A stretch of DNA of 64,000 nucleotides. Source: Perkinsus chesapeaki ATCC PRA-425. Taxonomy: Eukaryota; Protista; Perkinsozoa. Positions 1 to 64,000 of this stretch are shown piece after piece; the first letter of the stretch is position 1; each line of letters starts with the position of its first letter. Position numbers and translations under genes: made by a program. The stretch spans positions 1 to 64,000 of the forward strand of contig JAAPAO010000107.1 of NCBI GenBank assembly GCA_013115145.1. Reading direction: 5' to 3'. The notes under the pieces are model-generated. The model was not told where the DNA came from and searched no databases. It saw only the letters and a list, made by a program, of their open reading frames with translations.

Positions 1-234
1 AAGGTGAGGACTACTGTAAACTATATAAGGTGAGGACTACTGTAAACTATATAAGGTGAGGACTACTGTAAACTATATAAGGTGAGGACTACTGTAAACT
101 ATATAAGGTGAGGACTACTGTAAACTTTATAAGGTGAGGACTACTGTAAACTATATAAGGTGAGGACTACTGTAAACCATATAAGGTGAGGACTACTGTA
201 AACTTTATAAGGTGAGGACTAACGTAAACTATAC
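1..234 (+). repeat. 26-bp tandem repeat (AAGGTGAGGACTACTGTAAACTATAT), 9 copies, runs off the window start
   Basis: Head-to-tail units at 1, 27, 53, 79, 105, 131, 157, 183 and 209 with few substitutions; the last copy is the most degenerate; no spacers. Confidence 0.97.
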
Positions 235-479
235 AAACGCAATAGTTGAGAACTAAAAATAGATCAGCCTCATTAACTAACATGTCTACTCAATAATACC
301 AATCTTTACCACTATAAAAAGCCAAACCTTAATGACAGCATGACAGCGGTGTACCGAAGCATACATGGTGCATTGGTCACTCAAGTATACCACAAACACA
401 TGTTGCGTAAATAGCTCAAGAAATAGTACGGCAGGTCTTCAATTATACCCGCGGAAAATAACCAATTGAATTTGCTCTG

Positions 480-1967
480 TTACTCTCGTTCAAGGAGGGG
501 ACGACTCAACGCTGACCTGCTGCTGAATCGGTGGATGAACCACGGGACCAGATAGCCCAACGCCAGAACCAACATCATACCAACCAGGACCACACCGGCC
601 CAACGGTAGAGACTGCCGCTGTTCTCGTCGACAGGTCCATCGATTGGCATCGAACTGCGGCTGCCATCGAGATCGCCGTACACGCTACCGTAGGCCGACA
701 CAGCAATACCGACTTGCTTTTGTTTAGCATCATAAATAGTGTAATGCTTTTTCAGGAACGTATCACCAAGTATGATAGGCAGCCCATCGGGGCTCATCTG
801 CAATTCTATCATGCACTCATTCTGTGGTGTCGGCATGGTGAAGTAGTCCGCAGGCCCCACACTGTACCGCATCCCTTGCACCCGAAACACTAACGTTCCA
901 GCGCTCATTTGCGCGTCACACGGGCACACCAAGAAGCCTCCCGGCAAAAGGACAGTGCATGTCATCAAAACATCTTCCGGTAAGAGGGCCGTCAGAAGTG
1001 GAACGTAAAGTTCCCGTGGAACCGTGATATAAGAGGTTCCGGTGTCCAGCGCGGCGAGCTGCTTTCCTAGGGGGAGCGGCGAGGCTGCTGTCGGAGCGAG
1101 AATGCTGCTGTTAACGAGGTTGGTAGAGTCTTTGTCACGCCTCGGCGAAATGACCTCGACGCCGAGTTCTATGCTCCACCAAAGATTCCCTACCACCGGG
1201 CTCCATGTTAGCGTGCCAGTACGGTAGTTGTCTTCCTCTATTGCACCAAACGTAACCGTGCTGCCCAGGGACATAGTGAAGATAGGATCATCGGTGAGCG
1301 AAAAGGATATCAAGGGGTAGTCCATGACCTCCCGGAGATGCTCCAAAACGGTGGTGCCGGTCCTGGAGAGGCCGGGCCAAGCAAGGCCCATGATACCGTC
1401 GAAAAACCTCATGCTGAGATCGCGCTGCGCTTTCGCCACGAGTAAGTTCTGTCCAGGAATACAAAGCTCATTTGACAGGCCAAGGCAAACTCGGTCGTTT
1501 GTCACATTGCCGAAAACCGCTCCCTTGCCATAGTCCAGCATCTTCACCAACGAGGAGACCGATGATGTCGTTGAAGCATTGGCGTCGTACATTGTCCTGG
1601 GCACCCAGAGGTCGCTAGAGCCCGTATCAAACTGAACCGTGAGTGCCTGCTCTGGACTGCCCACTGTGATAGGGCCGTAGTACTGCAAGTTGGCCAGGTT
1701 TAGAATTGGTTCCACATAATAGCTGAAGTTGCCAAACTTTCCGGCTTTCACCACAGGCACTTCCGTTGCTGCACCGCCGTTGCTATCGTTCGACATGGAC
1801 AACCGTACTTTGAAGTGATGCAGGGGAACCCTATGCTCGTTCCGTATGGCAGGGTGCGGGGCGCGACTCTTGCTCAGACCGACACGTAAGGGTTCAGATG
1901 CGCCGGGCTGGAGTGCCGATGATATCACTAACAAGGCTGCCAGGAGCGAGGTCATGCCGCGAGCCAT
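480..1967 (-). CDS. Pepsin-family (A1) aspartic protease with signal peptide and C-terminal TM anchor, intronless
   Basis: Two catalytic motifs (FDTGSSDLW, LDTGTSYI), flap DYGKG, FDGIMGL and ILGDTFLK; hydrophobic N-terminus from ATG 1967 (ORF track starts at 2018); TM segment WAGVVLVGMMLVLALGYLVPW. Confidence 0.95.
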   Translation of the reverse strand: MARGMTSLLAALLVISSALQPGASEPLRVGLSKSRAPHPAIRNEHRVPLHHFKVRLSMSNDSNGGAATEVPVVKAGKFGNFSYYVEPILNLANLQYYGPITVGSPEQALTVQFDTGSSDLWVPRTMYDANASTTSSVSSLVKMLDYGKGAVFGNVTNDRVCLGLSNELCIPGQNLLVAKAQRDLSMRFFDGIMGLAWPGLSRTGTTVLEHLREVMDYPLISFSLTDDPIFTMSLGSTVTFGAIEEDNYRTGTLTWSPVVGNLWWSIELGVEVISPRRDKDSTNLVNSSILAPTAASPLPLGKQLAALDTGTSYITVPRELYVPLLTALLPEDVLMTCTVLLPGGFLVCPCDAQMSAGTLVFRVQGMRYSVGPADYFTMPTPQNECMIELQMSPDGLPIILGDTFLKKHYTIYDAKQKQVGIAVSAYGSVYGDLDGSRSSMPIDGPVDENSGSLYRWAGVVLVGMMLVLALGYLVPWFIHRFSSRSALSRPLLERE

Positions 1968-3627
1968 ACAAGAAACTACAAGCGAACAGTAAGTGCCTTT
2001 CGCAATACTAAAAGTCACGCGCCACGTTATCCCTATCCGTGAGAAATTACAACGCGACGTTCATCTGTTCGACAGGATGATTGGCTTCCCTGTCAGCAAC
2101 CAAGTGCACGAACCGAGAATAGCACAACTTCCTGACAGGGGGGCCGATTTGTAAAGATGAACCCGTGAATAGGAAACTCCTCGACTAACCATAAGAGTTC
2201 GTCCGCGGCACACATTGAAGAAAGCCAAGGGTTAGGTCCAGCGGCGGTGAGGACTTAACTATGAGAATGCTGGCACGCTCCAACTAACGGCCCTTGTAGA
2301 ACACAATCAATGTCCCCTAGAAACAAGCAGAAACCACCAACATGCTGCTCAAGACTCTTCTTTAGCCTCCCCCACCGCGACAGATTCTTGCCCGGGAAGG
2401 AGATCCAACGGTAAGCATCGGCGATAATGATACCATGCAGCCTGCCGCAAAAGTCATTAACCAGTCAGCAGCGGAACCAGCAGTTTACCTCTCCAACATA
2501 GTCCGACATTTCGCCTCTGCTCACCCAGGCGAAGTCTTCTACAGGGCCATCAGGGCTGAGGGTTATTGCTGGGCCCGAAGGGAGGTGTATGGCACGATAA
2601 TAGAACACCTAATGGGGCAAGAACCAATCACGCACATTTCAATTGGAGATCCTATATCACCACAGGAACTTGCTATACCTGATTAGAGTTACTTCCATCG
2701 ACGAAACAACCAACTTATCCCTCTTCATTGAGTCCGTTTCCTAACATTGCCCCCTTTACACTCACCTTTGTTCCGACAACAGCTTCATCACCTTGCTCCT
2801 CCACCGCGCCAGACTTGAACTTTCGAAAATGCATCGGGCAGGTACCTGGCCAAAGACGCTCGACACATGCCCACGAATGACGAGCTCCCTCACCCACAAA
2901 GTGCGGCGCATATCCTTCGCCCAGCTGTGTGCCGCATATCCGCTTTAGAGACTGAGCAGCGTACGTTGAGTAGGTCAAGCTATCATTGTTACCTCCCGGG
3001 CACTCGCTCCGTGCAAGTGAGCCGAGAAGGGGAACGTCCAGACGTTCGATCCTCTGTACTTCACCAGCAACCACAGCATCTCCGTCCCCCGACGCTGCAT
3101 GTTGTGCATCTATAACAGCTTCCTGCAATACAGTCTAAGCCCACAGCCATCTACATAGCCAGCGAAGGCTTCAGAGATGGCTGGGACCGAAATCACTATG
3201 TAGATTTGATACGTAGTGGCATTATGGACGTTACTTTGAACTGCTATCATAATGTTATGTTCCAAGTTCCATATTCTCATTCGTGAAATTGAACAAGTTA
3301 TTCCCGAGGAACGAATTTGCGTAACGGTTTGGTTCGCACTGTATATGAAAGCACGCGTTCTGTTCCATATTTCCGGAATAATGAAGAAGGGCAACCGGAG
3401 TTGTAACATACACCTGTGAGTACCCATCTCATAGGATAGTTGTCCTAGATCCTATCCTGAATACACTCAGTGGGCAAGTGGAGAGTGCAATACATCATCG
3501 ATTTTATAATAAATCACGTTTATCGCGTAATAGTGAAGCAGTTTTACGCGTAATGGAGAATTTCATATTGCTTAATTCTCGAAGTAAATTAACAAATTCA
3601 CCTATCTGCTGGTGTAACACTGTATCA

Positions 3628-4551
3628 CTAATACACCACCAAACCGCCTTTTGCAGGTGAAAGTCCAACGGGTAAAAGGCTGATGAGCATTGCCGACTTC
3701 AGCCAATGCGTCGTGTAGCATACCTCCTTCAGTGCTCGGTCCTGGTCAAGCCCTTTCATCTCCTCTTGCTTTTTCTTCTTCTTCTTCCCTGCACCAAGCT
3801 GTCCCTCCAAACCTGTGAGACCCTGAGGAAGAACAATAGCGAACCAGCATGTACAGCTAATCTCATATGGGTTAATGAAGAAACGATCGTTCTTCGTTTT
3901 ATAAGCGAAAGGTCGTCAGGCAGCCGTCTCCCTAAATACTCTACCTCTTCAGCCATGAGCTTCTCCAACTCTGACATTTTCACCACCGTTCCTCCCTCCT
4001 GCTGAAGAATATCCGTCTGTGACCCTTCCCTTAGGAGCGCTAGTTCCTGCTCGGAAAACTGCCGACATACCGCGCGCCACAAAATTACCCGACGACTAGG
4101 CAAAAAATGATGGGGAAAGTTCTGATAGACCAAGCTATCAGCTATTTCCAATTCATTATTGGTTCGATCCTCCCATTCAGCCCGCCATGCTCGATGCTCC
4201 CGAATAAACAAGGGTTCTGTGTATCTGAAGTAGATCCACTCCGAAGGGGATCGAAGATTTCGTTATAGCGGCTTAACGAGAGTGAGAGTAGTGACATTTT
4301 CACGAAGTAATACCAAGACATAAAACATATCCACGGCAATACAATTATAGAGTTATACTTAGTAAAGCAGCGTCTCTGTTATTCCTCCCACCATCTCCTT
4401 ACATAGGAGGGAGCCTGCATATACTCAATGACATGACCAGCTTGTACCCTTTATGCACGGCCACTGCTGGCATACCCGCGTACTTCTGCAGCTCCTCTGT
4501 GCTGCGACGCGTCGACGTTGCCGCCGCCGCCGCTACACTAAAGCGCCTCAT
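3628..4551 (-). CDS. Multi-exon hypothetical protein, possibly mitochondrial
   Basis: ATG 4551 MRRFSVAAAAATSTRRST (Arg/Ala/Ser-rich, no acidic residues); further protein-like pieces PWICFMSWYYFVK, RYNEIFDPLR and the 3756-4211 ORF; GT-AG breaks. Confidence 0.55.
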
Positions 4552-5099
4552 GGCTGATGAGCCCGAACTTGTTCGCAGGAGCATGAAAAGGTAAAAAGGG
4601 AATCCTGTACGAAGACAAAGCAAAGCTTAACACTGCACTCACACAAGAAGCACTACGATATCTCCGACAACATCTAAGCACCAGAGACGAACCCTCCTCG
4701 CCGGCTTCAATTGCGAACCGTATAGACTCTTCCTGCTGGAAGAATATAGCCCACCAAGTGGTCTGCGCTGACATTACTGAACACAGACCAGCGATGGAGA
4801 ATCAGATACGATGGTGAAATGGTATTCACTTAAGCCATATTAGTTAGCAATTCATCCATTGCTTTATCGATCTCCACTTCTTTCGAAATACATTCTGCTA
4901 TAGCACCTGATGGGGTACGATAATACGAACTTAAACTATCTTGAAAACCTATAATTATTTATGCCACGAGTTAGCTGTCTTACTAATGCTTACGAACAAT
5001 AAATTGTAGTAAATGGTCAATTACAATAACATAAATTACACAGTATGATAACTACAGTGGTATTGGACTGCCATAATGCATGTAGTACAGTCCGAATAG

Positions 5100-6183
5100 G
5101 AAGGAATACTCAGCAAACGCATGAAGAAAGCCTTAGTAGCTGGTACGTTCTCATAAAGCTACCTGCGCCTGGCAGCAGCAGTATTGTGGCAGGTTCAAGG
5201 TGGAATAATTAGCATTAGTCCACAATCAGAAGCGTGAGGTCGAAATGCATCCACAAATGGCAACACAACAGAGTCAAGAGAGAGCCTACCTCCCGTGTCT
5301 TCACCAAGAATCCTCGTTATATACACTAAGAGATGAAAGTCCGCATATCGGGCCCATGATGGAGTTCCAGCGGGTATCTGACACCTCTAGCTAATCAACA
5401 AGGCAGATCTATACCCCTTACCTGTCGCATGTACTGCTTAATATCATCGGGTGTTTGCTGCCTATCTCTATTCTCTCTGAAAATTAAAGAGTCACTTCGC
5501 CCGCAAATCCCATCTATCCCCCCACCTAGGGAAGTGGGAGAATCTGAACATGCTCCGCTTCTTCAGCGGCACGCCATCGTTCACCTTCACCAGGAACCAG
5601 TCCGGGTCGAAATCGGTCGCTTCCTGGCCGCTCGCTAATACCGGCGGCATCATCTCTTGCTACGTCCACCAACAGCCATGAGAAGCATTCACGCAAAAAA
5701 TTCTTACGCTGAACGGTTCCCGAAGTTGTACTCTCGTTGGCGTCTCCAGGCTCTTCTTCACATCGAACAGGCCGTCTTGGAGCATTCCCTCAGCTTGGTC
5801 CGATGCCATCCATACCTGATGCGAGTCTGTCCCCTTTTGTGTGTCCAAGTATCCTACTGTTGTCTCTGGTTGGCCTTGGTTATCCTCATTGGGCTTCACT
5901 ATAGCCGTCACGAACTTGCTCACTGGATACCCAGTATAGTGCTCGTGCCTCTCCAACTAATGTTAACTTATTCGCTTTTCCATGCCTTTCGAGCAGCCTA
6001 CCAGTTTCTGCAGCCTCGCTGCTGCCAGCAGCTCCGCGCTGCTCATCTCGTAGTCTCTCGGTAAACTAGTTATAATACATCCCACCCTTTCAAGACCCAG
6101 CTTCCCCATCACCGCGTCTATCTTAGGCAAAGATACGTCCACCATACCTTCGCTGGATGGGGCCTCCTTTTGGGCGCATGCCT
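5100..6183 (-). CDS. NPL4: NPL4 (Cdc48/p97 cofactor), C-terminal exons
   Basis: Exon translations KIDAVMGKLGLERVGCIIT, HYTGYPVSKFVTAIV, MASDQAEG, DFDPDWFLVKVNDGVP..SMFRFSHFPR and RYADFHLLVYI match NPL4 motifs; 3' end approximate. Confidence 0.85.
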
Positions 6184-7461
6184 GACCACATTAACAGCTA
6201 TTAATAAAAGCTAGATGGTACTATACAAGCCTAGAATCCAACAGCGTGGAAAAGTCACTTCGGGAATCAAATTTCCGATCATCTCTTTCGCACTCGTTAG
6301 CTCCAGCCAGTACTATGTCTATTCGATGAATAGTAGATAATGAGTATTAAAAAGAAATGGCTATTTTACCAACAATGCCCCCCACTCCCAGCACAGAGAT
6401 AATATTATTATCATTTACTACAACCATCTGAGGTCTGTAAGACTCGGTGTATCCAGCTCAACTCAAATTGAAGTACTTTATGGGGCGTGATAGGCTTCGT
6501 GGAACCGAGGCGGTGACAGTATTGGTGAACCCGCTTTACGTGTGCTTGAGCGTTTCGTTTTAAAGATATGTTTGGAGATGCCTTATCCTAACCACTTGTA
6601 GCTCTGTCTCGGTCGAGTTATATACCATTATTACTCTACCATGCTACCCTTCACGAATACAGTCATTCTATCGTCTCTCATATCAACTATTATTTGCCTG
6701 GAATGCTGATTCCTTCACCCCGTTGTTCGTAAGTCTTAACCTTAAATCTTTCTCTCTTCTATCTTCCCTCTTCTCTGTTCCCTGGAATTTGTATGTATGA
6801 GGCACAAGTCGCCTTAGGGAAAAGCTGTCACGCTGCAAAGCATACCGGCAACCCGTCTAGGTATCTCTATAATACGGATTCGTCACATTTATCATCTGGA
6901 ATGAAGCCGTCCAGTGGACGACGTCCATATGCATCGCTCATCGGCAGCATAGGCTAGACAAATGGTCAAGATATTTCTCATCAGAATGCAACGACCCAAA
7001 TGATTATATGTGAGCTCTGCCGCGAGCATCCAAACGACGTCACCGAATTATCCCTGTTCGGATGGAACGGTCTATGCTTTGGAAGCATTGCTTCGGGGTC
7101 ATCGGCATCGAAATTGAATAATATTCAATCAATTTACTGAACCTGGGCTCACATCATGTTTGCGATCCAAATCGATGATGATTTTTCTACCATCAGATGA
7201 AATGGCCAGTTTGTCGGATTGAACTACTCCCGAGATGGTGAGTCACCATTGGTGACACGTGATATGCGTGACAGATTATCGCAGGTGAACTCAAGATTCT
7301 GGGACATCTTCGCGATGCCTCGTCACAGCCGCCAACCTCTCACAACTCTAATAGCTCGTTTGCTTCCCTAAACTGTGTGTGTCAAGCACCTGTGTACCTG
7401 GCGCCTTAGCAAGGCACGTCATAAGTATTGCCCTGATTAGATTCATTTGTCACGACTACAC

Positions 7462-7860
7462 ATGTCACCGTACTTCATAGGCGCATTGGTCTTATGTGGG
7501 CTTCAACGGATGGAGGCTCAGCGTCCACCTCCTCCAACTGGCAACTATTCTTCTCCGGTGGCCGAGGACTGTGTTGAGGTATGGTTCGATGAAACCGTAA
7601 GGCTAAGGGTCAACTGTGGGCTGAACATTGTGTTCAGTGATCCTTTAAAGGTGATGGAGAAGAATCCTAACTATTTTATGCTCAACGACAGTGAGGGTTA
7701 CAACAAGTTTGCCCGTGAAGTAGCAGAGGACTGTCCTCGGCAGCTGCAAAAAGGCGATCTTACCTTCTACGACCACTATTCCAATAAGAATCTTATTAAA
7801 TCCCAATATCAAGGGGGCCCTATTATACTTTCCCCTGGGAAGTGCACATTTCGTATGTGA
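7462..7860 (+). CDS. Small secreted protein (about 132 aa, 4 Cys in mature part), intronless
   Basis: ATG 7462 MSPYFIGALVLCGLQRMEA looks like a signal peptide, followed by PPPPTGNYSS and a C-terminal SPGKC; no family recognised. Confidence 0.65.
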   Translation: MSPYFIGALVLCGLQRMEAQRPPPPTGNYSSPVAEDCVEVWFDETVRLRVNCGLNIVFSDPLKVMEKNPNYFMLNDSEGYNKFAREVAEDCPRQLQKGDLTFYDHYSNKNLIKSQYQGGPIILSPGKCTFRM

Positions 7861-8048
7861 CCTGCTCAGATACACCCGATTGGATAGAACGGTTTCAACT
7901 AAGGCGTCGTAAAACCAAAAAGTCAGTTCAGTATCTCGGTTTGTCTTCAAGTCACTGACGAGTGTTGTTGACGCCTCATCTTTATGTAGTCTCAGAAATG
8001 ATCGCACTCGCACTCTATGTGCCTGCGTTTTGTCGGAGCGCACACGTG

Positions 8049-8147
8049 NNNNNNNNNNNNNNNNNNNNNNNNNNNNNNNNNNNNNNNNNNNNNNNNNNNN
8101 NNNNNNNNNNNNNNNNNNNNNNNNNNNNNNNNNNNNNNNNNNNNNNN
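8049..8147. other. Assembly gap (99 N)
   Basis: Run of N in the sequence. Confidence 1.
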
Positions 8148-9099
8148 CGACGCTCGGAACCGTCGCATGCAGCACCCATCTGAGTTGGGTACTGCGCGAA
8201 GGAATGAGTGAAGGTATGGGCCAACCCTTCACTCTTCGTTATGGGCATCCTGTATGAGCTTCGTACTACGAAGGCAACCCCCGGGAGATTTAAGAATGTG
8301 TCTACGGTCTGTCGCCGGGGCTGGGCCCAGTGATGGACGTCTTTCCAGCCGGACCTCCCAGCACCCAACCACCCGGCGCGGTCGCTTGACCTGTCTCCCT
8401 GGTCCGCAGCCGGCAAGGTCTGCTGTGTAGACTCTACAGTGTAGAGTCTACACTGTAAAGTATTATATTGCAGAACTATGCTAGCAGTAGTGAGCCTTCG
8501 CCGAACCTTTCCAGCAGTGGGTGGCAGTGCCGCGGCACCTTGAATAGCATCCAAACCACCTGCGCCGAGGGCTCCATGGAACTCCTCCCTTTTCTTGCTT
8601 TCAGATTCTACGAAGGCAGGGTAGAGCTCCCTATCGAAGTCTTTGACTTGAATGCATGGCAGCCAAATCAAAATATATAGATACTGAACTACAATACACA
8701 CACTGAGGCCCCAGGCGCGGGACTGAGCAGAGTATCACTGCAATGTAACTTGCATTATTGGCGACACAACTTAGATGGAGACATATATTGCTCCATCGAT
8801 AATGAGTCGCTCGACTCCAGTCCAATTAACAAATGACCAGATTCGCTCAACGGGAGAGAATTCAGGGTCTCTATAGGAGCACCACTCCAGCAAATATGTA
8901 TAAAACCCGTGGCATCGCAGATGATTCACAGCAACAGGGTTATTAGTAACCGCACCTTTGGGTTCAATGGCACGATCACGTCACGCGTGACACCACGAGT
9001 TGGATCGCCCCGTTGTTCGCCCTCAAGTTCCATCCGCCGCTCGGACCTCCCTTTGTTGATTTGACTTGTTGTTTTTCAGTATAAGTATTTTCCCTCTTA

Positions 9100-9700
9100 A
9101 TGATGTACAACCGCTCGTATCCTTCATTCGTGGATAGCTCGGTTGGAACCCCCCTGCCAAAGTCAATTTTACAACCTATTGATGCAGCAGAACCGTCAGC
9201 TCACTACGAGGTCGGCCGTCATGGAATGGGTGAACCCCACCGGTGAGGGCTACAATGAATTTTCGCCTCCCACATACATTGAAGGAGTCGTCATTAACAG
9301 CAGCGGTCTTCCGTACCAGTCATGTGCCGACTTCCGAGCATGGTCCGGAAAGGGTGCGTTTCTACCCCTTAAAATTCTTACCAATGTAAACATGTTTCCC
9401 CCACAACATGCAAGTCCTACGGCCGCCTTATGCAGCCAAGGAACCACGGTTGCCTCAACACCAAGCTCTGTACAACGCCCGAAACGTAGGCTGATCCCTA
9501 GACTCGGCAACAGCGGCCGTTCTAAGTTGAGGGGGAAGATATCTGCAGCTAGTAGAACCCTCACTCGTGAACAGAAGGCTGCCTTGGGTGTCAAATGTCT
9601 TAAGACGGCCACCGTCGCCGAACTTGTTGAAATGGCTGACAAGGTCGGGTTGGTTGATTACATTGATGCCCTTATTGAAAAACAATATGGCCCACCTTAA
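9100..9700 (+). CDS. Hypothetical protein with a basic patch and a helical C-terminal domain
   Basis: 185-codon ORF 9143-9700; ATG 9100 joins it in frame if 9211-9247 (37 nt, GT..AG) is an intron; RPKRRLIPRLGNSGRSKLRGK is followed by LTREQKAALGVKCLKTATVAELVEMADKVGL. Confidence 0.6.
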
Positions 9701-10464
9701 TATTCTCGATAGTGACATCATGTTTTCTATTGTGTGACCATTATCGTGCCATTCAACCTGGCAGTATGATCCGCTTCTCAACACTTCGCTTGCTGAACTA
9801 TAGCGTCAGCTTCTTATCACGACATTCGTATCTCTCGTAATCCGTCTAAACTGCGATGATGTCACTATATAGTCCCTTGGGTAATATCTTCTGAAGTAGG
9901 TTCATGTAGGCGCCTTTGGTGGCTTCTGGGTAGAAGTCTTATTGTAATCCCTTGTCCCGGTACTCCATTATTTTTATTATTATCTATCGTCGTTGCATCT
10001 TGTGTTGAGTTGGGATCCTATCACAGGCTAGACCCATCAGCGCCCCAAGTGTGAATTAGTTTCCCCGCATATTTCGAGTCTCTCTCTTCCTTCCTAGCAA
10101 CTGTGTAACCCTCCCATGTCACAATCTGTAACAGACACGGGCCCACCATGCGTGACGTAGCCTTCGAGGACCAAATGCTGTTGTACCATTACATTGCATT
10201 TGCCTTGTCTTCTCGCGGGAAGTTGTCAGTTTTTCAAGGCTAGTACCCATGAGTATACCTCACTAGAACTAATGAGATCTCTATCTTATCAAGGTATCTC
10301 CGCTATACTGGCTGAGCTCAATGCAAAAGCACTGGATATAACTAGCGCCATGGAGCGTATTGCGTGTACTCAATAGACCAATGAGCCCCCCTACCTCCTG
10401 CATTTCAACGAGCATCTCGTTCATTCTAACCCCTCCGCTGGCAGCATTGTACACCTCCTGTTTA

Positions 10465-11164
10465 GGCGGCTCGTAGATACCCTCTACCACCACGCGATAC
10501 CCATCGTCATAGTTCGGATCGGAGAGGTAGTATCTGCGCCGCAAATTGCAGCCCTTCCCAGCCGAGACGCCTACCCGTATAACCAACCACACCGCTGCTG
10601 CAACATCTCTTTATCGAACTGAAACAGCGATGCTTATTACGACGTACAAGAAAAGGCTATCTTACCTGCCAGTACTGCACAAACGACTTTATCTCTTCCG
10701 TATTCATCCACTCACAATGATCTACATGGCGATACCTAAACGAGGCCACCAACAAAGGCTGACTGTGCGGCGGTACATAGGAAGGTGCCTTTAAAAGTTT
10801 CAAAGGCATCCATAATGCCAAGGACTGTCCGGAGAACCACAGTGTCCAAGAAAGCAATACATTCCTCAAACCCCTTACTACCTTTGTCGGTTTAATGTGA
10901 TCGCAGGTGGGAGCTTTGTCATCCGCCCTTTCTCCAGGACAACTGTCTTATAGTGCTGGGAAAGCGGCAGTAGCGAGGTCTCGTACCTACCACCATACCA
11001 CGTCCACAGTAAGAACGTATTAGTGGCATAGTAATGTCAGAGAATCAGCGTAATAGTAACGAAGACATATCTTCCCATCGGTACTACTTATGGTCTCTCA
11101 AGAAGCTCTCAAAACTTTGAAAGTGCCTTTTAGTAGCTTTTTGATCTCCTTCAGAAGATGACAT
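10465..11164 (-). CDS. NPL4: NPL4, N-terminal/central exons
   Basis: Exons KRHFQSFESFLRDH, LLPLSQHYKTVVLEKGRMTK, YRHVDHCEWMNTEEIKSFVQYWQ and YYLSDPNYDDGYRVVVEGIYEPPKQE match the NPL4 region that precedes LGLERVG; true start uncertain. Confidence 0.8.
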
Positions 11165-11358
11165 ACAAAGTTAAAAACAATAACAACTACCGCGCCCCTC
11201 GAACCACTTGAGTCCGACTCCTCTCCTCAACAACCGTCCCTAATAGAACCACCAATCGGAGGGAGTACCACACGTCTGACTGGTCGGTGACTTTCCAAAG
11301 GACAAAAGCGAGATGAACTAACGCAAGACCGTAAGGTGCTGCAACAAGCTCATCATCA

Positions 11359-14300
11359 TCATAAATACGTGACATGCTCCCCCTCAGATGACGACCCAAG
11401 ACTCTCGCTGTCATCCCCTTCGACATAGTCTTGCCACAATCTGATACTAAACGATGCTCGCAAGCACAGATAGCATAATAATACCGATCATGCAGCATGT
11501 CAGCACCGACAAATGCGACGTTGTGATGAAACAACGGCATAGCTTCACCATAATCGCTAACTGTGGAACCTGATATAACACCAACTACTTGGACCCAAGC
11601 GAGTAACAAATCAAACAAGGTAATCAACTCACAGGCTTCTGCTAAAACTGTCACCGGTAATCGTACATAGTTATATGACACACAGCCCTAATTCCTGCCA
11701 TTTATGCCGACCCATACCTACCTTCCTCCCCGGAGCCCTCCGTTCCATAATATATGGACTCCCCCGCTCCACCGCGATCACTTCCACCAATCCAGCTGAG
11801 AACGCCTGCTCACACTATCCTCTGGTTAAGTGCTACTCGTTATTATAAGCCTCAAATCGGGCTCGACGAACCTTTTCGAACATGCTATATGAGCGAGTTG
11901 AAGCCTCCTTGTCTGCCAGCGTCTGAGGCGGCAACACTGCGAGTAGTTCTTATGCCTCTCGGAATACTTCCATGGCATCTGAGTACTCATTAAAAATGTT
12001 TCCCATCCCACCTTCGATCGTTCCCTCTCTAAGTGACCAACAACACCCAATGCCTCCATAGCCTGTCTCGCTATCATCGGGTTATCATCTCTTACCAAAT
12101 CCAATATATAATGTACCACCTACAAACACGTCTCTTTGGTAGGCTGTCACGCCATCCCAGTTAATTAGCGCGGCAAATCATCTTTTCGCTTTCCGTAAAG
12201 CGAGCTCATCTTCCTAAGGTGGCAAGGAGCGGATATTCCCCTATTCTCTCCCTGTACAATACGATAGACTTTCCGGATCCTAGAGGCTTCGAAAGCAGTC
12301 TTACCAGCAAACCTCGGCAGCGAAGCAAGTTTCCTACCCTACCTGTCCGTCTTGGTCCTCAAGGACAACCTCAGCTGTCTCCGAGTTGGACAGGAGCACA
12401 GTGAAGGTCCACAAGAGCTGCAGTACCTGCTCCCGCTTCTTGATATTGACCATCCTCATATGTCAGGTAATACTATCTCATCGTCCTCCTGTTTAGCTGT
12501 GAGCAGGTCCACTAAGCGCCTCAAGAGCAAAGGACTCTCACACAGTCTGGTGCCAACCTCGGTGTCCGAGGATGCCGCCACTACCTGATACTTCTAACTC
12601 AGCTTCATAGAAAATATCGAAAATGAAATGATTATTAGAAGTTAAGGGATTATAACAAATGAAATGATTATTAGAAATGATATTTATAAAGAAATTAGAG
12701 GACTATTGTGAGATATTATAGGAGGATGATTCGAAATAAAAAATCACTAGATCCGAAAGAATTATCAGAAACAAAAGAATCAATAGTCCCTCCCCTGCCT
12801 ACCCCAGCCACCATAATGCTCTGCAGCAACACATCGTCGCCTGTGAATCCTGGTATAAGTTGCTGGGTGAGCAAGTCCAATAGGAAGCCATTATCATCCA
12901 TCGAGCAAAGCTCTCCCCAATCAACTGTACCGGGACATGTGAAGTTTGCCAACATGCCGAGTATCTTGGGATTCTCAATCACGAGCTCGCCTCATACACG
13001 CGGGGCAAGAAATAAGCATGCAGGTTGTTGCTAACACCTTCTAGTAGTCAGCAAGAGCTCTCGCAGCGAGTTTGACAATGTAATATATCACACCAGCTGC
13101 GTCTATCATATATTCCTACTTCCACAACTATTTCAGCGGCTCCATCGGCCTTCTCCTCCTTCCCTCCTGCCTTGCCACAACGACGCGCCATCCTAACCAA
13201 CTCCGCTGCCCAATGAGATAAAGCCGTGCTGTTCATCACCTGCCAACCCCATCAGTGATTTACCTTAGTTCCCCTTACATCACAGAAACGCTCTTGGAGC
13301 TCCTGCCCGTGGCTGCTCACATTTCGCATCACTTTCAGCACGAGAGGGTCACGGAACTTGATAGCCCTGTGAACCTACCATGGGCCGGTATCATATCATT
13401 TCATATGTTCTTGCTTTACAGCGTTATATTATATATAATTATAACGTTACAGTATAATATTAATTAGATGTCGAAAGCACTTGGACAGCAAGTGAGTGCC
13501 TAGCTATCTCTTGTGGTGTATAAGGAGCACGAAACTCCTTACGATAGCGGATTGGTTCGAACTACGTTCAACTATGCCGTAACGTTAATGTACGTTAACT
13601 TCTACATTAACCCATTCATTGATTATAACAACTACTGAGGATAATCGGTCAACGGTTCCTCGATTCCTTCAACCCTATCAGCGATATCTGCTTACCAAAT
13701 CTGGCCACAGGCCCGAGTCAAGCATAAGCCGTGAGCTTCTTTGATGCACTGATAGATTCACCATGACCTACATCATCACTCACCGACCTCTATTCGCTAG
13801 CCAAACGCCTACTGCCATGAGATCGAGACCAACTCTCGGTTCGGGGAAGCCAACTACGAGCTGGATTAGCATCGGTATGAAGTCTTGGCAGAAACACAGT
13901 TGGGATTTGCACCGATCATCGAACGAAAATTGATATCTGTCGATTTCGAAGTCGAGCAACAGTAGTGCCGGTGGCGGTACAGCAATCGAAGGACTAGCTG
14001 ACGGCAGTTGGGCTGCTCTCTGAGGACGGTCACCAAAGTAGTAATAACGCCGCTCTCTGATAGGGCATCACGAACACCAGGATCGAAGGAGAGGTTATAT
14101 AAAACCTAGGAAGAGGCAAATGAGTAGGGCCGAGAGGGCCTGTAGTGTGTAGTTTAACAATAAGAACCCATTAGGTGCGTGTAGTCTAACAATAAGAACC
14201 CGTTAGGTGCGTGTAGTTTAACAATAAGAACTCGTTAGGTGCGTGTAGTTTAACAATAAGAACTCGTTATCCCCTGAATTTAGCCTTGTATTATAGAATC

Positions 14301-17300
14301 ATTGCGGTGAGGTTGGTAATGCCTACATGAAGAGCCAACACGCCAACGGGGCTAGACTTGTACTGCAGCACACAGTTTGCTACCAATGGCCGAAGCACCT
14401 AAACACAACAACAACAACGAAGTGATGCTCCTTATCAGGATGAATAGTAATAGATAGGCCACCATTACTGTATCAGCAACACATCGTATAGATTAGGCTT
14501 CTACCAACCTAATCTATACGATGAGGAACCTCTACTATGACATAGGTAGCTGCCCAAGCAGATCAATACAGATATAAAGCCAATTACTTCCCCATACACT
14601 CACCCCAGCCTCGACCATTTGATCCTTAGCTTCACGGAATACCGACAGTTTCTTCATGAACACCAGACACACTTTAAGGAGTGGCTCCCAGGTCCGGTCC
14701 AAGAGACGGACTATCAACGATGGCAGCTTGCCATTAACCATTTTACCTGAGAACCTGCAAGAATGACATCGGCGACCACTAGTGAAATATTCGCCGGCCC
14801 TCCTTCCTTCCACCATACAGAGTCGTCTTAATAAGGTGAGAGACATCGATTCTTTGCCTGTCCAAGGCGTACTTGGGCCCACGTAATATTTGACTCACGC
14901 TGTTCTACCGAACTACTCCTGATGTGAACCTGGTTATTGACTAAGATAATATTAAAGTCGATATATAACAGTTATATAGATCATAACAATGTATAGAAAG
15001 TTGAACGAAGACGGAAGAAGACAGAAGGTATCTTCCCTTCATCCCCCCGTTTACGAATACCCTTCCAACTCCCCCCCAGTAGCCCCACGTTCAACAGTGG
15101 CATCCTCAGCGAGATGCAATAAAGTTAACAATGCTATCCTCAGCAGCTTGTTTTGTTTCATAACCTTTCGCTCCTCTCTCGCAAGACCTGCTTGGTCTTG
15201 TGCTGCCCGGCATTCCTCTACCTAAGGACAAGGGGTCAATACATTACCAATGCGCCGTATAGGTAACAAAAATTCGCCCAGTTTCACCACTTTGTACGCA
15301 CGTGGTCGCCTAGGACTGCTAAAAATTCTCCCGGAAACTAAACAGGATTCCGGTCAATTTTTACACTCCCAGCACTCTCAAACAATGTAGTTGATACGTG
15401 AGGGAATTCTATAGCACAACCGAGGCAGGCGGTCGAGAGGTATTCCAGTTTGAAATGTTGTCAGCTACCTTCCTGATCACCGCAATTTCCAACACCGCAG
15501 AGCAATACTATTCCCCTTCAGGAAGTCATCTAGTAGCATCACAGAAATGTGTTCCCGAGGGAGCAAAAACTTTTATTGCTGAAACACAGTAAGAATTCAG
15601 CTGTTGAATATTTTCATAAAGTTTAATATTTAAATATGCTCACAGACAGAACGACCGCTACCCTCCCCCACCGTACCCCCTGCCTCAGGACCCTAGCCCT
15701 CTCCTGTACTTCATGGTCAACCAACTTGAGCGTAACTCCTCCACACTGTGATGCTGACATTAATGGATGGAGGGACGTACAAGTGGACATACAGAGGAAG
15801 CAGGAACCTGAACTTCCCTAAAGCACCCTTCAACCTAAGATACGCTACTAATTGCCGTGGGCAGATCAAAGAGCCCCATCGACTCCTCTCGTAACACCCT
15901 CGCCAGAACGGAAAGCCACGTGCCTGAAATGGATGCCCGCTTCCACGGCGGGCAAAGAAGCGATGTGAGCTCCTCGTCAAACGTCGAGCACTACAAGTTG
16001 CAGCCGCCAACGACAGTCATGAGCCTCTAATACAATTTCCAGTAGCCAGTGGTGAGTGGTAGATGCTGGACTACCGTAGGTAGTCTACCGTGGGAGCTTA
16101 TACGAGAGCAATATCATCCGGGAGCCTCGGAGCCGGAGACTCGCTGATGAAGAACGGGCCATCTCGAGCTCACTCGATGGACCGTATGAATACGCATTTC
16201 ACCACAATGCTGTCCCATTCAACGCGCGCTCAACTGCAACAAGCGGTATCCTACTCTCCATCCCGCCAGCGTCAGCCCTATTGCCTCACGTCTACATCTT
16301 AAAAAGCTTTTTATAAGATCTACGATTGGATACATATTCGTAGAACACAATTTGTCTCGCATAAGAATATGTGTTATTCAATTTTGAAGCATTTCGAAAA
16401 GTCCCACTAAATAAAAGCCCAGTCACACTAAGCTAAAAATACTCGATCAAATATTGCTGAGTCGTTAGTCGTTACGCTACAAATACTAAATCAATTTGAG
16501 TCCCAATACCCTTAACACTCCCATTAAGACACACACATGACTCCGAATATTATACCGACATTCCCTCCTTCCCCCGCCGCCGCCCCCGAGTAGTACAGTT
16601 GAATCCACCTTGCTCCCCTCCTGTAGCCATCGCCTCCTTACAAACATAGTCAAACGTCCGTGGATCTACACACAGCCTGACATACACGAAGATGCCACCG
16701 CCGTCGCCGGTGTTCCTGCTTCGTGGGGATGAGCACGTGCTAGTGAGGAGACCGAAAGTCAACAGCAATCACAACTTGTACACAAAATTCAGCTCCCTCT
16801 AGTAGAGTACTGTACCGAATCACTGAGACTAGTCCAACTAGATGAACAATTCAGAACAAACCTCCTCGCCAGCGGCGGCTACGGCCCTGCTGCTGCTGCT
16901 TTACCGTAAAAAGCATCGTGCCCCTATGAGCTTCTCCTCAGGTGCATCCTCGTAAAGCATATCCTTATACCTAGTAAGACTCCCATCTGCAGCAGCTGCA
17001 GAGAGCTGAACTACTTCTCTGTGGCGTTCGGGCTCACGTCTGCTGGCAAGAGACTGAATATCTGAAACGGCTACATTTAGATGACAGTCTTATACAAACG
17101 CAATAGTTAAGACATGAGCATTATGATAGAAGCTTCAACCTACTTGATAGCGTACAGGTTATACAAGCATGATAACATAACATGGTATAGAGTAAAAAAG
17201 AAAAATATGCTGAAAGTTCCAAGTCTCAGTCAGATGCCCCCGGAAGAATACGCGACAGGGTAACGATATCTCAACAAACACGGCGAGCAGAATACAAAAG

Positions 17301-18432
17301 CCGATAGCTCCGCAGCTTGACAGTTAGTTCACACGAAACCATAGCACCGCAGCCCTGCCACAGGAGTACCGTCAAAGTTACAAATAAACGGCTTTTTCCT
17401 GAAGTCCCGAACTTCGACTCGATTATTCTTTTTATTGTTTGAGCCCCACCGCGTTACTCTACAATGACAACTTTCCCGACACAATCCTCCTGTCCCCTCC
17501 CGAGAACTACAGCTTCATAATAACTCTTCGGAGATTCCTCCGCCAAACTCCTATCCTGTCTACGAACACTTGACGGCCTTCTTGTCGTGCTCCTAGGCCT
17601 ATCCAACGCAGATTGATGAGCCTTCAATGCAGTTAGTAGCCTAATGAGCTCATCTCGCTGCTTTGGCAGTATGTACCTGAATCGCGGAGGCAACAGGGAG
17701 GCACCGGTAGCCGGGATACTTGTTCTCCATTAAGCAGTCGCCGAGTCAAAATAGAACAAGTGATATTCAAACAACACAATGCTCTGAAACACCCCCAGGA
17801 ACGGCGAAATCAAGGCAATCATTCTACATCCAAATGCTTCCACGAGATGGACCAGATCACTTCAAAAACAGCAGACCAAGCAGACTCGATCAGCGATTGC
17901 CACCGACCCCTCAGCCATGGTGGCATCAGTAATGAAGACAAGCGTACGAGAGTGGTAATCCACCAGTACTCTCGGCACAAGGTATAAATATATTCACCCA
18001 AAAAGATCCAAAATCCCACTAAAAGAAATGCTTCTCCTTAAGAAATAAATGCATTTGCGCTTGTGTCCCTAGTCTCTACTGAATATAGCACCATGATCAC
18101 ATCAACCTTCCGTAAATCTCTCCTACTTATTTGCCGCTTGCATCACTTGATCAGCTTTACCTTCGACGTTCGTCCCAACCTCCCGAAGCCGTACTGTCTT
18201 TTTACCTTTCAACAACGACGGCTTACAGAATCCCAAGTTCGAAATTCAACACTTTTTCGAGACCGTTCTTTTTTGGAAAGTGATATGCCCTACCAGGTTG
18301 GCTCTCTACTGAGGTGACCCTATCCTGGTCGTCCATTGTAGAGACTTCTTGAGTGTAGTTAATAATAATTGTGCCTTCCTCTAGATTTGCCTCCAGCCCA
18401 TTCGGGCGTATCTTTCGTACCGTTCGTGACAT
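11359..18432 (-). CDS. KAP3: Kinesin-associated protein 3 (heterotrimeric kinesin-2 / IFT), many exons
   Basis: Collinear exon motifs from ATG 18432: TIIINYTQEV, GKKTVRLREV, YILPKQRDELIRLL, YKDMLYEDAPEEKLIGA, KQNKLLRIALLTLLHLAED, LLDRTWEPLLKVCLVFMKKLSVF, FSFDDRCKS, ILGMLANFT..DW..LIPGFTGDDVLL, LLTAKQEDDE, YILDLVRDDN, RFEAYNN(D)W; 3' end approximate. Confidence 0.9.
14145..14270 (+). repeat. 32-bp minisatellite, about 4 copies, in a KAP3 intron
   Basis: GTGCGTGTAGTTTAACAATAAGAACYCGTTAG units at about 14145, 14175, 14207 and 14239. Confidence 0.93.
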
Positions 18433-18941
18433 TCCAACCTCAAATGAATTACCCTTGTTTACTCAACACAACATCTGTCTCCTCCAAAGATATTCTGGCC
18501 GTTCTACGGGAAGAAAAGCAGAACTCGAGTACTTTGTAAAGGAAACCGACTCGTCTGGGATATCATCCAAACAAATCGAGCCTCGAATCTCATACCACAC
18601 TTCCCTCAAATCTTCTGCACAGCAGAGAGACTTCAGGGAAGGTGTCCGATGATAAAATTTCCCCAACATAAGCTTCCGCCGAGTAACGTGACGACAATAA
18701 TTGATAGAGCAAACAATGGCGCCTTTACGGCCGCAAACGGACAACCGGCCCAGCAGCCACAGCGAGAAAATCATCCCTCAACGGATATAAATCCATAATG
18801 AGGAATTATGCCGTAGTTGCCCATAGCCGACTGTCCCAACTGAATCTGGATATATATATAATTCGCCTCCGACTCACAGAGGCAATAGGAGATGGTAGGC
18901 CTGTTAAAAGTGGTGGGGCTCAGAGCAGATAGTAAAATTGT

Positions 18942-19811
18942 CTAGAGCGAAATAACCATCGTGTTGTCGACGTCGCCGTCACCTCCTGGCAGCCTTTCCA
19001 ATGTGCCGTCATCGAACGACTGCTGTGATGTCGAGTCGCTCGGGTCCTCCATGGCGGGAATGTCGAAGGCGGCATTGACTCTAGATATAGTTCTAGCTGT
19101 GACCGGGCTTCCCTGGCTTGCGGAGTCGTCGACATTAGTAGTGGTGGATTGTGGTGGTGCTGGTGTTGTTGTTGTGGATATACCTTCCTCAATATCATGT
19201 TCTTCTTCAACATCAGTCATTTGTGAACGACATAATGGACATCTTAAAGATGATAATACATCATCTCTCGATAATATTGGTAATCCTAAATAATTTGGTG
19301 CATACATTTTATCATAAGCAGTATCAATAACAGAATCAATACATTTCTCATGGAATATATGACCACATCGAAGTGTAATAAGTGATTCACCCATATCCTC
19401 TTCATCTAGACATATCGGACACAAATCCTCAGCGCCCGTCATCGTCGCCAAAGTGACCATAGAAGAGCTCTTCGCCACCGCCAAGAATGACTGCTTATCT
19501 TCAGGAGTCGGCACCCTCGATGACGCTGCCATAACCTCATCCGCCTCCTCGCCCGTCAGACCGAAATTCAGGTTGTGCATCGCTTGTTTAAAGCCGTACC
19601 TCCGAACCAACGTTCCGAAGAGGATGCCAAGTGGCAGCAAAATCCATATCAGACCAACCGCAAAGATAATAATGAGGTCCGGAAAGGTCTTGTGGAGAAC
19701 TGCAAATACAATAAAGGCAATTCCGACCACCACAAGACCCGCTATCCACACCCATTTGAATCTTCTTGGGAGTGCTAAGTCGATAAGAGTAGCATTACTT
19801 CTCTCTGTCAT
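18942..19811 (-). CDS. 2-TM RING-H2 E3 ubiquitin ligase, copy 1
   Basis: Two N-terminal hydrophobic helices; CPIC..CGHIFHEKC..CPLC. Confidence 0.92.
   Translation of the reverse strand: MTERSNATLIDLALPRRFKWVWIAGLVVVGIAFIVFAVLHKTFPDLIIIFAVGLIWILLPLGILFGTLVRRYGFKQAMHNLNFGLTGEEADEVMAASSRVPTPEDKQSFLAVAKSSSMVTLATMTGAEDLCPICLDEEDMGESLITLRCGHIFHEKCIDSVIDTAYDKMYAPNYLGLPILSRDDVLSSLRCPLCRSQMTDVEEEHDIEEGISTTTTPAPPQSTTTNVDDSASQGSPVTARTISRVNAAFDIPAMEDPSDSTSQQSFDDGTLERLPGGDGDVDNTMVISL
19129..19432. repeat. About 304-bp AT-rich RING-encoding cassette duplicated at 20890-21193
   Basis: Near-identical by eye (about 4 differences); 54 G+C in 180 bases at 19201-19380. Confidence 0.95.
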
Positions 19812-20055
19812 TCACTAGTAAGCTTGTCAGTAGTACAATAGTAACAACAAATCGCCTGCCAAACGACCTCAACAACAACCGAATGCATCTCGTTGCGAAA
19901 CAGAGCCCAATTCCCCATCTGCCTTTCCCTTCCATGTCCACTCAAGAGAATCGGCACATGCAGTCTCCCGGAGTTCACGGAATATTTTTCCCGAACGCAG
20001 TGACCAACTTCCATGTCCATGAAGGCCCGCAACACGTTTTAACGATGTGAAGCAC

Positions 20056-20615
20056 TCAGAAATGTTTTCCCTTGCCCTTATTGAGACCAGGATTACACTG
20101 CGCACGCTCAAGCGAATATGCTGCGAAATTCCGGTCATTCCCTGTCCTCCCAAGAAGCATAAATATATGAGTAAAATGCATCAGGAAATTCAAGTTCACC
20201 GACGAAGCTAGACTAAAGAGCAGCATAAATCCATCCGCCCCCCGGGGCAACAACAACATTACGACGTCTTGGAAAGTAACTTTGAGGAATTCACTAACGT
20301 AGACACAAATAGTAACGACGATGGCTTCCTTGTTGCCGGGGAACCAAGTTTCATCGGTCCCTCGGGCCATCATCAGCAACAGCAAAGGTACTGCCTTCGC
20401 TAAGGTATAGCGAACAGAGTGGTACGACCGAGAGCTGTTCGAGCTGTGGTGCGACCTTCTACACTAAAGAGACGGGAATGTAGAACAGGTGGCCACGATA
20501 TAATCGACTGGAAGAGTACAGGACAGTATATATAGGCAAGATGGCCTGTGATGGAAATACAGAAGTATAGAATAATAACAGATAAGACCAACTTGGTAGC
20601 AGCATCTTTGCTCAC
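20056..20615 (-). CDS. Putative multi-pass membrane protein (interrupted by an intron or frameshift)
   Basis: ATG 20615 MSKDAATKLVLSVIILYFCISITGHLAY; second frame TLAKAVPLLLLMMARG with further hydrophobic stretches; family not recognised. Confidence 0.4.
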
Positions 20616-20768
20616 TAATAAGGGAAAGACACTCCTTTAATATGGCCTTCGGTATGGCAGCGCCAATTCCAGCAGCAAACCCCCGATCTTCAGGGAATCG
20701 CCACGACGGGCTGCTGCATCAATACCTCAGGCCAACAACTAGAAATTGCTGAGGGCCAACTACATTGT

Positions 20769-21572
20769 CTAGAGAGCGACAACAGGCTCCCGACGAGGAG
20801 GGGCTTCGCCCACTCTCTCACCAGAAAGATAGAATGCAGGAGGAACTCTGGCGAGCGGCGGACTGCTGTACACTTCAGCGGGTATATCATCGACATTGGT
20901 AGTGGTGGATTGTGGTGCTGGTGGTGTTGTTGTTGTGGATATACCTTCCTCAATATCATGTTCTTCTTTAACATCAGTCATTTGTGAACGACATAATGGA
21001 CATCTTAAAGATGATAATACATCATCTCTCGATAATATTGGTAATCCTAAATAATTTGGTGCATACATTTTATCATAAGCAGTATCAATAACAGAATCAA
21101 TACATTTCTCATGGAATATATGACCACATCGAAGTGTAATAAGTGATTCACCCATATCCTCTTCATCTAGACATATCGGACACAAATCCTCAGGAGCTGT
21201 AGAGGTATCCAAGGTAACCCTAGAGGCGCTCTTAGCTGCCGCCAAGAACGCCTTCTTGTCCTCTTCAGTGGGAGTCTGACAGGCATCAGTCCTCGGTTCA
21301 ATCCTGGGACCCACTCGGAGCTTCCTCATTCCCTCACGGAGCCCATACTTCCTCGTCATCTTCACCAGCAGAACTGCCAACGGCATTAGGATCCACAACA
21401 GGGCCACCGCGAAGGCAATAATGAGACCGGGGAAGGTTTGGTGCATTGCAGCGAGGACAATGAAGGCCATAGTGATGACGAACACACCGGCAAGCCAGAC
21501 CCAACGGAAATGCCTAGGCAGCGATACTTCCATTATTGTATCGTCTTCAGCTGGTTGACGGTTTTCGGACAT
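20769..21572 (-). CDS. 2-TM RING-H2 E3 ubiquitin ligase, copy 2
   Basis: Same architecture as copy 1; RING domain identical in protein sequence. Confidence 0.92.
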   Translation of the reverse strand: MSENRQPAEDDTIMEVSLPRHFRWVWLAGVFVITMAFIVLAAMHQTFPGLIIAFAVALLWILMPLAVLLVKMTRKYGLREGMRKLRVGPRIEPRTDACQTPTEEDKKAFLAAAKSASRVTLDTSTAPEDLCPICLDEEDMGESLITLRCGHIFHEKCIDSVIDTAYDKMYAPNYLGLPILSRDDVLSSLRCPLCRSQMTDVKEEHDIEEGISTTTTPPAPQSTTTNVDDIPAEVYSSPPLARVPPAFYLSGERVGEAPPRREPVVAL

Positions 21573-22097
21573 GAGAGATTTAACCTATTGAGAACAGAAC
21601 ACAACTGCTGAGGAAAGCCAGTGACGAGAATTCCGCTAAAAGCCACCTTGCGGCTTCAATGCATTACTGTAAACGAAGAACTCAAGACTAAATGGATGGG
21701 GGAGAGACCGAATGAAAATCACATCCCAGAAGCATCATAAGTGAACGCTAGGATGTGAATGCTGCTATGGCGAGCTCCGTCAAGACCAAGCTTCATCGGT
21801 CCAGACAGGAGGAGAGGGCCAAATGCAGTACAGAAGTTAGGTAACCCCGTTTTTGGTTATGTTCTATTTTCAGAAGCTCACAGGGCGGGAACTATCATCA
21901 CCCTGTGGTGAATGACTAGTATCGAAAGTGTATCAGTAGACGAGGATGACGACAAGGGGAATACGGGTACAATAGTTCACAACTGTATATAAAAGGTCGG
22001 AACTATCATCACCTTCTATACCCAAATAGATGGGGAAATACAACTAGGGAAGAGAAAACAGGTAGAATTAGAGACCAGAGATTTACCTACTCAAAGT

Positions 22098-22694
22098 CTA
22101 ACAAACGCTCGTCGCCGGCGCCGATTCTTCGCACTGGACCACCGGCTGCCGACACAAGGGACACTTGATAGAGCCCAATAGCTTGTCAACGCACTCGGAA
22201 GATTCTTGGCTGCGAGCCTGTTCATAGGCCCGACCAACCAAGCAGTCCATGCATCTTTCATGGAACACATGACCGCACTGCAAAGTGCATAGAGAATCGC
22301 CGAGGTCGTGCTCGTCTAGACATATCGGGCAGAGGTCGTCGTAGCTGCCTTGGATACTGTCAGCTGTGGAGACGCTCATTGAGGACTCGTTCTTGACCAT
22401 GCTAACGAAGGAACTAATCTCTTCAGGAGTAGCTGGCGTGAGATCCTTAGGACCTTCGCCAAGCTCGAGGTCGAGGGTGTTATCCTCTTCACGAAGACTT
22501 TGTCGGTAGAATAGGATTCCGACAGGCACGATGATCCAAAGCACAGTGATGGCAATGCAAACCTGCAGTGTCCATCTAGGAAGGCTTATAGCGGCCACCA
22601 GAGCACAGGCGAGGCCGCATAGGACCAGACCACCGAGCCAGATACCACGGTCTTTCCTGCTGAGGACCATAATGTTGGATTCGGAGAGTGACAT
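22098..22694 (-). CDS. 2-TM RING-H2 E3 ubiquitin ligase, copy 3
   Basis: Two TM helices; CPIC..CGHVFHERC..CPLC; likely start ATG 22694 by comparison with paralogs (ORF track starts at 22808). Confidence 0.9.
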   Translation of the reverse strand: MSLSESNIMVLSRKDRGIWLGGLVLCGLACALVAAISLPRWTLQVCIAITVLWIIVPVGILFYRQSLREEDNTLDLELGEGPKDLTPATPEEISSFVSMVKNESSMSVSTADSIQGSYDDLCPICLDEHDLGDSLCTLQCGHVFHERCMDCLVGRAYEQARSQESSECVDKLLGSIKCPLCRQPVVQCEESAPATSVC

Positions 22695-23452
22695 CGCTAA
22701 CGGTAATGCCAAGGCAAACGGAACGCTAACAAACAGATGAAGGATATCTTTACAGGAAGAAATGAGCTCAGATTTTAAAAGGTGACTTGAGGATTTCAGA
22801 TCGTCCATATATTAGTCGCTATAATGGTTGCGTTCGATGACGACGACAACGAGCAGCTCGACGACGCAATGAAAACATTTAATGCAGTTGCAAGAAATTT
22901 TCTTTTGGCGCATAAAGGAAAAGCAGCATTTTTGATCGGTTTTAAATACTGGAAGTGGAGTTATTGAACGTTATGGAGAGATATTGCTGACGTTCACTCC
23001 AAATTCGTTCCGAAATGGGACCTATTCCGTTAGGATATCCGTGAGCCGTTTTTTCAAATTTTCAAGACCCGTGGAGCAGTTGTAATTGTAACAACCGTAG
23101 TGGGGAATCTAAGTCTCACCTGGAGAGGGTTTACGGAGTCTGCTGAATAAATGCTCCCTCGATTAAACATTTGGAGCCATGTGAAGGGTCCTTCACAGTA
23201 AGACATCAATTTGGGGCCCTCCGACCGGCTTGAAGACCCGTACTAAACAGCTTTTCCTCGACCTGTCGTATTTGCTCTATATAAGCCGAAAGCGGTGAAT
23301 GCTCTGCGGGCTTGAATTTAACGGTGAATATCTTAAGAAATCTCATAAATGCTCACGAGACCCACCTCGCTTTGTGGTGCTTACCATATCCGGGCTACTT
23401 ATTTCGTATCCAATCATACCGTTTGACAGCAGGAGCTCTCCTATTTTAATTA

Positions 23453-25057
23453 ATGTCGGAAAAAATAGAAGATGACTTATTCTCTGACCGCGCTCTCAGA
23501 GTCCTGCCATCGCCCCTACAGGAGGAAGAAAGCCGCCAGGTCACTCGGATACAGGACTACTTTAATCGATACGATTTGGAGAATCTTTTAACCGAACTTA
23601 TGGTGGAGCTCGGCAGCCGTATGCCTGATGATCCGACTTTGTTTATGTGTACGTATATCCAAGAATGGTTCAAATGCGTTGGAGAGACTTCGCTTAAACG
23701 CAAGGCGGCTCGTCGAGCTTCAACGGGGAGCTTTCCGGAGAGCAGCTCTGCTGGCGGCACACCAGGGCGGAGCTTGCATGAGCACAAGGCGTCCAGTCCC
23801 TGTTTAAGTTCGCTAGCTCATGATTTCTCTAATGCGGCGCTGAAGAATATGGTGATGGCTCGAGTGACCTTGGAGCTTCAGGCCGAGCCGAATTCTATCA
23901 ACAGTTTTGTGAAGGAATGGATGGAAGATCCCGCCGGCAAAGTGTCCAGACGGCCGAGCTTGGCTCCTAGCAGTGTTGGAAGGAGGCGGCTCAGCACTGA
24001 TAATAGCATTCGCAGTATAAATGATATGTTCGCCAGCAATTGCCCTATGGACACCGAGGAGTTCCCGTACCCGCAAGAAGTCTGCTGTCAAACACTGGAG
24101 GAGCTCACGTCGTGGGATCTCGATTGTCTGGCTCTGACGGAGAAGGAGCTCGCTCGGAATGCGTTCAATCTTTTCCACTGTTGGGGATGCTTTAATGAGA
24201 GTTTGGCGGGCGAGAATGTGATCCAGTTCGCGAAAGTGCAAAGTTTCCTCCTCTCTGTGGTGGCCAATTACAACGTCAACAATCCCTATCACAATTTTAA
24301 ACATGCCTACTCGGTCCTGGCCGCAGTGGCACGAATTCTGAGGGTGTCCGGTGCAGATGTCTTCTGTTCGCCGATAGACGAGGTCGCCTTGCTGATCGGG
24401 GCGCTCACTCATGACGTCGGGCATCAGGGCTTCAACAACGACTACTACATAAAGAGCCGACATGCATTGGCGATTCGGTATAACGATATTGCCGTACTGG
24501 AAAATATGCATGCGGCGAAGACCTTCGAGCTGCTGCTGGATGAGGCTAACAACTTTGTGTCGGACTGGTCAGACGAGCAGTTCGCGGAGTTCCGCAAGAC
24601 CACTATTAATGCCATCTTAGCGACCGATATGAAGGTTCATTTCGACCTTACTACGAAGCTACAGGAGCTGGGGACATCTCTTGGCGAGGTCGATTACGAG
24701 AGCCAAGAAAACCGGGTTTTGGTGCACAAATGCGTTGTCCATGCCGCCGATATCAGCAACCCTGTGCTGCCGACGAAGCAGTATAGGGACTGGTCGTACA
24801 GGGTTATGCTGGAGTTCTATAGGCAGGCCGAGACAGAGAAGAGTCAAGGCCTTCCTTTCGCACCGTTCATGCAGCACCATCCCGATAATGAGCTGGAGTT
24901 CGCCAAGTTGCAACTTGGATTTATTAGCTTTGTGGCAGCTCCGTTGTGGAATGCCATGGCTAATATATGGGATGATTTAAAGGGCAGAAGAGAGCAAATG
25001 GACGAGAATGAAAGATACTTTAAAAAGCTGAAGGAGGATGCTGAAGGAAGATGCTGA
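23453..25057 (+). CDS. Class I 3',5'-cyclic nucleotide phosphodiesterase with an N-terminal D/D (RIIa/Dpy-30-like) motif, intronless
   Basis: NPYHNFKHA, HDVGHQGFNN, LENMHA, LATDMKVHF, HAADISNP, EFYRQ, KLQLGFISFV. Confidence 0.95.
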   Translation: MSEKIEDDLFSDRALRVLPSPLQEEESRQVTRIQDYFNRYDLENLLTELMVELGSRMPDDPTLFMCTYIQEWFKCVGETSLKRKAARRASTGSFPESSSAGGTPGRSLHEHKASSPCLSSLAHDFSNAALKNMVMARVTLELQAEPNSINSFVKEWMEDPAGKVSRRPSLAPSSVGRRRLSTDNSIRSINDMFASNCPMDTEEFPYPQEVCCQTLEELTSWDLDCLALTEKELARNAFNLFHCWGCFNESLAGENVIQFAKVQSFLLSVVANYNVNNPYHNFKHAYSVLAAVARILRVSGADVFCSPIDEVALLIGALTHDVGHQGFNNDYYIKSRHALAIRYNDIAVLENMHAAKTFELLLDEANNFVSDWSDEQFAEFRKTTINAILATDMKVHFDLTTKLQELGTSLGEVDYESQENRVLVHKCVVHAADISNPVLPTKQYRDWSYRVMLEFYRQAETEKSQGLPFAPFMQHHPDNELEFAKLQLGFISFVAAPLWNAMANIWDDLKGRREQMDENERYFKKLKEDAEGRC

Positions 25058-25337
25058 ATCTTGATACCCACATCCACAGCAGCAGCTGTAGCCACACTGT
25101 CTAAAGTGATAAGTTTGCCTCACTATATAACAGCGCCGCCGCCTCAAGCGTCATTTCTGCTCCTTGTTGTACATATATTATTTCCCTAGTGTTAGTAACG
25201 TCACACTGCCTGATGACGGCGACGTCAATAGCAATCTGCTGTTAACAGATTTGACTTGAGTTCCCGATGGGAAAAGATTCTTTGGAGGTTGATTGGTGAC
25301 CCGTGGAGATTTGGAGTGATCGGTTTCATTCATTTTA

Positions 25338-26626
25338 ATGATTCACTCCAGCCGCTTCCAATCATCTTTGGATCTTCCGCGGCTTCAGCCCAAGGGTTGG
25401 GAGAGCAAGATGGCCCTATTGCAGAGGCAATTGGATTCATTGGAGAGGGGCATGCAGTACCTTACGGACAGGCGGAGATTTACTCAGGAAATGTACTCTA
25501 GCGGGTGGAGGCCAGCGTCGATCAATCGAGAGGTCCCGAGTTCGATTCTCGCGCAGAGCGCCTATACCAGCGACTCCGTGAGCAGCTGGTCAAGTGGGGC
25601 ATCTTGCGTGAGCGGTGTGACAACTGGGGTGACACGAGAGGATCGAACGGCCGAATATAAAATAGCTAATGTGATGGAAAGACCTCTGCCGAAAGCCATG
25701 GGTGAAAAAGCGGTACAAGCCGTTGTGGTAAATGAGGGTAGAAAGGCAGGACACGCGCCGCAGGGAAAGGAGGAGAATGAATGGCAAACAGCAGCACGGG
25801 AGTATCGGGAGAATAGGGCTTCCAGTAACGGGGAGGTTACGTTTAGACCGATTAATAACGGTGATCACAAAGGAGAGCAGAAAGCTGTGATTGAAGAAGA
25901 ACATAGGTCTTTTGCGGACATTTTAAGAGAGAAAATTGGAGGCTCCGATGAGCCTTTGGCGAATTTCGGGAAAGATGCAACACTTGTAGGCGGAGCGAAG
26001 CAGGAATTGAAGCCTATCAAAGCGGTGAGGGTGATGGTAGAGGGTGGAAGATTCGAGTGTACAGTTGTTGGAGATAGAGGAGAGAAGGAGAATTATGAAC
26101 TTATGGTAGGAATGGGAACGTCGATGTCCACGAGAATATCGTCCTCTAGCCTATACGGACATATCCCAAATAGCCTTCTAATGCCCAGTATAGGGCAGTA
26201 TCTATTCCGGTTCTGCAAGGGTCTATTCCAACTGTTCGGTATCCTGGCTGGGATCGGAAAGTGTCATGATACTGAAATGTATTCCCACAAGTTATTAAAA
26301 GTTAAATTCTGAGTCTCCATGAAATTCTGTCGTGAAGTTATATTTTTCGGGTATTTCATTATTAAGTTGCGGCGCTGTTGTCAGGTTCGCTACGTAGATG
26401 GCTCCACTGAGTGGGTGAGCATGAAAGAACTGTGGTTCCCATGATGGAGTTGGCAAGATGTGTTGAGTTGGAGTTAGCAGGGCGCTTGGATTCTCAAGGG
26501 GGCATCAAACTGAGCTATTTTGAATCTTTTGGAAGTTATTTTGTATTTGAGGCAACCCCTCATAGCGAAAACGGATTGCGCAAGTTTCTTAATGAGCAAG
26601 CTGCAGGAGGCACAATCTGGGGATAG
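25338..26626 (+). CDS. Hypothetical protein, large first exon plus probable small downstream exons
   Basis: 324-codon ORF with charged, protein-like composition in its first three quarters; further GT-AG-bounded pieces near 26385-26626; no family recognised. Confidence 0.6.
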
Positions 26627-26928
26627 CGAGGTAGGAATCCTATGTGGTGCAAAAGATACGTTATAGCTCCTAGAAAGTTGGAATTTGGATCACTTCCAAA
26701 AACGTCTAGAATCTGTTGGAGTGTCAAAGATACATTATAGGTCAAGTTAGGTATGATCCACCTAAAATACGATTCACCGTCCCTTTGAAATCACTTGAGA
26801 GTATGCGGAACGTTATACAACTACACTTTAGCGTTGGTATACTGTAGACTCTCAAGTTGAGAGCTCATGTGAGGTGAAGAGTCAGAAGTGATGTAGATAA
26901 TAGAACCCGGGCGTGTACTTGTAGAAAT

Positions 26929-29900
26929 ATGAAAGAACGCGTCGATCCCCCTCGCTGGAGGATCCGGCTGTCCTGCCTCCTCGCTGCGGTATTATTCTGC
27001 CATTACCTTCTCTTTGTCTATTTAGATAACAGAGGCTCCTGCCCGTCTCCTGCAGCACCTGGTAGCGATGCCCGATACTTCGGATGCCAGCAATTCAAGG
27101 CCGACTGTTGCCGCAGCGGCTCTGACATCCTCGGAGAGCAACATGGCTGATGATGCTGAAAAGGAGGCGATAGTCTTGTATGATATGGCATCGAAGCAAC
27201 TGGTCTCGAGGTAAAACAGTCGCAGTGTCGAAAAGAAACTGTTCGAGAGATACAACTTCTAATATTGAACGTCCCATGTATAGAAGGGGCTTTTTATGAC
27301 TTAACGTTGAACCTTTTTAAGATGCTACTACAGCGGCTTTTGATCGGCAGTGAATGACTGCTTATATCAGGTCTCTGCCGAGTGGGTTCCCCTCCGCTGA
27401 TGAAGGGGATGCAGAGGGCGCTAGAGAGCACAGCTTCTCCAATAGTGGAGGGGCCATGATGAGCAATATTGCTGGCCACTGTCCTTTATGCAACCAGCGT
27501 ATTACCCACACTCAATCACAGTAGTATCTTTGGCAGTATCCTCGTGAGGTAGTAGGTGTCAGATATGTGGTCCAGAACTACTTTAAAATGCTGCAATTGC
27601 TTTATCGGGCAGTGAAGTCGTCGCGGCCAGCAGCGGACTATCCGTCATCAGAGGAGGCAGACGACAGTTCAATGGGGGAGAGCTCGGAGGAAGTAGTAGG
27701 GCATCTCCCTAGTAAGAGAAATAGACGTCATAGGCATATGACCATGGTAATAAGGGTGGGTAAAGGAGGCGGGTGCCAGCTGATGATGACGGGAATGCTA
27801 TTATTATTAGCATTGCTATATTATCTTCCCTCTGGTGCGCATCTTAAAATGCGAGGAAACTTGGTCCGTGACCGTCGAATATACATTTCTACGTATCGTG
27901 TTGATGGATTGTCGAAATGCACTCTGACGCCACTAGCACGCCAGTGCGGAAAAGCGCCTCTTTCTTCTATAAAACTACTTATTCGTTTTGGAGAATCGGC
28001 TACCATTTTCTCAATTTCAATATTGTTCAGGACCCCAAAGATTTCATGGCCCAAGCACCCGAGGAAATACCCTTGCGAAGAGCTAGCGGCAGAGCATCAT
28101 CCGGTAGAAGTCCTACTGGAGGGTCGTCATCCTCGTCTGGATCCAACAACCCATTTGTGAGGGCTGAGTCTGAGCTGAAGGATATACCTGTGGGGATGCT
28201 TAATAATGGATATTATGAGAGATTCTTCAAGGTGGGGAGGTACCTTGTCTTAATAAAGAGTTCAATAGTTGTGCTGAAATATCATATTTTTATAACGGTT
28301 ATTTACTACCGGTGCTCTCATACTTAAGGTTTATTGCTACACCATGCTTCAATATATTTATCATTGGTATACTATACTTAATATTTTATATCTATACCAG
28401 CACATATTGGGCATTATATTGAGTAGACCTCATTAGTCAGACCGTAGGAACTAATAGCGAATGAGGGTAGGTAGGTTTGTGCTGGTGAGAGATAATTTCA
28501 CCACGTTTCTATATCGTACCTGCTATACTTGTGTCTCTATATGACTTTAATGTTTCTCAGGAATCCCCTCAACGACTCGGTGCTGGCTCCTTCGGAACTG
28601 TATATCATTGCGAGCACGTTATCGATGGGGTAATATTTTTCTACCCCTGTAGGAATCTAATTTCCTGTTATAGGTCATGCTCGGGGATTACGCTGTAAAG
28701 AAGGTGCCAGTGGGTGATAATAGAATATGGCTGAGGAAGGTGGTTAGAGAGGTGAGAAGGGGAAGGAGGGGTAAGTAGTGGAAAAGATGAATGTGGTCGC
28801 CATGGGAAGGAAATCTTCAAGGGACTTCGCCAAATTCCGTCCGAATTTACCACATTTTCAAAGGGTGTATTCTAGTGAGCAATTTACGGTTTTGGGCCTA
28901 GTGAAGTCCGCAGATATTCGATTACGAGATTGCTCACTTCCGTTGGGACATGTCCGTGTAGTGGTTACTTGAATCAACCCGCTTGATATATTGCTATAAT
29001 ACCTAGCACTGTATTTGGTAACCATTATCGAGTCACATCTGACTTGTGTCTCTGATAGTTGTATGGTCTTTACCATGAGAATACTATTCTCCGTATCATT
29101 AGCCATTGACTTGCCAGCGCTCCCCCGGGAAGCAATTGAGGGGAATCTTTTTCCTAGGTAAAGACCTTGGAAAGGATCGCTGCCCATCCAAACATAGTAT
29201 CATATAAGCATAGCTGGTAGGATGGCGGCGGTATTTTGGTTATCACCGCTTGCTGGTGTTCAGGTTGGAGCTACATAGATCTAATGAGTTCTGCCCCTAT
29301 GTACCACATCTCTTCATTCTTATGTCATACTGCGATGGTGGATCTTTGGCTGATAAGATCTTTGGGTAAGAATGACTTGACTTGCTTTCTTTACGAGCTC
29401 GTCGTGTAACTGCATGCGGACATAGTTATACAGCCATCCTATCATATCCAGTTCGATTGATAATACTGATAATAGCCGTTCCATTATGTGTCCTGCTGAG
29501 CTACGTAGGCATCAGTTAATTGTATGTAAATATATCCAACTGCATACTACTACCGTCTGTATCATAAAGTGGGGCGAGGGGAAGCTGCTGGGTATTGAAG
29601 ATCTGGTACTTTTTTCGATTCAGAGCACCCGCGGAGCCGCTCCCTACAGTTGAAGCGGTGAGACTGAGGCGTCGAGGCTTGCTCAAGTTGGAAAGCGGAC
29701 ATGGAGGAGATTCTAACACCAATGGGAGCGGCAGCAGCCAGCAGCAGTACAACGATCCTCATAGACTGTCTGATGGGCAGATCTGGCAATGGTTCATTGA
29801 TATTACTAGAGGTCTGCAGCATCTACATCATTTAGGTGGGAACAGAAGGGGGGGGAATTTTTGTGTAACACGGCAAAGTGAAGAAGTTGGATAGCATTGT

Positions 29901-32109
29901 TCATCCGTAGGCCGTAAACCGTAACTCGCTGGAACTCAGAACAGTCTCTAGTAAAACCGTCATAAGGAAAGATTAACGTCTTTAAGCCTATGATACGAGA
30001 CCTTCGCGCGCTCCGAGCGACTTTCGGGCTTAGGGCCTGGGTCTAAACTTTAGGCGCAGTTTGTCTAATAGCCTCCCTGTAACCTTCCCTGGAGGCAGCG
30101 GCCAGATCACCGATAACTGCTGGGCCGTCAAGTGAGGGCGAAGGTCGTCCGTGACGGCCTCAACCCTCAATTCAAGCACCTGCCTGGTACAGGCTGTACC
30201 GCTTTTATACCAACTGTCATTAAACATCCGAGATAGTATATCACCTATGGCTCACCCTGTTGAAGATGACGAGTGGGTCTTGACTACTCGATCCCGGGTG
30301 GAAGCTGCGACGGATCCGACCTCTGGGCCAGACTCTGGCCGCCAGAGGCTCTGTCTTAGGAAGTGAACTGGCTGCGGTTGGTGAAAGCCTCGACCTTGAT
30401 TGCGTAAAGCTCGGCAGAGAATGTCGCGTTCCGAAATGAAAGTACTCTGATGGGCAATTCGCCGTTGACTCTTGATATTCTCTGACCCAAATGACCCAGT
30501 TCGCTTTGCATTCCCTTGTTGATGCATCATCTGAACTACGTTCATGGCTCTAACTGACGAAGATATCCAACAAATCAAGGATGCTACTTTCCCGGCACCT
30601 GTCCATCATGTACAAGCTAGCTGCCTTGACAGCGACCCCTCATCTTGAGACGCTGTCTTCATCTACCTTAACGCCATGGCTGAGATCCGGCCATTCACTA
30701 CGGCTAATTAGTCCAGACACTTAGTCGGGAACTAAGTTTCCTGTTGGGTTCCGAGCAGATACGATCGATCACCCAAGATCGGTGCGATCTTGCTCACTCA
30801 TAGACTTAACACATTCACAGCCTAAGTCTATCAGACGCAAAATTCGTGCGGTTGTAGGGTTTTTTGGGCGCATGAGAATTTGTACTGTAAGTTTGATTTA
30901 GTTTCATACGTTCAGGAGTGCTCCATAGGGATATAAAGCCTACTAATATTCTGCTCACCTCCGATCCCGATCGTGCTGCTCGTATGGATGGTTCCCATTA
31001 CACTTTAAATGGTGGATGCAAAGGCCTTCGAGCTATGGTTAGCGACTTCGGTACGGCTGAGCTGGCTGGAGGAGGAGGGGATGCTTCGGAGTCCCATACG
31101 GGCTTTACTGGTAAGTCACATTAAATGATTCGGCTCCTGTGTTGTCGGAGTACATGCCTAACAGTATACTTATTTAGTATTACTAAAGTATGCGTACTCG
31201 ATATTGTAACTCTCACGTCCCTGGTAGCACACCACATTACAACTTGGCGATTGGAAAGAATATCATTGGATTTAAGTGGCCTTCCGTCAGGCACAGTTGA
31301 GTTCACCGCACCCGAAGTCCTTCGGGCAGCCTTCCTCGATCCTAAGAGCGTTGCTTATGATGAGCGGTGTGATATGTGGTCACTCGGTATTGTCCTCTAT
31401 GCCATGTGCTACAATCGGGTAAGATCCCATTTTGCAGATGGTATCTTATATATTCCCACTCGGCGATACCCTTCTTGGGGCCATAATTTCATACTGTAAC
31501 TGTTGGACGTTCCAGGGCTTCCAGGGCTGAGGAATGGTAGCGATCTCACTACTGTTCAGGTGCCAGTATATGACAGTGATCCTCAGAAATGTGCCGAGTT
31601 GATAAGAGATTGTGTAAGTGTTATTCTAGGCAATGACCACTATTAAAATACCCCGTAGGAGGACCTTCGTTAATACATTTAAATTTACCATACAATTGTA
31701 TCATTAAAATGGTCGTTATGCAAACACTTGTGAACTTCGAACTCAGCCTAATGTGCAGAAATACTCGGAGTAAAATGCGAGAAAGTGCACCATGCTTAAT
31801 ATCCGAATGGATGGTAGTTGAACTGAAAAATGCTTTTTCCCTCTGAAAAAAGCTGTTTTTTGAGCTTTCTTTCCCCCTCAGCACACTGCTTTAACCGGCC
31901 CTTCTAACCATGCTTCACGGGGTGATTTGCCAATGATGATCCAGGCCTTAACGCAGGTAAGTTTGTAGTGTTGCAAGGTTGAAATACTTACCGAATGAAC
32001 TCGGAATTTTCAGCCTGATCCCCGTCGGCGCCCGAACTGTGATGACGTGCTTGGCCAGCCGCTGGTGAAGGCTATTGCAGAGCAGGTGGCGCATCTAGCG
32101 TTCAACTGA
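26929..32109 (+). CDS. IKS1: IKS1-like Ser/Thr protein kinase, many exons
   Basis: AIVLYDMASKQL, GHCPLCNQ, NYFKML, NNGYYERFF, LGAGSFGTVYHCEHVIDG, LGDYAVKKVPVGDNRIWLRKVVRE, HPNIVSYKHSW, FCPYVPHLFILM, LHRDIKPTNILL, SDFG, TVEFTAPE, DMWSLGIVLY; the YYERFF and KVPVGDN motifs resemble fungal IKS1 as I recall them; start and stop approximate. Confidence 0.8.
30030..30578 (-). mobile_element. Possible degraded Ty3/Gypsy RNase H-region relic in a kinase intron
   Basis: Minus-strand translation GSFGSENIKSQRRIAHQSTFISERDILCRAL...VKTHSSSSTG*AIGDILSR loosely follows the retroelement RNase H pattern (QRxY..ExE.LA..AL ... N..AD.LSR) and contains a stop; sits in a 1.08-kb intron. Confidence 0.35.
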
Positions 32110-32663
32110 AGAAGCTGGTTTTTTATTACAATAACATCGCCGTGTTGATCGATTGACCGCGAATGTACTCTGATTTTCTCGTATGATCTCTCCGAGTGTA
32201 TAATTATGTGAGCCGGAAGAGTTTAGTCGCCTGTTGTTGTTGACGGCGATATTTTGAGTCTGATACCATTGGTTGATATTGCATCCTTGGAGGTCTCTCC
32301 TGTGTATACATTGTCGTTTTTTACTCAAGGATAACAAGGTCGTGTTTGCAAGCAGCTCTGGCCGGACTTAGCTATTATTTTACATAGAGCTATGACATCT
32401 ATAACATTTCGATAACCGATTCACAGGCGATCGGACTTTTCTATGGCATATGAGGTATGTTATTCAACAGCCCTATCGGCAATGCACTCATACGTACCCG
32501 TACGTTGCAATCACTTGCATGAAAGGCTACCTACCACAATGCCACTCTATCCTCCGCACTGCTTATTATACGATCGCTTGGAATACAACTACTCATGTTG
32601 GGGTAATGCCGGTTGTCCCTTTTTCTGTGAGGGGATTAAAAAGCGTAGTTTTCTTTTTGTTAT

Positions 32664-33857
32664 ATGAGTCAACAAGGGGCGGAGAGTCAGGCTCGGGGAT
32701 TGCTGAAGGACCTGCAGCCTTCAAGAGCAGTCCAACGCATATTGGATGGTCTTGGAGATGACGAGATCGATGCTGACTTGGTGGGAAGGGTATGCGCGAA
32801 GCTACGGCGGGAGGAAGATAGCAGAGTGCAGTGCGTTGGAGTGGGGCATATACTCAGGATGGTTGCCAGTGACCACAAGCCTATTATTGGAAACGTTGGT
32901 GTAGGATACAGGGATCGAACCTGCGACCTCTACGATTGGCACTTTCAGTACCTATTGCCGCCGCTGTTGAAGACAGTAACCGATCCCTCCCTCACCGATG
33001 AAGTGGGCGAAGCTGTGAAGTAACAAGCTATTCCTTCTGCGTGAAATGACAGCTTCCTGGGGGGGTTTAGGTTTGATGCCTTTCGCAGCATGGAAAAGTT
33101 GCTGCAACTAGCATTACGAGCTGAACTGGAGCGCTTTGAGGTAAGTCTCGAAGACGGTAAGACATTTTGATCTGTTGTGAGTGGGCTGTCAGGTCCCTTT
33201 GATTGACGCGCTACACAACCGCACGAGCCCGTTGATCACCGGAGACTCTCCCAGTGTTATAGAAATCGCACAAGCTAGGAGCTACTGTCGATGTAGGCCG
33301 GGAAAATATCTTTTGGTCTGAGCTCCTCCTGGTCATTTCTTTCAGGTCTGACGTCCTTGGCAGTTAGACTTCCTTCATCTCGAGAGGCTACGACAAGTCG
33401 GCTGCTGCAGTATATATCTCTGGCTCGTCCAGGAGTCATCGACGAGACTTGCGTTGATTTGGAAGCTTTGATGGCGGCGGATAAGGACGCCAGAGGCCGG
33501 CATCTCACCCGTTGGATGATATTGTGTCTTTCGCAAGTGGAGATCGCTAAGGACCGCGAAGACTGTGATTTGGCATTGCATATTTTGTTGAAGCTGACGG
33601 AGCCTTGTGTGCGAACTAGGATAGAGTTTTACTTGGATGACATTGTGTTGCGGCTGTTGATCTCTTTTTGTCGGTTCGGTTCCACTCCCACGCTCACGCG
33701 GTGCTTGGAGGAACTGAGGGCAGCCTCGGATGAAAAGGTCTGGCACGACGCGGTCACGGATGTCCTCGAGCGATATGGCGATGAGTATGAGCGAGTTGGT
33801 GATTTTGCCGCTTTAATTCGAGCTATTCCTTCTCCAACTATCACACTTGTTTCCTGA
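32664..33857 (+). CDS. Helical-repeat (HEAT/ARM-like) hypothetical protein, multi-exon
   Basis: ORFs 32664-33023 and 33357-33857 with intervening GT-AG-bounded exons; Leu-rich amphipathic helices; a Tti2-like identity is only a guess. Confidence 0.6.
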
Positions 33858-34386
33858 GCCTATCGGCTCTGCGTTGAGTAGTAGCGCCTTTGGATATAAT
33901 AGACAGCTGCTCGTCCTGGCAGGATGGTCCTACAAACGGTTCCTCACTTGTTGGTGACGAGTTGTTGGAAATAGGGCCAGGCGCCGTTGGATAACTTTAC
34001 ATCATCAGAACTCGTTTGTAGAGTGCTTCTCCATGTGAAGCTGTAGTTATAGGTCTATACTGTAATGAAACTGAACGATTAGTTTAGTTGAAATTAAACT
34101 ACTAATGTATGTATTTTGTAAACATTTATACATGAAGTCACAGCGGCTTATCACCTACATAGTGTGTGAAGGGTTAAGACCGAGGAAGATAGGATAGTTG
34201 TCTCGGATGAAGGCGTCCATAAAACAATTATTCAATCGTCATTTGTGGCGTATGGTGTTCGGGTATTGTTTTGTGTACCCAAGTTTTAATGGGTCTCGTT
34301 TGCAGTGCACCGAGCGGCCCCGTTAGAGAACTCGCTCGTTTTATTGTAGAGTTGAATGAGCCGTGCGTCCGATTAGTTTTTAGAGT

Positions 34387-35915
34387 ATGTCTGACCGTGA
34401 AGGCGGAGGGCCCTCGGACCATGCCAGATCTTCTGACGCTCTCCTGGGAGGCTCGTCAACGGCTGCTGTCCACCACCGTCACCTAGAGCACAACCCGCCG
34501 GCTACCATTCTCCGAACCCTTTCCCAAGCTTTTACCGGTCACGCCCATCACCCCGCTGGATCGGGTCGAAATGTAAGATTTTCTTCATTATTTCATTGCA
34601 TTATCATCCTCAGACGCCTGCTGTGTCCCGTGAAGGCACAGCGTCATTAGGTTCCCCACCGGACCCTAACCGTCTTACACGGTATTTCCACGCGATATCT
34701 TCTTCTGCAATATGATCACATTTCAGGAGGGAACGACAGCGGCTGGTGCGTGGCAATTTGGCGGAAGCGTTAGCGACATCTTGTACGGTGTTGGTGACAG
34801 TAAGTGTAGTTAGTCCGCCGCTACTAGTTTTTACGATGCTTAATCTTTCAGGTCGCTGTCTTTGTCCTTGTCGTTGTGTATGCGATGTACCTTTACCTCT
34901 GGGCTTGGGCTATCTGGATAGTCCTCACAAATGACAGGAAAGTACGTTACGTAACAGAACGGAGCTTCCGTTCTTCGCCTCCTATCAGCTGCTATCGGCT
35001 GCTCTTTTGTAGCTGGAGTGTGACGTGCCCTTGATGATGTGGTTGGAAGTGTACATGCTGACCTCCTTATTTCGAGGTGTGTTACAGCGCATGGTCGAGA
35101 CAGCGTATCTGAGGATCTCCTACGGCCAAGACTGGCAGCTCCATGGTGAGCCGGTCTCCATCTTAACCTTCATATCCTCACTCAGCAAACGATGATCCTG
35201 TGAAGCTCGTATTGCTCAAGGGTTTCTTGAACCTCTTTTTTCCGGCCTGGCTGATCTACGGTCAAACTCTGATAGCGACTTCTCACACATGCTCCTCTAC
35301 GGACTCTTCGTTGTAATTGCCACTGTTGTATATAGCTCCATCCGCTTGATTTAAAGGTACACGTGTTCAGCCTGGTTCATCGCAGTGGGCCTTACGATAT
35401 GGTGCGGATTCGGGATCGTTGCATTGTTTGGTGCGACTTTTCTACTGTGGATGGTAGGCATACGTTTGCTCAACGGTATCCCAGATTAGTTGTACGTGTT
35501 GTGTGATCAGGTCCGTACGGGACGGTTGCGTGTGAAACAAGGAGCGTCGGCAGACGTGATTGATAAAATCCCAAGTGTTCAGTAAGCCCACAACATTTTT
35601 CCACTCCCTAGGAAATTGCGCAGGTACGATCCGAATCTTTTCACTGATGATCAAAATGCTTTGGACGCCGACCATCCACTGAATGAATGCTCCATTTGTT
35701 TTCAGAACTACTCGGACTCTTCTGATGAGATCAAGCGTAGGCTAACCCTCCATCATCCCCAGGCAATTTGCTGTGTTTCAGATACGCCGTGTAACCATTA
35801 TTTTCATAAAGATTGTCTGTCCCATTGGCTGAATACAGCTACGACATGTCCACTTTGCCGGTTTGACTTGGAAGACCATTACCATGGCGTCCATCCAGGT
35901 CCAGATAATGTATAG
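34387..35915 (+). CDS. Multi-TM RING-H2 E3 ubiquitin ligase, multi-exon
   Basis: C-terminal CSIC..PCNHYFHKDCLSHWL...CPLC; hydrophobic exons in 34700-35450; ATG 34387. Confidence 0.8.
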
Positions 35916-36582
35916 CTGCTACCCTGCTTCTAGTAACGGTTGTAACCTTTATGCTAACAGTCACTCTCATCTACAGTCTTCTGAGCTCCAACAGAGTGTA
36001 GTGCTTGTCAATTAGCCTTATATCCTCAAATACATGGCAACGACGTAGCCACTGAGGTTATCCCTTTGAGATACCGAGGTTGCATGCTGAAAGCGAGCAT
36101 TCGCCTGAGTGATTGTTGGCCTTGCATCAAAATCCCAGTACATCGTATTCACGAGTTCTCTGATTCACGAGTTCCCTGAAGTTAGGCTAGAACAGGTACT
36201 CCTGTACGCGGGCTCAATGCGACAGGTAAAACTATCAGCCAGAAGCCACGGTTGAGCGCATCCAGTTACTTCGCGCAGTTACCATGGCCACTCTCGCTAA
36301 AGACTATTTGTTCAGTCACAGTACCGCGCGGGAGACCGGCGTTAAGGCTCATCTAACCTGACCTATTTGTGGCCCGTCGCCGCCCCAATTTGTTGGCCTT
36401 GAATGTGTTATAACTAACAACTACTAACCAAACAACTCGACTTCAGTGTACCCTGAACTCACTGAGCGAAACGATTCAGACACATGAGTTATCATATTGA
36501 AACTGTTCGCCTGAAAAGGTGCACCATCGATGAAGGAAATTCATAAATAAATGACTAAGGAGCACTCCTTGAAATAATAGAA

Positions 36583-37599
36583 CTATCTTGATAACACCTT
36601 CTCCACAGCCGCGCCAGCATCAATCAATCCAAATGGAAGGGTAACTCTCGGAGTGAGTTGAATACCCTTCCTAGAGGTACTCTTGATGATTTGTTTGACT
36701 TCAACGGGAGACAGATTAGGGTTGAGACTGTAAAGCATTGCAGCCACACCCACAACGATGGCAGATGCTGCTGAAGTCTTATAGGCGACACCATAGTGCA
36801 TAACATCGTTGTTGTATGTAGTAAAAATTTTGTCACCTGGTGCAGCAATGTCCACGCAATCTCCAAAGTTCGAGAACCCTTCCAACTTCATTTCAGTCCT
36901 TTCTGTCGCAGCCACACATAACATTCCACGTAGTCGCTCAGTTAGAGCGCATGGATATCTCTTATCTTCGGTGATATTAGTCGCATTATTTCCAGCGGTC
37001 ACGATAACGAGCATTCCTGCTGCTATCGCTTGCTCAATCTTTTCTGCTAACTGTGGTAACGGTTCAGTGCCAGAAAAGGGCAAATGGATCACTTTAATAT
37101 TACTTGCATCCTTCTTGTTAATGGCGTATTCTACCGCGTTGGCATAGACCCCATCAGTCCATTGGTCTTCCATGGAGATCGGCATAATGTTAACAAGGTT
37201 CGTGACACCAGCAATACCGATAGAATTATTGGTAGTAGCGCCAAATATACCGGCCATCGACGTACCATGCCCATGCTTGTCAGGAGTATTGGTAGTTTTG
37301 TCAATGACATTATAACCCTTGACAAGACTTCCGACTAGGTCGGGATGGTCTGGTTTAACTCCGGTATCTAATGAGGCTACTGTAACTCTCTTCCGTGATG
37401 GGACCGATGCCATGCGCCTCCACGCTGACGGTATACCAACAAAATTAAAGTATGGTTCCTGATCGTCGTAGAAGGGGTCGTTTACAGGGGGACCATTTTC
37501 GATACCGACTCCAACTCCCCGTGCTTGTCGAATAGCCACTATTGTGGAGAAGGGGTACACCAGGAAGAATAAGCGGGAGCGTAAATTTAGCCCATTCAT
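36583..37599 (-). CDS. Subtilisin-like (S8, thermitase-type) serine protease 1
   Basis: LDTG, HGHGT, AGNN, YKTSAA; NDP..Q mature start; TNNSIGIAG Ca loop; likely ATG 37599. Confidence 0.93.
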   Translation of the reverse strand: MNGLNLRSRLFFLVYPFSTIVAIRQARGVGVGIENGPPVNDPFYDDQEPYFNFVGIPSAWRRMASVPSRKRVTVASLDTGVKPDHPDLVGSLVKGYNVIDKTTNTPDKHGHGTSMAGIFGATTNNSIGIAGVTNLVNIMPISMEDQWTDGVYANAVEYAINKKDASNIKVIHLPFSGTEPLPQLAEKIEQAIAAGMLVIVTAGNNATNITEDKRYPCALTERLRGMLCVAATERTEMKLEGFSNFGDCVDIAAPGDKIFTTYNNDVMHYGVAYKTSAASAIVVGVAAMLYSLNPNLSPVEVKQIIKSTSRKGIQLTPRVTLPFGLIDAGAAVEKVLSR

Positions 37600-39745
37600 G
37601 GCAACTAGAATTATGTGTAAATTATGCGAGTTATTATGAGGCCTTAGCCGTGACGCTCCACGCGCCATGCTGTCTATTTGATCTATTTAAGCATAGCCCG
37701 TCCATTCCCCTGATGCTACTCTTTGATATCGTTTCATCCCATCCCTCGGAAATAAACCCTAGACTATTGCGTTCGTCAACCCATGTCCTACAATCTGGTA
37801 GCAGCTCCTTGCTATGGTCGACGCTCCCTCACGATATACTTCACTATCTGCCCGGTTAGGTTGTACGCGCAGTTGAACGTATCGACAACGCAATAGTGTC
37901 TTTTATTCTTCTCAAGCAGTAACCGTATCCGGGCATCTTCCGGGCGGCATAGGGTGGGCGGGATAAACCGAGAGCACGGTGCAACTAGGGCGAGTCTCTC
38001 ACGCAGATGACCGGCCCCTCTAGTAGACTTGTTGTAGGATTCTGCGCAGTCTATGTGCATGTGTGCTATAATAATCTATAGCTAAGCGGCCGGCGCGGTT
38101 GGGTATCGCCTGCCCTTGGTGTGTTCTTGGTTATCACTCCTATCTCTAGCGTGAGCTAACTATCCCTCAAGGTCCCTCCTGTTGTGTTAACGAATCTGAG
38201 CCTCTAGTTCTACATCAACTAACTAGTTCACCGAACCCAATAACAGACTCTTCGAAACCGTAAGCGCATCACGTTCGCACAACACATAAAATCTCCTCAA
38301 CGTATGCGCCAGAACCGCTAGAAACAATGGGCGAGTTGCGAGGACCGACGGATCGCTAATGGAGGTAGAAGCAGAAAGCTTCGCCGACAACCCCCAACGT
38401 CGTAGTGATCCAACGGCGCGTCGCAACTCCCCATGTTTCGCTCAGTCGAGGGTAGCTCGGGTTGATGCTTAAAATATACGGCAAGCCTTGCCGGGCGAGG
38501 CAAGACTTAGTTCGCTGCTTTATTACGACTCGGCTACAGTTCAGCTGCGAGCAATGCTGGGTTTAGCGAATTACCGCAATTTAGTTGATAATCGTATTTT
38601 CCTCTTCCTGACATGGACCGAGTTATAATATATGGCTTTGCCGCGGTTCAGCGACGTTTTTTAGATTGCGGTGTAGGTTTTGATGGGCCAGGGGCCCTGG
38701 CCCAGGGCCATGGACCAAGGCCGTACTATTGTATAATCTGTACACGATGATTGTATGATCGATGAGGCGCCGTTCAGTAGCAACCGCTTTTCCCGTAGAC
38801 TGAGGCTCGATCACGTGAGAAGTGGTTAGTCACTCAACTGCTTGGGAAGTACTATTTCCATAACAGACGCATAGAGCAGCATCACCCTAAGAGAGGCTCG
38901 TATGGTACAGCTTATTCCTGGTAAAATGCGAATTTAGCGTTAGTGCTCTGTAGGACTTGTTTGGGTACAAGTTTACGCGCCGAATTTGATCGCCTGGGGA
39001 TCATCGCCGATCTCCTCAGTTGAGTGTCATTGTTCTTTGAACGACGTCGAGACCCACACATTTTTTCGTATGCTGTCCTCAGTAGTTGACATTAGACTTG
39101 CTTACCAGCTGGCTGGTGATATTAGAGCTTAGATACAATCGAGGTAATCGTTGAGATATTCTGCGGATTGGACATGTTTCAACAATGGGAAAATCCAAGA
39201 AGAGGAAATGATACGCTGTGGTGATACATTGCCTGCCTAAGAACATCTGAGCACAACTCGCACGCTTGAAGAGGTGACATCATTTCATGGCAGAGGAGCT
39301 CGAAACGCCGGCAAGCGAGAATTCAAGCGATCGGACTGGAGCATCTTAACACGGGATCAAATTCAGAATCTTGTCGGATTGGGGTAGGCAAAATGCTCCA
39401 ACGCGTATGCTCGATGCGAAAGGCTATGAAGCTCTCAGCGGCACTCTCTGGGAAGCTTCTTCAGCAATATGAACAGCTTCCGCAGGTTTCTCAGGTACGA
39501 TGCTAGTTTTTCAGTGTATGACGTACGACAGATAAGTTTCTGCATTGCTCCATCATCAACGCCTAAGCCATCAATTCAAGAAGAACGGCGGATAAGTTTG
39601 GTTGACAGAGAGATAGTGCGCTTCCCTGCTCTGTCGCATACGAACTAGCTCCACTGGAGTTAGGACACATGCCCTCGTAGGGAGCGCGAGTGACTTTCGC
39701 GTTCCCCTACGTTTCTAGGAATAACCACGGGGAGGTCTCTGAGCG

Positions 39746-40378
39746 CTATTCCCGTACTTCTTGATTAATTCTATACGGCCCTGAACTCGCTCCATGACTG
39801 GACCTACACGGAGGCTGGAAATATTCCCTCGCAGGAAGCCCGGCGAGCTCCGTGGGAGTGTCTAATCTCAACGTGTAGTCACCTTCGGAAACAGACCTTT
39901 TATCTCTGTGGTGGATGGCGTAGTCTACGCTGTCGCACAAGACTTGCTCAAAAATTTCAAGTTCCACAGCAATAGGCATGATGTTGACGAGGTCCATGAC
40001 ACCTGCAACACCGAGAGAGTTGTTAATAGTAGCACCAATAACACCAGACATTCTTGTACCATGTCCAAACTTGTCAGCGGTATTAGTGGTCTTAGTAACC
40101 ATATTATAGCCCGGAATAAGATTGACCAGGTCGGGATGGTCTGGTCTAACTCCAGTATCGACCAGGGCTACAGTAACCTTACTTCTTTTCGCTGGGGCCG
40201 AAGCCATACGCTCCCACGCTGTCGGTACGCCAGTGAAACCGAGGTAATATTGCTGAAGATGATAAAGAGGGTCGTTCACAGGAAAGTCCTCTGCGAGATC
40301 GACCACATCTCGCCCGAACAGTCTAGAAGTTACTATTCTGCTGATGACGCAAACGGCAGTGAGAAGGCGGTTACACAT
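39746..40378 (-). pseudogene. Truncated subtilisin 2 (N-terminal half only)
   Basis: Signal peptide, VDTG and FGHGT are present; homology to paralogs stops at DYAIHHRDK (about 39902); no oxyanion Asn or catalytic Ser segment found. Confidence 0.85.
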
Positions 40379-41426
40379 GTTTTGAACAAGGAACCAGCTA
40401 TTTGGGTTTACACTACGTCTCGCTTGTCATGTGAGGGAGCCCCTGTGACGCTCCATTACTGGTGAAGGATCCATCGATAGGATGCTGTTTGCGATTTGCC
40501 TAAAAGAGTAGGATGTCTGTAGCTGTGCGCCACAAACACACCAATGCTGTTCTTGTTCAACCGGCATACCATGCCTGACAAGTCAGCTTATGTGGTACGG
40601 AAAATGTTTGTTGGTCGCGAAGTACGTTGCCACACGAGGTCACCTGCATTTACGAAATTCGCTACTCCAGCGGCTGTTCACGTGGCTTTTTTTATAAATT
40701 TCAGTTCAAAGATCATCGATCGTGGTCATCCGATTTTGTTCATCCAAGAGGCTAGGATAAAGGCCAGAAAGCAAAGCCTTAGCGGCTCAACTACTTGACG
40801 GTGCATCTGCGTTGCGGAGGGTGAAGTCGCCGATATGGTATCATATGGAGCGTCTCCATGAATTCGGATTCCTCAGATACGTCGTATCACTCTACCGTGC
40901 ATGCTTAACGCGATAGGAGGTCGGGTTTCTAGAGCATGAGAATCAGAGACTAAACGATCGTTGACGCAGGACGCGAGTTGTCTCACCGCTCTGTGAGCAT
41001 AACAGAGGAGACTCCACGTGAGCCAGTCGTGGAGGACACGGGGACAGAACAGGCTCGACTGGTGACAGGACTACTGCTCAGTTAATGGTGGTAGGACAAT
41101 GGACGAGTTTCCTATCACCAATGGTACACGAACAAGAGAGTATTTCTCACCAGCCTCGTGACAATCATCAAGTACTCTCCGAGACAATCATCTCCCGCTT
41201 CCGCGTTACCGACGGATCTGTCTAGTATCTGAGTGGCCAAAAGAGACATGCTAACACCAATAAAAGCAGTCAAAGCCACCAGCAGTACAGCAATCATTGA
41301 GATACGTTATGTAGTACTCTCTGTACATCGCGATTAACGATTGGAAACGGTCGCATGCCATTAGAACGAGTCCGCCGCTTGCACCCCCAAGACTTGGCGA
41401 TAGGAAGTTGTTGGGGTTTCTGTGAG

Positions 41427-41554
41427 GCACAGTTGAGTTCATCCCACCCGAAGTTCTCTGAGCAGCCGTCCTCGATCCTAAGAGCGTTGCTTATCATGAA
41501 CGATGTGACATGTGGTTACTCGGTATTGTTATCTATGCCTTGTGCTACAATCGG
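41427..41554 (+). pseudogene. Orphan degraded copy of the kinase exon at 31291-31418
   Basis: 128-bp copy of GCACAGTTGAGTTC...TGTGCTACAATCGG with the GTAAGATC donor retained and an in-frame TGA at 41459. Confidence 0.9.
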
Positions 41555-42224
41555 GTAAGATCTTGTTTCTCAAATGGGCCATTCGAAATGGCATCTAATG
41601 TATCTCGACGCAGCAAATCGCTGCCAGCAATACGGCTTCATAGTCTCGTAATGAAATTATTGGCTTCAAGGTTTTTAGCTGAGCAAGGACAACGCTCTCA
41701 GTACCCTTCACGTGCCGGTATATAATGATCTAGGCATAATTCAGACTAGCCAAAGAGCTCCAACGTGCATGTTTGACACGACAGAAGGTAAGACTCTCAG
41801 CTCTACCACTTTAGGAAGACTTTCTACGAGAGAACCTCAAGATATAATGGTATACAGCCTGTAAAATACAGGGCCAGTTGCAGTGGGACACTGACATAAT
41901 AATAATCTCGTGGTCGTGGCCGCGACTCAATTCGATCGAGCTTGGTTATAAAAATTGACCTGAGCGACAACTCGGTAAGTTCGGACCGGGTCTTGCGGGC
42001 TATGGAACTTGTCGACGTTAGGTGTAGAGGCGATGACTAGAAAGAACACTACACTTGCAGTCTAACCGGAAACTAAAGCCCTTTACTATGTGGGCGAGCG
42101 TTCCACGGACAGCGCGATTGACGCATTATCATGTTGGCTTTTGCCGAAGATAAAAGAAATTCATCGAAGAGAATTATCAATGAAGATTTAAAAAGTGACT
42201 TCCCTCCAAATAGTAAAGATATGT

Positions 42225-43217
42225 TCATAACAGCTTCGCCACAGCCGCGTCGGCATAGACCAACCCGAATTCCAGTGGGATACCAGGAAAAAGCTTTATA
42301 CCCTTTTTAGAGGTATCCTTGAGGAGTTCCTTCGCTTCAATAGGAGATAGATTCGAGTTGATGCTGAAAAGGATTGCCGCAACACCAGCAACGATGGCAG
42401 ATGCCGCTGAAGTTCCAGAAAACTCACCGTAAGGCTGACTCAGCAGAGTCGTTTTGATAGACTTACCAGGCGCAGCAATGTCAACATAATTTCCGTAGTT
42501 GGAGAAGGCCGCCAATGTCATGTCAGTGCTGTCTGTCGCAGCAACACATAACATTCCTGGCACCCGCCTAGTTAGAGAGCACGGATACCTTCGGGCTCTC
42601 GTGATATTCTCGGCATCATTCCCAGCGGTGACGATAACAAGTATCCCCGCCGCTACCGCTTCTTGGATCTTTTCCTCTACCTTCATTCTCAACACTAGGC
42701 CAGAAATAGGCATAAGGATTACTTTGATATTCATTGCATCCTTGTGGCGAATGGCGTAATCAATGCTATCAGCTTCGGCCTTTTCATCGAAGTGTTTTTC
42801 CAAAGAAATGGGCATGATGTTGACAAGGTCTGCGACACTAGCAATACCGATAGAGTTATTGATAGTAGCACCGACGACACCCGCCATCATTGTACCGTGT
42901 CCACTCTTGTCAGATGTATCCGTAGTTTTCTTAATAACATTATAACCGGGAACAACATTTCCAACTAGGTCAGGATGGTCTCGTTCAACTCCGCTATCGA
43001 TAAGAGCTACCGTAACCTTCCTTCTTGCTACTGTGGCCGAAGCCATACGCTCCCACGCTGCCGGTACACCAGCTAATTTTAAGTAGGGTCTCTGTTGGCT
43101 GTATAAAGGGTCGTTTACAGGCAGATCATTTGCTTTACCGGCTACACTCCCTTCAGCCTGCCTTACAATTACCCCTGAACAGATGAGAGTCAGCACGGTG
43201 AGGAGTCGGTGGCACAT
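42225..43217 (-). CDS. Subtilisin-like serine protease 3
   Basis: IDSG, SGHGT, AGND, SGTSAA; signal peptide. Confidence 0.95.
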   Translation of the reverse strand: MCHRLLTVLTLICSGVIVRQAEGSVAGKANDLPVNDPLYSQQRPYLKLAGVPAAWERMASATVARRKVTVALIDSGVERDHPDLVGNVVPGYNVIKKTTDTSDKSGHGTMMAGVVGATINNSIGIASVADLVNIMPISLEKHFDEKAEADSIDYAIRHKDAMNIKVILMPISGLVLRMKVEEKIQEAVAAGILVIVTAGNDAENITRARRYPCSLTRRVPGMLCVAATDSTDMTLAAFSNYGNYVDIAAPGKSIKTTLLSQPYGEFSGTSAASAIVAGVAAILFSINSNLSPIEAKELLKDTSKKGIKLFPGIPLEFGLVYADAAVAKLL

Positions 43218-44330
43218 AATCGAACGAGGAATCGTTTACCTGGTTTCACTGCGTCTCCCTTGTCCCATGATGGAGCTTCCTGTGGCGCTCCACCGTTGGC
43301 GGAGGCTCTATGAGTTGAATCCTACTATGATGCGGTACATTTGCTGGACGTCAGTTACTTGTGGCTTACGCGCACCCCACTGCGGTTCAAGTATAAGTTT
43401 TCGCGTCTTACACTGCTACTCAGCCTATCCTGCCGGCTGGAAAGTGTTTCGCAGTTGCAGACAGGAGGATCTTGCCACACGAAGTCACTCACATTGACGA
43501 AGTTCGCTACTCTCGAAGCTGGTCACCTGGCTTCATCATGTTTGTTCACAGATCATCGATCGTGTTTGCCTCATTTTAGTGATTCACGGGGCTAAGAGGA
43601 ACCTTATTCGAGAAGTCCTTGAGAGGCCGAGAGGCAAAGCCATAGTGGCTTAACTGCTGTGTAGCTAAATTGGGGAAGGATCGCCCAAATGGTATCCTAC
43701 GGAGGGTCTCTATGATGTTGGATACGCCGAGTTTTCTTAACATGCATTTTTAACGCGATAAAGGGTAGTGTTCCAGGAGCACGAGAATCGTAGGTTGATC
43801 AAGCAAGTTGTGAGGACCATGACTAGAACGACCACGTTCTCTCGTCGCCTTATGAGTATACCAAAGAAGGCTCCACGTGAGCCAGTCATGGAGCCTTATG
43901 GGGACAGGACAGGCTCGACTGGTGACAGGACTTCCATCCACTAAACGCCGGAAGGACAGCAAGTAATAGTTTTGTCTTCTTCTATATACACAGAGATGAG
44001 TGGTCACGTCCTAATGATGCAGATTGCTTCTGTCGAGGAGTTCTCGAAGCGATCATCCCTCGATGGTCGGTTCTCGTTGCTTCGTTCTCTCTTTGAAGGT
44101 TGGTCCCTATGTTTCTACAGTACACATACACCGCAATATATATGTTAGCCTTTCACGTTTGCAACCGTTCTACTAAGAGTCCTTCCAATCTACACTTTGT
44201 GAGACTTCATGACTTGCCGAGCATTTAATTGATCATCCGAGCCTTATTTCTGAGTCAGTTGAGAAATTAAGGTTCCTCGAAGATTTATTCAATTTTTGTG
44301 GATGTGCCAGATTTCTTCAATCGCCCGCCT

Positions 44331-45175
44331 ATGGACTTCCAAACGCAGCTCGCGCGCTTAAAGTCTATCCGAGAGGCCCTCGAGGCGCCGGAACGTAAAG
44401 CCTCTGCAGCTACCCGACTGGACCCTGCAGCATTATTACAGGAAGAATGGGATCGTATTAAGGCTCTCCATCAACTTGGACTAGCGAAAGTGCTTGAAAA
44501 CGCCTGTTCAACGCGAAAGGGGAGAGAACGCTTGGACCACGAAAGACATGAATCAAACAAGGAAAATGCTGTGCCGCCGCTCTCTGAAGAGAGTATCCCA
44601 AAGAAGAGTCCTCTCCGCGAGCTAGTAGTGAATGCTCCGAGACTACCAGCAAAATGGGGGCAGGACAGGCCTCTCTCTTCCGAGCCAATGTGGCGAGACA
44701 CCGACGACATTGTCCTGGACTCAGATGCCATGAGAATTCTCATACCTGCAGAGTATCATGTGGCAATTGGCGTGAATGAGTACAATGAATGCTTTAAAGA
44801 TGTTAATGAGAGATGTGAGTTCACTAGCTGGCACACTACGATTTATTATGGGAGATAATTGCGTTGGTGTGGCGACGACCAGGAATGCTTCCATGTTTCA
44901 GTGAGACACATAGAAGAGAGGCTATTCGACGCTTCACGGAACCATGACGTGCATAGCCCTTGGAAACAAGCGGGTCCCGGCACGACCTTACTATCTCAGG
45001 ATGAGCGTACGGAACCAAATTCTAATTACTAGCTTCAGTGTCTCTGTGCAGATAATGCCGATGAAGAAGCGCACAGTCATAGTCACCAATTGCCGGTTGA
45101 AGGTGCGAATGCACAGATACGGCAGAGTGTGCTCACTGAAGTATCGAAGACATATGTTTCTATTGTATAGGTCTA
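44331..45175 (+). CDS. Hypothetical coiled-coil protein, multi-exon
   Basis: 186-codon ORF (ATG 44331) ending at a GTGAG donor near 44815; plausible short downstream exons; end approximate. Confidence 0.6.
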
Positions 45176-46849
45176 AGGCTGATTCCGGCTTCTCAGGTAT
45201 CGCCAGTTTCATCCATCAGATCGCCATCCTTGCTTCACCGCATGGGGGAGCTGGAGGCAGAGATGATAAACGCTCAGCACAGCCTCGAGCATTTGAGAAA
45301 TCTGATTCCTTCGGATAATGAGAAGGACTCGCAGGTTCACGAGGAGCTCGGACAGGTCAGTTTTCATTAGGGAGCCTAGACTGGGTCTCACGTCATTGGC
45401 GAATACATGGGTTTCCATTGAGGGTGCTCCTAGGCACTCAGAAGCGGTATGCCTAGCGTTTCGGAAAATGCTTTCTGAAGGATAAGCGAGTGAGTCTGTG
45501 TGAGTTTATGCCCCATCGCCAATGGCTTGGTTAGACTGTTCATTCTCTATGCAACGGCCTCCGAGGTGTGAGCCGTTATCATATTGATGGTCCCGATTTG
45601 GGACTAACGATCGCCTTCTTCTCAGCATCTCAACATCGCTAGGGGAAGGCATCGCGCAGAGCCACGTATTTACTCTGAGAGACTGCGCTATCGCTCAAGT
45701 ACTGATACTGCTATACTCCGAGTTCCTTCTGACATGTCTGTAACACTACAGCGATTTCGAGCTCGCATAAGGCGCAAGAGAGCAAAATGAATGTGTAATC
45801 ATCCTTATGGATGATTTTTGAACGTACAAGGTTGCTAATTGTTGCGTTCGCGGGCGAGAATGAGAATCCATGAGCTCTTTCTAGGGGCCTCCAAGTCTCT
45901 AGTACCAACTCACTGGTACTACCCCAAGGGAAGAATGGAAAGGAACTCCTTCTAGGCAGAACTCCCTCCGCGGCTGCTGTTCAGCCAGCGAGCTAGTAGA
46001 CCTGAGGGCCTCTGGTACGGGCATGCCCAATCAGTTGAGACACACCGGGTCCAGGTCACCGACTCAATGCAGCTTGTGTATTAAGCCTAGGCATATGCAG
46101 GGAATTATTGGTGCTGCATGAAAGTATTGATCTCGGTGGAGTACTTACAGGCTGTAAATTCTCCAGCTAACCCTGTAGGTTACAGATTTGGTTCGAAGTT
46201 GAACTATGCATATACGCTCACAAGTTGGTATCTGCGCAATCGCGTATGAACAAGGCGTAACAACAGTGTGCTGGAAGATAGTCATTTTAGTCCTACTGCG
46301 GAACCTTGAGAACGTTTCTTTGAAAAGGCAGCACGAAATCGTGTTTATTCGCAATTGACATGTCCAGTCTGCATGGAGCTAGGTCATAAGTACGGATTAT
46401 GGTTCGTCGTGGAATCAATTGAGGATTCCTCATCGAAGAGCGGCCCACTTAGTTCCACCACTTAGGGCTTATTACGGTTAGACTCTTTCAATGGTAGCCG
46501 GCCCGGTGGATCCCCTAGAAGTGCATGGGCTGCCGCAGTGGGCCTGGAACAACCTCAATGAGGCCTTGGATACTCTCGGGAGCAAAGTGAGGAGATATTT
46601 CTCAACTCGCATGGCGCAACTTTTTCGTAGGAAGAAGACGCTCATCTCTCGCCGATAATGTTTTCCATCCGTACTCGCCTCATTGAATGTGACACAAAGA
46701 CTCAAGTACAGATCGGCCAGAGTATTAGTCATCCAACGGTGAGCTGCAGTAGCCCGTCCGGCCCCGCTGTTCCACTTCCCGAGGAACGTACAAAAAGTAC
46801 GCACGTATTGGAGTAGAAAAATTAGCTCTGGCTCGACGCTCAGCACCGA

Positions 46850-49502
46850 GCTTGTCCTTGAAAGATGTCCTTATTGTGGTGGCATGCAGTCTACCATTTT
46901 ATCTATCGATCATATGCCCGGAGTGGTACATAGATGAGCTCTTCGCCATTACCAGGAATGAGGTTCGTGAAATACGTTAGGCAAATGGCCAATCCCATCA
47001 CAGGACGCCCGAGGCGAGACGCCGATTCTAGAAATACTTCAGCACGACTTCTGGGGCAATCATATGTGGTCAGAAGGTCACTGGACCCACAAAAGCTATA
47101 GACCGATCGTCACAATATCTTACTGGTAATCAACTTATGCTAGGTTCAGTTCTGGGCCAGAACTTCTGGCTCCTCGGTTTAGGTTGCAGTATTGGTTTAA
47201 TGGATACCTCATCAAGCCTCAGCCGTTGCGTGTATTCTCTTGTCTACTCAACACGACCACTGCGCTGCTGCTCGCCCTTGTTCTCTGCAGAGTGTATAAT
47301 GTGAAAGGCAGAATAGCAGCAGTCTGCGCTGGTATCTTTGCTGCTCACCCGATTCATACGGTAACGATTCTACCTCGGTAGAAGATTATCCATTTTTCGC
47401 GTCAGGAGAACGTCGTCTACCTTGTTGGTCGTGCTGATATTTTCGCTACAGCTTTTTGGCTTATTGCTGTGCTCGTTCATTTCGAGGTAGCCCTGCTCGT
47501 ACTACGCTTACTCAAGTGGAGCTTTCAGTTGACCGAACGCCGTTTTTCCTCCTTCCCTTCAAAAGCAACAATGCCTCTGTTCGCTCTAATTATCTTACTT
47601 GCATGCCTCAGTGGATTTAGGTGAGTCCCTTGGGAGCCGCGGCGAATTCGCCATGCTACTGAGACCGCGAACCTATGAGTGTTTTTGACAGCAAGGAGCC
47701 CGGTTTCACGGTCCTTGTCTTCCTAGCGCTCACGCAAGTATTGAAGCGACAGGGGTAAGCAGTTGTGGACGGAATGTCCGATGGGCACCTTTCATCGAGA
47801 TTCCTGCCAGACCATCTCGGTGGAAGCTAGCTGCTTGCCTGCTCGCATCCTTCGGGGTTATTTTCAAGTTTAGATCATGGCTGGTCGGCGGCACGAAGGT
47901 CAGCTCAGTTACGACTCAGGGTTTGGCAGTAAACGGTCTCGTCAGGTCGACTTTTCCTATGTCGATACCCCCATACCGTATCAGTCTGACATCTCGACCC
48001 GCACACTATCATACCTCCACGTTCACGCAGTCTATGCCCAGCTAATCCTTTTACCCATCAATCAATCCTGGGACTACAGCTACAATGCTATCCCCGTCGT
48101 AAGTGGCCTTCCTTCAATAGAGCCGTCAGACCGAGGGTTTGTTCAGATTAAATCACTAGAGGACTATCGTGTACTCGGTATTTTGGCTTGCTATACTGCC
48201 CTTCTTTGCCTGGGGAACTCGGCCATCCGCAAAGTAAATGTAACGCTCCCGGACTACACCGCAAACGTACTTCAGAGCAGGTACGCGAATCTGATGATCC
48301 TCGTCCGCTGCTCTCCATAGCAGCTGTCCTTTTCCCATTCGTTCCTGCTTCCAACCTGTTCTTCGTTGTTGGTACGGTTGTAGGAGAGCGCCTATTGTGA
48401 GTTCACTTGGTGAGACAGGCACGTTAGGAGAATTTCCTTTCGAGGTATATTTCGACGATCGGCTTAAGTATCGGTCTCGCAACCACTGTGCGATCAACCG
48501 ACAGTAAAGGTGAACACGACTACTTTCTGGCTCGTCATGTCCACCATTCAGTTCCAAGAAGACTTAAACTGTTACTCTTCGCATATATTGGCTTGTCCAT
48601 CCGTCGCACACGCCACTGGGGATCTCGGGTTTCCTTATTCGGGCAGGACGCTGTGAATTGGCCTCGCAGCGCGAAGACTCTGCATCAGTTCGCGACCACA
48701 TTGCACAGGTGCACTCCTGGCGCTGCCTAAAACGAGTATCATTTGTGCCAGGGCCGATCATTTGGAGGAAGCTCGGGAGCTCTATCTCGCTTCGCTATCA
48801 ATATTTGATGATAACGCCCTTACTGACTACTGCATAGCTCAGATTGATATTGAGACTAATCGGTTCAATGAGGTTTGTTCCAGAAATGAGCTCCAGCGGA
48901 AGCTTGCCACAGGCACATGATCGTTTCCTGAAAATTCTTGCGGGCCATGGAATAGGTTTCGGTAGCTTCAACAGGTTCCTGATCATGGTGGACTTTGGAT
49001 TCACTTTGACAGCAATGCGCAAGTACCACAGTAGGCCTTGTCACCGGCTGTAAACTCATAAGAGCAGATACGATGAAGCAGTTCCCGTTCTGAAAGAAGG
49101 CCTGACGCTGAATGAAGACGTGCCTCATGCCCTCAACGCACTGGGAATATGTTATCTCCAACTGGGCGACATAGCGAAGGGCGTCGAGGCATTTCGGCGT
49201 GGTATCCATTACGACCCTGAAAATCCCTGGCTGTGGAGCAACTTAGCAGCAGCGCTGCTCATCGGTGACAGCTAGTTACAGAAAGGTGTGTGACGAGGCT
49301 CCTCACAGGTGAAGGCGCTGATTCGGCTGGTGAAGCTCAGAGATGCGCGGCTTTCGCTGTTGAGAAGTCAACAGAAGCTATGGGATTTATTCATCCCAAG
49401 TTTACTTTGAATTACGAGCTAGCCACGGCGAAGGTCGAAAGCATGATAGATATATCTGATTCCCAGCCTCAGCTGGAATTCTTCTTTCATAGACTATTGT
49501 AA
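46850..49502 (+). CDS. TMTC: TMTC-family protein O-mannosyltransferase (GT-C TM region, DUF1736, TPR repeats), multi-exon
   Basis: IDELFAITRNE, HDFWG..HKSYRP, FAAHPIHT, ENVVYLVGRAD, KEPG, LLPINQSWDYSYNAIP, PFVPASNLFFVVGTVVGERLL and TPR-like exons; 5' end lies upstream of 46850 and was not resolved. Confidence 0.92.
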
Positions 49503-50724
49503 ATAGGCGATAGGTTTAACGTGTTCTCCCATACAACATTACTGCCTTGCGTACGCTCACTCCAATCCAGTAAAGGTGTCAGACCCAGCTAAATCCAGAT
49601 AGAGTCTTCTGCTCGAGTCCGTCGCCTCATCGGGAGGAAGTTTTCTTTGAGGAGATTTCCGGCAGTACTGATAACATCTCTTCAAGTACGGATGTATAAC
49701 TCGCCACGTTGATAATTGGAGGCTACCAATGAAATACTTAATACCGAAAACCTGCTGCAGCTTGAATGGATTTAGGGTACATCAAGGCGGGAGCGGCCAC
49801 GAAGTTGGTTTTGAGTCGACAGTCGCACGCACACGCTGGTCACTGCGCGCGCCTTGATCTCGATATCTTCTGGTGCTCATATAATAGGCACAATGTGACT
49901 GAGTATGCAACTCTTTTGTGCCGTTTGTGTAAAGTGCTTCAATGAGTGATGCAAATCTATGCTCAGCCCTTTTGGTCTCGTCATATTGGCAATTTGCTTT
50001 TGAAGTCATGTCTCCCGCCAATCACATCTCGAAGGGGCCAATGAAAGTTGAGAGGTAGGGTGCTGCAATATGCCAGGCTCTTCCATACTTTATCGGATAG
50101 GAGATCTCACCGTCTAATGTTCAGGTTGACAGGAATAGCGCAAGACTGCGTTGTATCGGCAGTATTGTTCATCGCATTTTGCTACTGCTGGGGGGTGGGT
50201 GATGGAAGGTGGGTGAACAGGTAGAGTCCCTCAATGTCACGTCACTGGCTCCCAGGAGTTTCGCTGAGACCATCGACAATGTTGTCCATCTAACGTTATG
50301 GTTTTTACCTCGTAATTTAGCCGTAGGGGCACACTGGGTAAGATCACGTAAACGACTTCATTATATATCATCATTTCTAGGTCTTCTCTTTGGTCGCCAT
50401 CATCGGCTCCATTTGTCTTGCCGTCTCTCCGATACCTGGTCTGGGTAACAGGAAGGTTGTGAAGGCGGCCTCGTTCTGCATCACACTCGCCGCGGCCTAT
50501 CAGTTTATCATGCGATGTCTCACTTCTGGTTTGTCCTCAGTGCTTTCTGCTGTGTCAATTTGACTCTGTACAGGTCCATGGTGTATTCGTTCGGTAGTCT
50601 GCGTAATCATACCGGTTGCTATGTCGATGTATTCTCCTCGAACCAAGGCAGTCGATGGTTTATCTCAATTCTCGGCTTGGGTATCTCAGCTATGCCTACG
50701 GTTAAGACATCTCTGTCGTGCTAG

Positions 50725-52068
50725 GTTGTCTCCCTCCGTATTCCACCGTTTGCTGCTCTCATCGCTCCGGTTTCTATAAGCCTTATCACTATGGAATCCT
50801 TGGGAGCGTCAATAATAAGTGCCGAGAAGGCTAATGCTGCGGTTAGCTCCGAACTATCTAGTGCGCTGTTAGATGCTGCATTAGGTTTTCGCCCTGTGCC
50901 TCTTGCAGGCCGCCGCTAACCAGATTAACTCGGTCGCGGATTTCTATAACGGTATTGATGATGTTCAGACTGCGTCTGACAGGAGCTTAGTAGACGGAAT
51001 ACTCACACCGAAGTCCATGGTGAATCTTCCTTTATCGGTATCCTCTCAAAAACATGTTCAGATATGGTCAGCCGTGTGTCTGACCAGCATATCAGCCGTT
51101 CTCCTGCTATCCACCTTGGTTGGTCTTGACTATTCCTATTGGGCATACGCAGTCGCCGTTTGGACTTTTGAAGCATCGCTGGCGGTAGTGATTGCTCACT
51201 CCATGGAATACGGCAGCAGTTTGTTTTCCAGGTGTTTTACACTTACGGTCCATTCCCACTAAAATACTATGCTATGGGCGACTTGATCATGTACGTGTAT
51301 ATTCTGGCGCCTTTATCGAATTTCGCGTGGTCTCTCCCAGATTCCTTTTCTTTGGTCCTGGTGTGTGCGCCATGCTCGCCCTATGGACTGCCGATCCTAC
51401 CGTATCCCTCTCTATTATTCCAGTGGTTTTCCTCTTTGTATTGCCGAGTCTCCTTGTTACCATTGGTGTAAGAGTTCGTCCGGCTCTCCCTGCACCGATG
51501 TAGCTCTCAGATACTCAACGCTAACAACATTCGTGATCTAGATTCTGACACTGAGGCTGGTATATATACGGTTGCTAACCTGCTAGGTCACAAAAGAAGT
51601 CGCATGTATGTTAGCGTGTACCCTCCTTATAGCGACGAGTTTGCAGTTACTTCACCGTCCTTCAATTGGCACCACATCTACTGTCACTTCTCATCGCTTA
51701 TTTCTATCACTGCTATGGCATACTCTTTTCATTAGCTATCATGCCTCGATCTCTCTCTACAGTGTGAGTATACCTATCATTTGCTCCTTTATTCTCGAGG
51801 CTTGATTCAGTACCCACGTCTGTTTGGGCGCCCAGGATGATCCCCAATATAAGATGGTTGTCAAGTACGCCTCGCATACTACGCTCATGTATGGCCTTAT
51901 TACGGCAATGGGCATAGCCACTGCTCCGATGGGGGCTGGTCTTGGTGAGGTAACTCTTTGAATACCTCAGATTTCTAAACAATTCCCCTGTTTCAACTTT
52001 TTCAGGTCAGTCTCGGAGGAGTCTTCGTGTCCTCAGCTGTATGTGCATTCCTGTACCGCGTTGGCTAA
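50725..52068 (+). CDS. UBIAD1: UbiA-superfamily prenyltransferase, UBIAD1/MenA type, multi-exon
   Basis: QAAANQINSVADFYNGIDD, SDRSLVDG, YTYGPFPLKY.AMGD, NANNIRDLDSDTEAGIYTVANLLG; stop at 52066-52068; additional 5' exons probable. Confidence 0.85.
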
Positions 52069-53741
52069 ATAGTTCGCACGGAATAGGCTCAGGCTCATTT
52101 TTCGCGAATGTGGAATTTTATTTTCGTAGAGTGACTATTGACGATCTTTTCTCTAATTGCCAAGTGTAGGCACATACCATCTCTCCTTAATCGCTGATTG
52201 GTGACTGCGCCCTGCGCGCAAGACGTCCTTGCTACACTCATTACTGTCTCATCATCATGTTAGACGAGATTTCGAGTTGGCTGGAATGTTTTTTGTTCAA
52301 TTTTCAAAGTGATTGGTCAAATACACATAGGCCAGACAAGGGACTGGGATGCCTCGACACGCACTAATTTCCCGAGTACATTTCAATGCTTCAGCATTTT
52401 TAGACTCCCATAGTGTATAGCCTATCACGCAACCGCGACCAATTGTTGAGTAACAGCGGTTAAGTTCGGGCTCTGTGGGGTTAGTATGCAAAGCTTGAGG
52501 CTCTGCATGATTCTAGGGCAGTAATCATAATAAGACTAGCGAGGCTCTTAACAGTCTGCGTATCTAATGAACGCTGGCAATGTGACAGGCCTGACGATCC
52601 CTGTCACTTGTTCTCTACCATTAGGTATTTCTCCACGTCGTTTCACGGACGTCGCGGTGCCTAGTTGCCAAGGCATTTGCGTTAAATCAGCTTTCTTCTC
52701 GAGCCGTACGGAAGATACCGCGTCCTGCTGTGTTGTTCTCCTTCTACCAGTGGAAAATGCCAACGAACCAATTTTCGAATTCCACGTAAGGCTTAGCCGG
52801 CTTGCAACCGAGTAGTCCATATCAAACTTGAGCCGCTTGGGTGCAGTCCTTCATTCCAAAAGTAAACCGACTGGGAATCTGAGAAAGTGTAGCCATTTTG
52901 AATCGGAGTGTCCGGCATTGAACCACGCCAAACAGGTAGGTGTCTATGAAGGAGTTCGGCATACCGCCTCATTGCTCCTCCACATGTGTCACGAATGCGC
53001 ATACCAATCTCGACTCAGTTTACCTTGTTCGGACATAATAGTCTGCATAGTTCCGACCTTCTATTAGGCCTGAGAATGACTAGGGTATCGTGAGGTAGCC
53101 TTGTGGTGCCTCGACATAACATAAAGCAATTTCTACGGATAGCTCCACGGTGAGGTATCCATTGCAGCACAATGTACGCGCCCATGGGACAAAGAATGCA
53201 CCGCAAAGACTAATGACCCAGCTTGACACTGGAAGATCAGTGGGCTTATATTCATGATCTGTTGACCGGAAGATCTCATTCCTTTATATAATTTAACTCG
53301 TGTCGTCATCCTCAGTTATTTCGCTGTGGCACTATTCATTAGGCACAGCAGCGAAAACACAACCCGCACGATTGAACTATGTGTTCGAAGGTGAACACAA
53401 GGAGCTCCTGCAGTGTAGGACCTACACCAGCACAAACCGCCTCATTTGGAAGGGTGACTTCGTAACAAGGCTTGCAGCTGTGGTCCCGCACTAGACGAAC
53501 TCGGAGGCCATACATTCTACACATGTTGCTTTTTTCCTGGGCGAACGAGCCCCGCAACAACCCAATATAACGTGAGGTGGTGTCTACGGGAGGCGCCATA
53601 GTTAAACCTCCATTACAGCGCAAGGCGCGCACCCATGACGAAAAAGAAAACACAACGAAGCCTACTGACCAAGCTTGACAATGGAATAATTGTGGGTTCA
53701 TATCCGTAAGTTGTTCAACAGAAGGTATTCTCTTTTCATAT

Positions 53742-54740
53742 ATGTTCCGTCTTCTCGTCAACCTCGGCTATTTCGCTGGTGCTCTGGCCATCAGACATAC
53801 CGGAGAAAACATTAGCGGTATGGCAAACGGCCCCCCAGTGAACGACCCCCTCTATAAGAATCAGGCATCGTATTTAGAAGCGATTAACGTTCCCGCAGCG
53901 TGGAAGCGCTTGGCCTCGACCAAGGTGGCGAGAACGAGGGTCACAGTGGCTCTCATCGATACCGGTGTGAAACCAGACCATCCTGACCTAATTGCTAACC
54001 TTGTCAAGGGCTACAATGTTTATGATCATAGTGATAATACTGGCGACCAGGAAGGACATGGTACCGAAATGGCTGGGATACTCGGTGCTACTATCAACAA
54101 TAGAGAGGGAATAGCTGGCGTGATGGATCTTGTCAACATCTTTCCAATATATGAAGGTATAACTGACACACCTCCAACTACCATAGCTGCCATAGACTAT
54201 GTAATTCGTAACAGGAAATCCAAAGGCATCACCTTTATACTGATGGCGTCTTCGGATGAGACGATTGAACCGGCGGTAGTAAGCAAGATTAAAGAAGCTG
54301 ATAAAGCAGGAATACTTATGATTGTCACTGCCGGAAATAAGGGCAAGAATATTACCACCGAGAAAACCTTCCCATGCTCTCTAACTGAGCAACTGAGTGG
54401 AGTGTTGTGTGTGGCGGCCACAGAGCAGTCGAAAATGCAGCTGCCTTACTTCTCGAACTTCGCTAGCTACGTTGACATTGCTGCACCTGGTGTTAATATT
54501 ATGACTACTGGCAACGACGTCAATTACAAAACTATGCCAGGCACATCTCCAGCGGCTGGAATTGTTGCCGGTGTGGCTGCTATGCTCTACAGCGTTGCTC
54601 CTAAGCTAACCCCTGCTGATGTTGAGAAGATTCTTAAGGACACTTCGCGAAAAGGTCTCAAAGATTCCAAAGGGAAGACGACTCTTGCATTTGGACGAGT
54701 TGACGCCGACAAGGCCGTAGCGAAGCTGATTCCTAGATAG
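53742..54740 (+). CDS. Subtilisin-like serine protease 4
   Basis: IDTG, EGHGT, AGNK, PGTSPA; signal peptide. Confidence 0.95.
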   Translation: MFRLLVNLGYFAGALAIRHTGENISGMANGPPVNDPLYKNQASYLEAINVPAAWKRLASTKVARTRVTVALIDTGVKPDHPDLIANLVKGYNVYDHSDNTGDQEGHGTEMAGILGATINNREGIAGVMDLVNIFPIYEGITDTPPTTIAAIDYVIRNRKSKGITFILMASSDETIEPAVVSKIKEADKAGILMIVTAGNKGKNITTEKTFPCSLTEQLSGVLCVAATEQSKMQLPYFSNFASYVDIAAPGVNIMTTGNDVNYKTMPGTSPAAGIVAGVAAMLYSVAPKLTPADVEKILKDTSRKGLKDSKGKTTLAFGRVDADKAVAKLIPR

Positions 54741-56224
54741 TTCTGACATCTGTGAGATGATGCTATATATCGGTATTGAAAGCTATCACATCTTGATGAC
54801 ACTTGGGTGTTCTTTAGTCTAAGCTCTTGGATTGTATCTTGGGCTTCATAAACTTTTCGTTCGGTTCGCGCCTTGTTGATCTTGTATATCTTTCGAAAGT
54901 TTTGTTATATCACAGCAGAGCCGAGTTCATCACAAGTATTCATTATGGGCGATTCATCTTGCTGAGGAAGAGATGCAGTTCAATACTACTCGCGCTCGAG
55001 GACTAACCTTTTCATCCCTCTTGGATTCAGCATAGAGTGCTGTTCAGCATTCTTGTGGCTAACACGTTCCATGCGATCTCCTTAGGCGGAGACTCGGAGT
55101 TATATTGGTGAAACACATGAGAAACGTGCCCGAAGCTTATCACGTTTGAAAGGCATCATGAATAGTTCTATACCTTCGTAGGCATTGTAAAATAGGATAG
55201 GATCGAATTGACTAGCCAGTCAATGCGCGTTTGCCGACTGGCATTCACTGAGAGGGTTCTGTCCTAACACCGCATTCGTTACTTTATGTCACGTTGCTGT
55301 GGACAAGTGCGACCATGACATCGTGTAGAGGGAGCACTTGTGGACGGAGGGGAGGCATGACATCAGGATACATGGCAATCTGGCATCGCGGCTTGTCCGG
55401 AGACAGTCGAACACAATTTGTGTCAGGCAGAGCGAGAGGCTAGGCACTTTACAAGTGACGTTTCTATCACAGACTATCGCTGGGATAAGAAGAAAGTCAC
55501 ATTAGTGACGAGGTTGCCGACAATACCTCCTCGTGTGTGTGTTTATAGTCCAATGGCGAAGAGGGCTTAGTTAGACTATCCATACTATGTGCAGATTCCG
55601 AACAAGAGCTCAATACCTATACTAATCACTGTATGGTTCACTCAAAGGACTGCAACTAGTATCAACTTGACACTGTCAAGAGACCCTACTACCTCTGCGG
55701 AGGCGCCCAAGTCGCGCCGTCTGTTCAAGGTTCCTCGCGGCTTCTTCCACCTTTTAGACGCTTCACCACTTGGGACCGAGCCCGAAAACATCTTGCCCTA
55801 TCTTGGAGTGTCTGACGGTAAGCGCATGAACTCTTCACAGTCGCATTATCAGGGCCACCCGAGTCATCATCTGTCATTACTCGACGCATAGATGACGGCT
55901 ACGTCTCCTTCTTTGGAATCTTCTTCCACCGCGCGCCGAACGGGACACGTTACCCGGGGCAGTGCCTTTTATCATGCAGAATATGTGACGGGTGTAGCCG
56001 GGCAAGTTACGGCATTTCTTATATGTTATCCAGCTTCGTACGCTCTTGTACCGACATGACGTAATTAATGCAGAAAAGATGGTAGTTACGCCACTTCCTA
56101 CGGGAAGTTACTCTCCCCTAAAATGCCATCCAAGGAGCACCATCAATGTGACGCCCTCCACTGCCGATAAGCACTGACAATCAACGCAGCTCTGCGAGCC
56201 CTTCCACCTCTCCGGCTACATAAT

Positions 56225-57244
56225 ATGCATCGACGCTTGACACTTCTCTTATTCGTCAGGTCGATGATGACGACTAGAACCCCAAGCGAAGATCAGAGCG
56301 GCACAGCAGGCGGCCCTCCTGTGACTGACCCTTTTTATTTCGAGCAGGCGCCATACTTGAAGCCCATTAATGTTCCGGGTGCGTGGGAACTTCTTACTTC
56401 TACTAGAGTGAAGAGAAAGAGGGTCACAGTCGCTCATATCGATACCGGAGTGAAGATTCCGGTGCATCCTGACCTGCGTACAAACCTTGTTACGGGTTAT
56501 AATGTTATCGATCATAGCACCAACACCGCTGACAAGGTTGGGCATGGTACGCGTATGGCTGGTATACTTGGTGCTACTATTAACAACTCTGTCGGTATAG
56601 CTGGTGTGATGGACCTTGTCAACATCATGCCCATTTCTCTCGAAGATCAATATGAGGCACGTCGCCAATCTGAGGCCATCGATTATATTATTAGGAACAA
56701 AGAATCGAAGAACATCAAAGTAATTCTTATGCCCATCTCATTCAGCATCACCACTCAGGAGTTGGCGAACAAGGTCAACGAGGCCGCTCAGGCAGGAATA
56801 CTCATGGTCTTCACCGCTGGAAACCAAGGCAGAAATATCACTGAAGCGGGGATGTACCCGTGCTCTTACACTCAGTCGGTGGAAGGTATTCTATGCGTTG
56901 CTGCAACGGGGCGGTCGAATATGAATTTGATCCGCGACTCAAACTTCGCTGACTATGTGGACATCGCTGCGCCTGGTACTGATATAGCAACTACGGGCTT
57001 CTTGCGTCCTTACGAAGCATCGGAGGGAACTTCTCCAGCATCTGCTATCATTGCTGGTGTAGCTGCTATGCTCTACAGTCTTGCCCCTGATCTAACTCCT
57101 GTCGATGTCAAGAAGATCATCAAGGATACTTCTAAAAAAGGCGTCAAAAATGCTCAGGGAAAGCCCGTTCGGTTCGGGCGAGTCGATGCCGCCAAGGCTG
57201 TAGCTAAGCTGATCCCGAAACGCGCAAGGGCCGTTGCACACTAA
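56225..57244 (+). CDS. Subtilisin-like serine protease 5
   Basis: IDTG, VGHGT, AGNQ, EGTSPA; short hydrophobic N-terminus. Confidence 0.95.
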   Translation: MHRRLTLLLFVRSMMTTRTPSEDQSGTAGGPPVTDPFYFEQAPYLKPINVPGAWELLTSTRVKRKRVTVAHIDTGVKIPVHPDLRTNLVTGYNVIDHSTNTADKVGHGTRMAGILGATINNSVGIAGVMDLVNIMPISLEDQYEARRQSEAIDYIIRNKESKNIKVILMPISFSITTQELANKVNEAAQAGILMVFTAGNQGRNITEAGMYPCSYTQSVEGILCVAATGRSNMNLIRDSNFADYVDIAAPGTDIATTGFLRPYEASEGTSPASAIIAGVAAMLYSLAPDLTPVDVKKIIKDTSKKGVKNAQGKPVRFGRVDAAKAVAKLIPKRARAVAH

Positions 57245-58311
57245 ATCATCAGTGCAGGCGGTCGTGGTGAAAGTTTTTCAGCCAACAAGCCTCAGCTCTT
57301 CACCGAGGTTCTTCTACAATTCTTTCGACGTGACAGTGACACGTCATTCGCTGCCAGCGAGTCGCTGGAAGTGACCTTCGGTAGGGGTTATGTTATTAAT
57401 GCTCCGAGATTGAGGCTCATCAGGCGTTTAGTTCCGTCTCTCGTTGTCCTATATCAAGCTCGTCCTCTAATGAATGTTGAGTTGCACTCCAATGCGATCT
57501 AGAGCTAAGTTAACCACGTACTTCGGCAAAGCCAAATGGCAGATCTGACTGACAGATGAGACTTAACTCAATGAGACTCTCAAACTAACTGAATTGAGAC
57601 TTAACTGAATCGATGGTAGTGGTATTCACGATCTCTGCGACGTTGGGCTAGTCAACGTGCTCCAACCCGCACGATAAATGATAAGCGCCAGTAGATAAAG
57701 CCTTCCGCTCCACCTTGCCGTGAGACAAAACTGCTACTTGAGGATACGAGATCAATCATCATTGAACACCCTCAAAAAAGCAACTTCTCTCGAGCGAAGT
57801 TCCTCGTAAGCTAAGTTCGTTGGTAAGTGTATCATCATTTATTGTACGGTTCAATTTGTACCACATGTCTGTACTATAGTACTATGTAAGTTCATTCGAG
57901 GCATTAAATGATGCGTCACTGCGAACTCAGTTCATCAAGATAGCGATACGGCATTAAAGCCGCCGTGAAATATCTAAGTTATCGCCGCTCCTCGGCTGAG
58001 CGTGTTTACCTTGGACGTATGGGCTATACACCCAAGATCAACAATACTGTAATACAGTATAGCAGTTGGTAACTAATGACAAAACTTTTCATGGACTTTT
58101 CGTATAGCTCAAACACTTCCGTCAGGACGCTTCAGATACAAGTTGTATCATACAACCTGCTCGGTGCATCACCGGACTGAAGTTGCCACCGAAGACACAC
58201 CAGCAGTCGATAAAAACGGCTGAAAAATAAATGGAAAATACCGAAATAGGATACCACTATGTTTTGCTCAAGTAGGTTATCACTCGATATATTATTATGC
58301 AGATAATAGAG

Positions 58312-59310
58312 CTATCTTGATAGCAGCTTCGCCACAGCCGCGTCAGCATCAACCAAGCCGAATTTTAGAGTGTCCTTTGGAGTGCGTTTGATACCCTGTC
58401 TGGAAGTATCCTTGATAATTCTCTCCACAGCAACAGGAGATAGATATGGGTTAAAGCTGTAGAGCATTGCAGCCACGCCAGCAATGATAGCGGATGCTGG
58501 TGACGTTCCATAACAGCTGCCATACCGCATAGGAAGCAAAGTTGTTGCAACTGCTGCACCAGGTGCTGCAATGTCCACGTAATCTGCATAGTTAGAAAAC
58601 GATGCCAGCTTCATCTCAGTGTTCTCTGTCGCGGCAACACACAACATTCCCGGTAGTCGCTTTGTGAGAGCGCACGGGTATTTTTTATTTCTCGTGATAT
58701 CCTCGCCTCCATTTCCTGCAGTTACGATGACGAGCATTCCCGCTGCTACGGCTTGCTTGATTTTTTCCTGCACCTTTTGTTTCCGATTGAAGCCGGAAAT
58801 AGCCATTAGAATTATTCTGATGCCCTTTGCATTCTTGTTGCGAATGGCGTAATCTATGCCGTTGGCTTCGGTTTCTTCAGTGAAGGTTTCTTCCAAACAG
58901 ACAGGCATGATGTTGATAAGGTCCGTAACACCAGCAATACCGATAGAGTTATTAGTAGTAGCACCCAAGACGCCAGCCATAAGTGTACCATGCCCATGCT
59001 TGTCAGCTGTCTTAGTAGTATTCCTTATGACATTATAACCCTCGATAAGATTGCCGACTAGGTCAGGATGGTCCGGTTCAACTCCTGTATCGACAAGAGC
59101 TACGGTAACCTTTCTCCGTACCACTGGGGCCGAAGCCATACGCCGCCATGCTGCTGGTACACCAGCGAATTCTAAGTATGGTTCTTGAAGCCTGTAGTGA
59201 GGGTCATTTACGGGAGGGTCATTCCCGATTTCTGCTGCATCCCCCTCTGCTTGCCTAATAGTCACCGTTGGGGAGATTAAGTAGACCACGATGAGGGAGC
59301 AAGGCCGCAT
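58312..59310 (-). CDS. Subtilisin-like serine protease 6
   Basis: VDTG, HGHGT, AGNG, YGTSPA; likely ATG 59310. Confidence 0.95.
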   Translation of the reverse strand: MRPCSLIVVYLISPTVTIRQAEGDAAEIGNDPPVNDPHYRLQEPYLEFAGVPAAWRRMASAPVVRRKVTVALVDTGVEPDHPDLVGNLIEGYNVIRNTTKTADKHGHGTLMAGVLGATTNNSIGIAGVTDLINIMPVCLEETFTEETEANGIDYAIRNKNAKGIRIILMAISGFNRKQKVQEKIKQAVAAGMLVIVTAGNGGEDITRNKKYPCALTKRLPGMLCVAATENTEMKLASFSNYADYVDIAAPGAAVATTLLPMRYGSCYGTSPASAIIAGVAAMLYSFNPYLSPVAVERIIKDTSRQGIKRTPKDTLKFGLVDADAAVAKLLSR

Positions 59311-61055
59311 AATGAAGGAAGTGATCAAGGTGGGCCAATATGTCCTCTTCGCCCCATGATGGAGCTCCCGCGGTGGAGACCGGGGCCGGTAAATCGCATT
59401 GTGGTGAAGGTAAATCTCTAGGATAGCAGCTGTGAGGACGATGCGTGGTATGCACCTGCAAACCTTTGCATCCTACTAGCAGTCACTCCACTATGGAGCT
59501 GTCATACAAGTGTTCTCATCTATAGTGATGAGAACTGCTTTAATATGTCCCGGTTTCATCGTGTTGTTAGACCAGTTTATTTGCGCTGATGGAAGTCTTT
59601 ATGCTCCAGCGGGATTTACCAGCTCAGTTCTACCGTAATTGACTCGAATATTGTTGATTGTGCACGCCTTTTGTCGGCCGTCCGTCCGCGGCAGGGTGAG
59701 CTCTTCCCGATAAGCACTTTGCGGCACTCGCGAAGCCGAAGATCAAAGCCTCTGTGGCCGACTAACTAGATGACGTATTCAGGGAGCAGAATCGTGCGAA
59801 GGATCTGCACAACATAGGTCTAAGCAAAGTACATCAATAACGGTTGAGTTAACCGTGTTGTTGACCATCCAGATGCCTTTGCGGTTGACTTGTATAGAAC
59901 GAGCGTCGAGTTTTTTACAAGTCCTCATTACCAGTGAGCTAATAACAGTGACGCATCTGGCCCAGGAGGAGACGGTGCAGTTCTACTGGTGCTTCATAAC
60001 TAACCTTCTGATCGCTCCAAGAATCAGCGCAGAACACCTTGAAGCACTAACTAGCATGCTTATGGCTCGCAGGACATCTTTTTTGAATTCCATAGGCAAA
60101 TAACCGAAATTTAAATTGTTCACGCACTTGTTTCGGTCCATCGGAAACGTAGAGGAAACGGATGTGAGGCGTACACGCCACGTACTACGTGAAGGCATTC
60201 ACCGGTTCGAATAGAACGGAACCGTGAATGCTATGCTTAAGCAAGGATACCAGTGCCTCCATCTGAAGAGTGATTAACGTGTGATCTACTGTACCATGGC
60301 ATAGATTGATCTAGCTTTTCGTTACAATGATGCACTCTCTAGCGAAGAGCTCTCCCAAAGAGCCACGTACGAATGAAACTCCGCAGCAGGTAGGCTCAGA
60401 AGATAGTTTGTCAGTGTTCTATGGCAGATCAGGTATCCTCCACCACATCCAATGAACCTCACTCCTGGCTTTCCTTGGCTATACTACTTTGGCTCGATCA
60501 TGCCTACACGGGCATTTATGCGGTTGCTACTGGATGCCTCCTTGTTTACAAAAAAATCGACCGCGAGTAATTCATGATCCCGTCGTGGCGGCCTTGGAGC
60601 CTTGATGCTTGCTGCCAGGTCTCCGAACGATGGGACCTTCTTTCTTGAACTAATTCTGGCCCTAGTGGTGTATCCTGCCACGGAGCTTCTTCGGCTCCAC
60701 TGGGGTAAGCGAGCGTTAACTGGTAAATAGAAGAAGCTTCAGCTAGAAGCACTTTCTGGTCATGAGTCCTTCTATACCGGCGGTTTTGACGGGTCTCTCT
60801 TCATCGCGGCCTTTTAGGTTCTGTTGCCAACCTCATCGAATCTCCATTTACAACATGCACAGCTAATCTATGTGGTGTAGTTACAAGCTTGGTAGTTGGA
60901 TACTTTATAAGGCACCAATTCTTTATGTGAGGAAAATGCTCGCCGGGTTCACTGTCATTGCGCAAGCCGTAGAAGCTTACCTAGCTCAATGCCGGCTTTG
61001 AGAAATTCAATCGCGGCGCTGTAGGCGATCACGCTGATCGGTTTATGTAATCGTA

Positions 61056-61331
61056 ATGCGTTCGTTACAAGCCAGGTTTGACTCTCTCAGATTGGACGTG
61101 GATGTTATCCTAGGCTCGATAGCTTTAAGCTTAGCTGCAGCTGAGCTGCTCTTGGCCGTAATCACTGGATTCATCTTTTCTACGGTGCACTACAGCGAGT
61201 ACTCCGAACTGCTTTCTCCATTTTCAAACTTCTTCCTCAGGTATGGGAAGACTGGACCGATCCTCGTGACCCTTTCGGCAGCCCTCATGCTTGGCGCCAT
61301 GATTGTGATTGTATCTTTTGGTTCTGACTAA
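61056..61331 (+). CDS. Small two-helix membrane protein
   Basis: ATG-initiated 91-codon ORF with two long hydrophobic segments. Confidence 0.45.
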   Translation: MRSLQARFDSLRLDVDVILGSIALSLAAAELLLAVITGFIFSTVHYSEYSELLSPFSNFFLRYGKTGPILVTLSAALMLGAMIVIVSFGSD

Positions 61332-61645
61332 CTTTATTCCTCTTGTGTTAGTTATGAGTTCTCTGGGCACCAAACGCTAAGTCTGATAGTCGCACAGAGG
61401 CCTTCAGTTCTGTTAGCGGATCCTGCCTGCAGTAGGATCTCTTGACACTGGCTATAACCCCTTCGGTGAACAGTATAGTGGCAATCGCAGTATCAGTGTA
61501 AATCACTGTCGGCGAGCACACACAGATTGGTGAATCCAAGCAAGTTAATTTGTTTTATGAGCTCCCAAGCACGTTCAACCTGATAGTCGTTATATCTCTG
61601 CCGCCGCACTGCAATACTCAATAATAGCAACTCAAAAAGAAACCT

Positions 61646-62854
61646 TCATCCATTCGCGTCGTCACGGCGGTGCTGGAGTTCCAGTAAAGCATCTTTCCTG
61701 CACCGCGCGCATCTGCAAATGAAACCGTAGGCCTTCTTCAACTTGGATTGCCGCACGGCAAGCGGCAGGTGTTCGTCAATGTAGCTCTGGAGTACCTCTT
61801 CGCCTGCTCGGAGTTCGGCCAGTGCCGTCACTTGCAGAGCCCTCGAGCTTCCAAAAGATGCCTCGGCATTCGGCGAGCAAGAATGATTAGTTAGCGCCAC
61901 GCCCCGGTACAGACCGGAGCCGAGGAACTCGGGGAATGGTGTGAGGCTAGGAGCGTTCTCGTCGTCGTAGGGAACCAGCCTTCGTACTAAGTTCACAAGC
62001 CGGGACCACTCTGAGCTTTGTTGAAGAGCTTGGCCGTGTGGACACTGACCTGCTACTCGAAGTAGGTGAAGTGAGAAATGGTCATAGTTAATGAGCATGT
62101 CGTTAACTTCGAAGACTCTTAGCAATCGAGCGTACTGGTCAATCGTAAATTCATCGCGCAACTCAGCTAGTTCCGTCTCTGGTATAAGCTTCAAAATGAG
62201 CTCATGAGACCGCCGGATGCCCTCATCGATTTCGCCTCGCACGGGGCCAATAGCAAAGCAAATGAACTCTGAAAGGGCCCGTTCAGCCGTCCAGCTAAAC
62301 GTCTGCATTCGGTCTGCCATTACAGAGACCGCTTTCGCAGCCAACAAGAAGAACTCGTTGTGTTCCAATGCCAAAGTTTGTAGTTCATGACGGACCTTCG
62401 GATTGGAGCATAGTCGACCATGTGCTGGTTGGTCTAACCGCTGACAGTCTTCACTGCAGTACTGTGATTGGCCACACTTGCAGGGTAAGCCTGTGGGGTT
62501 TTGCTGCAAAGAGTCCAGCCAGACGATGTCGGGCACTATAGCGGGAAAGTCCTCCGCGAGCGACATGTCCTTCAGATCCAGAACGTGGTCAAAAGCATCG
62601 GCAAGGCCCCCAACGCTACAGAGGCAGTGCTCACAGCAGATCGCTCCACTGTAACGAGAGTAAGCAAACTGCATGGCCACGAGGGGATAGCTGTCCTCGT
62701 AGATGATGTCTCCCTTAGCGACCTCAGTTCGTGTGAAGATGCCTAGGCCGTGACAAACGGTTGATGTGCCGAGTGAAAGAGGTTCGTAGCTTTTAGGATG
62801 TTTTCTTTGCCACTCTTTGAAAAGATCGGACAGATCTTCGTGCTTCATCATCAA
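61646..62854 (-). CDS. SET and MYND domain lysine methyltransferase (SMYD, SMYD5-like), intronless
   Basis: HGLGIFT, CEHC..CKCGQSQYCSEDC..H...C (MYND), NHSCSPNA, SYIDE, YGFICRCARC (post-SET). Confidence 0.92.
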   Translation of the reverse strand: MMMKHEDLSDLFKEWQRKHPKSYEPLSLGTSTVCHGLGIFTRTEVAKGDIIYEDSYPLVAMQFAYSRYSGAICCEHCLCSVGGLADAFDHVLDLKDMSLAEDFPAIVPDIVWLDSLQQNPTGLPCKCGQSQYCSEDCQRLDQPAHGRLCSNPKVRHELQTLALEHNEFFLLAAKAVSVMADRMQTFSWTAERALSEFICFAIGPVRGEIDEGIRRSHELILKLIPETELAELRDEFTIDQYARLLRVFEVNDMLINYDHFSLHLLRVAGQCPHGQALQQSSEWSRLVNLVRRLVPYDDENAPSLTPFPEFLGSGLYRGVALTNHSCSPNAEASFGSSRALQVTALAELRAGEEVLQSYIDEHLPLAVRQSKLKKAYGFICRCARCRKDALLELQHRRDDANG

Positions 62855-63397
62855 TCAACTGTCGATGAACCTCATCAGGGAGACTAGTGGAACCCAACAT
62901 ACGAGAACAATACAACAGCCAATAATGCATGAACAGCTGAGAGGATATTCACTAATACAAATCCGAAAAATCTAAGCTCCAAGCGCGACTGTGACGTCCA
63001 CGCTTGGTGCCGATCTGCTGCATTAGAAGTAATGCCTTCTACTGCCACCCGATGCCGCTCCGAAAGACGTGTATCTGTCCAGGAACTACCAGCCTTTAAG
63101 CAATACTAACATACTGTGTATAATGCCCAGGCCCGGGGGTGACCTTCATATCGGTTGACTTGCCAGTACTGAAACAAGCGACGCTCTAAATCTTAGCAGT
63201 GCGAGTCTCCCACTGAGTGTTAAGGTAGCTCGCCTTGAGCGCTCCAAACCTCAGCTTCCGCAGTACCTGTGAAGTTTGTATCGATTATCCTACCGAAGTC
63301 TTCCTACCGTTTCTTGCTCTTGTGTACCAAAGCGGAAGTCTGGTGCTGAACTTAGGATATTGCGAGATGTTTGCACGACATCTTTGCTATCGCCGAT

Positions 63398-64000
63398 CTA
63401 CACAAGACGACGTTCCTCGGCATTTACCACTAGAAGCTGTACTCTGTTCTGTGCGTTCATTCCAGGGTTGAACTCTTGCGGTGTTCGGTACCGACCAGGC
63501 CCCGGCTGCTTGTTCTGGCGAGTAAGAACTTGCACCTGCCACCTGTCCATATCGATGGATTTCGCAAACGTACGCCAATTTCCCATAGCAAACGAATTTC
63601 ACGAGTTAGGCCTCAGAAATAGACAGAATTCCGGATCACTGTGTCCAGTCTTCACAGAGATCCAAATCGTGGGTAACACATGAGTAAATCAACCACTTCC
63701 TCACCCATGTGTCTCGATATCCTCCTCCTGTAGTATACTTTGTATTCTGTAAATGGTAGCCTGGTTTTTCCTGAGGCACATGTACGTCTAGTAAATTTCC
63801 CCATTTTTCCATCAGAACGGGCCTCTCCTGACTAACCTTATTAGAAGCATGTTTCGCTCCTCGTCCAACAGTAAACCGCGGCCCAGAGGTCAGAGTGAGA
63901 GCGTTTGCGTGCCAGCCTGCCTTCCAATCGCTCGACGGTGTAGAGTATGAGCGTCGCATTCAAAACGGGTTCTCTAAAAACAGCAGCTGGGACAAGTTGC
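63398..64000 (-). CDS. 3' exons of a possible PG-rich (SHIPPO/STPG-like) axonemal protein
   Basis: Exon translation NKQPGPGRYRTPQEF; coding-like minus-strand pieces continue to the window end. Confidence 0.35.

What the first reader, a model, noticed from the sequence alone, without database searches (positions are those of the whole stretch)
36583..59310. Array of six subtilisins that appear to lack a propeptide
Seen: in every copy the hydrophobic leader is followed after only about 10-15 residues by PVNDP.Y..Q, equivalent to the mature start of thermitase (YTPNDPYF). The catalytic Asp is at about residue 73-75 and total length is about 330-340 aa, with no introns. Established: classical subtilisins need an I9 propeptide of about 75-80 aa as folding chaperone and inhibitor. 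Inference: these secreted proteases fold and are restrained by another route (ER chaperones, a propeptide supplied in trans, or Ca/pH control). This would be an unusual expanded family of minimal subtilases and is my best candidate for an undescribed system here.
Basis: partly seen in the sequence, partly recalled or inferred. Interest (0 to 1): 0.75.

Follow-up and report, generated by a model that had tools for sequence, protein, structure and literature searches.

The report
Prodomain-less secreted subtilases of Perkinsus
A clam parasite (Perkinsus chesapeaki) carries a cluster of five intact genes and one broken gene for secreted subtilisin-type proteases that have no folding/inhibitor prodomain, a rare but not unique design that belongs to a large parasite-specific gene family.

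Summary
The window is Perkinsus chesapeaki nuclear DNA. It carries five intact single-exon S8A subtilase genes (330-339 aa) and one 5' fragment (S2).

In each gene a signal-like hydrophobic leader is followed within about 10-15 residues by PV(N/T)DP. This aligns with residue 4 of mature thermitase. An AlphaFold2 model is disordered for residues 1-27 and a complete subtilisin fold from residue 31. No prodomain-like coding sequence exists anywhere in the window, and in-frame stops lie 6-54 codons upstream of the start codons.

The genes belong to a single Perkinsus-only clade, with at least 25 copies in P. chesapeaki and at least 6 in P. marinus. All share this design, keep the catalytic residues and the thermitase strong-calcium-site residues, and evolve under purifying selection.

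Other Perkinsus subtilases do carry a real prodomain and share a Perkinsus-specific cysteine pair with this clade. The prodomain was therefore probably lost.

The premise that subtilisins always need a prodomain is too strong. Intracellular subtilisins, Aeromonas ASP and a few bacterial signal-then-NDP subtilases are precedents.

No RNA data could be obtained, so the transcript structure and the folding route remain inferred. My verdict is a new variant of a known kind, of moderate interest.

The parts
36583..37599 (-). S1: intact subtilase gene, 338 aa from the ATG at 37599. An alternative in-frame ATG lies at 37668. The Ser motif reads KTS instead of GTS.
   Evidence: ORF list; PF00082 at E 8e-39; the gene caller's product P0004 starts at M24; motif table.
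39746..40378 (-). S2: truncated copy. Only 39890-40363 (residues 12-170) is subtilase-like. The oxyanion Asn and catalytic Ser regions are missing. It is a probable pseudogene.
   Evidence: tblastn; no C-terminal half in 37669-39900 at E below 0.1; PF00082 profile positions 2-93 only.
42225..43217 (-). S3: intact subtilase gene, 330 aa. Leader is MCHRLLTVLTLICSGVIVRQA, followed by EGSVAGKANDLPVNDP.
   Evidence: The NCBI model P0003 replaces the leader with an 18-residue upstream mini-exon and adds no prodomain.
53742..54740 (+). S4: intact subtilase gene, 332 aa.
   Evidence: It falls in a different subclade from S1, S3 and S6.
56225..57244 (+). S5: intact subtilase gene, 339 aa. The motif is PVTDP and the hydrophobic core of the leader is weaker (LTLLLFV).
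58312..59310 (-). S6: intact subtilase gene, 332 aa from the ATG at 59310. The leader and linker (residues 1-32) span 59215-59310.
   Evidence: AlphaFold2 model with pLDDT 92, residues 1-27 disordered and 31-332 folded. Foldseek match to thermitase 1THM with TM 0.91.
53181..53360 (+). Partial duplicate of the 5' end of S4 (upstream region plus the start of the leader), about 450 bp upstream of the gene.
   Evidence: tblastx 53181-53360 against 53633-53812, 42% over 60 codons; tblastn S4 residues 5-23 at 53302-53358.
40379..41072 (-). Upstream block of S2 that was co-duplicated with the upstream block of S3 (43218-43932). The similarity is not frame-consistent, so the block is probably non-coding 5' flank or promoter.
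   Evidence: blastn 39962-41072 against 42798-43932, 65.6% over 1174 nt; tblastx hits fall in several frames and on both strands.

Best explanation
The region holds five functional genes and one decayed 5' fragment of a Perkinsus-specific clade of thermitase-like S8A subtilases. They are made as signal peptide plus catalytic domain only.

Shown:
- No prodomain is encoded in the ORFs or anywhere else in the window.
- The catalytic triad, the oxyanion Asn and the residues that form the strong calcium site of thermitase are conserved.
- The mature domain is predicted with high confidence as a complete subtilisin fold starting 4-6 residues before NDP.
- The copies are old duplicates under purifying selection.
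- Prodomain-bearing paralogues exist elsewhere in Perkinsus genomes and share a Perkinsus-specific cysteine pair with this clade.

Inferred:
- The ancestor had a prodomain, which this clade lost.
- The proteins enter the ER through the leader and fold there on their own, helped by calcium binding that pins the NDP N-terminus and by the extra disulfide.
- They have no zymogen stage. Self-damage would be limited by compartmentation and export rather than by an inhibitory propeptide.
- Outside the cell they act as digestive or virulence proteases on bivalve host proteins.
- The gene expansion reflects diversification, possibly against host subtilisin inhibitors.
For: - PF00082 is the only domain.
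- Thermitase residue 4 aligns with the NDP that follows the leader.
- AlphaFold2 gives pLDDT 92, with residues 1-27 disordered and 31-332 folded. Thermitase matches with TM 0.91, and deseasin and Plasmodium SUB1 catalytic domains also match.
- In-frame stops lie 6-54 codons upstream of each ATG.
- A 68-sequence bacterial prodomain HMM and the N-terminal domains of Perkinsus long forms find nothing in the six-frame window. The best E-values are 0.86 to 2.2.
- No neighbouring ORF was co-duplicated with the genes.
- The same leader-then-NDP layout occurs in about 30 paralogues and orthologues of P. chesapeaki and P. marinus, with hydrophobic cores at residues 3-19. The P. marinus gene is a single exon with a stop 2 codons upstream.
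- All 30 short forms make one clade with SH-aLRT 100.
- dN/dS is 0.18-0.36 with dS of at least 0.8.
- The Cys pair is present in 33 of 33 Perkinsus S8s and 1 of 39 others. The calcium-site residues are conserved.
- An NxT sequon occurs in 19 of 25 P. chesapeaki members and in none of 39 bacterial relatives.
- The long-form P0048 model aligns from residue 15-16 with unprocessed pro-subtilisin E and pro-Tk-subtilisin at Z 39-43.
- Precedent for autonomous folding comes from ISP1 (PMC11419036).
- Perkinsus secretes subtilisin-type proteases that bivalve I84 inhibitors target (PMC2868825, PMC9198434).
Against: - There is no transcript evidence. Only two small same-species runs were listed, and no contig lay on 55300-60300.
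- The signal peptide is judged from hydrophobicity only. No dedicated predictor was available, and the S5 and S4 leaders are weak.
- Folding autonomy, secretion and activity are untested.
- The strong calcium site is retained. From my own knowledge, that site contributes to the folding barrier in subtilisin BPN'. So easy folding is not self-evident.
- The prodomain search has limited power for very divergent prodomains. In the positive control, cross-type detection only reached E about 0.01.
- The tree does not resolve the sister group of the clade. Loss of the prodomain rests mainly on the shared Cys pair.
Confidence: 0.6

Rival explanations
1. The catalytic domains still need a foldase, and it is supplied in trans. 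It could be the prodomain of a prodomain-bearing Perkinsus paralogue or a separately encoded chaperone, as Aeromonas ASP uses ORF2.
For: Prodomain-bearing paralogues exist. P0048 has a docked prodomain-like domain. A 400-aa type sits inside another array of short genes in L001, and a prodomain-like fragment lies at L001:8640-8777. The ASP/ORF2 precedent is cited in PMC9549277. The strong calcium site is retained.
Against: No prodomain-like or co-duplicated partner ORF lies in this 64-kb window. The short clade is only 30-35% identical to the long forms, so cross-recognition is not obvious. About 30 diverged paralogues would all have to keep one partner.
Confidence: 0.2
2. The gene models are incomplete. 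The real transcripts include an upstream exon (cis- or trans-spliced) that encodes a signal peptide and prodomain, and the apparent leader is intronic or untranslated.
For: No RNA data could be laid on the locus. Perkinsus genes can have introns, and NCBI's model for S3 does use an upstream mini-exon.
Against: - A Met followed by a hydrophobic core sits 30-40 codons before NDP, in frame and without stops, in nearly all complete copies. This holds despite dS of 0.8 to about 1.9 and across two species, which is not expected of an intron.
- No prodomain-like coding sequence occurs in any frame of the window.
- The upstream similarity between S2 and S3 is not frame-consistent.
- The NCBI mini-exon adds 18 residues, not a prodomain.
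Confidence: 0.05
3. The copies are inactive relics or pseudo-proteases that lost the prodomain because they no longer need to fold into an active enzyme.
For: S2 is a truncated fragment. S1 has KTS in place of the conserved GTS. Four family members elsewhere have Cys in place of the catalytic Ser, and one has Glu in place of the catalytic Asp.
Against: The triad and the oxyanion Asn are intact in S3-S6 and in 26 of 30 family members. dN/dS is 0.18-0.36 over old duplicates. The fold is predicted with high confidence. P. marinus expresses several subtilisin-like ESTs with signal peptides (PMC2868825).
Confidence: 0.08

Closest known systems
Thermitase (Thermoactinomyces vulgaris, PDB 1THM/1TEC), S8A thermitase group
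   Same: It is the best solved-structure match by sequence (E 3e-32) and by fold (TM 0.91, rmsd 2.2). It shares the N-terminal NDP motif, the residues at the strong calcium site, the D-H-S triad and the oxyanion Asn.
   Different: Thermitase is bacterial and, from my own knowledge, is made as a pre-pro-enzyme. The Perkinsus proteins have no prodomain. They carry an extra Cys pair (C213/C224 in S6 numbering) and often an NxT sequon. Identity is about 30%.
Prodomain-bearing Perkinsus subtilases (P. marinus XP_002765035 = P0048, 489 aa; the P. olseni P0055 group; the 400-aa gene at L001:13936-15138)
   Same: Same genus, same S8A catalytic domain and the same Perkinsus-specific Cys pair. One of them lies inside an array of short genes.
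   Different: They have a structured N-terminal domain of about 110-130 residues. It aligns with the prodomains of pro-subtilisin E, pro-Tk-subtilisin, SUB1 and fervidolysin. Identity to the short clade is 30-35%. P0048 also has a hydrophobic C-terminal tail.
Perkinsin / P. marinus subtilisin-like gene (MEROPS S08.041, AAQ54740; Brown and Reece 2003)
   Same: It is an extracellular subtilisin-type serine protease of Perkinsus, regarded as a virulence factor and inhibited by oyster cvSI-1 (PMC2868825, PMC9198434, PMC9549277).
   Different: I could not obtain its sequence or the paper. It is absent from the clusters I looked up and was not named among the listed hits. It is therefore probably a different subfamily. 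I recall a longer ORF for it, but that is unverified memory.
Bacillus/Planococcus intracellular subtilisin proteases (ISPs)
   Same: These are S8A enzymes without a classical prodomain that fold on their own (PMC11419036). They are similar in size and are good sequence matches (2X8J, E 1.5e-25).
   Different: ISPs are cytoplasmic with no signal peptide. They carry a roughly 18-residue inhibitory N-terminal extension with a LIPY/F motif (PMC6220982). The Perkinsus proteins have a signal-like leader, only about 6-12 linker residues and no such motif.
Aeromonas sobria serine protease ASP with external chaperone ORF2
   Same: It is a secreted subtilase that lacks a propeptide (PMC9549277, citing Kobayashi 2015).
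   Different: ASP is a kexin-like S8B enzyme of a bacterium, and an adjacent gene encodes its chaperone. No conserved partner gene accompanies the Perkinsus copies.
Bacterial signal-then-NDP subtilases, for example Tumebacillus lacus WP_323372919.1 (P0254/P0279, 1250 aa), and metagenomic P0249, P0255 and P0038
   Same: The signal peptide is followed directly by the (T)PNDP mature start with no prodomain. Identity is 35-38%.
   Different: Most have long C-terminal Ig-like or other domains. None is characterised. They make up only about 3 of 77 non-Perkinsus single-domain relatives among the best 150. They show no gene-family expansion.

Membership tests
Peptidase family S8A (subtilisin family) | Match to the Peptidase_S8 profile above the curated cut-off | tested here: met
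   PF00082 scores 125-150 bits against a cut-off of 21.8 for the five intact copies, and 43.8 bits for the S2 fragment.
Peptidase family S8A (subtilisin family) | Catalytic triad in the order Asp-His-Ser, plus the oxyanion-hole Asn | tested here: met
   The D(T/S)G, HGT, AGN and (G/K)TS motifs are present in S1 and S3-S6. S2 lacks Asn and Ser.
Peptidase family S8A (subtilisin family) | Subtilisin alpha/beta fold | tested here: met
   AlphaFold2 pLDDT is 92. Foldseek E-values are 1e-25 to 1e-29 against thermitase, deseasin, savinase and SUB1.
Thermitase group | Mature N-terminus with an NDP motif whose Asp helps form the strong calcium site, together with the HPD Asp and the NN loop | tested here: met
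   The alignment to 1THM starts at its residue 4. D36, D83, N120 and N121 are conserved in 29-30 of 30 family members. Calcium binding itself is not testable here.
Classical pre-pro-subtilisins (I9 or fervidolysin-type prodomain) | A prodomain of about 70-130 residues between the signal peptide and the catalytic domain | tested here: not met
   Only 30-39 residues precede NDP. There is no Pfam I9 or PF22148 hit and no prodomain-like sequence in the window. The model is disordered up to residue 27 only.
Intracellular subtilisin proteases (ISP) | No signal peptide, plus a short inhibitory N-terminal extension with a LIPY/F motif | tested here: not met
   A hydrophobic leader is present in most complete members. 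No LIP[YF] motif occurs outside a signal core.
ASP-type propeptide-deficient subtilase with external chaperone | A partner chaperone gene next to the protease gene | tested here: not met
   Self-comparison of 34-62 kb finds no conserved ORF co-duplicated with the subtilase genes. A partner encoded elsewhere in the genome cannot be excluded.
Perkinsins (MEROPS S08.041) | Close sequence relationship to AAQ54740 | not testable with these tools
   The sequence is not retrievable and the paper is not held. It is not among the clusters looked up.
Secreted protein (classical secretory pathway) | Cleavable N-terminal signal peptide | tested here: inconclusive
   In most members a hydrophobic core with Kyte-Doolittle mean above 2 over 9 residues lies at positions 3-19, followed by small residues. 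No dedicated predictor was available. The S4 and S5 leaders are weaker.

The most novel reading that the evidence does not exclude
This would be a eukaryotic, secreted subtilase clade that has dispensed with both jobs of the prodomain. It would fold without an intramolecular chaperone while keeping the strong calcium site, and it would travel through the secretory pathway as an uninhibited enzyme. That would make it a natural counter-example to prodomain-dependent, kinetically trapped extracellular subtilisins. About 30 diverged paralogues would be available for mapping which substitutions remove the folding barrier.
Probability: 0.5. Interest if true: 0.55.

Novelty: new variant of a known kind. 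Interest (0 to 1): 0.42.

Why it matters
Extracellular subtilisins are the textbook case of folding that depends on a prodomain, which also keeps the enzyme latent. The documented exceptions are cytoplasmic (ISPs) or use a separate chaperone (ASP).

A large, conserved family of secreted, prodomain-less subtilases in a eukaryote would give a natural set of sequences for asking what makes the catalytic domain able to fold alone. It would also help explain how a cell tolerates an active protease in its secretory pathway.

For bivalve disease biology, these genes are candidates for the extracellular serine proteases of Perkinsus that host I84 inhibitors target. P. chesapeaki has at least 25 copies, arranged in several arrays, against at least 6 in P. 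marinus. That difference is a lead for studying host-parasite protease/inhibitor diversification.

Tried and rejected
1. RNA support. The run search listed only two small same-species runs holding none of the sampled words. Laying them on 55300-60300 (5001 letters, within the operators' limit) at 80% likeness placed no contig. Transcript ends, spliced-leader acceptors and expression could not be assessed.
2. Hidden prodomain exon. A bacterial prodomain HMM and phmmer searches with the N-terminal domains of P0048, P0055, P0042 and the L001 400-aa gene found nothing against all stop-to-stop segments of the window. The positive control on L001 shows the cross-type searches are only weakly sensitive, at E about 0.01.
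3. Adjacent chaperone gene. tblastx and blastn self-comparison found only the subtilase CDSs, the shared S2/S3 upstream block and a small 5' duplicate near S4.
4. A 3' half of S2. None was found.
5. Perkinsin (AAQ54740, Brown and Reece 2003). The paper is not held, the accession is not in the clusters looked up, and text searches gave nothing further.
6. The very high-scoring giant proteins in the big search (P0134-P0145 and others). They looked like possible fused arrays, but they are bacterial-type multi-S8 proteins, and each catalytic unit examined is preceded by a prodomain-like segment.
7. An ISP-like inhibitory motif in the leader. It is absent.
8. Earlier notes of this scan. None concerns subtilases.


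Full report
**What is there.** The window is nuclear DNA of Perkinsus chesapeaki. The S6 product is the representative of a cluster seen on a 75,952-bp contig, and its nearest named relatives are FOL47_* proteins of P. chesapeaki and 'thermitase, putative' proteins of P. marinus.

Six ORFs between 36,583 and 59,310 match the Peptidase_S8 profile and nothing else above threshold:
- S1 36583-37599(-)
- S2 39746-40378(-)
- S3 42225-43217(-)
- S4 53742-54740(+)
- S5 56225-57244(+)
- S6 58312-59310(-)

Five are intact at 330-339 aa. S2 is homologous only over residues 12-170. It lacks the oxyanion Asn and catalytic Ser regions, and no 3' half exists in the 2.2 kb downstream. It is a decayed 5' fragment. 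The array is not uniform. Orientations are mixed, and a 10.5-kb stretch without subtilase homology separates S3 from S4.

**No prodomain.** In all copies a Met and a hydrophobic stretch are followed, 30-39 residues from the Met, by PV(N/T)DPxYxxQ.
- phmmer aligns this NDP with residue 4 of mature thermitase, which is the best match among solved structures at E 3e-32.
- An AlphaFold2 model of S6, built on a 72-sequence alignment, has mean pLDDT 92. Residues 1-27 are disordered and residues 31-332 form a complete subtilisin fold.
- The model superposes on thermitase with TM 0.91 over the target. It also matches deseasin and the catalytic domain of Plasmodium SUB1.
- There is no C-terminal extension.
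- In-frame stop codons lie 6-54 codons upstream of the start codons.
- An HMM built from the prodomains of 68 bacterial relatives finds nothing in any stop-to-stop segment of the 64-kb window. The same is true of phmmer searches with the N-terminal domains of Perkinsus long-form subtilases. The best E-values are 0.86 to 2.2.
- Self-comparison of the array shows no neighbouring ORF duplicated along with the genes. It shows only a roughly 700-bp, non-frame-consistent upstream block shared by S2 and S3, and a small duplicate of the S4 5' end.

**Could an upstream exon have been missed?** I could not test this with RNA. The run search listed only two small runs of the same species label holding none of the sampled words, and no contig lay on 55300-60300. 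The indirect evidence is nevertheless strong.
- The Met-plus-hydrophobic-core leader sits at the same distance from NDP, in frame and without stops, in nearly all complete members of the family in two species. This holds even though synonymous divergence between copies is 0.8 to about 1.9.
- Family members whose database models appear to lack a leader have one just upstream in frame.
- The P. marinus gene I examined is a single exon with a stop two codons upstream.
- In a subtilisin precursor the prodomain lies between the signal peptide and the mature domain. Here those two are contiguous in one ORF.
- NCBI's alternative model for S3 adds an 18-residue mini-exon, not a prodomain.

**The family.**
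- A word-index search found at least 25 P. chesapeaki paralogues of 295-338 aa and at least 6 P. marinus proteins of 334-344 aa. Bacterial thermitase-like proteins follow at 30-37% identity, and most of those carry a fervidolysin-type prodomain (PF22148).
- In a maximum-likelihood tree the 30 short Perkinsus proteins form one clade (SH-aLRT 100) on a long stem. The five P. marinus proteins form one subclade.
- The window's copies fall into three subclades: S1/S3/S6, S4, and S5. The array therefore holds old lineages rather than recent tandem copies.
- Another P. chesapeaki contig carries five S8 genes in 11 kb.
- dN/dS over the mature domain is 0.18-0.36.
- The triad and the oxyanion Asn are intact in S3-S6. 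S1 has KTS for GTS. Four paralogues elsewhere have Cys for the catalytic Ser.
- The residues that form the strong calcium site of thermitase are conserved. They are the NDP Asp, the HPD Asp and the NN loop.

**Origin.** Perkinsus also has subtilases with a long N-terminal region.
- An AlphaFold2 model of P. marinus P0048 (489 aa, pLDDT 86.5) gives a confident alpha/beta domain at residues 17-122.
- The whole model aligns from residue 15-16 with unprocessed pro-subtilisin E, pro-Tk-subtilisin, full-length SUB1 and fervidolysin at Z 37-43. Mature thermitase aligns only from residue 143.
- A 400-aa gene inside the second P. chesapeaki array has a homologous N-terminal domain.
- All 33 Perkinsus subtilases in the alignment, short and long, share a Cys pair (C213/C224 in S6 numbering). 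Only 1 of 39 other sequences has it.

I read this as common ancestry within the lineage followed by loss of the prodomain in the short clade. The tree itself does not resolve the sister group.

**How unusual is it?** A full scan of 1.84 billion cluster representatives gave 77 non-Perkinsus single-domain hits among the best 150. In 70 of them, more than 80 residues precede the NDP-equivalent position, and in seven, 45 or fewer. On inspection about three of those seven are real signal-then-NDP proteins, and all three have long C-terminal domains. They are P0249, Tumebacillus lacus WP_323372919.1 and P0255. One short metagenomic protein (P0038) has the same layout.

The literature I could read states that prodomains are the rule. 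It names ASP of Aeromonas, with its external chaperone, as an exception (PMC9549277). It also shows that intracellular subtilisins fold without a large prodomain and use a short LIPY/F extension for inhibition (PMC11419036, PMC6220982). The Perkinsus leader has no such motif. The design is therefore rare but has precedents. I found no paper that notes it for Perkinsus.

**Mechanism.** The following steps are inferred, not shown.
- The leader takes the protein into the ER. A family-specific NxT sequon, present in 19 of 25 P. chesapeaki members and in no bacterial relative, fits passage through the secretory pathway.
- The catalytic domain folds without an intramolecular chaperone, stabilised by calcium at the conserved site and by the extra disulfide.
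- There is no zymogen step, so restraint would come from compartmentation and rapid export.
- Outside the cell the enzymes would degrade host proteins. P. marinus secretes subtilisin-type proteases, expresses several subtilisin-like ESTs with signal peptides, and is countered by bivalve I84 inhibitors (PMC2868825, PMC9198434).

The main rival is a foldase supplied in trans, by a paralogue's prodomain or by an unlinked chaperone. I cannot exclude this, and I rate it at about 0.2.

**Verdict.** The prodomain is truly absent and the family is expanded. But the 'established' premise is too absolute, the genes are already in databases, and the folding route is untested. This is a new variant of a known kind, of moderate interest.

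Noticed in passing
window 43272-43291, 40435-40454, 37640-37659 (minus-strand genes S3, S2, S1); similar sequence about 45-80 nt upstream of S6 (about 59355-59390): A short inverted-repeat motif (GGAGCGYCACRGG..GCTCC, followed by ATCATGGG) lies 40-95 nt upstream of the start codons of S1, S2, S3 and S6. It contains a small upstream ATG. It may be a shared promoter or 5'-UTR element, or it may only reflect shared ancestry. The pattern count alone is not significant: 6 matches against 2.6 expected.
   Followed up: partly
window 42225-43217 and upstream: The NCBI gene model for S3 (P0003, FOL47_000432) replaces the signal-like leader with an 18-residue upstream mini-exon (MYRIIEAPSWDKGDAVKP). Several other family models start at internal Met codons and so appear leaderless. 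These are probably annotation errors.
   Followed up: partly
L001:13936-15138 (-) and L001:8640-8777 (-), P. chesapeaki contig JAAPAO010000015.1: A prodomain-bearing S8 gene of 400 aa sits inside a second array of short prodomain-less genes. It ends shortly after a GAS motif at the catalytic Ser position. A prodomain-like fragment (E 1.6e-5) lies about 1.2 kb from another short gene.
   Followed up: partly
family members P0009, P0018, P0026 (P. chesapeaki) and P0032 (P. marinus); P0022: Four paralogues have Cys in place of the catalytic Ser (GTC), and one has Glu in place of the catalytic Asp. They may be pseudo-enzymes or thiol variants.
   Followed up: no
(database searches): No P. olseni member of the short clade appeared in either search, although P. 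olseni long-form subtilases did. The clade may be absent, fused in gene models or highly diverged in that species.
   Followed up: no
window 480-2018 (-): A pepsin-type aspartyl protease gene (PF00026, E 5e-47) has about 110 residues ahead of the catalytic domain, which is a normal pre-pro layout. This contrasts with the subtilases in the same window.
   Followed up: no
window 18942-22808 (-), 23453-25057 (+), 61646-62854 (-): Three RING-finger genes, a cyclic-nucleotide phosphodiesterase gene and a SET/MYND-domain gene flank the array. They are ordinary eukaryotic neighbours with no apparent link to the proteases.
   Followed up: no
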